Source: Nitrosopumilaceae archaeon | GTDB taxonomy: Archaea > Thermoproteota > Nitrososphaeria > Nitrososphaerales > Nitrosopumilaceae | Direction of reading: 5' to 3' | Assembly (NCBI GenBank): GCA_965200155.1 | Contig: CBDATR010000024.1 | Span: 256,001 to 320,000, forward strand | Length of the DNA: 64,000 nt | Shown: positions 1 through 64,000 of the stretch, one piece after another | Layout: each line of letters starts with the position of its first letter | How positions within the stretch are numbered: position 1 is the stretch's first letter | The notes under the pieces: model-generated | Database searches by the model: none | What the model was told of the DNA's origin: nothing | Seen by the model: the letters and a program-made list of their open reading frames with translations, nothing else | Translations under genes and position numbers: made by a program

Positions 1-935
1 GGCCTTGGTATCGCGAGAACCATGAACAATCTATCATTCCCGGGACATGCGCTCATTCAAAATCTTTGAGCGCACCAATAAAAGAACGAGGCCGGGAGAA
101 CGCAAATTTGAGATTCATATCAACATACGAGTGAAACAACCAAAACATGTCAAGACCGATGTCATTCGCGGTGGCTGTCACGGCAGATACCAATGATAGA
201 ACAGCAGTACATAACATGAGGCATCGCGGGATATTACGGGAGAACCGTTACCTCCAGAGCATTAAATCTCAAAAGGGTAAGCGCAGGAAGCGAGAGATCG
301 AGAAGAAAATCATTCAATTACTACAGAAACATAGCTAACGACTCCATGAATAGAATAGTCCATGTCATCACCAAAGGTGTAGACAAGGTGGTCGTCGAAA
401 ACCTGTCGGTTACAGGAATGACTGCTCACGGGGAGAACCGCAAGAGAACAATGAATCGAATGATGTGCGATAACCGCGCTGGCACATTCTTGCACAAGCT
501 GAAGCAGAAATGTGGTATGAGTTCACGTCTTCCGGAATCTTATGCACAAATCACATTAACTGTCGCGATCAGTTATGCGTAAATTTAGACACAGGTGAAC
601 TCATACGAAATGTGAGATACTGGGAGTGGAACGGGAGGTCATACGTGCGCAGTATAACAGCCAGACCTGTCATGTGGGCACCATTCCAGAGAACCACGTT
701 TAACTAGGGATGTATTCAGATGCACCCGATGTAACCAGGAGAGTGACGCGGACATTAATGCCGCGTACAGTAACCGGTTTCCTTGCACGGGGTGGCAGAG
801 CGTGTCGTCCGGAGGCGTCAAGGCGGGAATAATGGTGACAAGCCAAAACCATGTACCGTTCAGGAACGAGGGTAGCGCGCGGCGAGCCAACTAGGCGCCA
901 TAAAAATCATAGTCAAAGACTTATGGTGACTGCTA
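1..935 (+). pseudogene. tnpB: TnpB (RuvC) pseudogene, copy 1 of TIR-bounded element, truncated by window edge; right TIR ends at 935
   Basis: Fragments VVVENL (RuvC II), YNSQTCH, FRCTRCNQESDADINAA (Zn finger/RuvC III) across frameshifts; ends in caaagacttatggtgactgcta followed by TA. Confidence 0.8.
515..606 (+). mobile_element. 92-bp MITE (IS66-type ends), copy 1
   Basis: TIR GTATGAGTTCAC/GTGAACTCATAC; 8-bp TSD gaaatgtg at 507-514 and 607-614. Confidence 0.95.
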
Positions 936-1721
936 TAATACGTGTGTACTTGACTGATGTCGACGTGAAGATCTGACAATGGCTGCAGCTGCGGCCCCGG
1001 CATATATACCGCCATCTATATTCACAACAGTAAGACCCAAGGCACAACTCTGTAACATGGAACCCAGTGCAGATACTCCTCCCGCACCATAGCCATACCC
1101 CACAGATACAGGTATGCCTATTACTGGAATACTGAGCATGGACGTCGCTACTGTAGCCAGTGCACCCTCCATTCCGGCCGCAACCACGACACAGTCTGCA
1201 TCTTTATCCACAATCTCCTGGAGGGCCGATAGTGTTCGGTGAAGTCCTGCCACACCTACATCATATCTACACAATACATCACAACCCATAGCAACACACA
1301 TGAGTCTCACTTCCTCAGCCACAGGTATATCCGAGGTTCCGCCGGTAAGAATTCCTATTAACCCACCGCAAGTGGCAGGCTTGTCATTATATACCAGTAT
1401 GGTGGAGCAGTTGCGCCCGGTCTCCACACATAACCCCAAACTCATGGCAAACTCTACTACATCATCGTAATGATCTTTGCAAATTCTAGATACTACCAGA
1501 GGATCATCACGTGGATATTCCTCCATTATTGACTTGATATCAGCCAACTGCTTGGATTCAGCAAAAAGTACCTCCGGGATATTTCTACGACGGGCCCTAC
1601 CCAGATCTAACCTAGCCATGTTCTTTATGTTCTCAATAGAATGTAATGACAGCATCTTTTTTGCTTCTTCAACGGTAACATTGCCAGACTGGAGTGATCT
1701 GAGTATATGATCCAGTTCCAA
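933..1721 (-). CDS. larB: Nickel-pincer cofactor biosynthesis protein LarB (AIR carboxylase-like)
   Basis: GTSDIPVAEE, DVGVAGLHR, AGMEGAL, PVSVGYG and VVNIDGG motifs. Confidence 0.92.
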   Translation of the reverse strand: MELDHILRSLQSGNVTVEEAKKMLSLHSIENIKNMARLDLGRARRRNIPEVLFAESKQLADIKSIMEEYPRDDPLVVSRICKDHYDDVVEFAMSLGLCVETGRNCSTILVYNDKPATCGGLIGILTGGTSDIPVAEEVRLMCVAMGCDVLCRYDVGVAGLHRTLSALQEIVDKDADCVVVAAGMEGALATVATSMLSIPVIGIPVSVGYGYGAGGVSALGSMLQSCALGLTVVNIDGGIYAGAAAAAIVRSSRRHQSSTHVL

Positions 1722-1723
1722 GG

Positions 1724-2638
1724 TTATAACGACAGTGTGGACAGAGCAGATTTGATGTTTGAGGCACCTGTATCAAACATCTTGCGTTCATCCTCGTCGA
1801 GATCAAGTTCCACTATTTTTTCAACGCCCTGTCGTCCAATGACAGCAGGAACGCCAATACAGATATCACCATGACCATACTCGCCATCCAAGTATGTGGA
1901 TACCGGTATCACAGAATGTTGATCTTTCATTATTGCATTAACTATTGTTGCCACCGCGTTGCCAGGGGCATGTACTGTGGCCCCCTTCAGTTTGATCACC
2001 TGTGCAGCCACTCCCCTAGTACTTGCTACCAAACTGTTCATCTCATCTTTGGATAATAAGTCACTAATGGGAATGCCAGAGACCGTACTGAAACGCGGCA
2101 ATGGCAACATTCCTTCACCGTGCTCACCTATCACCAAAGCACGTATGTCATTTCTGGAAAATCCTACCGACTCGTGTATGAATTGACGAAATCTGGAGAG
2201 ATCAAGCATGTTTCCCATACCAACTATGCGATTTCGGTTAAACCCCGAAACCTTGTACGCTACATATGCCATAGGATCCAGAGGATTTGTAACGGGTACA
2301 AGTATGGAATCTGGCGCATTTTTAGCCACCTCCCCCACCACACTCTTTACTATTGTCGTGTTTATCTTTAGTAAGTCCATGCGTGTCATGCCAGGTTTTC
2401 TTCCGGAACCGGCAACAACAACCACTACATCAGAGCCCTTCATATCAGAGTAATCGTTCGAGCCATATACCTCCACGTCTATTCCAAGCTCAGAGAGAGC
2501 ATGGTTGATGTCCATGGCTTCACCCTGAGGCAGTCCTTCAACCACGTCCAGTAAAAGGATTTTTGAGTCTGCTCCTCTCAGGGCTGAGAATAGGGCCGCA
2601 TCACCACCCACCTTGCCAGATCCTATTATGGTTAGCAT
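1724..2638 (-). CDS. mdh: Malate dehydrogenase (LDH-like)
   Basis: GSGKVG Rossmann motif, [19 protein letters not shown] and GEHG. Confidence 0.95.
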
Positions 2639-2879
2639 GAATCATGGTGAAAAAGAATATGTAATTAAATCTAATGAAGACGAAAATAATCGCTTTGGTC
2701 GCTCCAAGCCACAGTTATAGCGGTCACCATAAGTCTTTGAGAACATGGCACCTCGTTCCTGGACAGTACCTGGCTTTGGCTTGTCACCATTATTCCCGCC
2801 CTGACGCCTCCGGTTGGTCGGGAAATGGTGCCCCACCCCCGGACGACACGCTCTGCCACTCCTACAGGGAAACCGGTTA

Positions 2880-3925
2880 CTAAACGCCGCGTTGATATCG
2901 GCGTGAAATTCCTGGTTACATATTGAATGTGTCCCTAGTTGATCGTGACTTGTTGCCAACGTGTCCACACACGTGATAGGTCTGGCTCGTTGGGCGGGTA
3001 AACCGCCCCCTCGTGTATCTCGCTGGCACAGCCACCAATTCAATCCCCAGTGCCTCGCACTTTTGTACTACTTTCCGGCGGAACTAGCCTACCCGGTTCT
3101 CACGCATGGAGCGGTTCATTGTTCTTTTCCGGTTCCCGCCATGACTGGTCATTCGCTTTCGGTGATAAATCCTCTAGTATTACCTTGTCCACACCTTCGG
3201 TGACCGCGCGGACTACTCTATTCATGGAGTCGTTCGCGATATTATTCGCTTTCTGTCGTAGTTGAATGATTTTCTTCTCAATCTTTCGCTTCCTGCGCTT
3301 ACCTTTTCGCGTTCTAATACTCTGGAGTGCGCTAATCTCCCGTAATATGGAACAATGTCTCATGTTGGGAATCATCGTTCTGCCATTCGTGTCAGCTGTT
3401 ACATCTAGATGTTTCCTGCCGACACCCACGCCGCGAACAACGCCGGTCGATGGTTTCTCCCGTATATTGATGTGAATCTCGAATTGACGCTCCCTACTAT
3501 TGGTTACTTGTTCCACTAGAATGAGCGTATGTCCCAAGAATGATCGATTGGTTTGGTTGTTCTCACCACACCAAAACCGCACAGGTTCAACTCTAACTCA
3601 CCGCGGCGGATTGGTGGTCTTACACATGATAGTATGATCTGTCACGCCGGTGTGGTATGTAATTAGAATGATCCTCGTACGCGCGCCTGCACGCGACAGA
3701 CGCCTGTAGTATGGCACCCCAGCCATAGTTAGCTTGTAACTCACGCACCCATTCAATATCACGGCGCCACTTTGTCAATTCCAGGAACAAACAATTCTTG
3801 TTGGACGGGTAAACCGTCCCCTGATAGCCGTTCTAGAACGCGGTAGCTGATTCACGTATAATGAAACGCCCTTCATTAGGCCATATGGTGATCTTGAACT
3901 GTTTTTGACCTTGGCCGGATCATGT
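2880..3925 (-). pseudogene. tnpB: TnpB pseudogene copy 2
   Basis: VILEDL and HADINAA motifs, frameshifts; RuvC I Asp replaced (RGVGVG); boundaries approximate. Confidence 0.8.
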
Positions 3926-4861
3926 CAATAGTACGAAAAGTAAGTCCGCTCAGGATCCGGCGTACAGTAGCTGACTATTTCATTGCACAAGCCATATGGT
4001 AAAGAGAATAACAGAGGAATCAAGACAAAAGAGGCGTTGCCACAACCAACATAGCTCAAGACCTGAAACAAGACACGTACGAAGATTGTGAACCAGAGAA
4101 CGGGAACGACTCGAGTAAAGATGGGCAGGCCCATGATACCAATCACCGCCACCCAGATACGAATGGTAACTGAAACATACGGCAAGGATCCCGCCGGAGT
4201 AGTACGTATTGCAAAGAGGCTTTAGACAGAATTACAATATATCGCGCAGTATATCGCATAATGAAAAAGAACGGTACGGCAGGATCATCACCTGCAAAGT
4301 CAGAGTGGGTACGCTATGAGCGTAAATATTCCAATGCAATGTGGCACTGGCATGTAATGAAAGATGAGCGCTTCAGGGGACTGAATCTCATAGATGATGC
4401 ATCCAGGTGCATCGTCGGGGCGGCACTATTCTAGCATACAACCTCAGAGAACGCCACTCTACTGAGATTGGCAATGAAACGATTCGGTGCCCCTGCATCT
4501 TGGATAACGGCGCGTGTTTCGTAGGACAATAAAAGGGAAAAAAGAACTGGAAACCCACTATTCTAGGAAGAACTGCTGGATCAAGACATCATACTAATCA
4601 ATTCCAGGCCATACCACCCGCAGACAAATGGCAAACTGGAGCGCTTCCATGGAATGATTGAGGACGAGATTTGGCATTATGACAGTCTCCGGGATTATGT
4701 TGACTACTACAATGAGAGAAGATTGCACTTCTCACTGGATATAGATAACGGCGAAACACCACTCCAGGAATAAAAAGGCGACCCAGACAATTAGGACAAA
4801 TGATGAAAAATGGATGGAGCGAGATACCAATGACTAGCGGACCGACTTTTCATATATTACA
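3923..4861 (+). mobile_element. IS481-family remnant (integrase core pseudogene), copy A
   Basis: TGT...ACA ends with imperfect ~26-bp TIR (gaaaagt..gtccgct); translated fragments DDASR, DNGA, SRPYHPQTNGKLERFH and YYNERRLH. Confidence 0.85.
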
Positions 4862-5269
4862 TGTCATAGTGATTACTAACTTGGATCCAAGCATTAACAT
4901 CTGAGATTTTTTAAACAAACTTTATGGTATTCACCGACAATGCCAAGTACGTCCAGCGGAAGGCTATTTGGCTTTGATCATGCGTGGAATTGAAAAGGCC
5001 AACCATAAAGGAGGGTGCTCCCTACCAGTATGCTGTGGGCATGTTACATGACACTGAGAATGGCATTAGGTATGAGATACAGGCAGGTATCCGGATTCCT
5101 TGCAGGACTACTAGAAGGGCACCAAACCCCGCACTACTCCACAATATACAGACACGGAAAAGATCTTGACATCGACAAGGGGAATGACATGATTGTCGGC
5201 ACAGACAAAAAGCTGACGAGAGCCATGATTGTTGACTCGGCCGGCCTTGAATCGTGGCGAGTGGATTAG

Positions 5270-5361
5270 GTATGAGTTCACGTCTTCCGGAATCTTGTAC
5301 ACAAATCACATTAACTGTCGCGATCAGTTGTGCGTAAATTTAGACACAGGTGAACTCATAC
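5270..5361 (+). mobile_element. 92-bp MITE copy 2
   Basis: 12-bp TIR; TSD tggattag. Confidence 0.95.
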
Positions 5362-5548
5362 TGGATTAGTGCCAAATGGAAAAAGAAGCGCGGATTCATC
5401 AGTGCTCGCGGACTAGGAGAGCATATGCATTTACGGTTACCGGCGAGTGGGTTGGGAATACGCGCATGTTAATCAATGCAGTACTGGGCTCGTATGCAGA
5501 AGAGCCACAACTGGACAGGAAGCACACCCGGGAATTGGAAAGTTCCGG

Positions 5549-5640
5549 GTATGAGTTCACGTCTTCCGGAATCTTATACACAAATCACATTAACTGTCGC
5601 GATCAGTTATGCGTAAATTTAGACACAGGTGAACTCATAC
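5549..5640 (+). mobile_element. 92-bp MITE copy 3
   Basis: 12-bp TIR; TSD agttccgg. Confidence 0.95.
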
Positions 5641-6398
5641 AGTTCCGGACCCATTGCAACAGTTGCCATCTCTGGCAGGACCAACAGATAAGCCACCACC
5701 CGTAAACGCGCTGACTAACGGTGTGTCCCCCTTTACCGAATAATTATGAGAAGCGCGCATTTAATCTGGAATTACTTGCAGATGACGCATACGCGTCCAG
5801 GGATAACATGAAATTGTGCAGTGATAATCGAATCCGGACAACCATTCCACTTCAGATAAATTCCACCAAAGGAAAGGCGACTCATGGGGACTTGCAGCCT
5901 TGGAGGAAGTCCGGAATCGTCCATTTTCCGCCTTTCTGATTAGGAAAAGGCCAAAAACAAGCAGTGCTGGAAAGCGGCAAAAGGGTACAACAGGCGATGG
6001 ATAATCGAGATAATCATAGAGCCGGTTCCCGTTCAAACGATTATTCGGGCACGGATTAATGGCGCGGAAATGGGATAACATACGAGTACAACGAGTGGGT
6101 GGACGCGGCAGCAACGTAGATTACGACATGGGGAATCCGTATTCAGTCAGAGTCAGTTATGTAACAAACTCATACCCGGCAAAGACTTATGGTGGGCGCT
6201 ATACACAATGCTTGCGCCGCAATGACAAGTTGGCGCATATGGGGGGCCGCTCCATATACCGCAAGTAAATTTGGGGTAGCGCACTCAAACATACCACCGA
6301 GCTTGCTAGACCCATTTCACAAGTGTACACCTCAATCGGTGATGACTAAAACGGTGACATAGATGAGCCTTATATGACAATGTGGTGATTTTTCCCAT

Positions 6399-6929
6399 AT
6401 GGTCAAGATAGAGGACAGAGAGGCTATCGCAAACTTGGAAGCCGCATTGTATGCCGCGGGCAGGCCGCTGATCATGGACGAATTAGTACGTGCATCGGGA
6501 ACAGGATCAAAAATGCGCACCGCGACACTCTTAACTGAGCTCATTCGCAGAACCAAAAAGGCGCTACATGCCATAGAGATAGCAACATTATCAGATGGAT
6601 CCTATGTACTGCAATTGAAACCCCAGTATGCCGGAACTGTACGCCGTTTTGCATCAAAACCGTTGCTACCTCAGGCAACGCTGAGAACACTCTCATACAT
6701 AGCATACATGCAACCGGTATCATCAAGGCAGATGGTAGAGACAAGAGGGACAGGTGTATATGCGCACATACGGGATCTGGAGCACATGGACTTTATCAGG
6801 GGAGAGAAGGCAGGAAGGCTCAAGGTGTATACCACCACAAAGAAGCTTGCCAAATATTTTGGAATACAGGACAATCCGGATGACATCAGGAGCCTCCTTC
6901 TAGGAAAAATGACAAGAAAAGCAAACTAG
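6399..6929 (+). CDS. scpB: SMC-Scp complex subunit ScpB
   Basis: LEAALYAAGRPL, TLSYIAYMQPV, RG and Y-TT-K-F-YFG pattern. Confidence 0.9.
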   Translation: MVKIEDREAIANLEAALYAAGRPLIMDELVRASGTGSKMRTATLLTELIRRTKKALHAIEIATLSDGSYVLQLKPQYAGTVRRFASKPLLPQATLRTLSYIAYMQPVSSRQMVETRGTGVYAHIRDLEHMDFIRGEKAGRLKVYTTTKKLAKYFGIQDNPDDIRSLLLGKMTRKAN

Positions 6930-7193
6930 ATGTATCATATTTCCAGATGTGGCAGCAGAGTAATAAAATCACAAGAATGCAGGACATGTGACAGCAGAGC
7001 CAGGTCTTAGCACGACCCCAACCATAGCTGGTTCCACAGTTCTGCGGCATGCATCATCTGTGGAATTTACTACTCATAGATTCACAACAATCGTCACATT
7101 AATGGAAGCAAATGGCGCACGCGCATACATATGGGAGCCCGACTCTTGGCATCACTTGCCAGAATTTATATGAATTTGGGTCACAGAGGGCTC

Positions 7194-8408
7194 ATGGTGT
7201 TGATAGTGGATCCGCGTGGGGCGGGAATTTCAGGAGATATGATTCTATCTGCCCTGGTCGATTTGGGCGCGGATGGAGATCTCCTAATAAATGACATTCA
7301 GGAGTGCGCCCAATTTCTTCCAGAGTCTGTCATAAATGATATGTCGTTCAAAAAGACCATCAGAGGCGGCATAGAGTGTACAGAACTGGTGTTGGATACA
7401 AAAGACCCTGATTCGCGTCCGGCAGCAGACATGCTAAGAGCAATACAGAGATCTACAGAGCACATGAATCTCTCAGAAGCAGCTGCCGAGTTTGCCCACC
7501 GCAGTATAACATACCTAATAGACGCCGAGTCCAAAATACACGGCACAACACCAACTTCTGCCCACTTGCACGAAGCAGCTTCGCTGGATACCCTGGTGGA
7601 CATAATGGGAACCGCCACAACCCTAGACCGCATGGGTGTATTTACTGATGTGATAGAGACGACTCCGGTTAACGTAGGGAGTGGCACCGTAACCTTCTCT
7701 CACGGAACGTTTCCCAACCCAGCCCCGGCAACTCTTGAGATACTTCGTGCGGCAAATTTTCCAATAATTGGCAGTGGTATAGACAATGAGACGGCCACAC
7801 CTACAGGCGTCTGCATACTGGCGGGTATGCAGGCAACTCCCATCCCATACTATTCACAGACAGCCATCACAAACGTGGGGTATGGAGCAGGATCAAGAGA
7901 GTATGCCAACTGTGCCAACTTACTTACCATAGCACAGGGTGAGGAAGCAGGATTGAATCAGGATACCATAGGCATTTTGGAGACCAACATAGATGATGCC
8001 ACCGGCGAGATGTTGGGCGAAACCATATCCGCAGTCATGGAAAAAGGTGCCCTGGATGCGTCCATATACACGGGCACAGGTAAAAAAGGCCGCCCCACAA
8101 GCCTTGTAAGAGTACTGTGTCATCCACAAAAAATTCGGGACATTACAGATACCATGATAGTGTACACAGAAACACTGGGAATACGCGTATCCACAACAAA
8201 GAGGTATACAGTTAACCGTGAAATGCGCGCCTGTAACGTGCAAATACGCGGTAAACCATATTCAGTACGATACAAAATACACACCCATCACGGCTTACAG
8301 GACTTTAAGATAGAGTTTGACGACATAACATTCGTGGCACGGGATACAGGCATGACTATAACTCAGTCTGAGAGAATACTGCGAAGGGGAATAGAGGATG
8401 CTCGGTAG
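7194..8408 (+). CDS. larC: Nickel insertion protein LarC
   Basis: GISGDM, AESKIHG, HLHE, HG..P.PAPAT, TPTG, ETNIDD and KKGRP motifs; start chosen at MVLIVDP. Confidence 0.92.
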   Translation: MVLIVDPRGAGISGDMILSALVDLGADGDLLINDIQECAQFLPESVINDMSFKKTIRGGIECTELVLDTKDPDSRPAADMLRAIQRSTEHMNLSEAAAEFAHRSITYLIDAESKIHGTTPTSAHLHEAASLDTLVDIMGTATTLDRMGVFTDVIETTPVNVGSGTVTFSHGTFPNPAPATLEILRAANFPIIGSGIDNETATPTGVCILAGMQATPIPYYSQTAITNVGYGAGSREYANCANLLTIAQGEEAGLNQDTIGILETNIDDATGEMLGETISAVMEKGALDASIYTGTGKKGRPTSLVRVLCHPQKIRDITDTMIVYTETLGIRVSTTKRYTVNREMRACNVQIRGKPYSVRYKIHTHHGLQDFKIEFDDITFVARDTGMTITQSERILRRGIEDAR

Positions 8409-9177
8409 TGTGCAGGATTGGTTTGTCGAAAAAACAGACGCAGTGGTAGCACTCTCAGGTGGAGTAGATAGCGCCCTAGTTGCATATGCAGCTTATAGTG
8501 TCCTGGGCTCCTCGGCCTTGGCAGTAACCGCGGACTATAGTACACTTGCAACCGAGGAGTTGGATTCCGCAAGAAATGTTGCTGCGCAAATAGGCATAGA
8601 ACACCACATCATACAATACAACGAACTGGAAGATACACAATTCACAAAGAACGACTCAGACAGATGCTACCACTGCCGTTCACAGTTGGGAGATCATTTA
8701 CGATCTCTTGCATCCCGCCTTAACTACACTACAATAGTGGATGGTACCAACCTAGACGACACGGGCGATTACAGACCCGGCATCGGGGCCCTGCATGAGC
8801 GGGACATTCAAAGCCCGCTCCTAGAGATGAATATCTCCAAGCGCCAGATACGAGACATGGCAAGGGATGCAGGGCTTTCTGTACATGACCGACCCTCAAA
8901 TTCTTGCCTTGCTTCTCGTATACCATGGGGAGAGCGCATCACGGCGCAGCGTCTTGCGCGTATAGAGATGGGCGAGAGGTATATCAGGCACCACATACCG
9001 CTGGGCAGTCTGCGGGTGCGCGATGTAAGCGGCGGGGCGCGTATAGAGGTAGAGTCAGAGATGATACCACAACTACAGCGCAGTATGCCCCACGTACAGG
9101 CCGCATTACTCCAGCTGGGATTCGCTCATGTAGAGATAGAACCGCAAGGATACAGAACAGGGGGGGCCAATCTTTGA
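8398..9177 (+). CDS. larE: ATP-dependent sulfur transferase LarE
   Basis: SGGVDS PP-loop, RCYHC, DGTNLDD, DYRPG, SCLASR and GYRTG. Confidence 0.92.
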   Translation: MLGSVQDWFVEKTDAVVALSGGVDSALVAYAAYSVLGSSALAVTADYSTLATEELDSARNVAAQIGIEHHIIQYNELEDTQFTKNDSDRCYHCRSQLGDHLRSLASRLNYTTIVDGTNLDDTGDYRPGIGALHERDIQSPLLEMNISKRQIRDMARDAGLSVHDRPSNSCLASRIPWGERITAQRLARIEMGERYIRHHIPLGSLRVRDVSGGARIEVESEMIPQLQRSMPHVQAALLQLGFAHVEIEPQGYRTGGANL

Positions 9178-10322
9178 TATACATGGATAATGCGGCGACC
9201 ACCGTAATACGATCAGAGGTATTACAGACAATGTTGCCGTTTATGCACGAACGGTTGGGCAATCCATCATCCATACACAGAGAGGGTCGCCTAGCGCGCA
9301 AAGCCATAGAGCGTGCACGCGGGCAGGTAGCTGACATGATTAATGTGGACCCTTCCGAAATTGTATTCACGTCAGGCGGTACTGAGTCCAACAACATGGC
9401 CATACGAGGAGCCGCAAGGAGTCATCCGGGAGGACACATAATAACTACAAAAATAGAGCACGATTCAATTCTGAGCCCATGCAAACACCTAGAGAGGGAC
9501 CATACCGTAACATATCTTGAACCAGACACACACGGTAAAATAAGCCCGGAATCATTGATATCGGCCATCACAGATGACACCTGGCTGGTCAGCATAATGA
9601 CCGCTAATAATGAAGTAGGGACAATTCAGTCCATTATACCGCTGGTTCAAGCATGCAAAACGCGCTCCATACTATTCCACACAGACATGGTCCAGGCCGC
9701 AGGAAAGATACCCACAGATGTCCGGAAGATTGGAGTGGATATGGCATCCATATCCGCCCACAAAATAGGCGGTCCAAAAGGGGCGGGTGCGCTGTACGCA
9801 AGGAAGGGCATTCTAGACCCCATTCTACATGGCGGAGGGCAGGAGAGAGGACTGCGTTCAGGAACAGAGAATGTACCAGGCATAGTGGGCTTTGGGGAGG
9901 CATGCAGACTGGCCAAGGCAGAGATAACAGTAAATGAGGACAAGATCAAGCGCCTGCGGGACGATCTTGTACGCAAGATAACCGCAACAATACCGCATGT
10001 AGTACTTAATGGCCATCCTGTATCTAGGCTGCCGGGAAATGCCAATCTTGCATTTCTAGGCGTAAATGGCGAGGATCTCATAATAAAGCTGGACGAGTAC
10101 AATATTGCCGCTTCCACAGGTTCTGCCTGTTCTGTTCACAGGCAAAAAGAGTCCCACGTACTCAGAGCCATGGGTCTGTCTCAGGAAATAATATCCAGCT
10201 CCCTAAGACTTACGTTGGGGCCAGATAATAATGAAAAAGAGGTAGACGCTGTTGTGTCCGCACTGCGCATAATAGTGCCGGAACTGCGTGCCGTCTCCCC
10301 ACTTAGATCAAAATATGGCTAG
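9174..10322 (+). CDS. iscS: Cysteine desulfurase (IscS/NifS)
   Basis: YMDNAATT, FTSGGTESNN, SAHKIGGPKG, GGGQE and STGSAC; likely TTG start overlapping the larE stop. Confidence 0.93.
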   Translation: MIYMDNAATTVIRSEVLQTMLPFMHERLGNPSSIHREGRLARKAIERARGQVADMINVDPSEIVFTSGGTESNNMAIRGAARSHPGGHIITTKIEHDSILSPCKHLERDHTVTYLEPDTHGKISPESLISAITDDTWLVSIMTANNEVGTIQSIIPLVQACKTRSILFHTDMVQAAGKIPTDVRKIGVDMASISAHKIGGPKGAGALYARKGILDPILHGGGQERGLRSGTENVPGIVGFGEACRLAKAEITVNEDKIKRLRDDLVRKITATIPHVVLNGHPVSRLPGNANLAFLGVNGEDLIIKLDEYNIAASTGSACSVHRQKESHVLRAMGLSQEIISSSLRLTLGPDNNEKEVDAVVSALRIIVPELRAVSPLRSKYG

Positions 10323-11095
10323 GCTGTCAGTGTTGTACGCCACCCATATCTCACGGCCAACGTGGCAATTGTTGCCACGGTCATAATTAGCAACACCGTA
10401 CCGAACTCTGGCACCACCATTGTTCCGATTATCATGATTTCGCTGGCCCCCTGTGGGAACTGCACAGTCAGTCTTCGCACCTCACTTCCCCCATCATCGA
10501 TATGTGGAACAGGCAAATTATCTACCAATACAATGTAATCAACATCAACCCCATCATGGGAAGCATCAATATACTCCCGCGGAAGGTCAAGCACCAAGTC
10601 TCCATTTTCTTCGGCGTCAATGGATATGCGCAATGCCAGATTCTCCTGGTCCACTACAATATTTTGCACTGCTCCACCCCATATGGCATACTCAACATCA
10701 AACGTCCCGCCACCATCAGGAACCTCGAACAAAAGCAAGTCATCATCAGTCACGCCACTGGCCACAAAGTCAAATGTGAGCGCCTGACTGCTCTCGCCAT
10801 ACCGAAGCAATATTGTATACTGACCGCTCTCGCTCCACTGGTCACCATTTGTATTAACTATGTACGTATATGTTCCATCCTGAGATACGGGAAACTGATC
10901 TATCTGGACTACGCTACTTTCGGTCTGTACCTTTAGGGTAATCTGCTGATTCGGAAGCGGCGTTACAGTTCCATACACCACCACGAGGTCCCCAAACCGG
11001 TACAGGCCAGCATCGGTATTTACTGTCATGTAATCAGATTGTGCAAATGCTACAGGCAGTGACAGCAATACCAAAGCTGGAAGATACTTTAGCAC
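10319..11095 (-). CDS. PEFG-CTERM sorting domain surface protein
   Basis: N-terminal signal peptide; C-terminal VVPEFG, transmembrane segment and basic tail. Confidence 0.88.
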   Translation of the reverse strand: MLKYLPALVLLSLPVAFAQSDYMTVNTDAGLYRFGDLVVVYGTVTPLPNQQITLKVQTESSVVQIDQFPVSQDGTYTYIVNTNGDQWSESGQYTILLRYGESSQALTFDFVASGVTDDDLLLFEVPDGGGTFDVEYAIWGGAVQNIVVDQENLALRISIDAEENGDLVLDLPREYIDASHDGVDVDYIVLVDNLPVPHIDDGGSEVRRLTVQFPQGASEIMIIGTMVVPEFGTVLLIMTVATIATLAVRYGWRTTLTA

Positions 11096-11207
11096 GTTAC
11101 TGTGCCCCCAAATAGGTATTATAACATTCCCAACAATTTGTACGTCCCAAAAGCATGACTAGTAACACCTAGAGACATGGTATCCAAAAATCTTAATAAA
11201 GCAAGCT

Positions 11208-12044
11208 CTAAAATCTCGGAACCGAGATCAGGCCAGATTTTGCAGTTATAGCCACCATGGAGATTATAGCAACCCCCAGTATCAGGGCGGTCATAACCCC
11301 AAACTCTGGTACAACATATGTAGCTAGTATCTCTATGCTACCAGAACCGGCAGGGAACATTACCTCTACCATCTGACCATTAATGTAGACATCATTGTGT
11401 TCTTCACCGTCCACAAGAATCAAGAATATATCAGATACTATATCTACAGGAAACTCTACTGCAAGCATACCATCGCTATCGGCAGACACTTCTATCATGA
11501 TAGAACTGTTATCTGTAATGTATGCATCAGTAATGCTACCACCGGCGATATCGTACATGATGCAAGTCTCCTCCAGATATAACATGGACGGACCGCATAC
11601 AGGTAGATCACCTAGTGCTTCAGACAAGGTAAACTGGACTTTGTTATTTCTATGGGGTTCACCGTATTGAACTTCAACACTGTACAGACCTTCCATGGTC
11701 CATGATGCGGAGGAGAGCAGGACCTCAAAATCTCCGTTGTCATCCACATCCACCTGATTCACAAGTGCAACGTTACCCAATGGGTCTATAACCTGTAGTA
11801 GAATTGGATATTCTGGCATTATATTGGCAACATGACCTGTCAGAACCAGCACATCACCCATGTTATAGGCATCATCATCCAACCATGCCGAGACCGGTAC
11901 GGAGGAGAGCAGCTCTTCATTAGCCATCTCCCAAGGATCTCCAACACATGTTGGGCATGGAGGATACTGTGCAAAGGCAGAGACGGGCCACAATACAGCA
12001 ACAGTAGCAGCCACAGCAAGTAAGGAAAGTGTTTTAATCTTCAT
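11208..12044 (-). CDS. PEFG-CTERM sorting domain surface protein
   Basis: Signal peptide; C-terminal VVPEFG plus transmembrane segment. Confidence 0.88.
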   Translation of the reverse strand: MKIKTLSLLAVAATVAVLWPVSAFAQYPPCPTCVGDPWEMANEELLSSVPVSAWLDDDAYNMGDVLVLTGHVANIMPEYPILLQVIDPLGNVALVNQVDVDDNGDFEVLLSSASWTMEGLYSVEVQYGEPHRNNKVQFTLSEALGDLPVCGPSMLYLEETCIMYDIAGGSITDAYITDNSSIMIEVSADSDGMLAVEFPVDIVSDIFLILVDGEEHNDVYINGQMVEVMFPAGSGSIEILATYVVPEFGVMTALILGVAIISMVAITAKSGLISVPRF

Positions 12045-12091
12045 GAAATTAGTAAACTTGGTCTCTATTTATGTTTAGAGTACACCAGATA

Positions 12092-12931
12092 CTAGAATCT
12101 TGGTGCCAAACTCAGTCTAGACCTAGCAGAGAGAGTCACTATGGCAATGATAGACACTGCCAGAATCAACGCCGCTATTGTGCCAAACTCGGGCACTACC
12201 AAACCATCCTCAATGCCCACAGTCACACTGGTACTATAGTCAGAAATGTCCTGCTCAGCAGTTACAGTGTACATACCATCCTGAGACCACATGGGACCGC
12301 CAATTACTATATCCGCGGAGAAGAGGCCGTCTGATGAACTCACATCTATCTGGCTCACAGAGACAACTTTACCATTGGGCGCAGTTACAGTCAGAGTCAC
12401 ATCTTGGTTAGTGGTGTCAGTCTGGCCGCTAATGTATATTGTATCTGAGCCTTCCATGGCATCAGCAACCAAGTCTATTGAACCGCCCATAAACAACTCT
12501 GTACCTACTGCAGAGAATGAACGCTCAAAGTTGGACTCTATGGCAAGGGTATCCATTGCGACACCATCAACCACATTTACCTTTACCTCAAGTTCATACA
12601 AATCAGAGTTGCCTTGATTTGCTATTATAGTATAATCACCATCCTCTGTAAGTCCGGACACGTTAAAGTTGGTGGAATAAGTGCCATCTTCGGCAGGTAA
12701 CAATTGGTCTATCTTTACCAAATTGTTAAGAGGAGACCAGATTTGTATCTGTATTGTTTCCTGTTTTACCGTATTACCACTTATCAATACTATATCCGAA
12801 CTTGAGCTAGCCACGGCCTGAATATCCATGCCATGATCAGTGGGGAGTATCTCGGCCCATGCATTCACAGAAGCACCAAATGTCAGAACCGCCAATGTAG
12901 CAACAGCAGTAATTGAGCCTTTACTATACAT
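12092..12931 (-). CDS. PEFG-CTERM sorting domain surface protein
   Basis: Signal peptide; C-terminal VVPEFG plus transmembrane segment. Confidence 0.88.
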   Translation of the reverse strand: MYSKGSITAVATLAVLTFGASVNAWAEILPTDHGMDIQAVASSSSDIVLISGNTVKQETIQIQIWSPLNNLVKIDQLLPAEDGTYSTNFNVSGLTEDGDYTIIANQGNSDLYELEVKVNVVDGVAMDTLAIESNFERSFSAVGTELFMGGSIDLVADAMEGSDTIYISGQTDTTNQDVTLTVTAPNGKVVSVSQIDVSSSDGLFSADIVIGGPMWSQDGMYTVTAEQDISDYSTSVTVGIEDGLVVPEFGTIAALILAVSIIAIVTLSARSRLSLAPRF

Positions 12932-13057
12932 AACATTGTTGACACAGGTTGTTCTATTTATGTATTTGAATTAGAACAAAGTGCTTGTGATATTCTGTTA
13001 CACCTGGCCATAATGATAGTTCGTTACCGGGTCTGAATGAAGCATAACAGAACCCGA

Positions 13058-14251
13058 CTATAATGCCTCATACGTCTCACGCCACTTGTGGTATGCCATG
13101 ACCATATCCTGAGAGACGCTGGGTTTACGACGGGTCATTATCTGCCGGAAGTCATTCATGGTGAGATCCCGAGGTTTTTGGGGCTCCTCCCCCTCGACTG
13201 GCTTTCTATAGTCTGGAGAGTTGAACAGTTCATGTACTATCTTTAGTTGTGCGCCTTGGCATACGTCGCGTATATCACTGGCGCTGTATCCGTCAAACAG
13301 TTTGGCCAGCTCCGCCGGTTTTACCGTTTTGTCTGTATGCAGATCAGCGATATACTGAGTGAATAAAGCCTCACGTGCTTCCAAAGAAGGTAATGCCACA
13401 TAGATTCTCTTTTGAAATCGCCTAAGAAATGGCCAGTCCAGTGACCAAGGCTTGTTGGTAGCCCCAATCACATACATCATGAGGTCCTTGCCCTTGCCAG
13501 ACACACCGTCCATCTCGGTTAGGAACTGGTTTCGTGTCCTGACCTCGCCGCCCACTTCGCTTCTCCTAGATCCCAGTAGCGAGTCCACTTCGTCTACAAA
13601 TAGTATTACCGGTTTACTCTCGCGCTCGGCATGGCTTCGTGCAATCTTGAATATTTTAGACACATTTTTCTCTGCCTCGCCCAGCCACTTACTCATCATT
13701 GATGATGCATCGACATTGATAAAGTAGCCATCCATCTCGCTGGCTGTGGCCGCCGCCAGCATAGTCTTGCCAGTCCCAGGCGGCCCATATAGTAACATAC
13801 CCTTGGGCCAGCCTAGAGGGAAGAGGTCAGGCCTCTCGGTGGGATATATTATAGATTCACGCAGTGCGCTTTTGGCATCTTCAAGGCCTATAACCTCTTT
13901 CCAGCTGACATTGGGCTTCTCCCTCATCACCAGCTCCTCAAAGTCGTTCTCTTCTTCCTGCTGCTTGATTATGTCATCCTGCTCTTTCTTGGGAGTATTG
14001 GTATCTGCTACCGGTTCCAAATTTCGCCCATCCCGAAGTAGCTCAATGCGCTTGCGGTACGACTTGCATCGAGACTGGTATATGGGATTGAGTTTGCTTT
14101 TGGGGTAGAGACTCAATAGCTTAACGAGTGTATCTATTGCCATTTGATAGTTAGTGATGGCCATCCCCCGTGCCCCATGGGAGTCAAAGCGTATAGCATC
14201 AGTGGCGTATTTGCTGGCATTATTCTCTAATTCTTGTGGTGCACTACTCAT
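13058..14251 (-). CDS. cdvC: Vps4-like AAA ATPase CdvC (MIT + AAA)
   Basis: N-terminal MIT domain, GPPGTGKT, FVDEVD, ATNKPW.LD and RRFQKRIY. Confidence 0.9.
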   Translation of the reverse strand: MSSAPQELENNASKYATDAIRFDSHGARGMAITNYQMAIDTLVKLLSLYPKSKLNPIYQSRCKSYRKRIELLRDGRNLEPVADTNTPKKEQDDIIKQQEEENDFEELVMREKPNVSWKEVIGLEDAKSALRESIIYPTERPDLFPLGWPKGMLLYGPPGTGKTMLAAATASEMDGYFINVDASSMMSKWLGEAEKNVSKIFKIARSHAERESKPVILFVDEVDSLLGSRRSEVGGEVRTRNQFLTEMDGVSGKGKDLMMYVIGATNKPWSLDWPFLRRFQKRIYVALPSLEAREALFTQYIADLHTDKTVKPAELAKLFDGYSASDIRDVCQGAQLKIVHELFNSPDYRKPVEGEEPQKPRDLTMNDFRQIMTRRKPSVSQDMVMAYHKWRETYEAL

Positions 14252-14706
14252 GCTCGCCCGCCTCCGAGAGTTGTCACACAAATGTCATCAACCCGGTCAC
14301 ACACAGATGTCTGTTCCAAGATACTCTGGACCTGTAGGCGATCCGCTGCATTAGACTGGGCATGAGTCATAAGGCGGGTGTTCTGTATTTGGTTGCACGA
14401 TAACTTGGACTGAGACAGAAGTTCATCCACCTCCCCATCAAGGATATCAATGCCCAGACTCGTCTCTCGCATTAGATTTCCCACCTCAGACATTATTGCG
14501 TACAGATCACGCTTTTCCCTATACTTGTCAAGCATGCACTCCAGCAAAAACAGAACCCGAGACGTATCTTCAAGTTCTGTGGTATCCATATCTTCTGCCA
14601 TTTTTGGTATCTTGTCAAGTTTCTTGTTTACGCGCCTGCGTATGGTACGTATGTATTCCACGCTGTGTTCTATATCCGTTGATGCAAAGGGAATATTCGT
14701 CACTAA
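14248..14706 (-). CDS. Hypothetical helical protein directly upstream of cdvC (start uncertain)
   Basis: 3' part of ORF 14248-15108; the 5' part of that ORF is TnpB-element tail and not genuine; stop overlaps the cdvC start. Confidence 0.55.
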   Translation of the reverse strand, partial: LVTNIPFASTDIEHSVEYIRTIRRRVNKKLDKIPKMAEDMDTTELEDTSRVLFLLECMLDKYREKRDLYAIMSEVGNLMRETSLGIDILDGEVDELLSQSKLSCNQIQNTRLMTHAQSNAADRLQVQSILEQTSVCDRVDDICVTTLGGGRA

Positions 14707-14783
14707 TGGATAATGTAGAATTAGTATTTGAATACTAGGTATGAATCCACCTGTCCACACTGGGCCATTAATTATAGTGGCCA

Positions 14784-16227
14784 TAGCTGTCACCATAAGT
14801 CTTTGAGAACATGGCACCTCGTTCCTGTACAGTACACGGGTTTGGCTTGTCACCATTATTCCCGCCCTGACGCCTCCGGTTGAGTGGGGAACGGTTCCCC
14901 GTCCCGGACGACACGCTCTGCCACTCCTACAGGGAAACCGGTTACTAAACGCCGCGTTGATATCGGCGTGAAATTCCTGGTTACATATTGAATGTGTCCC
15001 TAGTTGATCGTGACTTGTTGCCAACGTGTCCACACACGTGATAGGTCTGGCTCGTTGGGCGGGTAAACCACCCCCTCGTGTATTTCGCTGGCACAGCCGC
15101 CAATTCAATTCCTAGTGCCTCGCACTTTTGTACTACTTTCCGGCGGAACTCGCCTACCCGGTTCTCACGCATGGAGCGGTTCATTGTTCTTTTCCGGTTA
15201 CCACCATGACTGGTCATTCGCTTTCGGTGATAAATCCTCTAGTACTACCTTGCCTGCACCTTCAGTGACCGCGCGGACCATTCTATTCATGGAGTCGTTC
15301 GCGATATTATTCGCTTTCTGTCGTAGTTGAATGATTTTCTTCTCAATCTTTCGCTTCCTGCGCTTACCTTTTCGCGTTCTAATACTCTGGAGTGCGCCAA
15401 TCTCCCGTAATATGGAACGATGTCTCATGTGGTGAATCATCGTTCTGCCATTCGTGTCAGCTGTTACAGCTAGATGTTTCCCGCTGACATCCGCGCCGCA
15501 AACAACGCCGGTCTATGGTTTCTCCCGTATATTGATGTGAATCTCGAATTGACGCTCCCTACTATTGGTTACTCGTTCCACTATCCTGAATGAGCGCATG
15601 TCCCGGGAATGATCGATTGGTTTGGTTGTTCTCACCACACCAAAACCGCACAGGTTCAACTCGAACTCACCGCGACGGATTGGTGGTCTTACACATGATA
15701 GTATGATCTGTCACGCCGGTGTGGTATGTAATTAGAATGATCCTCGTACGCGCGCCTGCACGTGACAGACGCCTGTAGTATGGCACCCCAGCCATAGTTA
15801 GCTTGTAACTCACGCACCCATTCAATATCACGGCGCCACTTTGTCAATTCCAGGAACAAACAATTCTTGTTGGACGGGTAAACCGTCCCCTGATAGCCGT
15901 TCTAGAACGCGGTAGCTGATTCACGTAAAGTGGATCATCCTTCTCAAGATTGTATGGTGACTTGGCGGACTCGTTCTTATTCTTCACCTTGGCCGGATCA
16001 TGTTTCAATTCTAGAGTGGTTCCGGGTATGTAGTAATCACCAAGACTGATCTCGGATACCGCCCTGTCATACACGTAATCGGACGTGTGACCGAATATCT
16101 TGGTGCGCCGGGAAAACTCCTTATTAGTTTTCAACAGTATAATGACGGTCCGGGTTATGCCGCCCACCATCTGCTGATTCTATAAAAGTACGGTCCCATA
16201 CCCGGCAAAGACTTATGGTGGGCGCTA
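14784..16227 (-). mobile_element. tnpB: TIR-bounded TnpB element copy 3 (1444 bp, most complete; tnpB frameshifted)
   Basis: TIR tagctgtcaccataagtctttg / caaagacttatggtgggcgcta; N-terminal ORF 15844-16170, RuvC I GADVSG, VVLEDL and HADINAA; no transposase inside. Confidence 0.85.
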
Positions 16228-16382
16228 TACAAATCGCCGCGCCCAATGCGGTCATGTTATAACACATTCAAGGTACGAATTAGTCCATCCCCACATTTCA
16301 CGTACGGTAATGACTAGTGCAGTTTGTGCCCAACATTAGTTAATACACAAAACCCATACGACGTAGGGACATGCTTTTGGAG

Positions 16383-16784
16383 TCACCGGTAGGGTACCAG
16401 GGAGGTCTGTCTTATTCGCCCCGAGGTATTTACCGATACGCCAGATATTATGGCCGAATCAAGAGTCATACTCCCCATATGTACGGCCAACTCACACAAA
16501 TTATTACTGCATGATGGCAGGGTGATAGCAAGTCTGGCACTCGCGGCGCGTATAACAGGAATTATTGGAGGGAATGTTAACGGGATTGCAGCCATGGATG
16601 ATACTGCCCTTGTGCGCTCACGCACTTCAAAGATAGCCTCGAGACAGAACCGCAGGTCCTGACCCTTTACGGTGGAATTCTTGTCAAGCTCGCACTGCAA
16701 CATATCCAATGTATCATTTATGAGGTGCATACAGTAAGATAGTCGCGGGGCAAGAGCAACCGAATGAATGGCTGTCTGTTTCAT
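16383..16784 (-). CDS. Divergent ESCRT-III/CdvB-like helical protein, possibly decaying
   Basis: Lies between trmB and the cdvC cluster; Snf7-like helical pattern (ELAVHMGSMTLDSA); weak similarity judged by eye. Confidence 0.45.
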   Translation of the reverse strand: MKQTAIHSVALAPRLSYCMHLINDTLDMLQCELDKNSTVKGQDLRFCLEAIFEVRERTRAVSSMAAIPLTFPPIIPVIRAASARLAITLPSCSNNLCELAVHMGSMTLDSAIISGVSVNTSGRIRQTSLVPYR

Positions 16785-16871
16785 GAAACGAGAGTAACTT
16801 GTGAGGTTATTAGCCAAATGTAACAAGAGATGTATTAACCACAGTTACATATACGCGGGATACAAAAACAC

Positions 16872-18029
16872 ATGTGGTTTTATAGAGATATAGTAGGTGT
16901 TGTTGTGGAATATGACAATTCGCTGGTTGTAAGTCTTGAAGAGTTTGGTTTAAGCCAGTACGAGGCTCGCGCCTACTTTGCCATGGTCTCCATGGGGCCT
17001 GTGGCAGCAACAGAGTTGGCATATAATTCCCAATTGCCGCGAACCAAGGTTTACTCGGTCTTACAGAAGTTAAAAAGGAAGAACTTGGCCACCATATCAA
17101 AATCAAAACCCATCATATGCACTGCAGTTCCGCCCGAAGAGGCATTTGATGATATTATTCACGAGCAGATAAACAAGGTCAACGCCATGAATACACTGGT
17201 TTCTGCACTAAAGACCGTTGGCGAAGAGAGTCGCAGAAAGCAGGGGACCGCCGAGAAGCATTACCGACACATAACACTAAGCAGGGCAGTGTCAGAGATA
17301 AAAGCAATCATAGACGGCTGTAAAAAATCTCTAAAGATATCCATGGGCATATTTGGGACAGAGCCTGTATTGGAGTGCCGCAAGGAGATAGCGGCCGCCA
17401 TGCACCGGGGGGTGGAGGTGTACCTTTTGGTTTCATCCAGCGAGCAGGGAGTGGAAAGAGGAGTACTGCCCGCATGCACACATGTGCGTATTGCAGATAA
17501 CATACCCAGCATGTTTATGGCAGATGGCGCAAGCGTGGTAGTGTTGGACGAGTCGGGCGGGGATGTCTTTACCACACATACATTGGGCTCTTGTATAGGT
17601 GCCTCGTTTGATGTACAGTGGAGTACTGGAATTGACGCAAGACATCTTCTTGACATGCCCCGGTATGAATGTGCGGAAGTGTATACCGCGCTGCGACAGA
17701 TACAGTCCCAGGGATTACTCTTTGTTCTGGAGAAATATATGGCCTCAAAGGAGCTTAACATGATACAACTGCTGGAGAAGGGAGGAATCCCCATTCACTC
17801 CAAGACAATCAACGACTTGGTGGAGATTGCCGATGCGTCACTACAGGCAGTATGCAATGGTTGTGCAATACTGGATATGGCAGGAGGCAGGATAATACTG
17901 GAATCTGCCCCGCACAATATGGTATGGGTCTTGGTACTGGAATCATACCTCAGGCATAAGGGATACAATATCCGTACAATATCCAACAGCAAGGGGACGC
18001 ATATACAGCTGGAAAAAAGTAAAAATTAG
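16872..18029 (+). CDS. TrmB family transcriptional regulator
   Basis: LEEFGLSQYEARAY...PRTKVYSVL HTH; true start may be near 16905. Confidence 0.85.
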   Translation: MWFYRDIVGVVVEYDNSLVVSLEEFGLSQYEARAYFAMVSMGPVAATELAYNSQLPRTKVYSVLQKLKRKNLATISKSKPIICTAVPPEEAFDDIIHEQINKVNAMNTLVSALKTVGEESRRKQGTAEKHYRHITLSRAVSEIKAIIDGCKKSLKISMGIFGTEPVLECRKEIAAAMHRGVEVYLLVSSSEQGVERGVLPACTHVRIADNIPSMFMADGASVVVLDESGGDVFTTHTLGSCIGASFDVQWSTGIDARHLLDMPRYECAEVYTALRQIQSQGLLFVLEKYMASKELNMIQLLEKGGIPIHSKTINDLVEIADASLQAVCNGCAILDMAGGRIILESAPHNMVWVLVLESYLRHKGYNIRTISNSKGTHIQLEKSKN

Positions 18030-18049
18030 CCATTCTGCACTTTTATGCC

Positions 18050-18502
18050 GTGGTATACGAGAAGCTCTCGGAGATGGGAATAACATTACCCGATCCGCCT
18101 GCACCGGCAGGCGCATACATGGCCACATTAGCCGTGGGTTCGTTGGGCTTTGTCTCTGGCCAGATACCCATGCTTGACGGACATGTTCAGTATACCGGAA
18201 AGGTGTCTGATTCCAACATGAAAGAAGCGCAGGAGTCGGCAAGATTATGTGCCATAAACATACTGGCCCAGATAAACAAGAGATGGGGCCTTGATCGTGT
18301 GCAGAGAATAGTTCGACTGAGCGGTTTTGTAAACGCGGAGCCCGGTTTTGTAAAGCATCCACAGGTAATTGATTTTGCCTCAAACCTCATGTATGACATA
18401 TTTGGAGACCGCGGCAAGCACACACGAGTTGCAGTGGGAGTAAGTAGCCTGCCGCTGGACTCAATGACAGAGATAGATGGTACGATACAGATTCAGAGCT
18501 GA
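18050..18502 (+). CDS. RidA/YjgF family protein
   Basis: SGQIP, GKHTRVAVGVSSLP and EID motifs. Confidence 0.9.
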   Translation: MVYEKLSEMGITLPDPPAPAGAYMATLAVGSLGFVSGQIPMLDGHVQYTGKVSDSNMKEAQESARLCAINILAQINKRWGLDRVQRIVRLSGFVNAEPGFVKHPQVIDFASNLMYDIFGDRGKHTRVAVGVSSLPLDSMTEIDGTIQIQS

Positions 18503-19488
18503 TCAAGCATACCGTTGAACTCTCGCAGGAATGAGCGCATCTTGTTCTTGGGTATAAGGGCGCCGCATGCACGATCATGTCCGCCACCGGACCCACCCAT
18601 GTTGGCTGCAAGAGTGTTCACCATACGACCCAAGTGTACCTCACATTTACGGGATCCGCGAATGGATACAGCATAGTTGTTATAATCGGCACGCTCCCTG
18701 TATGCTACACCAACCTTCTTGCCTGACAGGCCCAGGACAAAATTTACTGCGCCGCTGGCACCGGCGTCGGTTATTTCCATATGAGCAAGGTTTCTCATCT
18801 TTCTGTGATCGCGCTTAACCTTGTCCATAACGATGGCCAACCGTTCCACCTGTAGCCGGGCAGTGTCAAAGGCCCCCGGCATCTCGTGAGGGAATCTCAG
18901 CTCAGCAAGCTGTAATGCCAAGTTCAGAAGATACTCATCATCCTTCTGGTGCCCAACTATATTGTAGGTCAGTACCGTGGCGCTTATCAACGCGAACTGC
19001 CTGTCATATATCTGCAACAAATCCGAGGCCAGGGGCCGGTCATCCATGTAGTCGGTAATGGCAGAACATGCCGCGATAAAGGTGGATCCAAAAGGAAGTC
19101 TTCTCTTATACTTGTCATGAACCAGGACCGCGGTGCATTCATCAGTGCTGTGTATTACATTTACTTTCATCTGTAGAAGTCGCTGCATCGAGTCCGAGTC
19201 CAGGTCATGGTGATCAAAATACGTCACCCGAACATGGCGACGCCTTAGGCCCCCCAGGATGTCCAGGAATAGTTCTTTATTCTTCTTGCTCACGCCCAAG
19301 TCGCATATGTACAGTGACTTTAGAGTGAGATCCGCAGCTACATCAAGAAGAGCATTCATTTGGCCCACATAATCTACCAGTACAAGATCAGCCCCAAAGA
19401 CCTGCCGGATGAGAGCGGCGGACCCTATCCCGTCCATATCTTCCTTGTGCGAGATGCACACTATTCGGGTCTTTTTTACCGGTGCCAA
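18493..19488 (-). CDS. DHH/DHHA1 family phosphoesterase
   Basis: H..DMDG, DLG, DHH and GGGH..ACGA motifs. Confidence 0.88.
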   Translation of the reverse strand: MAPVKKTRIVCISHKEDMDGIGSAALIRQVFGADLVLVDYVGQMNALLDVAADLTLKSLYICDLGVSKKNKELFLDILGGLRRRHVRVTYFDHHDLDSDSMQRLLQMKVNVIHSTDECTAVLVHDKYKRRLPFGSTFIAACSAITDYMDDRPLASDLLQIYDRQFALISATVLTYNIVGHQKDDEYLLNLALQLAELRFPHEMPGAFDTARLQVERLAIVMDKVKRDHRKMRNLAHMEITDAGASGAVNFVLGLSGKKVGVAYRERADYNNYAVSIRGSRKCEVHLGRMVNTLAANMGGSGGGHDRACGALIPKNKMRSFLREFNGMLDQL

Positions 19489-19938
19489 TTGAATACGGCA
19501 GAAGGCGCCCTCATTTAAACTAGATTCGGGGCGTCAATCATTTAGGTCATCTTTGGGCAACTGTGCAAAATACACCGCCAACATGTCTGTTCTTGCTTTT
19601 TCTATCATGGTGCCTCACACATACCCATGAATTTACCGTCTAGGTGTTTATCTTTAACGCGACCTAAACGGCTACGGCGTCATATTCAGGCATGGTAACG
19701 CACAAGAGCATCGCTACCGGTAACTGCTGATGTCTATTCCTTCATTATACAGTTTGTTAATGCCAACTTCCCGCACCATTCGTCTATTTGGGATCTATCG
19801 TACCAGCCCCACAGTTCTCGCACACCTAACTCATCACATAACCGACCTCATGTATCATGTCATGCCTCTGTGAGTTGTCACACCAAGACCACAACTCTTT
19901 GATGCCAATCTCATTTCCAACATGAGCATAATCAAACT

Positions 19939-20045
19939 GAGCCCGCAGGGAATTCTGCTGGACCCAATCGCACCCAGGTAACCATTCTTGGAATGATGCG
20001 CCAATACAGGAGCCCGCAGGGAATTCTGCTGGACCCAATCGCACC
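19939..20045. repeat. Exact 36-bp direct repeat flanking a 35-bp unique insert
   Basis: gagcccgcagggaattctgctggacccaatcgcacc at 19939-19974 and 20010-20045. Confidence 0.95.
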
Positions 20046-20347
20046 AGCCCCACACACGACCCACACCAATCTCGTTTGCGAGATGGCAAGAGCCAAATTT
20101 CTCCAGTATTGAGTCCTTATGTATGCGGCTGGCGCCATCCCACATGTGCCCCATACTGATCTCTTTTGAAAGACGTTCATAATCATAGCCCAATTCATTC
20201 AACATATCACTCTGACGAGAGCTAACATACCAAGACCACAACCGCACCATACTTATCTCTCTGATGAGACGCGAATAGCCAAATTTGGCCACCATTGTCC
20301 CCTTATGGATATCGGTGCAATGGACCCAGAGACATCATACCTATCTC

Positions 20348-20448
20348 GTATGAGTTCACCTGTGTCTAAATTTACGCACAACTGATGGAACAGGTTGTTC
20401 TAGTTAATGTGATTTGTGCATAAGATTCCGGAAGACGTGAACTCATAC
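20348..20448 (-). mobile_element. 101-bp MITE variant B, copy 4
   Basis: 12-bp TIR; TSD cctatctc; central agaacaacctgttcc replaces gtcgcg. Confidence 0.95.
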
Positions 20449-21098
20449 CCTATCTCGGCCACGGCACGATCATAACCTATTTCATCTAGCAGAGTATTCT
20501 TGTGCTCTGCGCTGAACCAATCCCACAACTGCTTCATGCCTATCTCATTTGCAATGCGGGTATAGCCAACCTCCTTTAACATGGAATTACGTTTGTTTTT
20601 GAACCACCGACTATTGCACCAATCCCACAGCTCCTCCACACCTATTTCATCTGCAATACGTGTGTAGCCAACCTCCTTCAGCACGTTTTGTTTTTGTCTT
20701 TCATCACACCAGTCCCATAATTGCCTCATACCCAGTTTATTTCCAACACCCAGATCTCTGAGTTCAGCGTAAATATCCATACCCATTATGACCTGCGGCA
20801 TTATTAAAAAACAGTCATGAAATCTTGTACGCGCGTAGTCGGCAGTGATTGTTTAGTTTACCGCAAGCCAAGGCGACATACACTTTTGCCATCATTAGTG
20901 GATTCCGATACATATAGAATTGTCTGGGAAATTTGTGTGTCCGGGTAACACAGTAGTACTGAGGGCGACATCATCCCAGTATACTGTAAGAGCGCGTCAG
21001 GGCGCCGATCTCAGGCGTGTAAATTAGCCCGACATCCATCTGGCACGTCCACGCGCCTAAATCTGGAATGGTTAAACAAGCACACCGCCACACTAGTA

Positions 21099-21479
21099 CT
21101 AGAGTAAGGCTGATGCGATATTCTCATCAGTACTTATTTGGACTAGCGATGTATTCAGATGCCTCGTCTCTATGAGCATATTTATGAATCGTATCCGATT
21201 ATCGATGAACGGGTCTCCGCTACTCCCGGACTGGATATGAGATATCATGGAATCATCATCAAGCATAATACGAACGGCATCACCATTCCTTATTGCAAAT
21301 ACGCCTATACCCCAAAACAACCCCACATGCAGTGCCATGAATCTAGATTGTACTAGCGAGACCTTGTCCCGGTATATCTCTGCCTGATTGCGCCACGCGT
21401 TAAGGGTATGTCCCTTGGTGCGTATGGACCAGGCTATTCGACAAGGCGTACCGTCGCTATACAGTATGTGCTCATCCAT
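21099..21479 (-). CDS. Hypothetical protein (possible degenerate RNase H-like fold)
   Basis: 126-aa ORF co-directional with and 12 bp after citrate synthase. Confidence 0.65.
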   Translation of the reverse strand: MDEHILYSDGTPCRIAWSIRTKGHTLNAWRNQAEIYRDKVSLVQSRFMALHVGLFWGIGVFAIRNGDAVRIMLDDDSMISHIQSGSSGDPFIDNRIRFINMLIETRHLNTSLVQISTDENIASALL

Positions 21480-21491
21480 ACTTGTGCCACA

Positions 21492-22655
21492 TCAGGCCCT
21501 AAGATTTATGGGCTGGTATTCGCAACCTTGGGGCCCACAGTACTTGCCCACATAGACCGCTTTTGGTCTGTATAGTGCAGGCTTGGGGGCGGCCTCGGCA
21601 AACTTTTCCTCTATTACGTGAGCGGCCCAGCCAGCCACTCTGGATATGGCAAATATGGGCGTGTTCAGATCCATGGGTATATTCAGCATATAGTAGATGG
21701 AGGCACTGTACAGGTCCACGTTGGGATAAATGTTACGGCCCTTGAGCCGTTTCATCTCAGATATGGTAAACTGCTCCACGCGCTGGGTAATATCAAACCA
21801 CGGCTGACCGGTCTTGGCCGCCAGTTTCTTTGACATGGCCTTTAGTACAAGGGCCCTAGGGTCATAAGTGCGATAAACTGCATGGCCCATACCCATTATG
21901 CGCTCACCGCGAGCCATTCTTTCTGTTATCCAGGGCTCTACATTGTCTATATCCCCTATATCCAGTAGCATCTTCATTACCTCATAGTTTGCCCCGCCAT
22001 GCAGCTCACCACTCAGAGCCCCGATTGCGGCGCTGGTTGCAGAATACATGTGAGCCCTTGTAGAGGCCACCTGCCTGGCGGTGAAAGTGGATGCATTGAA
22101 TGTGTGCTCCGCGTGTAATATCAGGCACACATCAAATATGGTCTCCAGCTCTTTATCCGGTACCTCCCCGGACATCATGTACAGAAAGTTGGCAGCGTGT
22201 CCCAGATTCGGATCCGGATCCACCAGACTCTTTCCATTACGTATGCGCTGCCAGCTGGCCACTATAGTGGGTACCTTGGCTATCAGATTTGATGCCCTAT
22301 CATAGCTGGACTCCTTGTTCGAGAACTCCTCGTCATAGTATCCGGCCAGGGCCGCAACAAAGGCCTGTAGCATATCCATAGGATCCGCGTCCTTGCGCCA
22401 GTTACCCATGTTCTTCTGCATCTGCTTTGGAATCCACCGGGCATCTGCCATCTTTTGCCTAAATTCGCGCAGTTGATCCTCAGATGGCAGGTCATCGTGT
22501 AATAACAGATATGCCGTCTCCTCGTAGGAGGAATTCCGGGTAAGATCCAGTATGTCATATCCGCGATATATCAGCTTGCCACGACTGCCATCTATATTGG
22601 ATACACGGGTATCTGCTACCTCTATTCCCCTTAGGCCTATATTTTTGGTCTCCAC
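21492..22655 (-). CDS. gltA: Citrate synthase
   Basis: GLRG, LIYRGY, HAEHTFNAST, LHGGAN, GMGHAVY..DPR and PNVD motifs. Confidence 0.95.
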   Translation of the reverse strand: METKNIGLRGIEVADTRVSNIDGSRGKLIYRGYDILDLTRNSSYEETAYLLLHDDLPSEDQLREFRQKMADARWIPKQMQKNMGNWRKDADPMDMLQAFVAALAGYYDEEFSNKESSYDRASNLIAKVPTIVASWQRIRNGKSLVDPDPNLGHAANFLYMMSGEVPDKELETIFDVCLILHAEHTFNASTFTARQVASTRAHMYSATSAAIGALSGELHGGANYEVMKMLLDIGDIDNVEPWITERMARGERIMGMGHAVYRTYDPRALVLKAMSKKLAAKTGQPWFDITQRVEQFTISEMKRLKGRNIYPNVDLYSASIYYMLNIPMDLNTPIFAISRVAGWAAHVIEEKFAEAAPKPALYRPKAVYVGKYCGPQGCEYQPINLRA

Positions 22656-22982
22656 AGTCTCCTGCCCTTTTTAGACTAATTAGAGTTTTTCCGACAATTG
22701 TATGAGTTCAGGGAACCTTCAATCACGTATCCAAATCATACTGCTACCGAATAATTACAGTATGATTGCTGTCGAGGGAGGCGGCACCAATCATTACAGT
22801 CCACTGCGTAAACTATTCAAGCATGAGTTTATGCGCGCCGGATTGGGACTACAAGAGTCAAGGCGGGAACGCATAGATGAATAATCAATTAGATGACACA
22901 TGGACATCGGGGCTGGTTAATCATTTCACAGACATGTGCGTATAAAGTTAGGTATATTTTATCACTGGACCGTTTTGTGATC

Positions 22983-24920
22983 ATGAAGTTTGAGCTGTGT
23001 TCAGACTTTGCCCCCACCGGGGATCAGCCCAAGGCCATAGAAAAGTTGGTGGAGGGAGTGCAAACGCGCCGCGTACAGACACTGCTTGGAGTGACCGGGA
23101 GCGGCAAGACGTTCACGGTGGCAAATGTCATAGCTAGAACGGGCAAAAATACACTACTAATATCCCATAACAAGACTTTGGCGGCTCAGTTATACTCCGA
23201 GCTAAAACAGTTCTTTCCCAATAACAACGTGGGCTATTTTGTATCATTCTATGACTATTACCAGCCAGAGAGCTATATAGCTCAGACTGACACATACATA
23301 GAGAAGGACACTAGGCGCAACGACGTAATTGAAAAGATGCGGCTGGAGTCTACTGCCATGCTCCTCTCCGGCAAGCCCACCATAATAGTGGCCACTGTTT
23401 CATGTATATACTCTCTTGGCAACCCCAAGGACTGGGGAGAGCTGGCACTTAGGCTAAGTGTAGGGGACAGAATTGAGCGCTCCACAATAATACACCGGTT
23501 ACTTGACGCTCGCTATGAGCGCAACGACATGGAGGTGGCGCCGGGCAACTTTAGGGTTCGCGGCGATACCATAGATGTCAGTCCTGCATACTCCGGAGAT
23601 GTGATCCGGCTGTCACTTTTTGGAGATAATCTGGAAAGAATATCGGTGCGAGACTCAGTAACGCTGGAAGAAAAATTCAGACTGCCGTCCATGATAATAT
23701 ACCCGGCCAAACACTACCTTACTGCCAAGGATGTACGGAGTCGCGCCATGCAAACCATAAGGGAAGAGTTGAAGGAAAGACTGTATGATCTGCCGGAACT
23801 GGAAGGTCAGAGACTGCAACACCGTACAAACTATGATTTAGAGATGATAGAGGAACTGGGCTACTGTTCCGGCATAGAGAATTACTCTAGACACTTTGAC
23901 GGACGCCAGCCAGGTGAAAAGGCGTTCTGCTTGCTTGATTTCTTTGGTGATGACTTTCTTCTAGTCATAGACGAGTGTCACGTCACACTGCCCCAGCTGC
24001 ACGCAATGTACAAGGGAGACTACTCCCGGAAGAAGCAACTGGTAGATTATGGATTCAGACTGCCCAGTGCGTATGATAACCGTCCCCTCAAGTTCGAAGA
24101 GTTCGAGGAGTACATGGAAAATGTTTTGCTGGTATCGGCTACGCCTGGTGAGTACGAGAAAGACAAGTCATACAGAATAGTCGAGCAGCTAGTCCGCCCC
24201 ACGGGATTGGTGGATCCCTCGGTGGAAGTGCGGCCAAGCAAGGACCAGATGAAAGATTTGATGCGCGAGATTCGCGAGCGAGTTAAGCGCTCGGAGAGAA
24301 TTTTGGTCACAACACTGACAAAGCGCATGGCTGAAGATCTGGCCGAATATCTCTCAAAGAACGAGATACAGGTCCGATACATGCACTCTGAGATAGAGGG
24401 ACTACAGAGGACTGAGCTGATAAGACAGTTGCGCCTGGGAGAATATGACGTGCTTGTGGGCATAAACCTGCTGCGAGAGGGACTGGACATACCCGAAGTA
24501 TCCATGGTTGCAGTACTGGACGCGGACAAGGAGGGATTCCTGCGAAATTATACCAGCCTTATACAGACCTTTGGGCGCGCCGCGCGCAACTCCAATGGTA
24601 ATGTGATAATGTATGCGGATGTCATTACAAAGTCCATGAGACATGCAATGAAGGAGACAGACAGGCGGCGGAATAGGCAAATCGAGTATAACAGGATACA
24701 TGGTATAATACCGCGCACAATATCAAAGCCAATCCCCCAGAAGGAGGCAGAAGTGAATGATGTTTCTATTCACAAGAGTACACACGACTTGAATGCCGAG
24801 TTGATAGATGCAGAGTCCCAGATGAAAAAATATTCCGGCCAGCTGGACTTTGAGAAGGCCATAGAGTACCGGGACAAGATAAAAAACATAGAACGGGAGC
24901 TGAATAACCGCCGTGGATAG
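22983..24920 (+). CDS. uvrB: Excinuclease ABC subunit B
   Basis: [28 protein letters not shown] and C-terminal UVR domain. Confidence 0.97.
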
Positions 24921-27774
24921 TCTGATAGTTCGGGGAGCCCGGCACCATAACCTGAAAAACATAGACGTGGATTTGCCCAAAAATTCTCTCGTAGTTATCA
25001 GTGGCCTCTCGGGGTCCGGCAAGTCCACGCTGGCCTTCGACACCATATACGCGGAAGGTCAGAGGAGGTATGTGGAATCGCTCTCCGCATACGCACGCCA
25101 GTTTTTGGACATAATGGATAAACCGGATGTGGACTCCATAGAAGGACTCTCGCCAGCAATATCGATACAGCAAAAGACCACCAGCAAGAACCCGCGCTCC
25201 ACGATAGGCACAACCACAGAGATATACGACTATCTCCGGCTACTCTATTCCAGGGTGGGCACCCCCTACTGTCATAAATGTGAGCGACCCATATCCAGCC
25301 AGTCTGTAGAAACCATATGCGATACCGTAATACGGGAGTTTGACGGCATGGATATACTGGTTCTGGCGCCACTCATAAAAAGAAAGAAGGGCATTCACAA
25401 CAGGATCATAGCAAAGGTAAGCGCCGACGGCTACTCGCGGATTCGAGTGGACAAAACGGTACATAACCTGGATGACGAGATTCCTCCCCTGGACAGGCAG
25501 CAGTGGCACGACATTGAGATAGTCATTGACAGGATGCCCGCCACCCAATCACAGCGTACAAGGTTATTTGAGGCAATACAGACAGCGGTGGACGCAACGG
25601 AGGGTGAAGTCATGATATCCGCAGAGGGCAAGGAGAGCACACATTCCCAGAAGAATGCATGTCCTTATTGTGGTGTCAATATAGGAGAGATGGAGCCGCG
25701 AACATTCTCGTTTAACTCGCCATTTGGAATGTGCAAGGAATGCTCTGGCATGGGCGAGGAGTTTAGGCTGGATCCGGATCTGGTCATACCGGACAAGACA
25801 AAATCGATAATCGATGGCGCCATACAGCCATGGGGACCAAACATACCCCCGCCAATAATGGACATGATTACTCTCATAGCAAGAAAGTACAAGTTTAGGC
25901 TAGACACACCCATTGCGGATCTGAGCGAGAAGCAGATGGATGCGCTGGTATACGGACACATTCATTTACGCAAGGGTACCCCAGATCTTAGTGTTGGCGG
26001 TGAGAACGAAGCCAAGTATTTGTACCTAAAATCGCGCATGGGCACCGCAGACTTTAGGCTTAGTGTTGATGGGGTAATAGACCAGATTATGAGTGCTATG
26101 CCATTCATGGAGTTGGGGGATATGGAATCTGTCAAGGCCATGTTATGGAGGAACATGCCATGCTCAGTCTGCAAGGGCAGAAAGTTGCGCCCGGAGTCAC
26201 TCAACGTGCGCGTAGGGGGCAAGGGCATAATGGATGTGTGTAGTATGCCCATAAACCAGTGCATCCGTTTCTTTAAGGACATAGAGCTTGATGATACCGA
26301 GGCATTTATCGCCAGGGATATACTCAAAGAGATAAGGAGTCGCCTGAATTTTTTGAGTAATGTTGGCCTGACATATCTTACGCTTGACAGGAAGAGCGCC
26401 AGCCTGTCAGGGGGCGAGTCGCAGAGGATACGACTAGCGACACAGATAGGATCCAGTCTTACAGGCGTACTTTATGTCCTGGATGAGCCCACCATTGGCC
26501 TGCATCAGCGTGATAACTCCAGACTAATCGATACGCTCAGGTGTTTGAAGGATCTTGGGAATACCGTACTGGTAGTGGAGCATGATGAGGAGGTGATACG
26601 CAGTTCCGACTGGCTGGTGGATTTGGGACCGGCCGCGGGAGTGCACGGAGGGGAGGTGGTCTTTGAGGGAACCATGAAGGATATGACGAAGGACACCAAA
26701 TCTGTAACAGGAGACTATCTAATGGGAAGACGGCACATTACGTTAACGGACAGGGTCAGGAGTAGTGGCAAGTCACTTACCGTACTGGGAGCATCTCAGA
26801 ATAACCTAAAGGATATTGATGTGGAGTTTCCACTAGGGCAGTTTGTATGCGTGACAGGGGTATCCGGGTCGGGCAAATCCACGCTAGTAAATAGTATACT
26901 GCTAGCAGAGTTGCAGCATCGCCTAAGCCGTCCCACCACATGGGCAGGCAGGCACAAAGGCATAGTTGGAACAGAGCACATAGACAAGGTAATAAGTATA
27001 GACCAGTCACCCATAGGAAGGACACCGCGCTCCAATCCGGCCACATACATAGGCGTCTTTAGCCCCATACGGGAGTTATTTGCCAAGACCAGCATGGCCA
27101 AGTCGCGTGGCTATCTCCCAGGACAGTTCTCATTTAATGTGCAGAAGGGCCGGTGTTTTGAGTGCGAGGGCAGCGGACTGCGCCGCATAGAGATGCAGTT
27201 TCTGGCAGATGTCTATGTTAGGTGTAACAAGTGCAAGGGCAAGCGCTTTGACTCCCAGACACTACAGGTACGCTATCGTGGCAAGAACATTCATGACATA
27301 TTGGAGATGACCGTCGATGAGGCACTGGAGTTCTTTGAAAATCACAGGTCCATACATGCAAAAATAAAGACCGTACACGATGTGGGGCTAGGATACATAC
27401 GGCTGGGCCAGCCATCAACCACGCTTTCTGGTGGCGAGGCACAGCGCATAAAATTGTCATCAGAGCTGTCCAAGCGCGACACAGGACGCACACTGTATGT
27501 GCTAGATGAGCCTACCACGGGGCTGCATTTCGCGGATGTGGAAAAGTTGCTCTATGTACTAAACAGGCTGGTAAACCAGGGTAATACCGTAGTGGTCATA
27601 GAGCATAACATGGATGTAATAGCCAACTCGGACTGGGTGATAGATTTGGGGCCGGAAGGCGGAGATGATGGCGGACAGGTGGTGGCAACAGGCACCCCCG
27701 CACATGTAGCCACGACCAATACCTATACAGGACAATATCTAAAGAATATGCAAAAAATTGCTGGACATACGTAG
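24913..27774 (+). CDS. uvrA: Excinuclease ABC subunit A
   Basis: Two ABC modules ([21 protein letters not shown]), Zn fingers and [11 protein letters not shown]. Confidence 0.97.
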
Positions 27775-29341
27775 TATAACCATCCCGGAGCAGCCGGGAA
27801 TATACATAATGAAAGATGCCCAGAATGTAATAATATACATCGGCAAGGCAAAGAATTTGAGAAAACGGGTCAGGTCATATTTTAACAAGAGGCAGGATTA
27901 CAAGACAGCCAAACTGGTAGAGCGGATAAACAGCATTGAGTTTGTCCTGACAGATACCGAGAGTGAGGCATACATATTAGAGTCCGGCATGATAAAGCGG
28001 CACCGCCCCAAGTTCAACATAGAATTAAAGGATCAGGAGCGGTACACGTATCTGCGGGTAACAAGGGAAAAGTATCCGCGTCTTGTGGTTGCCAGGCGCA
28101 GCAAGAATGGTACGTTCCTGGGGGGTGGCGAGATCTTTGGGCCTTTTGTGCATGGCAGCTCCAAGCTGCTAACAATAGGAACGCTGCGCAAGACATTCAA
28201 GATTAGAATCTGCAAGACCCTTCCCAAGAAAGTGTGCCTGGAGTATCATCTTGGAAACTGCGAGGGACCCTGTGAATTCGTCCAGGCCCAGGAGAGATAT
28301 GAAAAACACATAGCCAACGTAAAGGATGTACTACGGGACAAGAATCAGTCAGGTGCATTTGCGGCCAAACTTCATGAGGAGATGACGGCGGCCGCGGACA
28401 TGCTACAGTTTGAGAGGGCACAAGAGATACGAGATACACTGACGCGACTAGGCAGCCTACAGAGCGAGCAAAAGATGTCCCACCCCCATGGTGCTGACGA
28501 GGAGTTCTTTGCCATTAAGACAAATAATGGCGAGGCTGTGGTGATGAATTTTCGCATGAGATCCGGTGTAATACGGGACAGTGAAAAGTTCTTTTTTGAC
28601 ACGGTAGGAGACAATAATTTTACCAATTTTTTATACCAATACTACACGACACACACCATACCTGAAATCATAATACTTAACGAGGAGCCGCAGAACCGCC
28701 CCATGCTGGAGAATTTGCTAAGCCAGCAGGCCGGGCACAGTGTTAGCATAATGCGGCCGACCACCCAGATGCGCCAGGGAATGATTGACTTGTTATTAAA
28801 AAATATAAACGTATTACTGCAGAATAATATTGAGCCGGGCATTCAGGAATTACAAAATGTGCTAAAAAGCAAAAATCCCCCAAAAATAATAGAATGTTTT
28901 GATATATCCAATCACGGCGAGGAGTATGCAGTGGGATCCATGTCCCGTTTCATAAATGGAAAGCCGGACAAGTCCGGATACCGCAAGTTCAGGATAAAGA
29001 CAGTAAAGGGCAGGGACGACTACTCGATGATGTTCGAGGTAGTAAGGCGCCGGTATGTGCGGCTCAAAAAAGAGAATGCAGCCATGCCGGATCTGGTACT
29101 TTTGGACGGGGGAAGGGGCCAGCTGAGATTTGCCCTATCAGCACTAAAATATGCCGGAGTGTCACTATCTTGCGCCTCCCTTGCCAAAGAGAATGAGGAG
29201 GTATACGTACCGGATCAGACTGTGCCTATACGTATGCCCAAAAGTAATGCAGGTCTCAGGATACTGCAGCATGCTCGCGACGAAGCACACCGGTTTGGGG
29301 TAGCATATAATCGCGCAATAAGACGGCAGCAGTTAAAGTAG
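27758..29341 (+). CDS. uvrC: Excinuclease ABC subunit C
   Basis: GIY-YIG, FDISN, DGGRGQ and RDEAHRF; lacks the C-terminal HhH tail. Confidence 0.95.
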   Translation: MLDIRSITIPEQPGIYIMKDAQNVIIYIGKAKNLRKRVRSYFNKRQDYKTAKLVERINSIEFVLTDTESEAYILESGMIKRHRPKFNIELKDQERYTYLRVTREKYPRLVVARRSKNGTFLGGGEIFGPFVHGSSKLLTIGTLRKTFKIRICKTLPKKVCLEYHLGNCEGPCEFVQAQERYEKHIANVKDVLRDKNQSGAFAAKLHEEMTAAADMLQFERAQEIRDTLTRLGSLQSEQKMSHPHGADEEFFAIKTNNGEAVVMNFRMRSGVIRDSEKFFFDTVGDNNFTNFLYQYYTTHTIPEIIILNEEPQNRPMLENLLSQQAGHSVSIMRPTTQMRQGMIDLLLKNINVLLQNNIEPGIQELQNVLKSKNPPKIIECFDISNHGEEYAVGSMSRFINGKPDKSGYRKFRIKTVKGRDDYSMMFEVVRRRYVRLKKENAAMPDLVLLDGGRGQLRFALSALKYAGVSLSCASLAKENEEVYVPDQTVPIRMPKSNAGLRILQHARDEAHRFGVAYNRAIRRQQLK

Positions 29342-29524
29342 TCAGAATATTATGCAAAACAGGTCTGCAAAGATCAACTAACACACGCAAAATCCAGCAT
29401 GGCTTCTTTCGAACCTATTTGGGAATAGTCAATTTCACCGCCGACTCACTCTTATCGTTCTTGATAACCCCAGCGATACAAACGGCGTGGTATGGTTTAA
29501 AAACTAATATGAACAGTAGTCCGC

Positions 29525-29806
29525 ATGGCAATACATAGGAGCAGTATGCAGATAGTAGCTGACATGCTGGTAGCCACACAGGACTATGGCAGGGAGGGAA
29601 TAAAGCCCACCATATTACTTAGCAAGGCGAATCTTTCACACTCTAGACTGGTGAAATTTCTGGAGAATCTTACTGGCGCGGGATTAGTGAACAAGATAGA
29701 GTATGACGGCAGGCACACGTTTGTGATCACCCCCAAGGGCAGGCAGTATCTTGAGTCATACCAGAAATTTTACAGTATAGCAAATTCTTTTGGGCTTGAG
29801 CTATGA
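29525..29806 (+). CDS. Winged-helix transcriptional regulator
   Basis: R.SMQI..DML, KANLSH and ITPKG pattern of archaeal wHTH; TATA-like tttaaa upstream. Confidence 0.85.
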   Translation: MAIHRSSMQIVADMLVATQDYGREGIKPTILLSKANLSHSRLVKFLENLTGAGLVNKIEYDGRHTFVITPKGRQYLESYQKFYSIANSFGLEL

Positions 29807-29926
29807 CTGACGAAAAAACACCGTAAAATGAGTAAACATTTCTTTAATTTTGTTACACGGCGCCAAAGAAGGTGATTTTTCACTCGGAAATGACATGTTT
29901 TTCGTAGTTGAAATACATGAATTGTT

Positions 29927-30027
29927 GCATGAGTTCACGTCTTCCGGAATCTTGTGCACAAATCACATTAACTAGAACAACCTGTTCCATCAGTTGTGCG
30001 TAAATTTAGACACAGATGAACTCATAC
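29927..30027 (+). mobile_element. 101-bp MITE variant B, copy 5
   Basis: TIRs with single mismatches; TSD gaattgtt. Confidence 0.93.
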
Positions 30028-30330
30028 GAATTGTTTAATCTTTGACACAGTAATGGAATGTCATGTGCGCTCTTATGAAATGGTGTCCAGAGAGAGTACG
30101 TCTAAGAGACCAAGCAGAGAGCCAGACCATATCAAAAATGCAAATGAGTGCATACGCCTTGATGAAAATTTATCAATAGTGCAAATGGCTAGGTGCAAAT
30201 CAAGTATAAGAACAACATATCACTACGATTAGTGTGAACTCACAAAATGCAGGTGATTCGTACAAGTTTGCGTCTTTTCCAATGTGCGTAAATTTAGGTT
30301 ACAGGCAAATACAAAATTAGTATTAACCAG

Positions 30331-31362
30331 CTAGGGTACCAAAACGGCTCTGGCTTTTATTTTTGAATACTTGAGCATACGAAGAACCTCATTAGCTTTC
30401 TCCAACGGGAACGACTCGTATACTACAGATAATTTCTTTTCATCGGCTATACGAATTACATCCTCCATGTCCTTGGTGGAGCCTATGAGTGTCCCCCGAA
30501 TAGTCTTCTCCTCAAACGCCTGAAAATGGGGACGTTCGCCAATTGTGGCTATCACTACAAGACCGCCCTTTTTGGTAGCCTTGATAGCAGTATCAGTCAC
30601 TCTATCGGAGGGCGCAAATACTATCGCCGCATCCAAAACGCCCATTTGACGTATGCTCTCGAAAACGTATTCCCCATCATCCTTGTACTGTATGATATCA
30701 TTGGCGCCCAGATCTTTAGCCACCTGCAAGTGTTCCAGATTTCTGGATATGGCTATGACCCTGCACTTATAGTGTACTGCAAACTGTATAGCCAAATGAC
30801 CCACTCCGCCTATTCCAAATATGGCGATAGTACGATGAGATTCAGGCTCAGCGGCCTTTACTGCCTTATACGCAGTTATTCCGGCGCAAAATAGCGGTGC
30901 AGCATATTCAGAAGACATTGAGTCAGGTATACGGGTGGCAAACTGCTCGGACACGGTTATGTATTCCGCATAACCGCCCCGCAGGGTCTCTCCAGTGATT
31001 TCAGCAAAATCACACAACTGCTCTTTACCATCCTGGCAGTACACGCAATCACCACATGTAGATAGTAACGGGGTAACACCTGCGCGATCACCTACCCGAA
31101 ATTTTGTAACAGCGTCGCCTATCTGTATCACCGTACCTACAAGCTCGTGTCCGGGGACTGTTGGTAATGTTGGAGGTATTCCAATATGCTGCCAGTCTCC
31201 CTCTATCCCATGTATCTGTGAATGGCATACACCACATGCCTCTATTTTGAGCAGGATATCATCGGGATTCCCAATCTCGTGTCGCGCTACTTCCATCATC
31301 TTTAATGGATCGTTCTCCAGTTTTTTACATGCATGAAGAACCATTGCGCGCATCATTGCCAT
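30331..31362 (-). CDS. Zinc-dependent alcohol dehydrogenase
   Basis: CGVCH, GHE, CxxCxxC..C and GIGGVG. Confidence 0.9.
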   Translation of the reverse strand: MAMMRAMVLHACKKLENDPLKMMEVARHEIGNPDDILLKIEACGVCHSQIHGIEGDWQHIGIPPTLPTVPGHELVGTVIQIGDAVTKFRVGDRAGVTPLLSTCGDCVYCQDGKEQLCDFAEITGETLRGGYAEYITVSEQFATRIPDSMSSEYAAPLFCAGITAYKAVKAAEPESHRTIAIFGIGGVGHLAIQFAVHYKCRVIAISRNLEHLQVAKDLGANDIIQYKDDGEYVFESIRQMGVLDAAIVFAPSDRVTDTAIKATKKGGLVVIATIGERPHFQAFEEKTIRGTLIGSTKDMEDVIRIADEKKLSVVYESFPLEKANEVLRMLKYSKIKARAVLVP

Positions 31363-31656
31363 AGAATACCCCTTGACGAGACGAAATTTTAGTCTTGTTC
31401 ATGCAAACACCAAATGGTGATTTTAAACAGGCGCCATTCACATGACATTGACTAGCGATGCCGGCGACAATCTCGATCATTCGCGAAGTCAAACAGAAAG
31501 CAAGGAGCCTGTACAAATTTTATGCCAGTATTTGTACATAAAAGTGGGCATACGTAAACTCGCACATTAGCCTGGATTTTTGGGGCGAGTGATGATTGCG
31601 TATACATATAGACAGACGGGATAAAGAAAAATAAACCAACCACAGTAATACACACG

Positions 31657-31899
31657 TTGGACAAGAAGATTACCAAGGAAGATATGGAACGAGTACGGTT
31701 ACTCAATAAGATTACAGCATCAAAACATGCATTCAACCAGCTGTCGCTGGATGAGCTCAAAAGATTGCAATTATTGGTTGAGAAGAAAGATTATTCCTAC
31801 AGTAAAAAAGCAGAAAAATCCAAGAAAAAATTGTTGCGTAACATAAACGCGCGAATATATGAATTAGAGGAGGGGCGCAGTATATGGGGGGCGCCCTAG
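31657..31899 (+). CDS. Small basic hypothetical protein
   Basis: 80-aa Lys-rich ORF just upstream of the YyaL-like gene. Confidence 0.6.
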   Translation: MDKKITKEDMERVRLLNKITASKHAFNQLSLDELKRLQLLVEKKDYSYSKKAEKSKKKLLRNINARIYELEEGRSIWGAP

Positions 31900-31930
31900 A
31901 TACAAATAATGTACCAATGATTGCACATTT

Positions 31931-33946
31931 GTGACAAAAAACCTCTTGGACCAAGAGAGTAGCCCGTACCTGCTACAGCATGCAAATAATCCCGTACACT
32001 GGTTTCCATGGGGAAGGGACGCGCTGGATCGCGCCAAAAAAGATAACCGGCTCATATTTCTAAGTATAGGATACAGTGCATGTCACTGGTGTCACGTTAT
32101 GGCGCACGAATCCTTTGAAAACAAGGATGTGGCAGATATAATGAACGAGTATTTCGTGAACATAAAGGTGGATCGTGAGGAACGTCCAGACATTGATGCG
32201 ATATACCAAAGTGCCTGCCAGCATGCTACAGGCCAAGGCGGGTGGCCACTTAGTGTGTTTTTAACGCCCGAACAAAAGCCGGTCTATATTGGAACGTATT
32301 TTCCGGTATTGGATGGATATGGCAGACCGGGATTTGGTAGCCTAATTCGTCAGTTGGCGCAGGCATGGAAAGAGAGACCATCAGACATGGTAAAAGCGGC
32401 AGAAAAATTCACAACAAACCTGAATGTGATAGCGCCCACGCATTCCAGTATAGTGGACAGGTCACTGCTGGATGAGGCAGTCGTTACTCTATTACAGCTA
32501 GGAGACACCACGTACGGCGGCTTTGGCTCCGCCCCAAAATTTCCCAATGTGGCATGTATATCGTTTTTGTTTCGCTATGCGCAGTTGTCAGGTATATCAA
32601 AGTTCACAGATTTCGCCCTACGCAGTTTAAGAAAGATGGCCAAGGGAGGAATATTCGATCAGCTGGCCGGTGGTTTTCATCGCTATTCCACAGACAGGCA
32701 GTGGTTGGTACCACATTTTGAGAAGATGCTATACGACAATGCGCTAATACCTATGAATTATGCGGAAGCCTATCAGATCACACAAGATGAATTTTTTCTA
32801 AAAATCATGAAAAAGACCCTGAACTTCGTATTGCGGGATATGACATCGCCGGAGGGCGTATTCTATTCGGCATTAGATGCAGACTCGGAAGGTGAGGAAG
32901 GCAGATTCTATGTATGGTCCAAAGCAGAAATTCTGGACATATTAGGTGATGATGCAGACGTATTCTGCCCATATTACGATGTGACTGCCGGTGGAAATTG
33001 GGAAGGTAACAACATACTATGCAATAATTTGAACCTCTCTACGGTAGCATCATTGCATTCTATGCAGAAGGAGGACGTACAACAGATACTAGACAGATGC
33101 GAGGGCAAACTTCTAGCAATTCGAGAGACACGTCAAAAACCGGGACTAGATGACAAGGTACTTGCATCATGGAACGGCATGATGATAACCGCCCTAGCCC
33201 GGGGTTATCGAGTCTCTAGCGATGACAGATACATGGATGCTGCACGCAAGGCGCTCCAAGTCATAATGGATAACATGTTAGACCGGAATGGCATATACCG
33301 AATATATGGTAGTACGGGAATACGAGGATTTCTGGAGGATTATGCTTGGGTGTGTGGAGCCTTGCTGGATGTATTTGAGGAGTGTCCCGACAAGACGTAC
33401 CTGGATGCTGCACATAATTTGGGAGAACATATGTGTGAGCGCTTTTGGGACGACACAAACGAACAGTTCTTTATGACTCCCAATGATCATGAGAGTCTCA
33501 TAATGCGCCCAATCAGCGAGTACGACATGTCTGTTCCATCTGGAAGCTCGGTAGCCATAATGTGTATGACTCGTCTGTACCACCTAACAGGAGAGAACAA
33601 GTTTTTGGATGTGGCCACCCGTACACTTAAGTCCAAGATTCGCAAGGCAGCAGACAACCCGTTTGCCTTTGGCCACCTGCTTAATGCGGCACACATGCAT
33701 GTACGGGGAGTTACAGAAGTTACGGTTCTCGGTGCCGACGACAACATTAGAAGAATGCTTTCTAGTAAATTTCTGCCAGAAGACATGGTCATTAATGTTC
33801 AAAACGAGACACAAATCCAGAATCTGGAAGAATATCAATTTTTTAGCGGAAAACGTTTCGAGAGGGAAACCAGTGCATATGTATGCAAGAATGGGACATG
33901 CTCCCCACCACTCTTTACCATTCCAGACATAGAGGCGCGCCTCTAA
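31931..33946 (+). CDS. Thioredoxin-domain protein (YyaL/SPATA20 family)
   Basis: [30 protein letters not shown] and PHFEKMLYD. Confidence 0.93.
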
Positions 33947-34263
33947 ATCTTTTCTAGATTTAAAAGTAATATGTCACCGACGCGCGGGTTACCCATATTC
34001 ACATATCTAGACTTGGGCATGGCCATGGTTATCTGCGTTGAACGGTAACTATTGACTTTTATCGTGGGCTGAGTTTGTAATACGGCCTCCAACAGGGGCA
34101 TGACTTGCTTTCGCGTATTGGGATCAAGCTTCTTGTGTGCATTTTCCATTATCAATTGTTTTTGGGATATAGGCTCCGTAGAGACATTCTCTATCAGCGT
34201 AAGCTGTATTGTTTGACCATTATCCACAATTTGTTTTACCTTGAATTCATTTGTCTCAGACAT
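33943..34263 (-). CDS. Hypothetical protein
   Basis: 106-aa ORF converging on the YyaL-like gene. Confidence 0.65.
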
Positions 34264-34585
34264 ACAGTCATTGAAATAGACACGGATTTATCTGTAGCTA
34301 AATGGCATGGCATGAGACCAAGGTAACAGATGATTATGAGTTCGGGATAGCATCCCACAAGGCGTCAATCACCTGTGCGAGTACACCAATGCCCCACGGG
34401 GATTATATGATTGGCACAATTTGTGCCAATAATTATGCCTAAATTTAGGGGCAAGTATCACCGCGATTAGCACAAATCATTCAAAATTGATATGAACTTA
34501 GATTGGATATACTTTCGCGCGACTTTAGAAAAAATCCAGCGAGGAAGAGTACTAATTTAATTACACGCACACATGTCAGCAAGGC

Positions 34586-35029
34586 ATGTGGAAGATGGAT
34601 CAGGATGAGACATACTTTCGGGTGTTTGATCCTCAGGGGTATATTGCAGGATACTTTGATCCACACTACGGCCAGGATGTAACCGAGGAACAAATAGAGA
34701 TTGCCCTGAAACAAAAATCCAGGATACCGGGTGGTTTTCTGGTGGTCCCAATGCTAAAATTTAATCTATTTGACAGGGATCTTGACATAGGCATAGATGT
34801 GTTGGAGGAGCGTATTGAAACCGTTGGTAAGTCACTGGCCCGTTGGTCCAACTACATGAAGGGAAAGCAGTATCCATTTCACTCAATTCGCATATCCCAC
34901 ACGGATCAAGATATGCTCACAATGACATTTCCCGTGAGATTCCGCAAGCCCATGCGACTGGACCGCAAGGAACTGGTTTCAGAGATATATCCCATCATGG
35001 AATCGCTTCAACGGCAGGGCCTGATCTAA
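34586..35029 (+). CDS. Hypothetical protein
   Basis: 147-aa ORF with plausible composition. Confidence 0.65.
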   Translation: MWKMDQDETYFRVFDPQGYIAGYFDPHYGQDVTEEQIEIALKQKSRIPGGFLVVPMLKFNLFDRDLDIGIDVLEERIETVGKSLARWSNYMKGKQYPFHSIRISHTDQDMLTMTFPVRFRKPMRLDRKELVSEIYPIMESLQRQGLI

Positions 35030-35750
35030 TCCGTTGCTGTTTTGTAGTCCACGATCTGGTAGTAATAACGTATCCCACAGATGAGACCAGTAATACTATG
35101 GAGGATTCCAGTGGAAACTCAGGCACGGCAGCATACTCATCAGATTCTGCCATCAAGGCATAATCGGAGATTACCGCAATTTGATCTTTCAGGTAATGAG
35201 TTACAAATGCCCCCTTATGCCCAGATCTAAGAAAATCCGGTTCCATCTGGACTCTGGAGATGTTTCCGTTCTGATCATAGATGGTGGCGACTATTGCTAA
35301 CATATTGGCTGCGATATCGCCCTTGTTGTATACTTCACCGGTGATGAATATATCCCCCTGGGCGCTTTTCTGTATCTGTGCAGACGTGACGTCTATAACC
35401 TGACTTTTTGGAATACCAACTTCATACTCTGCCTCTACAACATATTTAGCCACATCTTGTATTGCAGGATCAACCATTATCACATCAAACGGGCCCCTTA
35501 TACCAGGCATCAAGCTGTTGATCAGCGATGCACCGTCACCAGCGAGTACAACTTGTCCTTGATCATCATACATAGTTGCAAGAAGACGTATCTGTCCCAT
35601 GGCACGTCCAGGTCATTCTTCACCTCACCCACAATGTGCAGGGAACCATTCATTTCCCACATACATTCTATCGTTCTGCACGTATACCTCACCCCAAGCT
35701 ACGGGTGTAAAAATTATCATTGCAATCCCGAACGTCACTTGGGGTATCAC
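34995..35750 (-). pseudogene. FxLYD-like domain PEF-CTERM surface protein with compensating +1/-1 frameshifts near the 5' end
   Basis: Signal peptide from GTG at 35750; GSLHIVGEVKNDLDVP is only readable in a shifted frame; C-terminal VPEFP plus transmembrane segment. Confidence 0.7.
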
Positions 35751-36024
35751 GTAGACAGTAATGTAAGCGGCCTAAAGAATATTTGTCCACTACCAATGGA
35801 AACCATTCAGGTTTACCCCAGAAACAGTACCCACACCAGATGCTCATGTTAATGACATGAAATGGATGACTAGTTCGCGATAATCCTAGGCGCGCCACCG
35901 GGAACCAGCAATATCCCAGAATGATTGCCAGCAACTGTAGCTGCGCCTCACTGGAGTTTATTCAGATAGTCAGGAAATCTACAAAAGTTACGGATTTTGT
36001 GTGTGATCGTTGAATTTTGATCTA

Positions 36025-36114
36025 TAGCAGTCACCATAAGTCTCTGAGTAACAAATCCTACATTTGTCACACATAATCCTCAACTTGTATGTCACAGACT
36101 AATGGCGCTAGCCA
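36025..36114. mobile_element. 90-bp degenerate mini-element with the TnpB-element TIRs
   Basis: TA|tagcagtcaccataagtctctg ... cacagactaatggcgctagcca|TA. Confidence 0.6.
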
Positions 36115-36222
36115 TATCAGAAATGTCCATTGATCCTACTCCATGCGAACCGGCGATACTTTGCCTGTTTTTTACACTACAACCAAAAAGACTGATATGT
36201 TGGTTAGGAGCATAATGTAATC

Positions 36223-36612
36223 ATGGGTGCACCCCCATCTAGAGAGGAGTTGAAAGACCGACTTACGCCACAACAGTTTGACATATGTGTAAATGGTGCT
36301 ACCGAACCCCCATTTACAGGCAAGTACTATAACACCAAGGAGAAGGGCAAGTATCTATGCGTGTGTTGCAAAACCACACTATTTAGTTCGGATGCAAAAT
36401 TTGATTCCGGTACTGGCTGGCCTAGTTTTTGGATACCCAATGAAGGGAATGCCATAAGCCAACGTACTGATGACTCTTTCGGCATGCGCAGAACCGAGGT
36501 TATGTGCAAGAAGTGTGGATCACATCTAGGTCATGTCTTTGATGACGGACCACGTCCCACCGGTCTTCGTTATTGTACAAACTCAGCATCACTAGAGTTT
36601 GTCGGGGATTAA
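36223..36612 (+). CDS. msrB: Peptide-methionine (R)-S-oxide reductase
   Basis: [28 protein letters not shown] and RYCTNS. Confidence 0.96.
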
Positions 36613-37628
36613 AACCACTGATCCAGAGTTTGGCTCTGTTTTGTCACTGCCTTCTTCATTTGGTTAAGAGTCTGCGTAACTCGTATCTTGTCAAAGTCTC
36701 GTTCAACCAGATAGTCTATCAGTCCATCATAGTCGGTCTCCTCAAATTGTATAGTGGGCGACTTTTCTACCTCTGGCTCTAGGAATATCTTTCGTATATC
36801 TTGGTATGGAATGGTATCCAAGTCTTCCTGTATCTTTGGTATGTCCTCCAGTCGGGAATGTTTTTTAATCAGTTTTAGTGCAGTCTTGGGTCCTATACGA
36901 CTAAATCCACCGGGATTAAAATCAGTACCAATAAGAATTCCCATATCCACCAGCTGATGGTGCGTGACCTCCAAGGTTTTCAGCACCTCATCCAGATGTA
37001 TAATCTCCGGTTCCACCGCGATGTAAAAATTACGATTTTGTACTTTCCGACGCCCGCTAATGGTAAAATTACGTATAAGCCGGTGCGCCCCGAAGAGTAC
37101 AGAGTCATAGTCCTGGCTGGCAGAAGCCCAAGCATGTCCCGTAATTGTAAGATAAGATGCGGTTGCCTCACCCTCAGAAGGTGCCTGGATATAAGGCACG
37201 CCAAAAAGGTCTAGAACATCCTTGCACTGATCTATCATCTCATCTTTAAGACTTGTAGTTTGTTGTGCATATACACGAGCCTTATCTGCGTCACCATCGG
37301 CCATTGCCTGTTCGTATTTGATGGCGGCATCAGCCTTGGCCATCCTTCGTTTCTCCACCTCCACAGATTTTAGTGATGGCGGCTTTCCATCAAAAACCCA
37401 GACAGGCTTTATTCCCAGACTTAGAAATTTTGAGCACCTATACAGTATTCCGTTGAGATGGCTGGTTACCACACCACTGGAATCGGTAAGAGGCATTCCA
37501 TCAGAGCCGCGAATTGTAGTCAAAAATTGGTATATGGTATTGTATGCGTCTATGGTGATTACCTTAGAGTTCAATGAATCCAGTCTAATTTTGTCCCTCA
37601 CCACCAAATCTTTTAGATTCAGGCCCAT
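36609..37628 (-). CDS. fen1: Flap endonuclease 1
   Basis: DAYN..YQFL, VFDG, EGEA, SQDYD, GTDFN and C-terminal PIP box QTLDQWF. Confidence 0.96.
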
Positions 37629-37695
37629 TACCCAAATGTACACTGGTAGACATATTTTGCGTTTTGCATATTAAGGGCGGGAGTCACCAAATTAC

Positions 37696-37781
37696 GCCAG
37701 GGTAGCCAAGTGGTTACGGCGGCGGTCTCGAAAACCGCTACGCGCAAGCGTGCAGGGGTTCAAATCCCTTTCCTGGCGCCA
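37696..37781 (+). tRNA. tRNA-Ser(CGA)
   Basis: Acceptor gccaggg/tcctggc, anticodon arm gcggt-ctCGAaa-accgc, long variable arm, gttcaaatc T-loop, encoded CCA. Confidence 0.95.
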
Positions 37782-37992
37782 CAATAATACATCAAATAGA
37801 TGCCACTATATAGTTCTGGACAATTTTTTCAAGTCTCTTATATACCTAAGATGATATAATATTAGTGAAAAGAAAATGCCATATGAAGAAGTATGCTATC
37901 AAAGGATGGCCAAAGAGAATCCCGAGGAGTACGAGTTTCTGCACTCCAAGAAGTAGTTTCTTTTCTGCTAATTCAAATGACGACGGCTGGGC

Positions 37993-38313
37993 CTAGTCTT
38001 TCCCGCTACGGGGATCGCCAGGACCCAGCATATCCTCGGGCCTGACCTCATTATCCCAGCGACCGCGATATCCTCGAATCAGCGCATAGACCCCGGATCC
38101 TAGCAATGCCAATACCAATGCAAAGAACGCAGTAGAATACTGGGTGGGGCACTCAATATTCCGGGGCGAGTTGTTATCAGTGTATTCCTCGCAGTTACCA
38201 AATTCTGTCTCTTGTAGGTTTATCTCCCTATATTGTGAGCCAAATATTCCCAACACCAAAAAGCCTGCAAATACCAATGCGACTCCGATCATCAGGAACC
38301 GAACATCACTCAT
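37993..38313 (-). CDS. Hypothetical membrane protein (two transmembrane segments)
   Basis: Two hydrophobic segments, 106 aa. Confidence 0.7.
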   Translation of the reverse strand: MSDVRFLMIGVALVFAGFLVLGIFGSQYREINLQETEFGNCEEYTDNNSPRNIECPTQYSTAFFALVLALLGSGVYALIRGYRGRWDNEVRPEDMLGPGDPRSGKD

Positions 38314-38612
38314 AATATGTATACGTCGTATACCAATATGAGTTTTAAGTTATTCTTTTGAAAAATATATCTCGTATGTATGTCAATACAATTTTTTTAT
38401 GGAATGACAAGATGCCAAGATTTACACAGGCCCGGTAATGCACTTTTCATTACGTACATAATTACACATTTCTAGTACAATATTTGCGTAATCAGACTTT
38501 TTGATTTTCCTGTGCAGACAGGACAAAGATTTAGTATGAATTCTCTTACATTTGTACACGGCAAATACGTAAATCCAGACATTTTTATCATAAAAAATAG
38601 ATCAGTGAAAAA

Positions 38613-38864
38613 TTAATAATGCCACCCTTCATCCAGATTATTCCACAGGTATCTAAGAGATGCTATATCAGTACCTATTTCCCCATTTATTCGGTTATTC
38701 AGCACAAAGTAAAAATTCTCTAGTGCGTCAAGACCACCCTCACTGTATATCTCTGCACCAATCTCAGCTATGCGGGTATGTTTGGATTCTATCTCCTTGG
38801 AGTTAGAATTTTGTAAGCAGAAAGTCATTAGATCTATCAGCTCCTCCTCAAGCATCATATCCAT
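38613..38864 (-). CDS. Hypothetical protein
   Basis: 83-aa acidic ORF. Confidence 0.65.
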   Translation of the reverse strand: MDMMLEEELIDLMTFCLQNSNSKEIESKHTRIAEIGAEIYSEGGLDALENFYFVLNNRINGEIGTDIASLRYLWNNLDEGWHY

Positions 38865-39132
38865 GATTGTTACTAGAAATTCATGTAATACAAGAGTTTG
38901 GGTTGTATGAGTTCACGTGTTTTGATCATATGATAAGATTGTAATTGACTTGGTACGACAATAGACCGTATGCGCAGAATCACTTCTCCCACCCTGCACG
39001 TCTAAACCAAGTTGTTAGATACGAACAATTGACCTAGTATCATGGGTTTTCCCACAGACTCGTGTGAAACAGAAAAGTTAAGACCTAATTTTGTAATACC
39101 AGGTATGCTAAAAGCAGAAGAACTCACCAGGG

Positions 39133-39224
39133 GTATGAGTTCACGTCTTCCGGAATCTTGTGCACAAATCACATTAACTGTCGCGATCAGTTGTGCGTAA
39201 ATTTAGACACAGGTGAACTCATAC
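39133..39224 (+). mobile_element. 92-bp MITE copy 6
   Basis: TSD caccaggg; empty site present in IS5 copy 2. Confidence 0.96.
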
Positions 39225-39350
39225 CACCAGGGAGCAGTTAGTCACAGAGTACTACCGGCTACGCACCAGGTCCGAGGCCGAAGTAACAAACCTGCGTGGA
39301 AAAAATGACCGTTTGTGTGGAAAAGTTGACAGTCTGCACGCCAAACTTGA

Positions 39351-39442
39351 GTATGAGTTCACCTGTGTCTAAATTTACGCATAACTGATCGCGACAGTTA
39401 ATGTGATTTGTGTATAAGATTCCGGAAGACGTGAACTCATAC
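39351..39442 (-). mobile_element. 92-bp MITE copy 7
   Basis: TSD aaacttga; empty site present in IS5 copy 2. Confidence 0.96.
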
Positions 39443-41265
39443 AAACTTGAAGCTCAAACAAAGAATTCCCTTGTTTCAAATCTTGATGACATCATAGAAC
39501 GCAAGGATCAGCTTCATTCCCTGACCGGATGCACTCCGGAAGAGTTCAAATGGATACTAACCAGATTCACAGAATACGTAGAGTCCCTGGAAGGCGATGA
39601 TGCACGGCGATTCTTAGAACTTACAAATGATCGCGGCCATGTGAACAAATTTCCGGTCAGGCATGTACTCTTAGTTACACTGATACGCCTGCGCTGCAAC
39701 ACAAAGCAGGAGCTTCTTGCTGCAATACTCAAGATAAACCAGTCAAACATATGCCGTTACATCCAGTTTACAAAGCAGGGACTGATCAAGATACTCCCAA
39801 CGGCCGATACCGTTGCAAAAGCAATATCGCAAATCAAGTCAGCATCGGACTTTAAGGAAATTGTTCCAGGCCGAGCCGGAGGGGAGATAAAGACTGACGG
39901 GACACATGTACGTGTACAACGTCCTGAAAAAAATCAGGAGGCAATGTACTCTGGTAAACAAAAAACCCACACGTATAACGTACAGATAACATCAAACAAG
40001 AAAAGACTGATAATTCACGTAAGTGGAGTATATGAGGGAAAAAGACACGATTATGGTATATTCAAGAATGATATTCCCCTCGGTGGCAAATGGGGCAAGT
40101 CCCTAAAAGAATCAACCACGCTGCCATCTGAGAAGATAACAGTAATAGCAGATGCAGGATACCAGGGTATGAAAGACTTCCTACCCGGCGCAAAGGTCAT
40201 GATTCCATACAGGGGTAGGGAATCACTCACTAAAACTGAAAGGAAATACAACCAATATGTATCAAAAAGGCGCATATTAATCGAGAATGTAATTCGAATG
40301 CTAAAGGTATATCGTAGATTAAGTCAGGTATATGATGGCAGTCGTGAGGAATTCCGGGAAGATCTACTCGTAGTATCCGGGTTGCATAATTTACACATTA
40401 TGCACAAGCATACCAGGTACAAGAAATTCTTGAAAAATATCTGTCCATAATTTCCGTGTTATTATAATTCGAATATTACTCATCAGAAAATCCACTAAAT
40501 TAATGGGTTTTGTGGTAACCATTTAGCTCACTCATGATATACGTCATCAAGATCCGGTCACCCCACTACACGACATTTGTAATCACGGCATACGTTAGTG
40601 CTGGCAGGTGCCATTCACATTGTTCATGCTTGACTGATTGTGTGCCATAAAATACACCCCAGTTTGAAGCAACATGGGCTATTCCTGTCAATCATGCGCA
40701 TAAGGTCTAATATTGCGCTTAAATACCAAGTTTGAAATAGAATCTAATGAGTAGGCGTACAACACATAATAAATAGGAGTAGGAAAACCGGCTGCTTCGG
40801 GACACCCTTGCGTCCACCAAGAGGAATCTTGCAGATGCGATGAAACGCGTGAAGGTATTGTAAGATGATATGTCAAATATTATAGAAGAACTGAGAAAAA
40901 TCATACAGGATTTTGGATATATTCGTCAATATGTGGCTAAATTAGAAGAAAAACACAGCAAAGCTGCGGTAGCCGCGGCCCGGCTCAAATATTATGAGAA
41001 TGTCAACTCCCCGCCATCACTCCAGTACAGGGCAGACAAGAGGAAGAGCGGAAAGCTAAGGAAGGGGAGCAGACAAGTACTGGATCCATAAGAAAGGCTG
41101 GCAGTCAGGCGAGACACAAGGGCGTCTCCCGTAAACGTAACCCCGATAGAATTACGCATCACATGAGGGCGATAACCTGGTATGCGACTGCAGTAAAATA
41201 ATGACAGTAATTGGTATAAAATCGCGATACGTGACGCATTTAATACCGGCCAGGACAGGATATTC

Positions 41266-41357
41266 GTATGAGTTCACGTCTTCCGGAATCTTATGCACAA
41301 ATCACATTAACTGTCGCGATCAGTTATGTGTAAATTTAGACACAGGTGAACTCACAC
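41266..41357 (+). mobile_element. 92-bp MITE copy 8, no TSD
   Basis: Flanks ggatattc / cgacagaa differ; joins the IS66 remnant to a TnpB remnant. Confidence 0.92.
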
Positions 41358-41903
41358 CGACAGAAAGCGAATAATATCGCGAACGACTCCATGAATAGAG
41401 TAGTCCACGCGATCACCAAAGGTGTGGACAAGGTAGTCCTAGAGGATTTATCACCGAAAGCAATGACCAGTCATGGCGGGAACCGGAAAAGAACAATGGA
41501 CCGTTCCATGCGCGAGAACCGGGTAGGCGAGTTCCGCCGGAAAGTAGTACAAAAGTGCGAGGCACTGGGGATTGAATTGGCAGCAGTGCCAGCGAGATAC
41601 ACAAGGGGGCGGTTTACCCGCCCAACGAGCCAGACCTGCCACGTGTGTGGACACGTTGACGACAAATCACGATCAACTAGGGACACTTTCAATATGTAAC
41701 CAGGAATTTCACGCCGATATCAACGCGGCGTTTAGTAACCGGTTTCCCTGTATGGGGCGGCAGAGCGTGTCGTCCGGGGTGGGAACCGTTCCCCGCCCAA
41801 CCGGAGGCGTCAGGGCGGGAATAATGGTGACAATCCAAAGCCATGTACTGTCTAGGAACGAGGTTCCATGAAAATCATAGTCAAAGACTTATGGTGACTG
41901 CGA
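41358..41903 (+). pseudogene. tnpB: TnpB element copy 4, 3' half with right TIR
   Basis: VVLEDL, CHVCG and HADINAA; ends caaagacttatggtgactgcga|TA. Confidence 0.85.
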
Positions 41904-41949
41904 TAAATGCACGTTACGGCTAAACTCATAAGGTCTATTATACGGTCTT

Positions 41950-42927
41950 GTGTGCGCGACTATTGTGGAAAAAGTCCGGTTCGTTATACCCAAAGGAAGT
42001 CTGGAAGCGGCAACACTAAAGCTGATTGGGGAAGCCTGGACCCGTGTGGTTCGCAAGAATCGCAGCTATAACATATACCTGGACGACCAGGATATACGCG
42101 TGAAACTTATGCGGCCACAGGAGATACCAACACTGGTGGCCGAGGGCCTATATGATGTGGGCATAACCGGCCTGGACTGGATACTGGAGACATCCTCGAA
42201 TGCGGAAATAGTTACAGACCTGGAATACGGCAAGATACGCCTTGTGACTGCCTTCTCTGACTCTCTGTCACATGCATCATTAAATGACATGATAGCCCAA
42301 TATGCCAAGGAGAACCGTGTTCTCCGAATATCCTCTGAGTACATGACACACGCCTCAAAGTTCGTCACCGAGTGTAGTTCGTATAAGGATAGGTTCGGCG
42401 ATGCCGAGCCACTTATCGTGACACCCTGGCTGCGCCGGGGCACTAATGACATGGTTCAGATACACCTGTCCTTTGGTGCCACCGAGGCCAAGCCGCCGGA
42501 CGATGTGGATGCCATAATAGATGTAACCGAGACCGGTACCACGCTAATACAAAACAAGCTGCAGATAGCCGATACGGTACTGGAGTCCTCTGCCCGGCTA
42601 ATTGCCAACCGCGATGCCCTGCAGGATCCGGAGAAGCGCGACAAAATACAGGATATAGCTTCTTTGCTACAGGGAGCCGTGCAGGCCCGCAAATACTTTC
42701 ACATATACTTTAACGTCCACGAGGAAAACCTGGATCGCGTAATTGAGTGCCTATCCTCGCTGAAGCGACCCACCATAAGTCCGCTGAGTGATCCACACTG
42801 GTTTGCGGTAAACACAATAATACGAAAGGATGAATATCACGTTCTGGTCCCGCAGCTCTCCCGTCTAGGGCAGGGACTGGTGGTACACGAACCACGCCAA
42901 ATACTGGCCATGGATGCCGCGCCATGA
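41950..42927 (+). CDS. hisG: ATP phosphoribosyltransferase (long form)
   Basis: PKGSL, RPQEIP, DVGITGLD, GATE and ETGTTL; start may be slightly downstream. Confidence 0.93.
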   Translation: MCATIVEKVRFVIPKGSLEAATLKLIGEAWTRVVRKNRSYNIYLDDQDIRVKLMRPQEIPTLVAEGLYDVGITGLDWILETSSNAEIVTDLEYGKIRLVTAFSDSLSHASLNDMIAQYAKENRVLRISSEYMTHASKFVTECSSYKDRFGDAEPLIVTPWLRRGTNDMVQIHLSFGATEAKPPDDVDAIIDVTETGTTLIQNKLQIADTVLESSARLIANRDALQDPEKRDKIQDIASLLQGAVQARKYFHIYFNVHEENLDRVIECLSSLKRPTISPLSDPHWFAVNTIIRKDEYHVLVPQLSRLGQGLVVHEPRQILAMDAAP

Positions 42928-44177
42928 TTCGCGTATTATGCGCGGACGACTCACAGATATTCCGGCACCTAAATTCTGCAAAATCCGGCAACCATAACAT
43001 GATACAATCAATCATTGATGCCGTACGGGAAAGGGGTGATGACGCCCTGACAGAATTTGATACAAAATTTGGCGGGGCGGCTAGCTCACTGCGCTTGGAA
43101 CAGAACGACATAAGACAGGCATACAATGAAGTCAGTCCAGGCTTGCTGGAGGCTATTCGCAGCATGAGCCATAACCTGGAACGCGCAGAGCGCGCCCTCC
43201 TTGAGACTGTAAACTCTATTCCTGACATGAATGGCATAACCCGTACATTTACGCCCATTCCCAGTGTGGGCTGTTACGTGCCCGGCGGCAAGGCCCGTTA
43301 TCCCAGCTCCGCGGTAATGTCCGTGATACCCGCGTCTGTAGCTGGCGTGGATCGTATAGTAGTTGTCTCCCCTCCTGTTCGTGGCGGCATGGATGCGGCC
43401 ACAGTAGTCGCTGCGGATCACTGCGGCGCCCATGAAATATACTGTACCGGCGGGGCGCAGGCGGTGGCCGCCCTGGCATACGGCACTGAATCCATCAGGA
43501 ATGTTGATCGCATAGTGGGCCCCGGCAGTGCGGTGGTGACCGCTGCAAAGCGGATAGTATCCGCGGATGTTTCAATTGATATGACAGCGGGTCCCACGGA
43601 GCTGGGAATATTGGCCGATAAGGACGCGGACGCTGGCCTGATAGCATTGGATTTAATCTCACAGGCCGAGCATAGCCCGGACACGGTATGTTTTCTGATA
43701 ACTGACTCGAATGCCCTGGCGCGGAATGTATCTGCAACCATAGAGGCGCGCATGGGAGGCATTGAGCGCCCTGATATAGTGCGTACCAGCCTCTATGAGA
43801 ACGGCTTTATCGTTCTATGTGATAGTAAGAATCAGGCGCTTGATGTGGCACAACGACTGGCTCCTGAGCATTTGCAGGTTATGACCCGTGATCCCCGTAC
43901 AGATGCAGCCATGATTCGTACCGCTGGCCTGGTATTGGTGGGTCATAATACCCCGTCGGCCGCCAGCGACTACATGCTGGGCTCAAATCACATTCTGCCC
44001 ACCGAGGGCAGAGGTCGCCTGCGAGGTCAGCTCTCGGTACTGGACTTTGTACGCATGAATACTCGTGTGGAGGTGAATAATCAACAAATGCAGGATATAC
44101 TGCCACACATGATGTACATGACCGATGCCGAGGGGCTGCCCAACCACTTTGAGGCGGTACGGGGGCGTGTACGATAA
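42924..44177 (+). CDS. hisD: Histidinol dehydrogenase
   Basis: YVPGG, GGAQAVAALAYG, AGPTE, QAEH, APEHL and GSNHILPT. Confidence 0.96.
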   Translation: MIRVLCADDSQIFRHLNSAKSGNHNMIQSIIDAVRERGDDALTEFDTKFGGAASSLRLEQNDIRQAYNEVSPGLLEAIRSMSHNLERAERALLETVNSIPDMNGITRTFTPIPSVGCYVPGGKARYPSSAVMSVIPASVAGVDRIVVVSPPVRGGMDAATVVAADHCGAHEIYCTGGAQAVAALAYGTESIRNVDRIVGPGSAVVTAAKRIVSADVSIDMTAGPTELGILADKDADAGLIALDLISQAEHSPDTVCFLITDSNALARNVSATIEARMGGIERPDIVRTSLYENGFIVLCDSKNQALDVAQRLAPEHLQVMTRDPRTDAAMIRTAGLVLVGHNTPSAASDYMLGSNHILPTEGRGRLRGQLSVLDFVRMNTRVEVNNQQMQDILPHMMYMTDAEGLPNHFEAVRGRVR

Positions 44178-45235
44178 TGGACTGGAATTCACGACTGGAG
44201 TGGCTTCGCAACATACCTTCATACAAGAAACCAGATATCTTGTCCGGCCTCCGTCTTGATTCCAACGAGAATCTTGCCATAGATGGACAAGATCAGTCCA
44301 AACTACTCCAAAGAGCCTGCCAGCGTACGGATGTGCGCATGTATCCACTGGATGGTACAGAGAGATTGATTGGTGCCCTGTCCGTATATCTTGGAGTACC
44401 AACAAACATGATATCTATGGGGGACGGCTCTGACCAAATCCTGGATATGCTACTATCAAACATGGCTGGTCATGATGCCCGCATTCTGACCACCGACCCC
44501 ACATTCACTCTCATTGTGAACCGTTGCAACCTGTATGGAATATCACTGACACAGGTACCATACACTGATTCAATGACACTGGACACCGAGGCCATACTGG
44601 CCCAATCCGGGGAATCCGACATACTGTACCTTGACTCGCCCAACAACCCTACCGGTTACCAGATGCCTATCAACCACCTACGGCGTATTGTGGAATCTTT
44701 TGAGGGGCCCATAATACTGGACGAGGCATATGCGGACTTTGCGCCCTATTCTGCATACTCCATGGTTGACTCCGCCCCTAACCTGGTGGTTGTCCGTACA
44801 CTCTCCAAGTCCTTTGGACTGGCTGGCCTGCGAGTGGGATACATGATCGCAAATCCTGACATTACTGAGCCCTTCTCCCGCGCCGTGCAGTATCCGTATC
44901 CCATTTCGTCTGTATCTATAGAGTCTGCAATATTGGCGCTGGAGAATCCCCGGGTTGCGGAAGACTCCTGGGATACAGTGCGCCGTGAACGACAGAGAAT
45001 TATACGCGCATTACGGGAGCATGACGTGTTTACAGTATTCGAGTCTGCTGCCAACTTTGTACTATTTGACGCAGGCGGTGCATATCGCCGTATACACAAG
45101 GCCCTGTGGGAGCAGGGTATATCGGTGCGCATGCTGGGCTCGGTGGGCAGTGCTACCGGGTGTCTGCGGGTAACGGTGGGTTCCCGGGACGTCAACTCCC
45201 GTTTTCTGACAGCGGTACGGGATCTGCTAAAGTAA
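44177..45235 (+). CDS. hisC: Histidinol-phosphate aminotransferase
   Basis: SNEN, SPNNPTG, DEAY and RTLSKSFGLAGLRVGY. Confidence 0.95.
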   Translation: MDWNSRLEWLRNIPSYKKPDILSGLRLDSNENLAIDGQDQSKLLQRACQRTDVRMYPLDGTERLIGALSVYLGVPTNMISMGDGSDQILDMLLSNMAGHDARILTTDPTFTLIVNRCNLYGISLTQVPYTDSMTLDTEAILAQSGESDILYLDSPNNPTGYQMPINHLRRIVESFEGPIILDEAYADFAPYSAYSMVDSAPNLVVVRTLSKSFGLAGLRVGYMIANPDITEPFSRAVQYPYPISSVSIESAILALENPRVAEDSWDTVRRERQRIIRALREHDVFTVFESAANFVLFDAGGAYRRIHKALWEQGISVRMLGSVGSATGCLRVTVGSRDVNSRFLTAVRDLLK

Positions 45236-46128
45236 TGAATGACATATGCCGGGCCGACGGCATAATATTCGACTGTGATGGTGTTTTGGTGGATGTGGCC
45301 CAATCATATACGGAGACCATAATCCGTACGGTGTCATACGTGATGCAGTGGTTGGGCATGCCCGGGGCGCCATCCATAACCCCTGCCATAATACAGTCCT
45401 TCAAGGATACCGGCAGCTACAATAACGAGATTGATTTGGCATATGCTGCCATACTGTGCCTGTCCGGCTCCGATCGCACCGGACTTAACCCGTCCGAGGT
45501 ACTTGATACAGGTTCCCGGTATCATGGCATATCTGACATGGAAGAATATGCTTCTACATTGGGTATATCTGATGTACTGGAGAGACTGTCATACCCAGGC
45601 AAGGACAGTATTGTCTCTGAGGTGTTTGATCAGCTGTTCTACGGGCCACGCCTTTATCATGAACGGTTCGGTATTCCATCCAGATTTAGCGAGCCTGGCT
45701 TAATAGAGAATGAGATACTGGTGATTGATACGCCGTTGTCCCAGTGGTTACGCACAAAGTTTGGCGAGCGGATAGGATTACTCACTGGCCGGAGCAGGAG
45801 ATCCGCCGAGTATACATTAGGTAAGTACATGAACTTGTTCAATGTGGATGCGTCCATGTTCCTGGAGGATATGCCAAGACACCTGGCAAAACCAAACCCG
45901 CAAACACTATCTGATGTCATTCGCGCCATGAATCTAAGACACTGTACATATGTGGGCGACTCTGCCGAGGACTTGATAATGGTAAAGGCAATGCCGGATA
46001 TGGTTACATTCGTCGGCGTATATGGCTCCGCACCAATCCCGGAGGATCGCCGCCGTGCATTTGAATCGGCAGGAGTTGTGCACATGGTGGGCTCCATTAC
46101 ACAGCTGCCCACCCTGTTGGGTCAGTAA
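45235..46128 (+). CDS. HAD hydrolase, probable histidinol-phosphatase
   Basis: FDCDGVL, KPNP and VGDSAED; coupled to hisC by TAATG. Confidence 0.8.
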   Translation: MNDICRADGIIFDCDGVLVDVAQSYTETIIRTVSYVMQWLGMPGAPSITPAIIQSFKDTGSYNNEIDLAYAAILCLSGSDRTGLNPSEVLDTGSRYHGISDMEEYASTLGISDVLERLSYPGKDSIVSEVFDQLFYGPRLYHERFGIPSRFSEPGLIENEILVIDTPLSQWLRTKFGERIGLLTGRSRRSAEYTLGKYMNLFNVDASMFLEDMPRHLAKPNPQTLSDVIRAMNLRHCTYVGDSAEDLIMVKAMPDMVTFVGVYGSAPIPEDRRRAFESAGVVHMVGSITQLPTLLGQ

Positions 46129-46251
46129 CGCATATGTGCGTAAATTCACGTCCGACGGATCGCGATGATTAGGATATGTATCGTGATTCTCGACCCAATA
46201 TCCACCAGTAATACTTTACATTGCACAGTATACCATCTCATTCTCAGTATG

Positions 46252-46343
46252 GTGTGAGTTCGCTTGCGTTTACATTAATGCATAGCGGATCGTAGCAATC
46301 AGTATGGTTTTTGAGCACTGGGATTGGAGATGCGAATTCATAC
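46252..46343 (-). mobile_element. Ancient degenerate copy of the 92-bp MITE
   Basis: gtgtgagttcgc...gcgaattcatac, same 92-bp length, internal similarity by eye, no TSD. Confidence 0.65.
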
Positions 46344-46845
46344 AATCGGGATGTGTGGTTGGTGCTTAAGTGATCGTACTGCCTAAACGGTTTAACTGGT
46401 ACGTGAACTCAAGTTTGTTGTATAATCAAGTTACGTTGAAAAATTGCACTGGTGACAATAGTTTGTACATTTCCATCAGTGACAGTCATTAGATCCAAGT
46501 CAATAGTACGAAAAGTAAGTCCGCTTAGGATCCGGCGTACAGTAGTTCAGATTGCACAAGCCATATGGTAAAGAGAATAACAGAGGAATCAAGACAAAAG
46601 AGGCGTTGCCACAACCAACATAGCTCAAGACCCGAAACAAGACACGTACGAAGATTGTGAACCAGAGAACGGGAACTACTCGAGTAAAGATGGGCAGGCC
46701 CATGATACCAATCACCGCCACCCAGATACGAATGGTAACTGAATCATACAGCAAGGATCCCGCCGGAGTAGTACGTATTGCAAAGAGGCTTAGACATGAT
46801 ACATATCGCGCAGTATATCGCATAATGAAAAAGAACGGTACGGCA

Positions 46846-46955
46846 GGCTCATCACCTGCAAAGTCAGAGTGGGTACGCTATGCTGACTTGCTTGGTGCAC
46901 GATTCCATGCCGCTGCTCGGCTCATCACCTGTAAAGTCAGAGTGGGTACGCTATG
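46846..46955. repeat. 37-bp direct repeat (1 mismatch) flanking a 36-bp unique insert
   Basis: ggctcatcacctgYaaagtcagagtgggtacgctatg at 46846-46882 and 46919-46955; single copy in the paralogue at 4282-4318. Confidence 0.95.
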
Positions 46956-47280
46956 AGCGTAAATATTCCAATGTGGCACGTAGACTGGCATGTCATGAAA
47001 GATGAGCGCTTCAAGGGACTGAATCTCATAGATGATGCATCCAGGTGTATAGTCGGAGCGGCACTATTTGAGCATGCAACCTGAGAACGCCACTCTATTA
47101 CTGAGACTGGTAATGAAACGATTCGGCGACCCTGCATCTCGGATAACGGCGCGTGTTTCGTAGGACAATAAAAGGGCAAAAAGAACTGGAAACCCACTAT
47201 TCTAGGAAGAACTGCTGGATCAAGACATCATACTAATCAATTCCAGACCATGCCACCCGCAGACAAATGGCAAACTGGAG

Positions 47281-47379
47281 GTATGAGTTCACCTGTGTCT
47301 AAATTTACGCACAACTGATCGCGACAGTTAAAGAACCGGTTCTTTTGTGCACAAGATTCCGGAAGACGTGAACTCATAC
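47281..47379 (-). mobile_element. 99-bp MITE variant C, copy 9
   Basis: TSD aactggag; empty site in IS481 copy A near 4634; internal palindrome aaagaaccggttcttt. Confidence 0.95.
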
Positions 47380-47659
47380 AACTGGAGCGCTTCCACAGAA
47401 CGATTGAGGACGAGATATGACATCATGACAGTCTCCGGGATTATGTTGACTACTACAATGAGAGAAGATTGCACTTCTCACTGGATAGATAACGGCGAAA
47501 CACCACTCCAGGAATAAAAAGGCGACCCAGACAATTAGGGCAAATGATGCAAAATGGATGGAGCGGGATGCCAATGACTAGCGGACCGACTTTTCATACA
47601 TTACAACTCCCACATTGGGGCCAAAGTTGTTAAATGGTATTTCCGGTCTCTATATCATA

Positions 47660-48244
47660 ATGAACCGCACGTGTAGTATGAAACGCACAACCTCGGAGAC
47701 AGATGTTGGGGTATCGGTGAACCTGGATGGGCTGGGCAAGGCCGACGTTGAAACAGGCAACAAATTCATAAATCACCTGATAGCGTCCTTCTCTCACCAT
47801 TCCATGATGGATGTACATGTGCGCGCCAGCTCACTGGACGGTATACTTCACCACTTGGTGGAGGATACCGCGATTACCCTGGGAAAGGCCATCTGTGATG
47901 CCCTGGGGAGCAGGCATGGCGTGGCGCGGTTCGGGCACACATCCATACCCATGGATGAGGCCCTGGTGGAGGTATCTGTAGATTTGATAAGACGCCCATA
48001 TGGCATGGTGAATCTGTCCCTAAAGGGGGACTCCGTGGAGAATGTGCCCCATGAGGATATAACCCACTTCTTTGCCTCACTAATACAGAATATGGAGGCA
48101 TGCGTGCATGTGCGTGTCATATACGGCGATAACGATCACCACAAATCCGAGGCGGCAATAAAGGCACTGGCAGTATCGATGCGGCAGGCAATATCCCCTG
48201 ACAGTAAGTATTCGGGAGCTCCCAGTACCAAGGGGACCATGTAA
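47660..48244 (+). CDS. hisB: Imidazoleglycerol-phosphate dehydratase
   Basis: R.TSETD, HHLVED, PMDEAL, NDHHKSEA and PSTKG. Confidence 0.95.
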   Translation: MNRTCSMKRTTSETDVGVSVNLDGLGKADVETGNKFINHLIASFSHHSMMDVHVRASSLDGILHHLVEDTAITLGKAICDALGSRHGVARFGHTSIPMDEALVEVSVDLIRRPYGMVNLSLKGDSVENVPHEDITHFFASLIQNMEACVHVRVIYGDNDHHKSEAAIKALAVSMRQAISPDSKYSGAPSTKGTM

Positions 48245-48840
48245 TGGTCCGTCTGGCGCTGTATGATTATGGTGCGGGAAACATATTCAGCCTAAAAAAC
48301 TCTTTTGAGAGACTGGGAGCCCAGGTGGATGTAATTGCCGACTTTGGCAAAACAGGATACTCCGGGTTACTGCTTCCTGGTGTGGGCAGCTTTGATGCAG
48401 CCATGCTGGATATGCCGAATCCGGGCATCCATGAATTTGCCGGTGACACATTACCGGTTTTGGGCATATGTCTGGGCATGGAGATGTTTCTGGATTCCAG
48501 TGACGAGGGGAGCGAGGCCGGTCTTGGTGTCATACCGGGCAGGGTGGAATCGTTACCCCCCACCCTGAAGGTACCACATATGGGGTGGAACAGTTTGGTT
48601 ATACACAGGCAGGGAATACTGCTGAATGGTGTTGATAACAGTTCATGGGTATACTATGTACACTCATACATGACTCATCCTGATGATGATGCAGTCATAA
48701 CCGCGGTATCAGACTACGGCATGAATATACCGGCCGTACTTGAGAGGGGTAATTATTTCGGTACACAGTTTCATCCGGAAAAGTCCGGACCCACGGGCCA
48801 GCTTATACTGGAGAATTTTCTGCGTGAATGTAAAAAATGA
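48244..48840 (+). CDS. hisH: Imidazole glycerol phosphate synthase subunit HisH
   Basis: DYGAGN, LPGVG, GICLGM, PHMGWN and QFHPEKS. Confidence 0.96.
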   Translation: MVRLALYDYGAGNIFSLKNSFERLGAQVDVIADFGKTGYSGLLLPGVGSFDAAMLDMPNPGIHEFAGDTLPVLGICLGMEMFLDSSDEGSEAGLGVIPGRVESLPPTLKVPHMGWNSLVIHRQGILLNGVDNSSWVYYVHSYMTHPDDDAVITAVSDYGMNIPAVLERGNYFGTQFHPEKSGPTGQLILENFLRECKK

Positions 48841-48853
48841 CTGGGGGAGTGAT

Positions 48854-49549
48854 ATGGTAAAGATAATTCCTGCCATCGATATAATGCAGGGACAGGTGGT
48901 AAGACTGTACCGGGGGGATCCGTCAAAAAAGACCGTGTACGGCGATGATCCGGTAGCCACCGCAAAACAGTGGGAATCGCAGGGCGCCCATATGCTGCAT
49001 GTGGTAGACCTTGATGCCACCCTCTCGATGGGGAGTAACTCGCATATCATACACGAGATAGCCCGGGCAGTATCAATTCCGGTGCAGGTCGCGGGCGGGC
49101 TTCGGGATGAGGGCGCCGTATCTGACATGCTGGCGCACGCCAATCGTGTTGTTATTGGCACGCTGGCCTTGGATACTGTCGCATTGCAGATTCTCCTGGA
49201 CCGTTATGGCAAGCGTATGGTGGTTTCTGTGGATCACAATAATGGCAACATGGTAACTCACGGGTGGAGGCGCGACTCGGGGCTGGACATGATATCGGCC
49301 ATGGCAAGATTCGTGTCCGCGGGTGTAACACAGTTCCTTGTAACTGATGTGTCCCGGGACGGCACCTTGAGCGGGCCGGACATGAAAGGGCTAAGTCGCG
49401 CATGCGCCATAGGTGATGTAATAGCCAGTGGCGGCATATCTGGCCCCGCTGATGTCTGGGCGGTATCCCACCTCAACCCATATGGCGTGATACTGGGTAA
49501 GGCGCTATACGAGAAAAGACTAACCATTCCTGAGGTACTGCAATGCTAA
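48854..49549 (+). CDS. hisA: ProFAR isomerase
   Basis: IIPAIDI..G.VVRL, HVVDLD, DGTLSGP and SGGI. Confidence 0.95.
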   Translation: MVKIIPAIDIMQGQVVRLYRGDPSKKTVYGDDPVATAKQWESQGAHMLHVVDLDATLSMGSNSHIIHEIARAVSIPVQVAGGLRDEGAVSDMLAHANRVVIGTLALDTVALQILLDRYGKRMVVSVDHNNGNMVTHGWRRDSGLDMISAMARFVSAGVTQFLVTDVSRDGTLSGPDMKGLSRACAIGDVIASGGISGPADVWAVSHLNPYGVILGKALYEKRLTIPEVLQC

Positions 49550-50346
49550 CCCGCAGAATAATCCCCTGCCTGGACGTAAAAGGCGGCAGGGTGGTCAAGG
49601 GCTTGCAGTTCCGCGATATCCGGGATGCTGGGGACCCCGTTGAGATGGGTTCCAGATACAGTAATGGGGGGGCAGACGAGCTGGTATTTCTTGACATCAC
49701 AGCTTCCGAGGAGCGCCGTCGCACCATAGCCAAGCTGGTTCGTGATGTTGCCAGGGTTCTTGACATACCATTCACTGTGGGCGGCGGTGTTGCGTCCGTC
49801 GAGGATGCACGTAACATACTGTTGAATGGTGCAGACAAGGCCGGCACTAATACCGGTGCCATAAGAAATCCCGGCCTGATAACAGAGATGAGGGACATAT
49901 TTGGCCGCCAGTGCGTGGTGGTTGCAATCGACGCAAAAATGAACCGTAGTACCCCACCGGATACCGCCAGTATATTCCACGATGATGCGGGCAGCTTCTG
50001 GTACGAGGTCTGCATATATGGCGGCAAGAAACCAACCGGAATAGATGCCATATGGTGGGCTGGCCGCGCCGTGGATCTTGGTGCCGGCGAGATATTACTT
50101 ACCAGTATAGACCGGGATGGTACCAAGGACGGCTACGACATAACACTCACCGGTACTGTGGCCGACGCGGTGCCAGTACCAGTTATTGCCTCCGGGGGAT
50201 GCGGTACACCAAGGCACATGGCACAGGTATTGCAGGAGACCTCCGCGACCGCGGCCCTGGCGGCATCAATATTTCACTATGGTGAGCGGGCCATACATAA
50301 TGTAAAACAATACCTGGCAGAGAATAATATTCCCGTACGGTTATAA
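49543..50346 (+). CDS. hisF: Imidazole glycerol phosphate synthase subunit HisF
   Basis: RIIPCLDV, FLDITAS and GAGEILLTSIDRDGT. Confidence 0.96.
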   Translation: MLTRRIIPCLDVKGGRVVKGLQFRDIRDAGDPVEMGSRYSNGGADELVFLDITASEERRRTIAKLVRDVARVLDIPFTVGGGVASVEDARNILLNGADKAGTNTGAIRNPGLITEMRDIFGRQCVVVAIDAKMNRSTPPDTASIFHDDAGSFWYEVCIYGGKKPTGIDAIWWAGRAVDLGAGEILLTSIDRDGTKDGYDITLTGTVADAVPVPVIASGGCGTPRHMAQVLQETSATAALAASIFHYGERAIHNVKQYLAENNIPVRL

Positions 50347-50371
50347 TATTGGGCAATACTTGCCAAGTATA

Positions 50372-50695
50372 ATGAAACTGGCTGTTGACAATCTGGACTT
50401 TGCCAAGGGCTCGGGGATAATACCCGTAATAGTGCAGGACACAGAGACCATGGATGTACTGACACTCGCATACTGTAACAGGGAGGCCCTGAATCTCACA
50501 CTAAAGACGCGCAAGTCCTGGTTCTGGAGTCGATCCCGCCAGAAACTCTGGATGAAGGGTGAGGAGTCCGGGAATACACAGGAGGTGGTAAATATATTGG
50601 TGGACTGTGACTCAGATGCCATAATATACCTGGTGAGGCCATCGGGGCCTGCCTGCCATACCGGCCAGCGAAATTGCTTTCATAACACGCTGTAG
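50372..50695 (+). CDS. hisI: Phosphoribosyl-AMP cyclohydrolase
   Basis: WSRSR..LW.KGEESG, DCD.D and ACHTG..NCF. Confidence 0.95.
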   Translation: MKLAVDNLDFAKGSGIIPVIVQDTETMDVLTLAYCNREALNLTLKTRKSWFWSRSRQKLWMKGEESGNTQEVVNILVDCDSDAIIYLVRPSGPACHTGQRNCFHNTL

Positions 50696-50809
50696 TTACT
50701 TAATCACAGTATTGATGGCTATGTCATTATTACTGAACTTTTTTGTGGCTAAAATTAAGTATTACTTAATTTTGTATTAGGATTTCTTATTTATGCTGTC
50801 TCTGAGATA

Positions 50810-52027
50810 ATGTACATGACAGTGCGTTGTCTTGTGTGCAGGGAGTGTGGCAAGGAGTATGAGTTATCATTTCAGTACATATGCGAGGATTGCTTCGGGC
50901 CACTGGATGTAGCGTATAACATTCCCGCTCTGTCAAGGGACACCTTTGCATTGCGAGATCATACGTACTGGCGATATTCTGAACTGCTTCCCATGCAGTC
51001 ACGCTCTAATATAGTGAGTATAGACGCGGGCATGACCCCGCTCATACATGCGGAGCGGCTGGGCAAGGAGCTGGGTTTGAGCAATCTGTATATCAAGAAT
51101 GACTCGGTGAACTCAACATTCTCGTTCAAGGATCGTCCCGCGGGGGTGGCCGTATCCAAGGCAAAAGAGCTAGGTCTTGCCTCGGTAGGGTGTGCCTCTA
51201 CGGGCAATCTTGCCTCGGCTACTGCCGCGCATGCTGCCCGGGGCGGACTTCCGTGTTACGTATTTGCTCCCAGCGATATAGAGATGGCAAAGATTGTTCA
51301 GGCTCTCTCGTATGGCGCAAATTTTGTAGCCGTGGATGGCACGTATGATGATGCGAATACAATAGCCGCCCAGATTGGGGACAGGCAGCGCATCGGTGTA
51401 GTAAACATAAATCTGCGGTCATATTATGTGGAAGGCTCAAAGACCCTAGCCTATGAGGTGGCCGAACAACTGGACTGGCAGACTCCGGATCATCTTGTTA
51501 TTCCCGTCGGTAGTGGCGCCATGCTGAATGCCATATGCAAGGGATTTGAGGAGCTGCAGGAAGCATCACTGATAGATGACTGCACTGGAATACATCCACA
51601 TGCGGCCCAGCCAAGGGGATGCGCGCCCGTGGTTAGCGCCTACGAGAATGGCGGTCCCGTAATACCCGTGGAGAAACCACAAACGGTAGCAAAGAGCCTG
51701 GCAATCGGAGATCCCGGTGACGGGCGATACGTAATAAAGAGACTGAAACAGTATGGCGGGAGTGCTTATGAGTGCACGGACAGGGAGATACTTGATGGCA
51801 TCATACAGCTGGCAAAGACTGAGGGTATATTCACCGAACCCGCTGGCGGTGTGGCCGTGGCAGTACTAAAGAAAATGGCAGAATCCGGAGCCATATCCCG
51901 GGACGAGAAGGTGGTCTGTTATGTGACTGGTAATGGTTTAAAGGCGACTGAGTCCATAATGTCTGTGTTGGAAAAACCCAAGGTTTGGAGCCCCGATGTG
52001 GCAGAAATAGCGGCGGTGATAAAGTGA
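50810..52027 (+). CDS. thrC: Threonine synthase-like PLP enzyme
   Basis: N-terminal Zn ribbon, SFKDR, ASTGN and EGSKT. Confidence 0.88.
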   Translation: MYMTVRCLVCRECGKEYELSFQYICEDCFGPLDVAYNIPALSRDTFALRDHTYWRYSELLPMQSRSNIVSIDAGMTPLIHAERLGKELGLSNLYIKNDSVNSTFSFKDRPAGVAVSKAKELGLASVGCASTGNLASATAAHAARGGLPCYVFAPSDIEMAKIVQALSYGANFVAVDGTYDDANTIAAQIGDRQRIGVVNINLRSYYVEGSKTLAYEVAEQLDWQTPDHLVIPVGSGAMLNAICKGFEELQEASLIDDCTGIHPHAAQPRGCAPVVSAYENGGPVIPVEKPQTVAKSLAIGDPGDGRYVIKRLKQYGGSAYECTDREILDGIIQLAKTEGIFTEPAGGVAVAVLKKMAESGAISRDEKVVCYVTGNGLKATESIMSVLEKPKVWSPDVAEIAAVIK

Positions 52028-53352
52028 TGACGTCCATAACCTTTGTCATACCATCGGTACTGAACCGGGGTGGTGGTGAAAAGAAGCTGGATATGGATGT
52101 TGACTCCCTGTCGACGGCATTTGAAAATGCGGTATCTGCTATGGGTGATGACTTTGGGAGGCGCGTACTGGAGCCTGATGGTCAGCCCCGCGCCCTGATA
52201 AACATCTACATCAACGGCAAGAATGCAAAGTTCTCCGGCGGCATGGATGCTCCAATACAGGATGGTGATGAGGTATACATTCTGCCTGCGGTCGCGGGAG
52301 GATCCCAGGAACTCTCACGGCATGATCTAGACCGATACTCTAGGCAAGTGATGCTGGATGATATAGGATATGAGGGCCAGCTACGATTGCAGAACGCAAA
52401 GGTCTGTGTAGTGGGTACAGGTGGTTTGGGCAATCCCATAACCATACGCCTGGCCGCCATGGGTGTGGGCTTTTTGCGTATAGTGGACAGGGACGTAATC
52501 GAGCTCTCCAACCTGCCCCGGCAGGTAATGTTCACAGAGGATGATGTGGGACGGGTCAAGGTTGAGGCAGCCGCTGAGAAACTGCAAAAAATAAACCCAA
52601 ACTGTACAATACAGGCCATGGCCCTGTCGGTCAATGACTACTCTGCTGACGAGGTGGTACGGGGGTGTGATGTTGTAGTGGATGCACTGGATTCAGTGGA
52701 TGCCCGGTACGCGCTGAACAAGGCATGTATTGCCGCAAATATTCCCTTTGTTACGGGCGCCGCGGTTGGTGTCACAGGACAGGTATTTACCGTTCTGCCT
52801 AATAGCAGCGCCTGCTATCACTGCATGTTTCCGGCGCTGGATGAGGAGACAATGCCAACATGTAGCATAGAGGGCGTCCATCCGTCAATATTGTCCATAG
52901 TGGGCGGAATTGAGGTGGCCGAGACAGTAAAGGTATTGCTGAACAAGGCGCCTGGTCTGTCGGAGCGCATATTGTATATAGATATAGGCGATGATATGGC
53001 GTTCAGTCATACCAGGACATTTCGTGCCCCGGAGTGCCCCGTATGCGGTACGGGACAGGCGGAGCAGTCCGATACGTCAGACATTATAATAGAGGAACTC
53101 TGCGGGAGGAGTGGTGGCAAGAGGACGTTCTCTATCACTCCGGTCAACACCTTTGATGTGGATGCCGCCAAACTGACAAACGTGGCCCAGGAGCGTAACT
53201 TTACGGTAGAAAATTTGGGTGAGATGGGAATATCCCTTCGTAACGCCGACCTATATGTTGGTGTCATGAAGCGAGGATCTGCCATGGTTGTGGGCGCAAA
53301 AGATGAGAAAGAGGCAACATCATTGTATCTCCAGATTACCGGTTACTCCTAG
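52027..53352 (+). CDS. ThiS/MoaD ubiquitin-like domain fused to a ThiF/MoeB adenylyltransferase
   Basis: LPAVAGG followed by RYSRQ, GTGGLG, SNLPRQ and CxxC motifs. Confidence 0.9.
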   Translation: MTSITFVIPSVLNRGGGEKKLDMDVDSLSTAFENAVSAMGDDFGRRVLEPDGQPRALINIYINGKNAKFSGGMDAPIQDGDEVYILPAVAGGSQELSRHDLDRYSRQVMLDDIGYEGQLRLQNAKVCVVGTGGLGNPITIRLAAMGVGFLRIVDRDVIELSNLPRQVMFTEDDVGRVKVEAAAEKLQKINPNCTIQAMALSVNDYSADEVVRGCDVVVDALDSVDARYALNKACIAANIPFVTGAAVGVTGQVFTVLPNSSACYHCMFPALDEETMPTCSIEGVHPSILSIVGGIEVAETVKVLLNKAPGLSERILYIDIGDDMAFSHTRTFRAPECPVCGTGQAEQSDTSDIIIEELCGRSGGKRTFSITPVNTFDVDAAKLTNVAQERNFTVENLGEMGISLRNADLYVGVMKRGSAMVVGAKDEKEATSLYLQITGYS

Positions 53353-54503
53353 TTATTCTTGCGACCGGCGCTCACCAGCTCCAGCCTTCGACGGAATGCC
53401 ACCGCGACCGCGGTGGCCCCAATTCCCGCAAAGAAGAATATCCAGTAGGGCGAGGCGGATCCGCCTATTATAGCATATCCGCTGAGTGTGGGCCCTATGG
53501 TCCAGCCAATGCCAAATAGCGCCTCATAGGCTCCTATCATTCTGCCAGTAGTGTTCCTCTTGCTGCCCTGCAATATCACCTCCAGGGCCAACGGATACAG
53601 CGTAGAGAAGCCAAATCCCAGCAGTATGAGGGCAGCTGCGAACTCCACAAAAGTAGTACCGGCCGCGGATATGCCCATGCCAGCTGTTACCATTATTGCA
53701 GACATGACAAAGGTAAGGACGGCGCGCTTGGACATGTAGTCTGCCATAAGTAAGGATCCCACTCGCGTTATGCCGAACAGAAAGTACAGGATTAAGATGG
53801 CCGTATCATCCATGCCGCGCTCGTTCAGAAAGGCGGGGTATATGGTAAGTATGAGACCAAAAGCTGCCGTGCTAAACAAGAGAAGTGTAACTACGACGGG
53901 AAACCTGATTATGTGTCCGAAAGATTTGAGGTTTATCTCCCCGGTCCCCCTCTTGGGCGCCTTGTTGTACGTCATAACTGCGGAGACAAGGGCAGCTGCC
54001 ATAACATATGCTGTAATCTGGAATAGCATGCGGTAGTCCACATCTGAGAATTCCAGCATGGCGGCACTGATTAAAGGACCAACCATAAAGCCGATGGCAA
54101 AGAACATTATGTACCATGATATGTACTTGACCCTGCCACTGGAATCTCCGGAGAGGATTGCCTCTGAGGGTGGCCAGATGAATGCATGGGCTACCCCCAC
54201 CATGCCCCGATACACCACTACCTCTTCTACGGTAGTGGCAATTGAGGTCAGGTATAGTGATGCGGTATTGAGCAGTATCCCTATGGTCAATAGATATCCG
54301 TTGTTTATGCGATCCAGCAGGATGCCGACAAAGATCGGGATGATCATATACGGTATGAAGTTAACCATTCCAATCAGCCCCAACTCCGCGTATGACGCAC
54401 CTATGTCGTTCTTGGCGAAGATGGGCAGTATGGGTCCGTGCATTCCGTATGACGTGCCCACCATCATGGCTATGGCAAACAGGAGTATGACTACCCTCTT
54501 CAT
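53349..54503 (-). CDS. MFS transporter
   Basis: About 12 hydrophobic segments; GILLDR motif A-like. Confidence 0.88.
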   Translation of the reverse strand: MKRVVILLFAIAMMVGTSYGMHGPILPIFAKNDIGASYAELGLIGMVNFIPYMIIPIFVGILLDRINNGYLLTIGILLNTASLYLTSIATTVEEVVVYRGMVGVAHAFIWPPSEAILSGDSSGRVKYISWYIMFFAIGFMVGPLISAAMLEFSDVDYRMLFQITAYVMAAALVSAVMTYNKAPKRGTGEINLKSFGHIIRFPVVVTLLLFSTAAFGLILTIYPAFLNERGMDDTAILILYFLFGITRVGSLLMADYMSKRAVLTFVMSAIMVTAGMGISAAGTTFVEFAAALILLGFGFSTLYPLALEVILQGSKRNTTGRMIGAYEALFGIGWTIGPTLSGYAIIGGSASPYWIFFFAGIGATAVAVAFRRRLELVSAGRKNN

Positions 54504-54537
54504 ATCCTATATGCGGTGCATGATGGTTAAATTGTTA

Positions 54538-55070
54538 ATACGGCCTCAAGTCTTTGCCATGGTTTTTCATGACCTTCCTACCCTTCTTCACGTAATACCA
54601 TGCATGGCTTTGCTTCATAACCGCTCTGGCGTCTCCATGCGGTATTGGTATTTCACGTGAAACTCCTGGTTACACTGGATGCAGACGAATCTGCCACTAA
54701 CCGTGTTATGTACCAACATGGCCGGTGCCGTCACCAACTTGAATCCTTTTAGTCCCGCACTCTTGCCCCACAGCGGGGATCACGAGATTGGAGGTTTTGT
54801 TTGCATATGTGATTCGCCCTTTCATTGTAATATTCCCCTACTTTCTGATGGACTCAATGGCTTATGAATAATCTGTATTAATCGCTGTTATTTGCCGTGC
54901 GTCATTAAACACAGACGAGCTCAATACGAGATCATTTAACATCTGAGATGCGCTCTCATAGTGGGTGTCAGGTTAGGCTGCAAGTTAGAGTACATTGCCT
55001 CGCTTCATACTGGGGATTCGCATGACCTTGGCTGCCGATACCACTATGGGACAAAACGTGACTATAATCC
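54538..55070 (-). pseudogene. Highly decayed TnpB-element 3' remnant
   Basis: FVCIQCNQEFH matches the family C-terminus; catgaaaaaccatggcaaagactt matches the subterminal sequence of copy 4; boundaries approximate. Confidence 0.5.
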
Positions 55071-55128
55071 CTGTTTGGGTGATACGAATTTGTGGTATCC
55101 CTAAAGGCTTATAATTGAATTTTCATTT

Positions 55129-56574
55129 TTGGTCAACTGTTTGGGAATGCGAGACGGGCTCACTTTTGATGATGTACTTTTGATACCAAAGTACTCCACC
55201 GTGACTACTAGAAGTCAGACTGACCTTAGTACGAGACTCTCCAGGAACATCCAGATTCGTATACCGTTTATCAGCGCCAATATGGATACAGTCACCGAGT
55301 CCGCCATGGCGGTGGTGATGGCTCGTGCAGGAGCAATTGGCATTATACACCGATTTCTTAGTATACAGGAAGAGGTGAATGAGGTACTGAAGGTTAAGAG
55401 ATCCGGTAGCGTAATGATAGAGAATCCCTATATCATACCCGCTAGCAGCACCATTGGCCAGGCTCGTGAATATGCTGATAACAAGGACGTCTCCGGATTA
55501 CTGGTGATAAACGGGGACAAGGAGCTGGTGGGTATAGTAACTGACAGAGACTTCCTGTTTGAAACCAACGACAATAAACCCATATCCGATATAATGACAA
55601 AGGATGTGGTAAGCACATCTCCCGGCACTTCCATTGATGATGCCAAACACATATTGCATGACAATAGAATAGAAAAGCTACCCATAATAGACGCGGAGCG
55701 TCGTATACGTGGACTGATAACTTCCAAGGACATAACCAACAGGGAAGATTATCCATTGGCATCCAAGGACTCCAAGGGAAGACCCCTGGTGGGCGCAGCT
55801 GTGGGTGTCAAGGGGGACTTTATGGAGCGAACGGAGGCACTATTGGAGGCTGGTGCGGATATTGTGGTGGTTGATATAGCTCATGGACACAGCGAGAATG
55901 CCATAGGCACAGTCAAGAATATCAAAAAGGCGTTTCCCCGGTGTGAACTGATAGCCGGTAACGTAGCTACCGCAGCTGGTGTCAAGGATCTCATAAGTGC
56001 TGGTGTGGACGCAGTGAAGGTCGGTGTAGGATCCGGCTCTATCTGCATAACCCGTGTAATAACCGGTTCCGGCGTTCCCCAGCTTACGGCCGTAATGGAT
56101 TGTGCCAAAGTTGGACGCGATAATGATATCCCCATAATATCTGATGGCGGTACTCGAACATCTGGTGACGCCACCAAGGCCTTGGCCGCTGGCGCATCTG
56201 CGGTGATGCTGGGCAGTATGCTTGGAGGTACCGATGAGTCGCCGGGAACTGTACTGACCAAGAATGGCAAACGCTTCAAGGTATATCGTGGGATGGCCTC
56301 GCTGGCAGCATCCATAGGGCGGACAGCCAAGGAGACCGGTGCAGCGTCATCAGAGTATAATCTCAATGACTATGTAGCCGAGGGTGTGGAGGCCATGGTT
56401 CCATACAAAGGCAGCATCGTGGACATACTGAAGCAGATTACCGGTGGTCTGCGTTCAGGTCTCAGCTACTGTGGCGCCCGCACAATTCCGGAAATGCAAG
56501 ACAATGCAGAGTTTATCCGGATGTCCGGAGCCGGATTTGCAGAGAGCAATCCGCACGATGTCTCTGTCATGTAA
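55129..56574 (+). CDS. guaB: IMP dehydrogenase
   Basis: LTFDDVLL, ANMDTVT, CBS pair, GSGSICIT and YRGMAS. Confidence 0.95.
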   Translation: MVNCLGMRDGLTFDDVLLIPKYSTVTTRSQTDLSTRLSRNIQIRIPFISANMDTVTESAMAVVMARAGAIGIIHRFLSIQEEVNEVLKVKRSGSVMIENPYIIPASSTIGQAREYADNKDVSGLLVINGDKELVGIVTDRDFLFETNDNKPISDIMTKDVVSTSPGTSIDDAKHILHDNRIEKLPIIDAERRIRGLITSKDITNREDYPLASKDSKGRPLVGAAVGVKGDFMERTEALLEAGADIVVVDIAHGHSENAIGTVKNIKKAFPRCELIAGNVATAAGVKDLISAGVDAVKVGVGSGSICITRVITGSGVPQLTAVMDCAKVGRDNDIPIISDGGTRTSGDATKALAAGASAVMLGSMLGGTDESPGTVLTKNGKRFKVYRGMASLAASIGRTAKETGAASSEYNLNDYVAEGVEAMVPYKGSIVDILKQITGGLRSGLSYCGARTIPEMQDNAEFIRMSGAGFAESNPHDVSVM

Positions 56575-56812
56575 TGTTTGTCACTTCCCACTTATTCCTT
56601 TTACAAACTAGTATGTGCTATGTTTTTCATTGGCTGTGCTCCAATCCGGGAGCTCAAACTTGTTCTGTAGGTCATTAACATGAGTGATCGCGGTCATTAT
56701 AGTGATTTGCACGTGGCGAGGATATGCCCCATGCAAGATATGTGCCGGTAGAGTGATTTAATCAATTCTTGGACGCACTATTTTTTAAGGTGAGGGCTGA
56801 ACACAGCACCAT

Positions 56813-57280
56813 ATGACGGGTAAGCTCATTTACGCCGGTATGGCTGCGGGTGCGATCATAATAGGAATAGCTACTGCCTCGTTGATCATGGATTTGACTA
56901 GGGGGCAGTTGGAAATAACTGAGACTTTTGCTGTAGGCGAGTCCACATCATATCAGATAACCGGCGATGCAGATTCTGTTCATACGTTAATAATTACGGC
57001 GGAGAGTTTTGAGATGGAGTTGCAGAGTCCCGGTGACGGCTTTGCTATTCCCAGGTCTGTATTCACCGACTCTTACCGTGTGGAATGGATGCATGAGGAA
57101 TCCGGCCGTACTGCCATTTCTCTACAGAACACGGGCAAGACGGAGATGGTTGTGGAGGGCATGCTGTCGGTGTCTGTTGATCCTATCTTCATGGCATATC
57201 ACGGAGTTGTGATTACATCGGGGGTGCTAATTGTGGGCTTTACTATGGCAATGCGGCTAAGAAAGCCCCGTGGATTTTAG
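56813..57280 (+). CDS. Hypothetical membrane-anchored protein
   Basis: N- and C-terminal transmembrane segments. Confidence 0.7.
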   Translation: MTGKLIYAGMAAGAIIIGIATASLIMDLTRGQLEITETFAVGESTSYQITGDADSVHTLIITAESFEMELQSPGDGFAIPRSVFTDSYRVEWMHEESGRTAISLQNTGKTEMVVEGMLSVSVDPIFMAYHGVVITSGVLIVGFTMAMRLRKPRGF

Positions 57281-57823
57281 CAGACTGGATAAAAAGTCAG
57301 TATCGCCGAACCGGCTGGAGAGCTTTCTCTCATCAATCCAGGAACAATCAGTACATTTTATGACATCCCGTATGGGCACTACACGTCCGCCACACTTTAC
57401 GCATTTTGTAAGTACTACGCCCAGCGTTGGCTCATCCATGACTGCATGTATTGTTCCATTCAGGTGGCTCGCTATGCGCAGTATAATTACATCATTCACC
57501 AGTGCAACGTTCTTGAGCCGAAGGTTTCGTATGGAGCATATGCATTCTACATTAGACTTGGTGCGATTGCCGTTAACGTACTGAATTGATACTGCCATCA
57601 TGGTAGTCATTACCGCAGCAACCGTACCTATGATGATGTCGCCGGGATCCGGTACACCTATGTCTGTACGCCGTTTTATGTTTGCAATACGGCTTGTGTT
57701 GTCTACGATGGTGTCTCCTATCACTGTAGCGCGCACTACATCGCCATCATCAAAGGCATTCTCACCGGCTTCGTACTCTTCTATGGCCGCTATCCTGTCG
57801 CCTGGGAGAACATTCCATGACAT
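57257..57823 (-). CDS. csl4: Exosome complex RNA-binding protein Csl4
   Basis: VLPGD..EEY, S1 domain, C-terminal Zn ribbon and ERKLS. Confidence 0.9.
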   Translation of the reverse strand: MSWNVLPGDRIAAIEEYEAGENAFDDGDVVRATVIGDTIVDNTSRIANIKRRTDIGVPDPGDIIIGTVAAVMTTMMAVSIQYVNGNRTKSNVECICSIRNLRLKNVALVNDVIILRIASHLNGTIHAVMDEPTLGVVLTKCVKCGGRVVPIRDVIKCTDCSWIDERKLSSRFGDTDFLSSLLKSTGLS

Positions 57824-58099
57824 GGCGCGTCGTCACCAGATGGAATTATAACTCTTTGCTGACCATTGTGGTAGACGTTTGGGTCTACTTGTGCATATCT
57901 TGCGCTTTCTCTTGTTACCGGTCTGCTCCATACCATTAATGGGATAATGTGAATCTTGAGTGACAGATGCTCATATTGAGATGCTGCGAGAACCCGGGTA
58001 CATTTGAACCTATTATGTTTTGGCTGAGCTCGTTACGTATGTGCCGGATTGGAGGGCATGATCAAGCCCAGACTAGTAAAATTAAAGAAAAATTATGGT

Positions 58100-58663
58100 C
58101 TAGGGGATTGCCCTGCTGTACAGTTTGCCTTCTAGGGCCATCTTGTACATCTCAGCGACGTATGGATTCTCACCAGGAGTCTCCGCGCCGAGCTCTACGA
58201 GTCGAGCATATACCCGGACTACGTAGGCCAAGGCACCCATAAATGCCACGACTACACCCATGTTGAACATCCAGTGGTTCGGTACGGCGAATATCTCCTC
58301 TACGAACCAGAAGTGCCACATCTCGTTGACGCCTATAGTGAACATGGTTGCAAGATAACCTAGTATGGTCATCTTTAGACCAGTGTTCATTGAGTTGTTC
58401 GGGCCTCTGAGAACTGGAACTCTTCTGTCATAGATAGCCGCAGCACCCCAACCTAGCGGTAATGCTACAAAGTGGCTGTATAGCCACCAGTGGGCTGGTG
58501 TGAACGCACTATCTCTTATGGATGTCTGGTGCAGTGAACCGTCGACGAAGTTGTCTACCTCGACGGACGCGGCAGTTGATCCCATAGCGATGACGATAAG
58601 CCAGATCTTTTTGAGTCTCTGGATCTCCACCTCTTTTGGGATGAGTGCTGGCATCTGTGCCAT
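58100..58663 (-). CDS. amoC: Ammonia monooxygenase subunit C
   Basis: MAQMPALIPKEVEIQRLKK, DGSLHQTSIRDSAFTPAH and NEMWHFWFVEE. Confidence 0.98.
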   Translation of the reverse strand: MAQMPALIPKEVEIQRLKKIWLIVIAMGSTAASVEVDNFVDGSLHQTSIRDSAFTPAHWWLYSHFVALPLGWGAAAIYDRRVPVLRGPNNSMNTGLKMTILGYLATMFTIGVNEMWHFWFVEEIFAVPNHWMFNMGVVVAFMGALAYVVRVYARLVELGAETPGENPYVAEMYKMALEGKLYSRAIP

Positions 58664-58685
58664 GTCTAACCTAATCTTTGATTCC

Positions 58686-58700
58686 ATATAAAGAGAGTTG
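58686..58700 (-). promoter_or_regulatory. Putative TATA box for a leaderless amoC transcript
   Basis: tttata on the minus strand about 25-30 bp upstream of ATG 58663. Confidence 0.55.
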
Positions 58701-58918
58701 TTTTTGTTTGTAATAGTTTTGTATATTTGTTTGTCTACTTGTTAATATTTAGATAATATTTTTAGCCACTATGTCTTGTTTTTTATAATTTTTTTACTAA
58801 ATTTTTTCCTGTCTTCATTGCTAAGCAATAATGATAATCATGAACCTAATGATTATACAAACCAAACACTATTTTGTATAATTAAAATGAAAAATAGGTT
58901 ACAGAAGGTATCTTCCTT

Positions 58919-59281
58919 CTAGTGTCCCACAAACAATACAATTAGTATTGTTCCGACCGCGGTACCGGCAACACATGCCGCAACCACTCCGTTACTATTC
59001 TTGTTAGAGCCTTCCTGCATTACTTTAACGCAAAATATGTAGCCTATGGCCTCAATGATGGTCAGCACTATGAATGCAAAATGGCCACTGGGTGTCGGAT
59101 ATGCCCAAGGATAGTAGAAGTATCCTGCAGCAGTACCGCCAAAGGTTGCTAGCCACGCCGCAAGATATGATGCGGTTATCAATCCTGTCATATTTTCGAC
59201 GCGCTTGCCGATCATACGCTCTACATCAGCGCTACTTGATCCGCCGCCACCGCCGGAGCCAAATCCTTTTGGTAGTGTCAT
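58919..59281 (-). CDS. amoX: Ammonia monooxygenase subunit X
   Basis: MTLPKGFGSGGGG...GYFYYPWAYPT membrane protein adjacent to amoC. Confidence 0.88.
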   Translation of the reverse strand: MTLPKGFGSGGGGGSSSADVERMIGKRVENMTGLITASYLAAWLATFGGTAAGYFYYPWAYPTPSGHFAFIVLTIIEAIGYIFCVKVMQEGSNKNSNGVVAACVAGTAVGTILIVLFVGH

Positions 59282-59482
59282 GTGAGTATTGTCATCTTTA
59301 GAATACTTTTAAGTCTTTCTTGGTGATAACAAACTTGCCACTATCCGGGAGATACGTACAGGTATGAGTTCACGTCTTCCGGAATCTTATGCACAAATCA
59401 CATTAACTAGACCTTATGCGCATGATTGACAGGAATAGCCCATGTTGCTTCAAACTGGGGTGTATTTTATGGCACACAATCA

Positions 59483-59574
59483 GTATGAGTTCACCTGTGT
59501 CTAAATTTACGCATAACTGATCGCGACAGTTAATGTGATTTGTGCATAAGATTCCGGAAGACGTGAACTCATAC
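59483..59574 (-). mobile_element. 92-bp MITE copy 11, in the IS5 3' non-coding region
   Basis: TSD cacaatca; empty site in IS5 copy 1 near 40636. Confidence 0.96.
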
Positions 59575-59766
59575 CACAATCAGTCAAGCATGAACAATGT
59601 GAATGGCACCTGCCAGCACTAACGTATGCCGTGATTACAAATGTCGTGTAGTGGGGTGACCGGATCTTGATGACGTATATCATGAGTGAGCTAAATGGTT
59701 ACCACAAAACCCATTAATTTAGTGGATTTTCTGATGAGTAATATTCGAATTATAATAACACGGAAA

Positions 59767-61005
59767 TTATGGACAGATATTTTTCAAGAATTTCTTGTAC
59801 CTGGTATGCTTGTGCATAATGTGTAAATTATGCAACCCGGATACTACGAGTAGATCTTCCCGGAATTCCTCACGACTGCCATCATATACCTGACTTAATC
59901 TACGATATACCTTTAGCATTCGAATTACATTCTCGATTAATATGCGCCTTTTTGATACATATTGGTTGTATTTCCTTTCAGTTTTAGTGAGTGATTCCCT
60001 ACCCCTGTATGGAATCATGACCTTTGCGCCGGGTAGGAAGTCTTTCATACCCTGGTATCCTGCATCTGCTATTACTGTTATCTTCTCAGATGGCAGCGTG
60101 GTTGATTCTTTTAGGGACTTGCCCCATTTGCCACCGAGGGGAATATCATTCTTGAATATACCATAATCGTGTCTTTTTCCCTCATATACTCCACTTACGT
60201 GAATTATCAGTCTTTTCTTGTTTGATGTTATCTGTACGTTATACGTGTGGGTTTTTTGTTTACCAGAGTACATTGCCTCCTGATTTTTTTCAGGACGTTG
60301 TACACGTACATGTGTCCCGTCAGTCTTTATCTCCCCTCCGGCTCGGCCTGGAACAATTTCCTTAAAGTCCGATGCTGACTTGATTTGCGATATTGCTTTT
60401 GCAACGGTATCGGCCGTTGGGAGTATCTTGATCAGTCCCTGCTTTGTAAACTGGATGTAACGGCATATGTTTGACTGGTTTATCTTGAGTATTGCAGCAA
60501 GAAGCTCCTGCTTTGTGTTGCAGCGCAGGCGTATCAGTGTAACTAAGAGTACATGCCTGACCGGAAATTTGTTCACATGGCCGCGATCATTTGTAAGTTC
60601 TAAGAATCGCCGTGCATCATCGCCTTCCAGGGACTCTACGTATTCTGTGAATCTGGTTAGTATCCATTTGAACTCTTCCGGAGTGCATCCGGTCAGGGAA
60701 TGAAGCTGATCCTTGCGTTCTATGATGTCATCAAGATTTGAAACAAGGGAATTCTTTGTTTGAGCTTCAAGTTTGGCGTGCAGGCTGTCATTTTTCCCAC
60801 GTAAACTGTCAACTTTTCCACGCAGGTTTGTTACTTCGGCCTCAGACTCGGTGCGTAGCCGGTAGTACTCTGTGACTAACTGCTCCCTGGTGAGTTCTTC
60901 TGCTTTTAGCATACCTGGTATTACAAAATTAGGTCTTAACTTTTCTGTTTCACACGAGTCTGTGGGAAAACCCATGATACTAGGTCGATTGTTCGTATCT
61001 AACAA
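59767..61005 (-). CDS. IS5-family transposase (coiled coil + HTH_Tnp_4 + DDE_Tnp_4)
   Basis: TDGTH, YSGK.K.H, HD, ADAGYQG and R..IE catalytic pattern; start codon uncertain. Confidence 0.9.
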   Translation of the reverse strand: MLDTNNRPSIMGFPTDSCETEKLRPNFVIPGMLKAEELTREQLVTEYYRLRTESEAEVTNLRGKVDSLRGKNDSLHAKLEAQTKNSLVSNLDDIIERKDQLHSLTGCTPEEFKWILTRFTEYVESLEGDDARRFLELTNDRGHVNKFPVRHVLLVTLIRLRCNTKQELLAAILKINQSNICRYIQFTKQGLIKILPTADTVAKAISQIKSASDFKEIVPGRAGGEIKTDGTHVRVQRPEKNQEAMYSGKQKTHTYNVQITSNKKRLIIHVSGVYEGKRHDYGIFKNDIPLGGKWGKSLKESTTLPSEKITVIADAGYQGMKDFLPGAKVMIPYRGRESLTKTERKYNQYVSKRRILIENVIRMLKVYRRLSQVYDGSREEFREDLLVVSGLHNLHIMHKHTRYKKFLKNICP

Positions 61006-61157
61006 CTTGGTTTAGACGTGCAGGGTGGGAGAAGTGATTCTGCGCATACGGTCTACTGTCGCGATCAGTTGTGCGTAAATTTAGACACAGGTGAACTCAT
61101 ACACGTACAGTGCCATGCAGTGCTGTTGACAATTTTTGTGATGTATGAGTGGCGTAT

Positions 61158-62603
61158 CTATTGATACTGCTTGAGGAGCGTATTTGACTCATCAAGTGTA
61201 TGATGCAACTCCTTGCGCCAGTTATCAAATCCTGTAGGTGAATCGGGAAAATTACGATAGTGTGCAGTGAGCTTTTTGTTCTGCTTGGTAGTAAAGCGAA
61301 GTCCGCTGGCAAGCTTCTTGTTTAGCGCACCTCGTATAAGCATGCCAAGTTTTGTCAGAGAACCAAAGTCCGGATGCTCGCCCTTGGAGATGGCATCTAC
61401 ATCCAGATTTCCCAGAAAATGCTTCATTCCATAGTTTATCTGGTCGTTGGTTAGCGTTTGTATGAGTCGACGGAATATTTCTAGTCCTGCGGTCTTGTAT
61501 CCGTACTCGTCTATGAACTCTTTATTGTACTTCCAGAGCCCTGCCTCTGTGGTATCTCCTGATTCCAATGAGTGCGCTATGCACTTTCCGGCTATACTTC
61601 CTGCTACAAGCGCTGGCCCAATTCCACCTGCATCCAATGGCTTGGGCATCCATGCTGAGTCACCCACCATGATATAGCCCCCGGACACAAGACAATCATT
61701 TTGGCGGCGCACCGATACCTGGAAGTTTCCTGTTGCATTATTTGCGTCTTGGGGATCCGTGGACAGCGTGGGATTTTTGATGGCCCTGTTGCGTTTAACA
61801 TATTCCTCAATCAGTGTGCTGACATTGTCTGCCTTGTGCAAGCGACTGTTGCGCGCAGCCAGCAGGGTCTTTTCCACGCCCAATCCTATGTTTACCTTAT
61901 CCTCGCTCTTGGGAAATACCCAACCGTATCCACCGGGGGCTATGTCCTGGTCTAGGTGTATGATGCAGTAGTCCGGATCAAACTCGGTGGTGTCCTGCTC
62001 GCCGGGCTCAAAGTACATTATGTGCCTGCCTGTGGATTCCACATCCCTACGATCCACCTTTCTCTCTATCTTGTCGGTATTTTTTATCTGGTTGCGCAGC
62101 ATGGATGTTATGCCCGTGGCGTCTATCACTACGTGGCAGGTCTTTTTGTAGGGATTCTTCTCCCCATCAACTCCCATCACTCCTGTTACTTGATTATTTT
62201 CGTATACTAGTCCTGTAAGGTTGACTTTGTAGTCGAATTGTATCCCCATATCCAGGCATCTCTGGTTCTGTCTCTCGGGAAGGATCTGGCGATTGAGCAT
62301 ATATCCGTCCCCGTCAAACGGAATTGCTGTTTCCCTGTCTGGAGAGAACGCCATTACGCCCTTCACCTTGTGCTCTATCTCCGGTTCGCTCCACGATACT
62401 CCGGTATACTCTGTCATATAGTCTACCGCCTCCTTGCTTACGGCATCTCCACATATCCAACCACTGGTACTCTTGCGGCCAGGCATAATGGGGGGGCTAC
62501 GGTCCACTACCAGTATACTGGCACCCTTGGCATAATGGGAAACCGACTGAGCAGCCACGGTCCCTGCCAGTCCTCCACCGGCTACTATAACATCATAGTC
62601 CAT
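61158..62603 (-). CDS. Geranylgeranyl reductase family FAD oxidoreductase
   Basis: GGGLAG, CGDA, DATG, PGGYGWVFPK and VGDSA..P.P...GGI. Confidence 0.9.
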   Translation of the reverse strand: MDYDVIVAGGGLAGTVAAQSVSHYAKGASILVVDRSPPIMPGRKSTSGWICGDAVSKEAVDYMTEYTGVSWSEPEIEHKVKGVMAFSPDRETAIPFDGDGYMLNRQILPERQNQRCLDMGIQFDYKVNLTGLVYENNQVTGVMGVDGEKNPYKKTCHVVIDATGITSMLRNQIKNTDKIERKVDRRDVESTGRHIMYFEPGEQDTTEFDPDYCIIHLDQDIAPGGYGWVFPKSEDKVNIGLGVEKTLLAARNSRLHKADNVSTLIEEYVKRNRAIKNPTLSTDPQDANNATGNFQVSVRRQNDCLVSGGYIMVGDSAWMPKPLDAGGIGPALVAGSIAGKCIAHSLESGDTTEAGLWKYNKEFIDEYGYKTAGLEIFRRLIQTLTNDQINYGMKHFLGNLDVDAISKGEHPDFGSLTKLGMLIRGALNKKLASGLRFTTKQNKKLTAHYRNFPDSPTGFDNWRKELHHTLDESNTLLKQYQ

Positions 62604-62738
62604 TATGTGATTATCTTTTTAGTTTCTATTTAAAACAACTGTGTTTGGGTCGGTTCGTCGCGGGGTCATCAACGCAATGCTCAGACTGGAGCGGCTACTG
62701 TCTCCTCATTCCCGTGATTTGTTGTAATGCGTGGTTAT

Positions 62739-63155
62739 TTAATGCAGATCCATCATGTCTGTCAGCGCAGACTGGAGCGGCTGTCCGTGTGTTTGAATAC
62801 CTATCTTTATGCGCACCGCGTCGCCCTCCTGCAGCACCGCTGAACCTGATACCAACTCCTGCTTGCCCAGTCGTATGTATGTAGTGGAGCCGTCTGTTCT
62901 TTCATGTAACGTGTCCATTAATATCTGGCACTGCTCTCCTGATAGGGCCCTTCCCAGTCTGTTCAGGAACGTCTTGGCAAGTTTGCCCCGCATGGATGTC
63001 CCAATGACAACTATCCTGTTACGGTAATGCCCCTCGAGCTCCTTGCTCTCCCACATATCCTTGTCCATGCCCAGTACGTCATTCATGGCCTGAATGATCT
63101 TTGCATGATCCTCGGTGGCATGCATAATGGTATCCACCCGAACGTTTACAATCAC
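62739..63155 (-). CDS. Archaeal RNA-binding protein (DUF54-like)
   Basis: HATED..K, GHY.N.I and RLGKQ motifs; follows rps3ae. Confidence 0.8.
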   Translation of the reverse strand: MIVNVRVDTIMHATEDHAKIIQAMNDVLGMDKDMWESKELEGHYRNRIVVIGTSMRGKLAKTFLNRLGRALSGEQCQILMDTLHERTDGSTTYIRLGKQELVSGSAVLQEGDAVRIKIGIQTHGQPLQSALTDMMDLH

Positions 63156-63158
63156 GTA

Positions 63159-63770
63159 CTATGCCTCTAGCATCGCTATACGCTTCTCTGCGGTGCGCAC
63201 CAGCTTTACCTTCTCAAGACCTACGTGTCTTAGTCTGCTGAGTTTTTTACCCTCTGACAGTATGCTGGCGTGTATGTCACCATAGCAGGTTTTCTGCACA
63301 AACTGGTGTATGTCCAGCTCCGGTACGTCTCTTCTTATAATATTGCGTGCCGCCAATCGCAGTGCATGTTTTTTGGAACTGTTGAGCTGTTGATGGGTCA
63401 GCGCTATCACGTTTATGCGAAAGACGTATCCGTCCTTGGTCTCCGCGTCCATGATGAAGTTTACCTTTGAGGAACCCCGTCGTACCAGACTCTTGAGATA
63501 CTCCTTGGAGTACTCGTATCTCTTGAATATGGTGTATGCAGTGTCTCCTTCTATACGCTCTATCTGGAAATAGAGCTTTATGTTATATTGTGATGTATCT
63601 CCCTTGAGAATGTCGTGCAAAGTGGTTTCCACTACGCGTCCTTTGGCTACCTCATCATTGGTTATGGGTATGTGTGCCAAACGTATGAACTTCATTGATT
63701 CCGGAGCTACCACGTTGACCCAGCGCTTGTCTCTCCACTTGTCCCGCGTGCGTACCTTTCTACGTGCCAA
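63159..63770 (-). CDS. rps3ae: 30S ribosomal protein S3Ae (eS1)
   Basis: DKW..K.W..V.AP, GRVVETTL.D and SLVRRGSSKV. Confidence 0.93.
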   Translation of the reverse strand: MARRKVRTRDKWRDKRWVNVVAPESMKFIRLAHIPITNDEVAKGRVVETTLHDILKGDTSQYNIKLYFQIERIEGDTAYTIFKRYEYSKEYLKSLVRRGSSKVNFIMDAETKDGYVFRINVIALTHQQLNSSKKHALRLAARNIIRRDVPELDIHQFVQKTCYGDIHASILSEGKKLSRLRHVGLEKVKLVRTAEKRIAMLEA

Positions 63771-64000
63771 TTACACATGGCAGTTAAGCCCAAAATATAA
63801 GGGTAAGCAGTTATCTGTGAGAACCATTTAGTGTATAGATTTGCATCATTGACGCGCTTCCATCATACGCATTATCGTGACGTGAACACTCGTTTGTATC
63901 TGCGCTTGTGGGTCGCGCCAGTTGGTTCCAATTAAGAGGGAGAAACTAGATTGTACTACAACCGGTATATTTTTGAAGCCTGTCGGGAATTGTGATGTGA

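Follow-up and report, generated by a model that had tools for sequence, protein, structure and literature searches.

A tnpB gene enclosed between 22-bp terminal inverted repeats (TIRs) in a Nitrosopumilaceae-like archaeal genome raises the question of which transposase moved it and by what route. TnpB, from which Cas12 descends, is mostly found with IS200/IS605 and IS607 transposons, whose excision is scarless. On cut-and-paste DDE transposons it is known from few cases, which have been discussed as a link to the Fanzors of eukaryotes. The gene in question lies in a 64-kb stretch of DNA, hereafter the window, which corresponds to C24:256001-320000 of a 2.38-Mb assembly (51 contigs, 87.6% complete). 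A preliminary description of the window had placed it in a 1444-bp unit at 14784-16227 and had proposed a non-autonomous tnpB family mobilized in trans by a DDE transposase.

The evidence presented below indicates that the unit is probably a non-autonomous tnpB insertion sequence, which a DDE transposase of the IS630 family, residing on a separate element, mobilized in trans; its family now looks extinct in this genome. In the mechanism we propose, tnpB would be the sole cargo, presumably together with a guide RNA gene at its 3' end. An IS630-family transposase, encoded on a separate element of the same genome, would bind the shared 22-bp TIR (TAGCG..CACCATAAGTCTTTG), excise the element and paste it into a TA, which would thereby be duplicated. 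A guide RNA would be read from the tnpB 3' end through the right TIR into the flank and would direct TnpB to the matching unoccupied site, which would be recognized via an adjacent TTG.

Organization of the element and its relatives in the window

The preliminary description had located the repeat TAGCNNNCACCATAAGTCTTTG at seven places, all of which were recovered: 914-935(-), 2718-2739(+), 6180-6201(-), 14784-14805(+), 16206-16227(-), 36025-36046(+) and 41882-41903(-). Five of these matches are exact and two contain one mismatch, compared with 0.02 matches expected by chance, and none of 100 shuffles reached seven. The flanks also read as previously reported, with TA adjoining six of the seven ends and CA adjoining the end at 14784. 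The features delimited by these ends and their surroundings are as follows.

14784..16227, minus strand: complete solo tnpB element of 1444 bp, non-autonomous; consensus positions 1-1471 align end to end at 90.6% identity
14784..14805, plus strand: right-end TIR TAGCTGTCACCATAAGTCTTTG, at the tnpB 3' end; exact match
16206..16227, minus strand: left-end TIR TAGCGCCCACCATAAGTCTTTG, at the tnpB 5' end; exact match
14800..16170, minus strand: tnpB pseudogene in at least three frames with disrupted zinc finger; from the ORF list, the consensus compared with the intact relative P0005, and Pfam on sister copies
16228..16229, no strand: TA flank of the left end, a copy of the target duplication; read from the sequence, with the duplication taken from empty sites elsewhere
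14782..14783, no strand: CA flank of the right end; read from the sequence
16230..16232, minus strand: candidate TAM, TTG on the tnpB-sense strand, directly beyond the left-end TA; from the sequence and family statistics
2718..6201, minus strand: second tnpB element, interrupted; consensus 236-1471 at 2718-3929 and a 30-bp left end at 6172-6201
5..935, plus strand: diverged tnpB remnant, 69-70% identical to the consensus; right-end TIR at 914-935, end class B3v
41358..41903, plus strand: tnpB 3' remnant of 545 bp, consensus 932-1469; right-end TIR at 41882-41903
36025..36107, plus strand: non-coding 83-bp MITE of the same TIR family; TIR with one mismatch

The sequence just inside each TIR of the complete element, AGAACATGGCACC at 14784..14805 and CCGGGTATGGGACC at 16206..16227, assigns these ends to the classes B3 and B5, respectively, which are defined below. 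The CA at 14782..14783 is taken to be a mutated TA, since TA is present at 118 of 130 ends in the genome. As the preliminary description had noted, the unit contains no transposase; TnpB-like coding sequence on the minus strand is all that it holds, with no other gene. In the second element, about 2.2 kb of foreign DNA separates the two parts, and the remnant at 41358..41903 adjoins a copy of an unrelated 92-bp MITE at 41266-41358. The MITE at 36025..36107 is 82% identical to a 90-bp MITE at C34:34889-34978. A pairing of 36025 with 41903 as the ends of a single element was considered and rejected, as the former is the start of a MITE and the latter the end of a tnpB remnant; the two ends are unrelated because they belong to different elements with host genes (msrB-like and FEN1-like) between them. 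The ends in the window represent several element classes that have only the 22-bp TIR in common.

Distribution of the TIR family

The TIR is highly repeated in this genome. Its 15-nt core gave 102 matches in the 2.38-Mb assembly at up to one mismatch (reversed control, 0) and 137 at up to two, and the full TIR pattern gave 110 at up to two mismatches. At the same tolerance the full pattern had no match in nine same-genus genomes, and in 31 further relatives it had a single two-mismatch match, which is no better than the single match of the control pattern. A metagenome scan with the 15-nt core, which is too short for this purpose, reported at least 119 stretches; none of the 120 matches listed in 80 of these loci (L054-L133) has the TAGC extension, and the scan does not bear on the occurrence of the family elsewhere.

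Among genome ends with distinct flanks, 118 of 130 adjoin TA. Grouping according to the 20 nt on the inner side of the TIR yielded class B5, the tnpB 5' ends (24 ends); classes B3, B3v and Z, the tnpB 3' ends (20, 6 and 5 ends); classes X1 and X2, the two ends of an IS630-type element X (13 and 16 ends); classes M1 and M2, the two ends of an 87-90 bp MITE (9 and 14 ends); class Y (4 ends); and 26 unclassed ends. Fifteen tnpB elements retain both ends and measure 1309-1642 bp, with TA on both sides in 13. Their left and right TIRs differ at two to three inner positions (TAGCGCC versus TAGCGGT).

TA target duplication

The flanks of paired elements were joined, the genome was searched for paralogous unoccupied sites, and the junctions were read. 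For tnpB elements one such site was found: the element at C10:271053-272583 lies between ACATTTGTTA and TACGCAC, and the empty paralogue at C24:331449-331578 reads ACATTTGTTACGTAATC. Two MITEs, at C34:62500-62588 and C43:34990-35076, are each preceded by CACATA and followed by TATGCCC, and where the host repeat is uninterrupted (four such copies were read), it has CACATATGCCC or a close variant; the two MITE sites may represent a single event, because their flanks are shared. Ends of element X at C1:20861 and C43:17772 lie at TA inside tnpB copies, and other copies of the same sequence are uninterrupted. TA duplication of the IS630 type is in this way documented for one tnpB element, for MITEs and for X ends, and what the preliminary description had supposed from flanking bases is now seen at paralogous empty sites in the same genome. 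Vps4-like and TrmB-like genes are syntenic in same-genus genomes, with a spacing about 1.5 kb shorter in one of them (G006) than in the window; at 69-73% coding identity these genomes are too diverged to give a junction at base-pair level.

The transposase partner

Mobilization in trans, as put forward in the preliminary description, implied the presence of a DDE_3/IS630 element with the same 22-bp TIR, and the genome does contain such an element. One example, X at C13:13693-15733 (2041 bp), carries this TIR and has three copies of the unrelated 92-bp MITE inside it, without which its length is about 1.75 kb. Stop-to-stop frames of X resemble IS630 transposases (e.g., IVIEYPVGHPYLNPVKEFWSVLKRRM). 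The DDE_3 profile has six matches in the genome, all of them below the Pfam cut-off because the transposase gene is in pieces; the fragments of X score 25.1 and 22.6 bits against a cut-off of 28.6. A 130-aa fragment of X is 47-64% identical to nine intact DDE_3 proteins of 230-376 aa (E to 1e-29), most of which also carry HTH_32, HTH_33 or HTH_28, and the intact homologue P0035 (370 aa) has eight matches in this genome that jointly cover residues 2-370, none of them intact. IS630 proteins of the same genus were set aside as relatives of X, being only 26-39% identical over fragments; the closer ones came from a wide search.

Intact relatives of X in two other genera of the family have the TIRs TATAGCGATGCGCAAAAG… and TATAGCGACGCTCGTAAA…, which start as TA followed by TAGCGA, and a terminal TA followed by TAGCG is common to these TIRs and the one described here. 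The tnpB elements thus share their TIR with a DDE_3 transposase element, as expected of IS630, and have no DDE_3 transposase of their own, since they hold only tnpB. They are non-autonomous passengers on IS630 ends and not IS630 elements proper.

The usual partners of TnpB were also sought. In IS607 the partner is a serine recombinase, and the corresponding Resolvase profile had no match in the genome in a search that matched 12 of 14 control genomes. Neither the combination typical of IS200/IS605 (no TIR, no duplication, a Y1 transposase) nor the serine recombinase of IS607 was found here. A Y1 or serine-recombinase partner had been named in the preliminary description among the findings that would speak against a DDE mover, and the assembly (87.6% complete) yielded neither. 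The empty sites and shared ends bear on the reading that the unit is an IS200/IS605-type element of the IS1341 group, which a Y1 TnpA would move as single-stranded DNA and whose inverted repeats would be incidental. This route is the normal mode of tnpB according to passages of a 2026 review (PMC13565253), and a tnpA could be missed in an assembly of 87.6% completeness; yet TA is duplicated at the empty sites, whereas IS200/IS605 makes no duplication, the 22-bp TIR is common to the IS630-type element and the MITEs, and the genome has no Y1_Tnp match in a search that matched six of the 14 control genomes. We regard this reading as highly improbable. Mobilization in trans by an IS630-type transposase is instead supported by the shared TIR, the TA duplication and the absence of a Y1 or Resolvase partner from the assembly.

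A further possibility concerns the origin of the two kinds of element, in that the ancestor may have been an autonomous element with an IS630 transposase and tnpB in one TIR pair, from which the solo tnpB elements and X would be complementary deletion derivatives. No TIR pair found within 4 kb encloses both genes, and at C1:20861 and C43:17772 an X end with its own TIR occupies a TA within a tnpB copy, so that these contacts are nested insertions at two different positions. Such an ancestor does have a counterpart in an element containing an IS630 transposase, an HTH protein and TnpB, described for the DDE-6 branch of TnpB by Altae-Tran et al. (2023; PMC10691335), and about 780 bp upstream of the transposase in X have no assigned function. 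On balance a two-gene ancestor appears unlikely, and we proceed with tnpB and the transposase as separate elements that share their ends.

Decay of tnpB and the predicted guide RNA

In the preliminary description a tnpB reading frame was said to fill the TIR-bounded unit. The TIRs, the unit and the RuvC motifs stand, but a single open frame does not. RuvC-I (GADVSG), RuvC-II (VVLEDL) and RuvC-III (HADINAA) are spread over the ORFs 15198-15440, 14981-15217 and 14248-15108; by frame, 15844-16170 covers the N-terminal 108 aa, 15198-15440 contains VVLEDL, 14981-15217 the initial half of the zinc finger, and 14248-15108 HADINAA. Since the RuvC motifs occur in different frames, the tnpB of the window is a pseudogene. 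The Pfam domains OrfB_IS605 and Cas12f1-like_TNB match sister copies of the window element, such as L004:834-1757 (TNB, 40.2 bits with a cut-off of 26.3; OrfB_IS605, 35.1 bits with a cut-off of 30.5), and fragments of the window copies score near the cut-offs for the TnpB domains. By these two domains the protein is a TnpB. The catalytic D, E and D and the C4 zinc finger do not lie in one open frame in the window copy; D224, E310, D396 and the four Cys are invariant in 15 intact TnpB relatives.

The same condition extends to the remaining copies. TNB matches the genome at 30 places, in no case within a full-length frame; the longest frame that stays open across such a match has 349 aa, including an inserted MITE that is read in frame. 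The copies are 76-96% identical to a majority consensus built from 15 tnpB elements. This consensus aligns with the intact protein P0005 at residues 1-51, 86-384 (54% identity) and 389-430 in alternating frames; it contains at least two frame breaks and lacks the second CxxC of the zinc finger, so that the defect either was present from the start in the copy that multiplied or reflects imperfections of the consensus at indels. An intact tnpB of this TIR family was recovered from none of the sequences searched. The family looks extinct in this genome, as every copy of tnpB and of the transposase found in the assembly (87.6% complete) is broken, and the window would accordingly be annotated as containing a fossil transposon family whose present activity is unlikely.

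With regard to the guide RNA, the search of Rfam gave no relevant match. An Alifold analysis of 22 right ends predicted a terminal hairpin in which the TIR forms one arm, with few compensatory changes and little covariation. The window copy shows another hairpin in the stretch from the left TIR to the tnpB start codon, which was dismissed as a chance structure because it is present in one of 15 copies. Two RNA and two other sequencing runs contain the window, as contigs only, and these contigs stop at the element ends as at any repeat. No contig of those runs spans the element, and contigs that stop in this way are evidence neither of expression nor of an empty allele. The runs that contain the window are labelled sponge metagenome.

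Related TnpBs and their elements

The nearest intact TnpBs have 404-485 aa and are 45-50% identical to a 307-aa query frame, and they include proteins named from Cenarchaeum MAGs. Among species-representative genomes, close TnpB relatives (E 1e-19 or better) occur only in Nitrosopumilaceae or Cenarchaeum records, and the next nearest, from Thorarchaeota, are far weaker (E 1e-7 to 4e-10). At least five intact copies of 453-454 aa are present in the same-genus genome G006, and another record has 15 full-length matches.

The elements of the same genus (L173-L192, L195 and those of G006; loci L188-L192 and L195 have the same contig coordinates as the G006 elements and do not count as extra evidence) resemble those of the window in several respects. 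Their TnpB is homologous (P0005 shares 54% identity with the consensus here), homology is also found immediately inside the right end (…CCATG….TTTTCGTGGCGCC), and they are bounded by TIRs with a G before the left-end duplication. They differ in that their TnpB is intact, with 451-454 aa, and in that they have an unrelated TIR (GGGAATTATATAC…) and AT-rich 8-bp duplications, which are perfect in 16 of the 21 same-genus elements examined. The unrelated TIR and the 8-bp duplication imply that a different transposase moves them; this partner was absent from the three G006 solo ends that were examined. Since the inner sequence of the right end is homologous in both kinds of element, the tnpB module has changed transposon ends within the genus.

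A left-flank motif as candidate TAM

A short motif marks the host DNA at one end of the tnpB elements. At 24 tnpB 5' ends with distinct flanks, the bases outside the TA are T (15/24), T (16/24) and G (21/24), with the G next to TA. Of the 81 ends in the remaining named classes, 17 have G at the equivalent position (Fisher p = 4.8e-9; B3 3/20, B3v 0/6, X1 2/13, X2 3/15, M1 2/6, M2 5/12, Y 0/4, Z 2/5), a comparison from which the unclassed ends (G in 6/25) were left out. The motif is shown by neither end of X, neither MITE end, nor any other end class. At the sole empty site of a tnpB element the left flank is GCG and not TTG, and the presence of the G in this unoccupied copy identifies it as host DNA. 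A comparable bias is found at 16 related elements with perfect 8-bp duplications, in which G precedes the left-end duplication in 15 and T lies two positions further out in 10, and G follows the right-end duplication in two (left versus right, Fisher p = 6.8e-6).

To judge from these flanks, the TTG motif looks like the TAM of the tnpB elements (the short sequence that TnpB requires next to its target), for it is specific to tnpB elements, specific to one end, and placed beside the duplicated target in two transposon types of different duplication length. In an unoccupied site, TTG would directly precede TA and the right flank, the sequence that would be matched by a guide read from the right end. 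At the right junction of an occupied site (…GCTA followed by TA) the motif is absent.

This reading is weakened by the frame breaks in the consensus, since the copy that multiplied may have lacked the working TnpB on which it depends. TTG could alternatively reflect a target preference of the transposase for the left TIR, or selection for promoter-like sequence before tnpB. The left and right TIRs do differ at two to three inner positions, the AT-rich TTGTATAG is situated some 60-75 bp upstream of the tnpB start, and the family consensus is already frameshifted. The motif is, however, found at neither X end and neither MITE end, and in the related TnpB elements, whose TIR differs and whose duplication is 8 bp long, a G directly preceding the duplication marks only the left end (15 of 16 cases). 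Its position is fixed relative to the duplicated target and not to the element end, which fits a nuclease motif and not a promoter at fixed spacing. An origin of TTG in transposase preference or promoter selection is therefore possible but, in our view, somewhat doubtful, and a TAM is the reading that we retain.

If TTG is a TAM, it can be speculated that tnpB and its guide form a transferable homing cassette, which in this archaeal genus would have passed between two unrelated DDE backbones, one duplicating TA and the other 8 bp, with (T)NG kept outside the left duplication. The guide of such a cassette would begin with the duplicated target, and its nuclease would cut unoccupied sites only. 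We offer this as a tentative proposal that has a reasonable chance of being correct; if true, it would constitute comparative evidence for RNA-guided targeting of empty sites by cut-and-paste DDE transposons in prokaryotes. The intact sister elements in related genomes provide a testable prediction, namely a TAM of approximately (T)NG and a guide starting at the duplicated target.

Relationship to known systems

The features shared with the IS630 family are a DDE_3 transposase of about 370 aa with an N-terminal HTH, TIRs, TA duplication and derived MITEs. The tnpB elements differ from it in having no transposase, and X, at about 1.75 kb, is longer than a typical IS630 element, which measures 1.1-1.3 kb. 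The IS1341 group of IS200/IS605 resembles the present elements in that the element is taken up by a single tnpB, which is of the OrfB_IS605/TNB type, and in that a short conserved motif lies beside the 5' end. The 22-bp TIRs and TA duplication seen here set them apart, as IS200/IS605 has neither TIRs nor target duplication in the account excerpted from PMC13565253.

The closest precedent is the 'DDE-6' branch of TnpB in the relevant sections of Altae-Tran et al. (2023; PMC10691335), whose members are associated with IS630 transposases and have symmetrical ends; it is one of six DDE-linked TnpB groups, all with inverted repeats. The same work reports solo TnpBs whose ends are almost the same as those of systems that include a transposase, and infers that they are mobilized in trans. 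The likeness to DDE-6 lies in a TnpB within an IS630-family unit with symmetrical inverted-repeat ends and in the solo copies. As far as those sections describe DDE-6, the present case differs in that transposase and tnpB occupy separate elements with no separate HTH gene seen, and in that every copy is dead, in a host that is a Nitrosopumilaceae-like archaeon. IS630-linked TnpB elements, including solo copies, are thus already published (PMC10691335), and the archaeal loci described here may be listed in that work. A literature search for TnpB in Thaumarchaeota found nothing relevant. The one new observation may be the left-flank motif common to two transposon backbones; beyond this, we contend that the locus is a cleanly documented archaeal case, with a TA duplication at base-pair level and a named partner family.

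According to parts of the 2026 review (PMC13565253), the partners of TnpB include IS630, ISL2 and IS1031, it is not clear how cut-and-paste DDE transposons profit from TnpB, and the 5' duplication of Fanzor is interpreted as belonging to the TAM. Jiang et al. (2023; PMC10530073) state, in a passage on Fanzor TAMs, that these sometimes agree with the insertion-site sequence. The same source describes Fanzors in DDE transposons, including Tc1/mariner, and an RNA-guided nuclease in TIR-bounded DDE transposons is what the present elements have in common with them. The difference is that the protein here is prokaryotic. A profile search against solved structures ranked prokaryotic TnpB and Cas12f first (E 2.8e-17 to 1e-11), with the viral 'TnpB-like protein L79' at 1.4e-7, and by this measure the TnpB lineage appears nearer to prokaryotic TnpB and Cas12f than to Fanzor.

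Intact TnpB elements in related genomes

Intact tnpB genes, encoding proteins of 451-454 aa, occur in related genomes (loci L173-L187, and L037-L044 of the same-genus genome G006), where they lie within elements of ~1.43-1.57 kb that carry the TIR GGGAATTATATAC… and are flanked by AT-rich target duplications of 8 bp. In G006 (L017), the end of the tnpB ORF falls within the right TIR. No partner transposase for these elements was found at the three solo ends examined.

Insertions in the tnpB elements

The longest open tnpB frame of the Nitrosopumilaceae assembly (L005:747-1796) encodes 349 aa and owes its continuity solely to the chance in-frame read-through of a 92-bp MITE insertion (…YEFTSSGILCTNHINCRDQLCVNLDTGELI…). 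A palindromic MITE of ~92-100 bp, distinct from the MITEs of the TIR family under study, is present in high copy number genome-wide; insertions of it were identified within tnpB elements, and three interrupt element X, a decayed IS630-type element.

Window copies of the 92-100 bp palindromic MITE
514-611, 5268-5361, 5548-5640
20342-20449, 29929-30030, 39132-39226
39351-39442, 41266-41358, 47280-47379
59360-59411, 59483-59575, 61064-61102

The second tnpB element is interrupted by foreign DNA, which includes two copies of the 92-bp MITE and, at 5015-5269, a weak DDE_Tnp_1_5 match (26.8 bits) that falls below the cut-off.

Window 3930-6171: foreign segment interrupting the second tnpB element, ~2.2 kb

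Other mobile and repeated sequences

An intact transposase is encoded in the window; it is Harbinger/IS5-like and has no relation to the TIR family under study.

Window 39410-40450, + strand: intact transposase, 346 aa, HTH_Tnp_4 and DDE_Tnp_4 domains

The assembly also contains dozens of copies of another repeat, ~110 bp long (…CTCACATATGCCCATGAATT…), into which MITEs have inserted; three of the copies are arranged in tandem at C31:62475-63046.

Examples, among many, of the ~110-bp repeat on contigs of the assembly
C34:218447-218576
C10:460018-460129
C31:62480-63046

Follow-up and report, generated by a model that had tools for sequence, protein, structure and literature searches.

Solitary repeat-insert-repeat units in a sponge-associated ammonia-oxidising archaeon as probable products of off-target spacer integration by its type I-G CRISPR-Cas system

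Integration of spacers away from the CRISPR array has so far been shown with over-expressed Escherichia coli Cas1-Cas2 and in vitro, at least in those parts of the published record considered here (10.1101/148544, PMC6698737). In E. coli, off-target spacer integration gave rise to neo-CRISPR loci (Nivala et al. 2018, via 10.1101/148544, PMC6698737), in work that needed artificially up-regulated acquisition machinery and for which the natural evidence, from two other species, is described in the available passages as 'circumstantial' (10.1101/148544, PMC6698737). The Cas1-Cas2 complex of Pyrococcus furiosus, according to the relevant sections of the same source, integrates in vitro at non-CRISPR plasmid sites (PMC6698737). 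For type I-G systems, the consulted sections of a study of adaptation yielded no passage on off-target integration (PMC10504553). As a mechanism, then, off-target spacer integration is already known; what we have found no report of is its occurrence in a natural genome at the density described below.

Two units in the window and their counterparts across the genome

The window, a stretch of 64,000 nucleotides, holds two structures in which a direct repeat of host sequence brackets a spacer-sized insert (Table 1). Both proved to be exactly as the preliminary description had them, with a 36-bp repeat around a 35-nt insert at event 1 (unit length 71) and a 37-bp repeat around a 36-nt insert at event 2 (unit length 73).

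Table 1. Positions in the window of the two units and of related sites
Feature	Position	Strand	Remarks
Event 1, target copy 1	19939..19974	.	36 bp, 100% identical to 20010-20045
Event 1, insert	19975..20009	.	35 bp, spacer-sized; host sequence copied from contig C35:35832-35864
Event 1, target copy 2	20010..20045	.	36 bp, identical to copy 1
Donor (protospacer) of the off-target insert at C25:19042	27196..27231 (= C24:283196-283231)	.	36/36 identical
Event 2, target copy 1	46846..46882	.	37 bp, within a degraded copy of a multicopy IS-like element
Event 2, insert	46883..46918	.	36 bp, no donor found
Event 2, target copy 2	46919..46955	.	37 bp, 1 mismatch vs copy 1
Hot-spot target, unoccupied copy	47006..47041	.	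other copies hold different inserts at C24:245716 and C34:19810

Event 1 can be followed from donor to product. Nucleotides 1-33 of the 35 in its insert are identical to the donor, with one mismatch in the last two, and both alleles of the site are on record: a contig of run X9, from an independent metagenome study, joins 19938 to 20010 and so skips exactly 71 bp, with 36 letters at the joint assignable to either side, and a contig from another run spans the insert. A DNA search of 41 genomes for an orthologous empty site matched nothing outside the source genome (G000). The earlier placement of both targets in neutral pseudogene DNA holds only in part, for the insertion at event 1 itself frameshifts an open reading frame that reads through without the 71-bp unit; deleting 19975-20045 restores a single minus-strand frame that stays open and encodes 34-aa repeats. 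For event 2, empty sites are supplied by 33 paralogous copies of the IS-like element, in which the target is present once between the same flanks. The event 2 insert has no match elsewhere in the assembly, nor was a donor found in viral or metagenome contigs by exact-match scans, which are no proof of absence.

The two units are far from alone. A scan for solo units outside the main array (repeat 33-41, gap 31-41, unit length 69-78) returned a sharp peak of 36-37 nt direct repeats with a 35-37 nt gap; 68 units fell into the scanned size class and 0-4 into the neighbouring ones. Once a pair of tandem repeats on contig C40 had been set aside, there remained 66 solo repeat-insert-repeat units that represent 60 distinct inserts at 49 distinct targets in a 2.4-Mb genome, or about 28 solo units per Mb. 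Their unit length is 71-75 with a mode of 72, against 71-75 with a mode of 73 in the native array, and in the nine donor-supported events with unambiguous borders the duplication measures 36 bp (seven events) or 37 bp (two). At least one empty paralogous site exists for 26 of the 66 events.

The genome also encodes a candidate enzyme. The remark that no enzyme is visible is right for the window and wrong for the genome, where a Cas4/Cas1 fusion and Cas2 lie beside a CRISPR array of 289 repeats of 36 nt and 288 spacers of 35-39 nt. The Cas4g/Cas1g fusion scores 710.7 bits (cut-off 560) and Cas2 35.4 bits (cut-off 24.5), and the array is flanked by Cas2, Cas3g, Csb1, Csb2 and a Cas3-extension protein. 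The type I-G genes that exceed NCBIfam cut-offs are the Cas4/Cas1 fusion, Cas3g, Csb1 (Cas7g) and Csb2 (Cas5/6), and an IS5-family transposase adjoins csb1. The large subunit Csx17 (Cas8g, TIGR04113) was not found in G000, which is 87.6% complete, or in G005, G006 and G023; the two positive controls, G001 and G041, both yielded it. Homologues of the fusion recovered from genome contigs are proteins of unrelated phyla, 38-51% identical.

Two congeners carry homologous I-G systems. In 800 kb of G006 there are two isolated units and one more adjoining protein repeats. G005, whose system is of the same kind and whose long array exceeds 100 repeats, nonetheless shows 0 solo units in the sampled 800 kb, so that a type I-G system alone is not enough to explain the density in G000.

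Sources of the inserts and choice of targets

A near-full match elsewhere in the genome exists for 35 of the 68 inserts. With six of these 35 rows dropped, 29 distinct inserts remain (28 if a pair differing by one base is merged), so that 29 of the 60 distinct inserts, about half, are self-derived, with 21 perfect matches; no donor was identified for the other 31, event 2 among them. Donors are over-represented on contig C10, which may mark a replication terminus or a separate replicon. The true array differs in a way that we read as a signature of selection: none of its 288 spacers is self-derived, against about half of the distinct off-target inserts. Autoimmunity normally wipes the self-spacer record from true arrays. 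A search of the assembly for protospacers of the native spacers found none, and only one of the 288 matches the genome outside the array, namely at the off-target insert C25:4760. This insert overlaps native spacer 58 over 28 nt with an offset of about 10 nt and then runs into non-repeat sequence, which implies that the same foreign region was sampled twice. At the donor flanks T is weakly over-represented at -2, being present at 25 of 58 ends where about 15.5 would be expected, and TTC and ATA occur at six ends each; no clear PAM emerged there.

The borders of the targets carry a weak, symmetric motif. Across 32 half-sites, taken from the 16 targets exactly 36 nt long, it consists of R at -3, G at 0, T at +2, G at +3, A/C at +4 and G at +9/+10, and the summed chi-square of 200, against 99 ± 14 for random sites, was reached by 0 of 2000 random sets. 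The motif and the ends of the native repeat disagree at +3, where G is preferred and the native repeat has T. In register, the slight likeness of the targets to the native repeat amounts to 12.9 matches out of 36 against 11.4 ± 0.28, with individual targets matching at 8-18 positions. A full-length target motif, sought by EM over orientation and register, gave a likelihood of 248 against 151-173 for 12 random control sets that had fewer restarts, and a weak consensus; the target preference is based here on the half-sites.

Six targets were hit repeatedly and independently, two to six times each. A multicopy element harbours the main hot spot, at which 13 of 55 loci are occupied, with up to four repeats; the occupied copies share the spacer most distant from one flank, those closer to it being different, and the terminal sequence of the hot-spot repeat resembles the 3' end of the native repeat. 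Across the genome some loci have been enlarged to 3-6 repeats, and at some the whole unit has been amplified two to four times.

Off-target integration and competing explanations

Overall, we believe that both units in the window are very probably products of off-target, or non-canonical, spacer integration by the resident type I-G Cas4/Cas1 and Cas2, a reading built on sequence comparison. The matching dimensions of units and array, together with the co-occurrence of units and system, point to Cas4/1-Cas2 as the putative catalyst, and they lend support to the earlier suggestion of a Cas1-like integrase whose staggered cut follows a ruler of 36-37 bp. In the proposed sequence of events, the adaptation complex would capture a prespacer of about 35-38 bp and attack two phosphodiesters on opposite strands, 36-37 bp apart, a spacing that would act as the ruler for the 36-nt CRISPR repeat; gap repair would then leave a copy of the 36-37 bp between the two attack sites on each side of the insert. 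Where it takes place at the leader-repeat junction, the reaction would lengthen the CRISPR array; at any other place it would leave a solitary 'repeat-spacer-repeat' in which ordinary host sequence serves as the repeat. The solo units are probably immunologically silent, and because they presumably give rise to no functional crRNA, inserts taken from the host itself would be tolerated and would pile up, mostly in IS copies and other dispensable DNA.

The preliminary description had favoured a different origin, in which some dedicated system inserts a new micro-element or cassette, made up of a conserved core (TTGGYGCAYSATTCCA) between variable flanks, and in doing so duplicates about 36 bp of target. 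Its 16-nt motif does occur in both window inserts and nowhere else in the window, and a match of 13/16 is rare among random pairs of the genome's 68 inserts, of which 22 in 3000 had a best 16-nt window with at least 13 matches (12 of these 22 being 16/16 pairs). We nonetheless regard this explanation as almost certainly wrong. With up to three mismatches allowed, the motif is restricted to 2 of the 68 inserts and to 0 of the 288 native spacers, and with up to two, at least two matches turned up in 13 of 100 shuffles of the window. In insert 1 the motif belongs to the C35 donor sequence, with another copy on C43, and the sequence flanking it is unrelated between the two inserts. Nor are insert ends conserved: the CTG with which both inserts were said to start opens 5 of 120 ends where about 1.9 would be expected, and ATC and AGA open six each. 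The inserts are not copies of one element; they are unrelated pieces of host chromosome or foreign DNA, and the 13/16 match is an uncommon coincidence, found in about 0.3-0.7% of pairs and ascribable to chance only. A genome-wide scan had been set beforehand as the refuting test. It returned many events, and among the 66 units the motif is found in none besides the two window inserts; because the other events carry no motif, the micro-element is unsupported, and the outcome favours plain off-target CRISPR adaptation, the alternative that had already been named.

Another possibility is that we are dealing with true mini-CRISPR arrays, or with single repeat units that have some role in their own right, either passed down by inheritance or brought in on mobile elements and no mere accidents of integration. 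The loci of 3-6 repeats, the seat of the main hot spot inside a multicopy element, the spacer sharing there, which resembles polarised growth, and the likeness of its repeat to the 3' end of the native one would all fit such arrays, yet we consider them quite unlikely: the 49 different 'repeats' are all ordinary host sequence with empty copies elsewhere, those of the window sit in a reading frame (event 1) and an IS copy (event 2), and roughly half of all distinct inserts would be directed against the cell's own chromosome. In a functional array, several units would share one repeat related to a repeat that the Cas proteins process, whereas the window units consist of two copies each of unrelated host sequence. 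Some other integrase, either a casposase or a second Cas1 encoded on a plasmid that was lost or in the 12% of the genome missing from the assembly, would find room in an assembly that is 87.6% complete; against it, that assembly yields a single Cas1 match, the Cas4/Cas1 fusion, and the duplication is as long as the resident repeat and the insert as long as the resident spacer, whereas casposon target duplications are about 14-15 bp. We judge this highly improbable. Scarcely credible, in turn, is an origin of the pattern in replication slippage, tandem duplication, templated repair or an assembly artefact. Slippage or unequal recombination does account for the whole units amplified two to four times at some loci, as a step after the first event, but the inserts bear no relation to the sequence around them and are exact matches of unique donors far away, the sizes are confined to 36-37 and 35-38, filled and empty alleles of event 1 appear in contigs of independent runs, and the same scan finds no such unit in the G005 sample.

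Significance and relation to known systems

Off-target integration by the resident system invites a broader proposal, which we put forward tentatively and, taken as a whole, think rather unlikely: that the type I-G integrase of this sponge-associated ammonia-oxidising archaeon may be a weakly sequence-specific, genome-wide mutagen and a cradle of new CRISPR arrays; that the inserts may preserve, uncensored, what naive adaptation took up, about half of it self and the other half foreign; and that the hot-spot repeat of the 55-copy element may have gained spacers in a polarised way, its mini-array then spreading by copying of the element. If the integrase is indeed such a mutagen and cradle, CRISPR arrays can be born and dispersed on insertion sequences in nature. 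On the main reading, the roughly 60 independent wild events amount to a natural map of target recognition by type I-G Cas4/1-Cas2, one that yields a ruler length with one base of slack, a symmetric border motif and hot spots. The inserts likewise show how prespacers were sampled before selection acted, which bears on the cost of naive adaptation, and the loci offer candidate intermediates in the birth of a CRISPR array. Event 1, with its frameshift, suggests that CRISPR adaptation is able to break genes. There is a practical lesson as well, in that solo 'repeat-spacer-repeat' units should be checked against the dimensions of the resident CRISPR before a new element is proposed.

Among known systems, ectopic acquisition in Streptococcus likewise takes place away from the leader-proximal repeat, but there the targets are true repeats within the array, and here they are unrelated host sequences (PMC7999890, PMC5338259). 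Type I-G adaptation as described in PMC10504553 shares the Cas4/Cas1 fusion and Cas2 as its adaptation module; unlike in that account, the donor flanks here bear only a weak PAM-like signal. The in vitro reactions of P. furiosus are alike in their paired attacks on opposite strands one repeat length apart, in the preference for G at the attacked position, in bases conserved by position, both inside the target and close to its borders, and in off-target sites just ~43% identical to the repeat (PMC6698737). They differ in using a 30-bp ruler on plasmids, against 36-37 bp in wild chromosomal alleles, fixed or polymorphic, and the border motif (R at -3, then G-N-T-G-M) is specific to the present system. 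The neo-CRISPR loci of E. coli agree with the present units in the spacer-sized insert, the duplication of resident repeat length, the non-CRISPR sites and the possible birth of an array. Unlike them, the units described here are natural, with 60 distinct inserts in a single 2.4-Mb archaeal genome that has a type I-G Cas4/1; half of the inserts are self-derived, the hot spots are recurrent, and some loci have grown to 3-6 repeats.

Off-target units across the genome

Both repeat-insert-repeat units in the window (events 1 and 2, Table) are present as the preliminary description gave them, and the window has no other short-range direct repeats of their kind except a protein repeat with a 102-bp period. 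The genome-wide direct-repeat scan proposed there, run at offsets of 55-94 nt on every contig of the source assembly (G000; 2.38 Mb in 51 contigs, 87.6% complete; the window is G000:C24:256001-320000), uncovered many more. There is a sharp peak at repeats of 36-37 and gaps of 35-37, with 16 pairs in the (37,35) cell, 8 each in (36,36), (36,37) and (37,36), and 0-4 in adjacent size classes. With the main CRISPR array set aside, 68 units show repeats of 33-41, gaps of 31-41 and unit lengths of 69-78; two on a low-GC contig, C40, were dropped as tandem repeats, their "insert" being similar to the repeat, leaving 66 off-target units (60 distinct inserts, 49 distinct targets), a count that leaves out the locus C9:70403-70587 and loci with amplified whole units. 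The repeat copies are identical in 47 of these 66 pairs. At the C9, C10 and C24 loci of the Table, amplification of the whole unit is probably the result of unequal recombination between the duplicated targets.

The census did not turn up further inserts with the shared motif, and the proposal that events 1 and 2 are a new micro-element with a shared core is rejected. Within the window, the 16-nt motif TTGGYGCAYSATTCCA is indeed present in the two inserts and confined to them. Across the genome, at three mismatches or fewer, two of the 68 inserts and none of the 288 native spacers contain it; the sequences around it fail to align from one insert to the other, and in insert 1 it falls within the matching donor sequence on contig C35, with another copy on C43. 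For a single pair a 13/16 match is uncommon, reached by 22 of 3000 random insert pairs, 12 of the 22 being 16/16 pairs. Because further support was not found, we ascribe the shared motif to chance.

A set of 29 small contigs (176 kb) has G+C below 43% (35-42%, versus 45-52% elsewhere) and, with the C40 rows excluded, carries a single off-target unit, located on C51 (1.6 kb). None of the native spacers matches these contigs, which may belong to another organism or to mobile elements.

Coordinates of features in the window and in assembly G000
Feature	Location	Strand	Description
Event 1 repeat copies	window 19939-19974 and 20010-20045		36 nt, perfect direct repeat; 35-nt insert between
Event 2 repeat copies	window 46846-46882 and 46919-46955		37 nt, one mismatch; 36-nt insert between
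Gene fragment of 34-aa repeats	window 19855-20801	minus	EIG..LWDWC, 102-bp period; frameshifted by event 1
MITE-like element	window 20348-20448		101 bp; perfect 12-bp terminal inverted repeats
Amplified units	C9:44444-44860, C10:53266, C10:319716, C24:382929, C24:472912, C31:2838		whole repeat-plus-insert unit amplified 2-4 times
Hot-spot mini-arrays	C24:500844-501060, C10:6462, C10:210130, C13:25654, C13:47756, C24:97241, C31:2838, C51:127		

A resident type I-G system and duplication at the insertion targets

The C9 CRISPR-Cas system of G000 is of type I-G. Its array comprises 289 repeats of 36 nt (ATTTCCGCAGCCTAACGGTTGCGGCCTCATTGAAGG), the last degenerate, with spacers of 35-39 nt. Upstream are Cas2 and a Cas4/Cas1 fusion that scores 710.7 bits against the NCBIfam family cas4g_cas1g (cut-off 560); the assembly has no other Cas1 match. 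The opposite strand downstream carries Cas3g, Csb2, Csb1 and a Cas3-extension protein. Native and off-target units are alike in length (71-75 in both, with modes of 73 and 72, respectively). Two insertions have struck the adaptation operon as well: at C9:70403-70587 (about 18403-18587 of the stretch L001), precisely in the interval between the cas4/cas1 end and the cas2 start, a 37-nt host sequence is present three times, its copies separated by two spacer-sized inserts. An IS5-family transposase directly upstream of csb1 (L002 7929-8826; C9, about 99.4-100.3 kb) occupies the place expected for the large-subunit gene; a search that found Csx17 in G001 and G041 did not find it in G000 or in G005, G006 and G023.

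Insertion with target duplication can be followed at individual loci. For 26 of the 66 events, in multicopy sequence, at least one paralogous copy has the target once between the same flanks; event 2 has 33 such empty copies, and event 1 lacks paralogues. Both repeat copies of event 1 encode, on the minus strand, the peptide CDWVQQNSLRA, and deleting the 71-bp unit fuses the two pieces into a single open frame of 34-aa repeats, a gene fragment with no family match above any curated cut-off. Public runs from four studies, labelled as sponge metagenome or with coded organism names, contain this stretch, in contigs at low depth that show presence only. A 537-nt contig in run X9 connects 19938 to 20010, omitting 71 bases (36 letters fit either side) and otherwise without differences; it is the empty allele of event 1. 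A contig over 19945-20039 in run X5 spans the insert, and the contigs listed for runs X1 and X6 start or stop inside the two repeat copies.

Target choice and the origin of the inserts

Among nine donor-supported events with unambiguous borders the duplication is 36 bp in seven and 37 bp in two, which gives the ruler a slack of one base. Both borders of the 16 targets of exactly 36 nt, read inward, give 32 half-sites, with the following counts: A/G at -3 in 28, G at 0 in 15 (T in 3), T at +2 in 15, G at +3 in 17, A/C at +4 in 28 (never G) and G at +10 in 18. The summed chi-square (99 +/- 14 at random genomic sites) is 200, a value reached by none of 2000 random sets. The native repeat ends have the T at +2 and the C at +4 in common with this motif, with T at +3 instead. 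Matched in register to the native repeat, targets score slightly higher than random sites (12.9 versus 11.4 +/- 0.28 of 36), and 0 of 500 random sets score as high.

Six targets were hit repeatedly with different inserts. The main hot spot lies inside a 55-copy element, with 13 of 55 loci occupied by six distinct inserts and with two repeats in six loci, three in six and four in one; its repeat ends 3' in CATTACAAGG, and the native repeat in CATTGAAGG. In occupied copies the insert farthest from one flank is common and the nearer ones differ, a pattern that, in the sequences of very few loci, resembles growth polarised towards a pseudo-leader. An array with two particular spacers recurs in several element copies, as though transposition of the element had carried it there.

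Near-full-length matches elsewhere in the assembly exist for 35 of the 68 inserts. Excluding one C40 row and also five rows of the hot-spot family whose "donor" has the same repeat on its own flanks, 29 distinct inserts have a donor, 21 of them with a perfect match; merging one pair that differs at a single base would bring the 29 to 28. Insert 1 agrees with C35:35832-35864 over its first 33 of 35 nt and differs at one of the last two bases; this donor site has short frames only, upstream of a membrane-protein gene. Only one of the 288 native spacers matches G000 outside the array, and its match is an off-target insert, that of C25:4760, which shares 28 nt with spacer 58 at an offset of about 10 nt. 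Past the overlap this insert runs into sequence other than the CRISPR repeat; insert and spacer therefore derive from one foreign region. In G+C, donor-less inserts (46.9%) are close to native spacers (45.6%), and donor-bearing inserts have 50.5%. We read these data as one sampling machinery behind both off-target inserts and native spacers: self-derived spacers in the expressed array would, we infer, be removed by autoimmunity, and self-derived products would be retained at silent off-target sites.

Contig C10, 22.7% of the assembly, holds 15 of the 24 donors found at a single place (binomial p = 3e-5), at positions ranging from 28 to 479 kb; one donor enters the 15 twice. C10 could contain a replication terminus or be a separate replicon.

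Density of units and comparison with known systems

Six genomes, four of them congeneric and two from other genera of the family, have Cas4/Cas1 fusions at 58-66% identity. The same scan of 800 kb in each of two congeners (29% and 36% of these genomes) found two isolated right-sized units and one beside protein repeats in G006 (G+C 61%, homologous 36-nt repeat) and none in G005 (G+C 45%, array of more than 100 repeats of 36 nt). At about 28 off-target units per Mb, G000 is exceptional among these three genomes, the relatives being partly sampled. Long runs of coding repeats with a 75-bp period in G006 (C1, about 875-889 kb and 1123-1132 kb) mimic repeat-spacer spacing and were filtered from the scan.

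To explain this density we favour persistence of the scars through relaxed selection and plentiful dispensable DNA; alternatively, the integrase may be more active or less faithful. G000 is rich in repeats, with IS-like families of 55-82 copies and 555 near-full-length copies of the window's MITE-like element (mean identity 87%, many at 97-100%), whose contig depth in sponge metagenome runs is about 1000-fold over its flanks. Archaeal AmoA (ammonia monooxygenase subunit A) is encoded at C24:323578-324126, 3.6 kb past the window end (383.6 bits), and several runs containing the stretch are labelled sponge metagenome; we therefore take the organism to be an ammonia-oxidising archaeon associated with sponges. 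In such symbionts an enrichment of CRISPR-Cas genes is reported (PMC9289680), in CRISPR passages that do not mention off-target integration.

Among the titles and abstracts searched, a literature with subscription journals mostly outside it, none was on natural large-scale off-target integration. In E. coli, off-target integration is reported to seed neo-CRISPR arrays and to need up-regulated acquisition machinery, with circumstantial evidence in two other species (Nivala et al. 2018, as described in citing papers). Cas1-Cas2 of P. furiosus integrates in vitro at full sites outside CRISPR, with attacks 30 bp apart and a preference for G at the attacked base (PMC6698737); likewise, G is the commonest base at half-site position 0 in G000, whereas the duplication here, in a natural genome, is 36-37 bp. 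The mechanism is of a known kind, and G000 provides a new instance of it, natural and unusually rich, in a type I-G archaeal system.

Follow-up and report, generated by a model that had tools for sequence, protein, structure and literature searches.

The question raised by positions 19939-20045 of the window, a term that denotes the whole 64,000-nt stretch of DNA that was analyzed (G000:C24:256001-320000), is how a 35-nt segment came to lie between two identical 36-mers inside a gene. The window is part of a metagenome-assembled genome of 2.38 Mb in 51 contigs (G000; 87.6% complete, 0.39% contamination). The host organism is a sponge-dwelling archaeon. An earlier note on this DNA had offered two options, the first of which was an ectopic spacer-like integration, and our analysis supports that option, as the integrase genes of a resident CRISPR-Cas system are intact, its repeat has the 36-nt length of the duplication and the range of its spacer lengths covers 35 nt. 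We put at roughly 90% the probability that the resident type I-G Cas4/Cas1-Cas2 integrated a spacer off target here.

The coordinates of the two 36-mers and the sequence of the insert, as reported in the earlier note, were verified. The 36-mers at 19939-19974 and 20010-20045 are identical at 36/36 positions with a start-to-start spacing of 71 nt, and the 35-nt insert between them at 19975-20009 contains no inverted repeats. The target 36-mer at 19939 is unique in the genome except for its own duplicate. When the whole window was scanned for direct repeats of at least 22 nt within 120 nt, three families were obtained, which were a protein-repeat pair, the event at 19939-20045 and another event at 46846-46955. 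The features that the following account needs are these:

19939..19974, + strand: pseudo-repeat copy 1, consisting of host coding sequence; the leader-side copy if oriented like the canonical repeat
19975..20009, + strand: inserted 35-nt spacer, a copy of the organism's own DNA with its match on contig C35
20010..20045, + strand: pseudo-repeat copy 2, identical to copy 1, a target-site duplication ascribed to gap repair; a contig of public run X9 joins 19938 to 20010
19826..20295, - strand: disrupted small repeat-protein gene with repeats of about 34 aa (W-x-W-C ... E-I-G), present as two overlapping ORF pieces
46846..46955 (C24:302846), + strand: second putative off-target integration in the window, with a 36-37-nt duplication carrying 1 mismatch, a 36-37-nt insert and a period of 73

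No second copy of the insert of the event at 46846-46955 was found among the insert matches in the assembly. The event at 19939 had been described as isolated, which is correct only in a relative sense, because about 62 such events are present genome-wide and the second one lies in the same window.

The gene at this site is split into two overlapping minus-strand ORF pieces (19855-20295 and 19826-20089). Deletion of 19939-20009 in silico fused both pieces into one ORF containing VWGWCDWVQQNSLRAQFDYAHVGNEIG, which is 145 codons long from stop to stop and encodes 132 aa from the first Met. Thus, the claim that removal of the insert and one repeat restores the protein repeat was borne out, as the removal of these 71 nt gives a single ORF. 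In the insert-bearing allele, the reading frame shifts after ...NSLRA, the 71-nt insertion being a frameshift. An intact paralogue of the disrupted gene is located at 20400-20801 and more paralogues are found on C10; a Pfam search with the protein of the disrupted gene and that of the intact neighbor (20400-20801) matched no family.

For evidence from independent data, the region 19400-20600 was compared with Logan contigs, not raw reads, of four public runs, each belonging to a different study. The filled allele was found in the contigs of runs X1, X5 and X6, which belong to three studies and at most one of which is the source of the assembly, and X6 provides a 95-nt unitig that links repeat 1 to repeat 2 across the insert. 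The breaks of the X1, X5 and X6 unitigs sit where the 36-nt repeat and the 33-nt second copy, located at the source of the insert on C35, would break a 31-mer graph. Run X9 belongs to yet another study. One of its contigs, 537 nt long, matches 19552-19938 and 20010-20159 with 0 differences but leaves out precisely the 71 nt of 19939-20009; its junction is ambiguous over 36 nt, as expected for a single repeat copy. This contig, a single one with a depth of about 2, is the pre-integration allele, having one 36-mer, no insert and flanks that are 100% identical. The duplication is therefore backed by independent data, with the filled allele present in the contigs of other runs and the empty allele in X9. 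The 36-nt repeat exceeds the word size of the assembler, so that an empty allele is invisible in runs that also hold the filled one. The gene was broken recently enough for the empty allele to circulate still. When the empty site was sought in other species, the relatives were found to be without the disrupted gene, and only the neighboring gene was matched. These contigs also bear on the possibility that the event is an assembly artefact, or a duplication with filler DNA that was generated by replication slippage or template switching. Such an origin might be suspected of a short-read metagenome assembly, where repeats longer than the word size break the graph, but the occurrence of the filled allele in three runs of three studies, including the X6 unitig, makes it hardly credible.

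The assembly contains a sole CRISPR array, at C9:71011-92087, in which a 36-nt repeat occurs 289 times, with 287 exact copies. The last repeat has 4 mismatches, and this degeneration places the leader on the low-coordinate side. The 287 spacers are 34-44 nt in length (35 nt, 16; 36 nt, 85; 37 nt, 101; 38 nt, 63; 39 nt, 15). Directly upstream of the array, a Cas4/Cas1 fusion of 549 aa is encoded (Pfam Cas1, 3e-91; Cas4, 1e-18), which scores 710 bits against the NCBIfam model Cas4g/Cas1g (cut-off, 560) and aligns over its full length to the Geobacter sulfurreducens fusion structure 7mi4 (E 1e-147), with the D..EYK nuclease motif of Cas4 and the Cys clusters being conserved in this alignment. The fusion is followed by Cas2 (91 aa; Pfam E 1e-18; also matched by NCBIfam), and a type I-G Cas3-extension protein, Cas3g, Csb2 and Csb1 are encoded downstream of the array (Pfam, NCBIfam). 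The resident system is type I-G, with the set of the Cas4/Cas1 fusion, Cas2, Cas3g with a C-terminal HD, Csb1 (Cas7g) and Csb2 (Cas5/6g) being present and the I-G-specific models scoring above their curated cut-offs. Csx17 (Cas8g, TIGR04113) was not found in G000, which is 87.6% complete; the same model matches the relatives G009 and G001, and the 'Cas3-extension, type I-G' protein adjoins Cas3, where Csx17 is missing. This absence bears on interference and not on integration. In the metagenome-assembled genome, the window belongs to another contig (C24) than the cas locus (C9).

A search of the assembly for a second Cas1 or a casposase found none, the Cas4/Cas1 fusion being the only Cas1. The check that the earlier note had proposed, for cas1 and cas2 genes or a casposase and for the lengths of repeat and spacers, thus came out in favor of its first option, with Cas4/Cas1 and Cas2 intact, a 36-nt repeat and spacers of 34-44 nt. 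The duplications made by insertion sequences (IS) are usually shorter than 15 bp and those made by casposons are about 14-15 bp, both being kilobase elements that carry their own enzyme. The present event resembles them in that a direct target duplication flanks the inserted DNA, but differs from them in having a 36-bp duplication around a 35-bp insert and, across the series, a different insert each time. The insertion of an IS, a transposon or a casposon was accordingly rejected on the basis of the 36-bp duplication, the 35-bp insert without inverted repeats, the 62 inserts that all differ and the lack of a second Cas1.

The event at 19939 belongs to a series. Outside the array, 48 exact direct repeats of 34-42 nt were counted at the five periods of 71-75, compared with 45 over all 106 other periods (30-140), which is far more than chance would give. 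Their lengths at periods 71-75 (34 nt, 1; 35 nt, 1; 36 nt, 17; 37 nt, 20) show a sharp onset at 36 nt, and an artefact would not give 48 exact cases of this kind. Repeats of 37 nt (20) are slightly more numerous than those of 36 nt (17), beyond chance extension, and the stagger may not be strictly 36. A mismatch-tolerant scan, which accepted isolated units with an identity of at least 32/36 between copies at periods 70-76, gave 81 raw hits, compared with a background mean of 1.9 per period elsewhere. After 13 of the 81 rows were dropped as tandem or low-complexity repeats (C9:12515, C10:347796, C10:347832, C29, C32, C33, C35:29695, C38, C40), 68 units were left, representing 62 unique inserts at 49 distinct target sequences, and the two repeat copies were 36/36 identical in 46 of the 62 events. 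The lengths of the ectopic inserts (35 nt, 3; 36 nt, 27; 37 nt, 18; 38 nt, 8; 39 nt, 6), the range of which is limited by the scan window, had a mean of 36.8, compared with 37.0 for the canonical spacers, with no difference between them (Mann-Whitney p 0.15). Neo-arrays of 3-4 repeats were found at C9:70404, C24:237593 and C24:500844.

Those 36-mers with more than one hit are part of repeats found at 66-85 loci, most of which carry a single copy, and the recurrent targets thereby show empty forms within the genome. The most often hit 36-mer lies in an IS66-family transposase ORF. Some of the repeat-insert-repeat units elsewhere in the genome sit in multicopy elements such as those of the IS66 family and were copied along with them, which could suggest that the event at 19939 is a remnant or mini CRISPR array carried in by a mobile element and not an insertion into host sequence. 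Such an import is, however, extremely improbable, as the 36-mer at 19939 is unique apart from its duplicate and forms part of a host gene's reading frame, the single-copy, insert-free allele contradicts it, and the 49 targets are all different. The canonical repeat, moreover, had 0 matches in a collection of genome contigs, meaning that it was not found in those of other genomes.

With off-target spacer integration as the preferred reading, the origin of the inserted DNA can be considered. The insert had been called foreign in the earlier note, and this is correct with respect to the gene but not with respect to the organism, as 34 of its 35 nt agree with DNA assembled from the organism itself and no viral match was obtained. 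The alignment to C35:35864-35832 (minus strand) extends over 33 nt at 100% identity and reaches 34/35 overall over C35:35830-35864, and the 12 nt on either side of the C35 source are unrelated to those of the insertion site. The search against the genome, viral contigs and CRISPR spacers that had been suggested as a check was carried out, and only C35 matched, as the sole source found: the collection of viral contigs gave 0 exact matches, and none of the 287 array spacers matched. The insert is therefore self-derived, having been copied out of DNA in the organism's own assembly, and is not demonstrably foreign. The location of the source on another contig, with dissimilar flanks, contradicts the idea that the insert is a local template-switch copy, which had been named as a finding that would overturn the proposal, and it also argues against slippage or template switching in general, where the filler would copy nearby sequence and not a distant locus. 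A Pfam search of the C35 ORFs gave only fn3/Ig-type domains or nothing.

Copies of the organism's own DNA are common in the series as a whole. Another match in the assembly was found for 39 of the 68 ectopic inserts; for 31 unique inserts, the match was without flank similarity, and 23 unique inserts had exactly one other match of at least 30 nt, which was 100% identical in 18 of them. Contig C10 is the source of 14 of these 23 self-protospacers. At least 23 of the 62 ectopic inserts are thus self-copied, compared with 1 of the 287 canonical spacers that matches the genome outside the array. That sole spacer, spacer 58, matches the ectopic insert at C25:4796, and since the two overlap by 26-28 nt at an offset, both were taken from the same foreign DNA. 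From this contrast, we infer that the integrase samples self DNA heavily and that autoimmunity removes self-targeting spacers from the real array, whereas self-derived inserts would survive at pseudo-repeats, where they are not made into crRNA. The pseudo-repeats that flank the insert are not real CRISPR repeats, so that the insert is probably not made into crRNA and a self-derived spacer can persist. In support of this, the canonical repeat folds into an 8-bp hairpin (-14.3 kcal/mol, z -2.85), whereas the pseudo-repeat of the 19939 event folds on the same strand no better than shuffled sequence (z -0.08). A functional CRISPR array at 19939-20045 was rejected on the grounds that both copies are host coding sequence and the pseudo-repeat is without the canonical fold.

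For the analysis of target choice, pseudo-repeats were oriented to their best match with the canonical repeat and random genomic sites were treated identically. As a result, the targets (one representative per target, n=49) matched the canonical repeat at 12.8 of 36 positions, compared with 11.4 in 30,000 random sites (p 5e-6), and a sparse motif emerged at repeat positions T3 (29/49), C5 (27/49), C11 (29/49), C12 (24/49) and C26 (27/49), for which about 0.29 is expected. The 19939 site matches the canonical repeat at 14/36 positions in register, including CCGCAG at positions 5-10 and C26, and was probably chosen for this weak likeness to the real repeat. Upstream of the targets, a search for a leader-like motif gave nothing beyond z of about 2 at two positions, and palindromy did not distinguish the targets, which had 1.84 pairs at the canonical hairpin positions compared with 2.01 in random sites. 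TTN, which is the PAM of Geobacter and may not be that of this system, was present on either side of 9 of 24 self-protospacers, compared with 22.8% of 20,000 random sites (p 0.075). The C35 source of the present insert is flanked by GAG upstream and ATA downstream, with no TTN; the upstream bases of the self-protospacers, when oriented by repeat likeness, showed no pattern, and the overlapping canonical spacer pairs sp138/sp178, sp13/sp271 and sp99/sp254 showed no TTN.

The positions of the events are not random either. Only 19 of the 62 sites lie in ORFs (restored where necessary) of at least 150 aa, compared with 63% of 1500 random positions, and periods divisible by three (72 or 75) account for 33 of the 62 events, compared with the 35% expected from the canonical spacer lengths (p 0.003). 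This depletion in ORFs and the excess of in-frame events are signs of selection. Furthermore, 5 events were found within 10 kb upstream of the array, where 0.26 were expected (p 8e-6), and 0 within 10 kb downstream, and the upstream clustering is a sign of action in cis.

Three congeneric species were scanned in the same way, each in a sample of 400 kb. G003, with no match to Cas4/1, had 0 genuine events, its hits at periods 72 and 75 being tandem or protein repeats, and G005, which has Cas4/1 at 59% identity and an array, also had 0 events. G006, with Cas4/1 at 66% identity and a 36-nt repeat, had 3 candidates at period 72, and no second copy of their inserts was found in the G006 genome. Like-for-like pieces of G000 had 13 and 12 events. 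Thus, the phenomenon is strongly developed in G000, and one relative may show it at a low level.

These results bear on the second option of the earlier note, an unknown process independent of Cas1-Cas2, in which another integrase or a repair pathway captures fragments of about 36 bp and duplicates 36 bp. The role of Cas4/Cas1-Cas2 as the catalyst is inferred from the resident genes and the products, the excess of TTN is not significant and the target motif is weak, which leaves some room for such a process. It would, however, have to match both the length of the resident repeat and the length distribution of the spacers by coincidence and, in addition, to prefer the base positions of the real repeat, cluster beside the array and draw on the protospacer region of a canonical spacer. 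Given also that no second Cas1 or casposase was found and that the Cas1-less G003 had 0 events in 400 kb, we consider this process very unlikely.

Returning to Cas4/Cas1-Cas2, the event could be explained as follows. The integrase would have captured a fragment of about 35 bp of the cell's own DNA, from the locus that is now on C35, and attacked a non-CRISPR site at one point on each strand, the two points being separated by 36 bp, as they are when it attacks its real 36-bp repeat. Repair of the gaps would then have left a copy of these 36 bp to either side of the insert, and the resulting 71-bp insertion would have frameshifted the small repeat-protein gene. Probably not being made into crRNA, the self-derived spacer could persist here, where it would be purged from a true array.

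Comparable events have been described for other systems. In E. coli over-producing Cas1-Cas2, off-target integration with a duplication of repeat length has been reported under the name 'neo-CRISPR' (Nivala et al. 2018, as related in the accessible portions of PMC7054753, 10.1101/148544 and PMC6698737), and the natural evidence, according to 10.1101/148544, was only circumstantial and concerned two other species. The present series resembles these neo-CRISPRs, as they are portrayed in those portions, in that a spacer-sized fragment is found at a non-CRISPR site with a duplication of repeat length and further spacers are added, as in the neo-arrays of 3-4 repeats. It differs from what those portions describe in that the E. 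coli events involved a type I-E system, over-produced Cas1-Cas2 and transformed oligonucleotides, whereas here a natural archaeal type I-G system has left about 62 fixed or segregating events, many with an insert taken from self DNA, some located within genes and one accompanied by an empty allele. In vitro, the off-target sites of Pyrococcus furiosus Cas1-Cas2 share specific features with the repeat (PMC6698737, in its accessible portion), and Thermotoga profunda Cas1-Cas2 without HU also carries out off-target integration (PMC13769266, likewise). The sites in G000 are like those, so far as these excerpts portray them, in that features of the repeat are shared and the distance of attack is kept, here as the T3/C5/C11/C12/C26 motif and a fixed 36-nt stagger, but unlike the products of plasmid assays with purified proteins that the excerpts describe, they are genomic products that passed selection.

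Among type I-G systems, which were formerly termed I-U, those of Geobacter sulfurreducens and Methanosarcina barkeri are like the present one in having a fused Cas4/Cas1, Cas2 and spacers of mostly about 36 bp (PMC6547450, PMC10504553, PDB 7mi4). The Geobacter module selects TTN in 50-80% of spacers (PMC6547450), whereas the off-target inserts here are without significant TTN (9/24). In the Methanosarcina barkeri system, fully processed PAM-less prespacers are integrated without control of orientation, and some substrates are integrated nonspecifically (PMC10504553). It may be speculated that PAM-less fragments feed the off-target route in G000, which would be compatible with this behavior. 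With reference to Shmakov et al. 2020, PMC13142298 lists off-target acquisition among the proposed sources of isolated arrays. A literature search brought up no natural genome in which dozens of such events have been described; Nivala et al. 2018 and Shmakov et al. 2020 may contain related natural cases.

An event of this kind is thus known, and what is unusual and useful is the natural genome-wide series of about 62, together with its self/non-self contrast to the true array. About 62 events with exact junctions can now be applied to the question of how frequent and how costly off-target integration is in nature. The insertional mutagenesis of host genes, a long-suspected cost of adaptive immunity, becomes directly countable, and, with no experiment needed, the target preferences of a type I-G integrase and its 36-bp ruler can be read from the series. 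The comparison of an unselected set (at least 23/62 self) with the selected array (1/287) provides a natural measure of the purging of self-targeting spacers, and the series shows how new arrays could be born. We lean slightly toward a broader interpretation, in which the type I-G integrase of this sponge symbiont may act as a chronic, genome-wide insertional mutagen and the off-target sites, which probably make no crRNA and for that reason would preserve it, may constitute a selection-free record of naive adaptation. If this is the case, more than 60 misplaced spacers would break genes, add in-frame insertions of 24-25 aa and seed mini-arrays, one of them exactly on the stop of cas4/1 and the start of cas2; the DNA beside the array would be struck 20-fold above expectation; and roughly half of the captured DNA would be self, preferentially from one 540-kb region (C10) and mostly without a PAM. 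CRISPR adaptation would then come at a real fitness cost through off-target integration, which would also drive the erosion of genomes in nature.

The mini-array at cas4/1 and cas2 accounts for two of the five events upstream of the array, which together form a neo-array of 3 repeats. Its 36-mer spans the last codons and the stop of cas4/1 and the start of cas2, and both ORFs are intact because the duplication regenerates both gene ends. The same junction is single-copy in the relatives G005 and G006.

The resident type I-G system of the metagenome-assembled genome (G000) carries, between its own adaptation genes, a short neo-array composed of pseudo-repeats (duplicated target 36-mers) and self-derived spacers, and off-target insertions were also noted at two other places.

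C9:70404-70588 (L001 18405-18588): neo-array at the cas4/1-cas2 junction, with three pseudo-repeats and two self-derived spacers
C9:62508, 64790 and 65224 (L001 10509-13300): three off-target insertions
C24:352098-352297: two independent integrations, with 36-nt targets overlapping by about 16 nt

The neo-array, whose two spacers were derived from contigs C10 and C24, is positioned exactly on the stop codon of cas4/1 and the TTG start of cas2, and both ORFs are intact despite its presence. The near-overlap of this stop and start, which is present in the relatives, has been lost in G000, and it might be that the ratio of Cas2 to Cas4/1 has been changed. The three insertions on contig C9 lie in or beside fragments of genes for a HaeIII-like restriction endonuclease and a D12 methyltransferase, both of which are truncated compared with the Pfam models. 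At C24:352098-352297, a local hot spot, the two targets were offset from each other by about 21 nt in the sequence before insertion.

Another integration and a mobile-type element were located within the window, as follows.

46846-46955: second off-target integration unit, with a duplication of 36-37 nt (one mismatch), an insert of 36-37 nt and a period of 73
20348-20448: MITE-like element with inverted ends, about 100 nt long, between the broken repeat-protein gene and its intact paralogue

The second unit is contained in a short plus-strand ORF (46657-46956), and no source of its insert was found in the G000 assembly. G000 holds about 20 copies of the MITE-like element. In sponge metagenome runs, the summed contig depth of this element reached up to about 230,000, compared with about 50-100 for the flanks. 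G000 is rich in multicopy elements on many contigs (e.g., C34:19810-20010 and C24:460667), and four of the recurrently targeted 36-mers were present at 66, 85, 75 and 67 loci; one of these families lies within an IS66 transposase ORF and another adjoins an IS1595 transposase. Only 63% of random G000 positions were covered by an ORF of at least 150 aa, which suggests genome erosion.

With respect to the origin of the inserts, 14 of the 23 self-protospacers (source loci in G000) with a single match were on contig C10 (540 kb), where 5.2 were expected (p = 9e-5), and they were scattered from 28 kb to 479 kb. Integration targets were not enriched on this contig (15 versus 14.1 expected). Possible reasons for the excess of self-protospacers include a replication terminus region, a higher copy number and a separate replicon.

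Candidate units were also obtained from 400 kb of sequence sampled from the related species G006; this species encodes an I-G system of its own, the repeat of which is 36 nt long.

G006:C1:867871, 1037483 and 1129538: three candidate off-target units, each with a 36-nt duplication and a 36-nt insert; duplication copies 36/36, 35/36 and 35/36 identical, respectively

In the canonical array of G000 on C9, the adjacent spacers sp159 and sp160 are identical, and one repeat-to-repeat distance, at 75391, is 93 nt compared with the usual 70-80 nt. The effector genes were as follows.

C9:92104-98717 (L002 104-6717): I-G effector operon, including a 'Cas3-extension' protein

Csx17 was not found in this operon or elsewhere in G000, and an IS (DDE_Tnp_4) follows csb1. 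The cas4/1 gene is fragmented in relatives, into three pieces in G009 and two in G001, and small additional cas1 3'-end fragments are located a few kilobases away in G006, G001 and G004.

Follow-up and report, generated by a model that had tools for sequence, protein, structure and literature searches.

Positions 46846-46955 of the window, by which is meant the whole analysed stretch of 64,000 nt (C24:256001-320000) of a sponge-associated Nitrosopumilaceae genome, very probably represent the scar left by the resident type I-G Cas4/Cas1-Cas2 through full-site integration of a spacer at an off-target position. The site carries a 36-nt insert between two copies of a 37-nt sequence, and its empty alleles are present in the same genome. 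The geometry of the unit is that of the resident CRISPR array and recurs, with a different insert each time, at some 63 events outside the array; in at least 22 of these the insert is derived from the host. The genome is a metagenome-assembled genome (MAG) of 2.38 Mb in 51 contigs with a completeness of 87.64%, and its assignment to the Nitrosopumilaceae agrees with the relatives found for a neighbouring hisB.

The IS481-like site and its alleles

The unit lies in a degraded IS481-like element (copy B), and a second copy within the window (copy A) provides an empty allele. The features referred to are these:

46500-47605, + strand: IS481-like copy B, degraded, with short ORFs only and with a MITE of ~100 nt inside it at 47281-47379
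46846-46882, no strand assigned: pseudo-repeat 1 of the duplicated 37-nt target, a sequence found in other IS copies (6 exact places)
46883-46918, no strand assigned: ectopic spacer (36-nt insert), unique in the assembly, with no near match in the genome or array and no exact match in the contig sets
46919-46955, no strand assigned: pseudo-repeat 2 of the target, with one C>T at 46932, a variant which is unique
3931-4861, + strand: IS481-like copy A, the empty allele, with a single 37-mer at 4282-4318
19939-20045 (C24:275939), no strand assigned: second isolated unit in the window ("event 1"), with a 36-nt repeat, a 35-nt insert and a 36-nt repeat, the repeats being identical; one of the 63 events

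The two direct repeats of the unit (GGCTCATCACCTGC...) are 37 nt each with a single mismatch between them (C at 46859, T at 46932), and with the 36-nt insert they give a period of 73. The repeat is maximal at 37 nt, as the bases immediately beyond it mismatch on both sides. In copy A the single 37-mer, which has one further difference (A for C at base 3), is followed directly by the sequence found after repeat 2 of copy B. The preliminary description of the site, which had the 37-mer once in copy A and twice in copy B around 36 bp missing from A, agrees with these coordinates and alleles. Since the form of repeat 1 is found at six places in the genome, other IS copies included, and that of repeat 2 only here, the C>T change at 46932 is later than the duplication; the unit is not brand new, as one of its repeats has gained this change since. 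The insert occurs once in the genome, and none of its 16-mers is found again in the assembly.

To census the alleles, copy A (window 4222-4378) was used as a blastn query, which returned 94 HSPs. Of these, 84 run contiguously through the site (72 without an indel, 9 with a 5-6-nt deletion and 3 with a 9-nt insertion), two are the halves of the filled allele and the remaining eight are fragments from four further places (three split loci, two partial C34 copies); the three split loci are read as probable further insertions. The 46883-46918 segment is therefore missing from 84 of the 85 copies which span the site, and with one filled allele against 84 empty ones and a unique insert, the insertion is taken to be the derived state. 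When window 46301-47700 is the query, all copies break at query positions 582/619 with a 37-nt overlap.

In the same search, query positions 200-1305 correspond to dozens of copies of the element and positions 981-1079 to hundreds of copies of the MITE. All 46 near-full-length IS481-like copies are degraded, the longest ORF being 278 aa, and the best family for the element is NF033577 (IS481, E-value 1.6e-41), with a score of 142.7 bits that lies below the curated cut-off of 224; the Pfam rve domain is present. The MITE-like element of ~100 nt has terminal inverted repeats and hundreds of copies (e.g., at window 47281-47379, 515-617, 5270-5372 and 39133-39235), and it interrupts many of the IS copies. 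The window also contains a perfect inverted repeat of 1201 nt (39442-40642 and 59575-60775, 18.9 kb apart), which presumably represents a further mobile element in two copies.

Searches for the origin of the insert, a step suggested in the preliminary description, yielded no source. There is no near match in the genome itself or in its array, and an exact scan of viral, genome and metagenome contigs, which a diverged source would escape, gave no exact match. As no source was found, no PAM can be assigned to this insert. The comparison of the target with the leader-repeat junction of the organism, also suggested there, was likewise negative, with no likeness to the leader end and with 12/36 in-register identity of target 46846-46882 to the CRISPR repeat, which is the background level. 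The insert of the second unit of the window (19939-20045) matches host DNA at C35:35834 in 34 of its 35 bases.

Ten sequencing runs, sponge metagenomes among them, contain part of the stretch, and contigs of four runs were placed on window 46300-47700. The unique flanks have a depth of ~90x in two runs; in two low-depth runs the contig ends at 46882 and goes on as the empty allele, possibly from any other IS copy. As the element is so highly repeated, the placed contigs neither confirm nor refute the two junctions.

The resident type I-G system and the genome-wide units

A single Cas1 match was found in the assembly. It is a Cas4g/Cas1g fusion of 549 aa (C9:68770-70419), scoring 710.7 bits with NF049935 (cut-off 560) over profile positions 1-546, and it is followed by cas2 (C9:70569-70844), which codes for a protein of 91 aa. 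Downstream of cas2 are a leader of ~166 nt and an array extending from C9:71011 to about 92087, and the presence beyond the array of a Cas3-extension protein, Cas3g, Csb2 and Csb1/Cas7g identifies the locus as type I-G. Every column which is invariant across eight aligned relatives is unchanged in Cas4/Cas1, and the Cas1-Cas2 module is apparently intact, as judged from its sequence. The best identity among Cas4/Cas1 relatives in genome contigs is 51%, too distant to be informative on this species, and there is no near-identical genome among the 30 relatives.

The array has 288 spacers between 289 repeats of 36 nt, of which 287 are identical. The spacers are 34-40 nt long, chiefly 36 nt (85), 37 nt (101) and 38 nt (63), with 16 of 35 nt and 15 of 39 nt. 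Its periods are 72 in 85 cases, 73 in 101 (the mode) and 74 in 63. The 37-nt duplication in copy B is thus close to the 36-nt array repeat, the 36-nt insert falls inside the spacer range and the period of 73 equals the modal period of the array.

Outside the array, the genome was scanned with exact-match and mismatch-tolerant searches (periods 40-130), and direct repeats that were isolated, 33-41 nt long and 30-42 nt apart were kept. There are 67 such repeat-insert-repeat units (68 with slightly different bounds). The duplication is 36 nt in 20 of them, 37 nt in 31 and 38 nt in 6; the insert is 35 nt in 19, 36 nt in 16 and 37 nt in 15. The periods are 71 (4 units), 72 (29), 73 (18), 74 (6) and 75 (6), with four units at all others, and because 63/67 fall at periods 71-75 the units are not due to chance. 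The repeats are identical in 48/67 units and have one mismatch in 15/67. Removal of one tandem repeat (C40) and of paralogous copies of the same event left 63 distinct inserts, at ~50 distinct target sites (of at least 36 nt). For 23/63 events there are contiguous empty paralogues elsewhere, and six of the 63 are in the IS481-like family at three sites, two of which were struck independently in different copies. The preliminary description had read the copy B unit as a target-duplicating insertion at a non-CRISPR site with spacer-acquisition geometry, and the resident type I-G module, its array and the ~63 recurrences bear this out.

The events are concentrated beside the cas-array locus: the 10-kb upstream flank of the array holds five where 0.27 are expected (P 8.7e-6), the downstream flank of equal length none. 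The period is divisible by 3 in 32/63 ectopic events versus 102/288 in the array (p 0.031), and 18/32 of the in-frame events versus 9/31 of the others lie within open frames of 100 codons or more; this in-frame bias is suggestive only. Some in-frame events keep long ORFs open, examples being frames of 599 aa and 503 aa.

Two further genomes served as controls. The relative G061 belongs to the same family, is complete (1,858,698 bp) and has a type I-G fusion and an array of 135 repeats with a 36-nt repeat. It contains 23 isolated units at periods 69-74, 75-bp protein repeats having been filtered out; one is of low complexity, leaving ~22, and host sources were found for four units. The congener G003, which has no Cas1 match, showed no unit of CRISPR geometry in the 800 kb scanned of about 2.5 Mb, the only repeats of that size class there being coding repeats with a 75-bp period. 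Both controls have a G+C content of ~62-63% versus 47% in the studied genome, and many coding repeats with a 75-bp period (25-residue repeat proteins) which mimic CRISPR periodicity.

A number of other observations concern the CRISPR locus and its surroundings. Exactly between cas4/cas1 and cas2 (C9:70400-70590) there are three pseudo-repeats of 37-40 nt and two inserts (34 and 37 nt), both of which match host DNA. Both the stop codon of cas4/cas1 and the likely ATG of cas2 fall inside this pseudo-repeat, so that its duplication has left the two genes whole, though ~148 nt further apart. An orphan CRISPR repeat at C43:128228 (minus strand) is 33/36 identical to the array repeat, has a shortened leader end before it and no spacer, and adjoins an IS481-like copy near the contig end. 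Beyond the cas genes (C9:100753-105803) are genes matching the anti-phage-associated DUF1156 and DUF499 models, with an IS5-like transposase between csb1 and these genes. The DUF499 part consists of two ORFs of ~410 aa compared to a profile of 1025 positions, and this gene is probably broken. Elsewhere in the assembly, ~20 contigs of 2-11 kb (e.g., C15, C16, C28 and C44) have a G+C content of 35-41% versus 45-51% in the large contigs, and may come from another organism or element in the bin.

Insert sources, target preference and growth

Exact-seed copies elsewhere in the host assembly, paralogues of the event being excluded, were identified for 22/63 ectopic inserts, and a few further inserts match the host with 1-2 mismatches. 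In the array, none of the 288 spacers matches the genome outside the array, and four match other array spacers only; the contrast between 22/63 and 0/288 is highly significant (Fisher p ~1e-18). None of 68 ectopic inserts queried matches an array spacer. It may be that host-derived spacers expressed from the real array would be lethal or purged, and that ectopic ones would yield no crRNA and could so persist. On the appropriate side of the source, TTN is present in 9/22 cases where 4.5 are expected (P 0.019), a weak enrichment. Contig C10 (540 kb, 23% of the assembly) holds 13/22 of the host sources, spread from 28 kb to 479 kb (binomial p 2.5e-4); a hot region linked to replication, or a separate replicon, could lie behind this.

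For target preference, each target, and likewise each random genomic window, was turned to the orientation giving its highest in-register identity with the CRISPR repeat. The mean identity is 13.04/36 for the targets (50 distinct sites) versus 11.40 for the null (z 5.4), with an excess among the targets at T3, C5, C11, C12 and C26 and with T27 depleted. As a set, the targets weakly resemble the CRISPR repeat in register. They show no leader-likeness (3.98 versus 3.73 of 15), and in the relative G061 their repeat-likeness is not significant (z 1.7, n=18).

One target has been used repeatedly. It is a hot spot of 36 nt in a transposase gene, which we take to be IS66-like from its motifs, and it is found at 66 loci (e.g., C24:500845, C10:6462 and C24:460667). 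The 36-nt sequence is present once at 53 of the 66 loci, twice at six, three times at six and four times at one. Clustering gives eight spacer types, of which s2 looks by eye like s5 minus 6 nt, and some spacer sets are common to several copies of the element. In the orientation which best resembles the CRISPR repeat, the newer spacer is at the 5′ end in every informative case, and the hot spot looks like polarised growth of transposon-borne proto-arrays.

The alleles, the lengths, the recurrence, the association with the resident system and the nature of the inserts are shown by the sequence; for the way in which the copy B unit would have arisen, we infer the identity of the enzyme, its chemistry and a dependence on Cas1. 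The complex, loaded with a prespacer of ~36 bp, would have attacked both strands of a non-CRISPR site inside an IS481-like copy that was already decaying. The two transesterifications would have been staggered by the ruler distance that normally spans the 36-nt CRISPR repeat, and gap filling would have left the 36-37-bp target copied on both sides of the insert. The preliminary description gave the target duplication as 37 bp, and 37 nt does stand as the length of the maximal repeat. The figure calls for one refinement: because the array repeat is 36 nt, the true stagger at this unit may be 36 nt plus one base which matches by chance. For the genome as a whole the stagger probably varies between 36 and 37 nt instead of being fixed at 36, since duplications of 37 nt outnumber those of 36 nt (31 versus 20) and chance extension predicts the reverse. 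With no leader, and with repeats unlike the CRISPR repeat, the unit probably makes no crRNA and is neutral.

The main alternative is an origin independent of Cas1-Cas2, be it by an integrase of small inserts, by a casposase-like Cas1 absent from the assembly or by templated break repair with duplications of ~36 bp. The dependence on Cas1 is an interpretation, the PAM and repeat-likeness signals are weak and a second integrase is possible because the assembly is only 87.6% complete. However, the lengths of duplication and insert both fit the resident array, the events cluster beside the cas-array locus, only one Cas1 was found, and units are present in the type I-G relative and absent from 800 kb of the congener lacking Cas1; such an origin is accordingly considered very unlikely. 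Casposons produce duplications of ~14-15 bp and carry genes. It is also very unlikely that the unit is a working mini-CRISPR array, transcribed and processed, and not a neutral scar. The IS66-like hot spot did grow to three or four repeats by polarised addition, as true arrays do, but neither the hairpin nor the 3′ ATTGAAGG end of the CRISPR repeat is found in the pseudo-repeats, nothing resembling a leader is present, the unit is in a pseudogenised IS copy, and many of the inserts match the host perfectly, which would mean self-targeting if they were used.

An artefact of assembly or binning, in which a chimeric read join mimics a tandem structure, has to be considered with a repeat-rich MAG of 51 contigs whose junctions at this site were left unverified by the placed contigs. 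The two repeats nevertheless differ by one base, a difference which the preliminary description had already counted against an artefact and which was seen here, and the insert is non-repetitive. Moreover, ~63 units have one precise geometry in unrelated sequences, the single-contig relative has the same class of unit, and assemblers have no reason to make 36-nt inserts out of host DNA from other contigs, all of which makes an artefact most improbable. Least credible of all is the reverse order, with the repeat-insert-repeat form as the ancestor and the single-copy state as its deletion product. Recombination of the 37-nt direct repeats would indeed remove 73 bp cleanly, and the preliminary description had named intact IS481 relatives natively carrying the segment, with copy A as a deletion, as the observation that would speak against an insertion. 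The comparison of IS481 copies contradicts this, as 84 contiguous single-copy alleles stand against one filled allele and the insert does not recur in the genome; for 22 further events located in repeated elements there are empty paralogues as well, and each event has its own insert. Integration by the resident Cas4/Cas1-Cas2 remains by far the preferred explanation.

Other candidates were rejected also. A canonical CRISPR array does not fit the 12/36 identity to the repeat and the targets without leader-likeness. Insertion of a transposable element or MITE with target-site duplication does not fit a unique insert and 63 events each having a different one, and tandem duplication by slippage does not fit a 36-nt segment which is absent from the 84 empty copies and matches nothing nearby.

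Relation to known systems and significance

Off-target integration by Cas1-Cas2 is already known as a mechanism, and it is for the scale of the natural record that the literature search gave no precedent. Off-target units termed "neo-CRISPR" have been reported in Escherichia coli whose type I-E Cas1-Cas2 was overproduced (Nivala, Shipman & Church 2018, Nat Microbiol, as cited in 10.1101/148544, PMC7054753), and the citing preprint refers to natural evidence in two other species as "circumstantial". Like those described there, the units of the present genome each have an insert the size of a spacer, placed in the chromosome away from CRISPR, and a duplicated target which makes of them a two-repeat proto-array. 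Unlike the overproduction in E. coli, the present events are natural, archaeal, associated with a type I-G fusion, fixed (~63 of them) and mostly recent; in addition, the host supplied at least 22/63 of the inserts, and growth to 3-4 repeats has taken place at some sites.

Off-target integration has also been described in vitro for Pyrococcus furiosus Cas1-Cas2, where paired attacks fall one repeat-length apart, are leader-independent and occur at sites sharing positional bases with the repeat (PMC6698737). The sites here are similar in their repeat-length spacing, their positional bases in common with the repeat and their independence of a leader. The P. furiosus work is in vitro, on plasmids and with a 30-bp spacing, whereas the present events are in vivo, fixed in the genome and spaced by 36-37 bp, and the conserved positions (T3, C5, C11, C12 and C26) are a statistical signal which the relative G061 did not reproduce.

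The Geobacter sulfurreducens type I-U/I-G system is comparable in its gene order, with a fused Cas4/Cas1, cas2 and then leader and array, and the study of it reports spacers mostly of 36 bp and a PAM of TTN (PMC6547450). That study reports integration into the array only, and plasmid is preferred over chromosome as a source, whereas here TTN is found at 9/22 sources and the sources are chromosomal. In Streptococcus thermophilus, ectopic spacer acquisition has been reported inside CRISPR arrays (PMC7999890, PMC5338259), which is similar in that integration takes place away from the leader-proximal repeat; those events are reported to use genuine array repeats, whereas the target here is unrelated DNA. 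A full-text search, with most subscription journals outside its scope, turned up no natural genome reported to carry dozens of ectopic integrations, nor any such integration in Thaumarchaeota.

Off-target integration is a proposed route to new CRISPR arrays and a hidden cost of adaptive immunity, for which direct evidence in the literature accessible to the search has so far been limited to E. coli over-expression and in-vitro experiments. The present genome offers dozens of natural, datable events, many of them with before and after alleles. In it, the integrase ruler works on DNA unrelated to the repeat, events concentrate beside the cas-array locus, host-derived spacers are common where autoimmunity is impossible and absent from the real array, and a pseudo-repeat, once formed, is a preferred and polarised target. 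There is a practical side also, as annotation may mistake ectopic units for very small CRISPR arrays or for tandem repeats, and the units disrupt genes or lengthen them by 24 codons.

For the family, the wider reading is one to which we would give even chances. The type I-G adaptation module of sponge-associated Nitrosopumilaceae would, on this reading, act as a chronic genome-wide integrase, responsible for at least 60 fixed ectopic spacers in one genome and ~22 in a relative. Such spacers would constitute a record of Cas4/Cas1-Cas2 capture free of selection by interference, drawn largely from host DNA and with one 540-kb contig over-sampled. The same activity would seed proto-CRISPR arrays in transposons, which would grow at one end and be spread by transposition. 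If this is true, the birth of CRISPR arrays would have been caught in nature.
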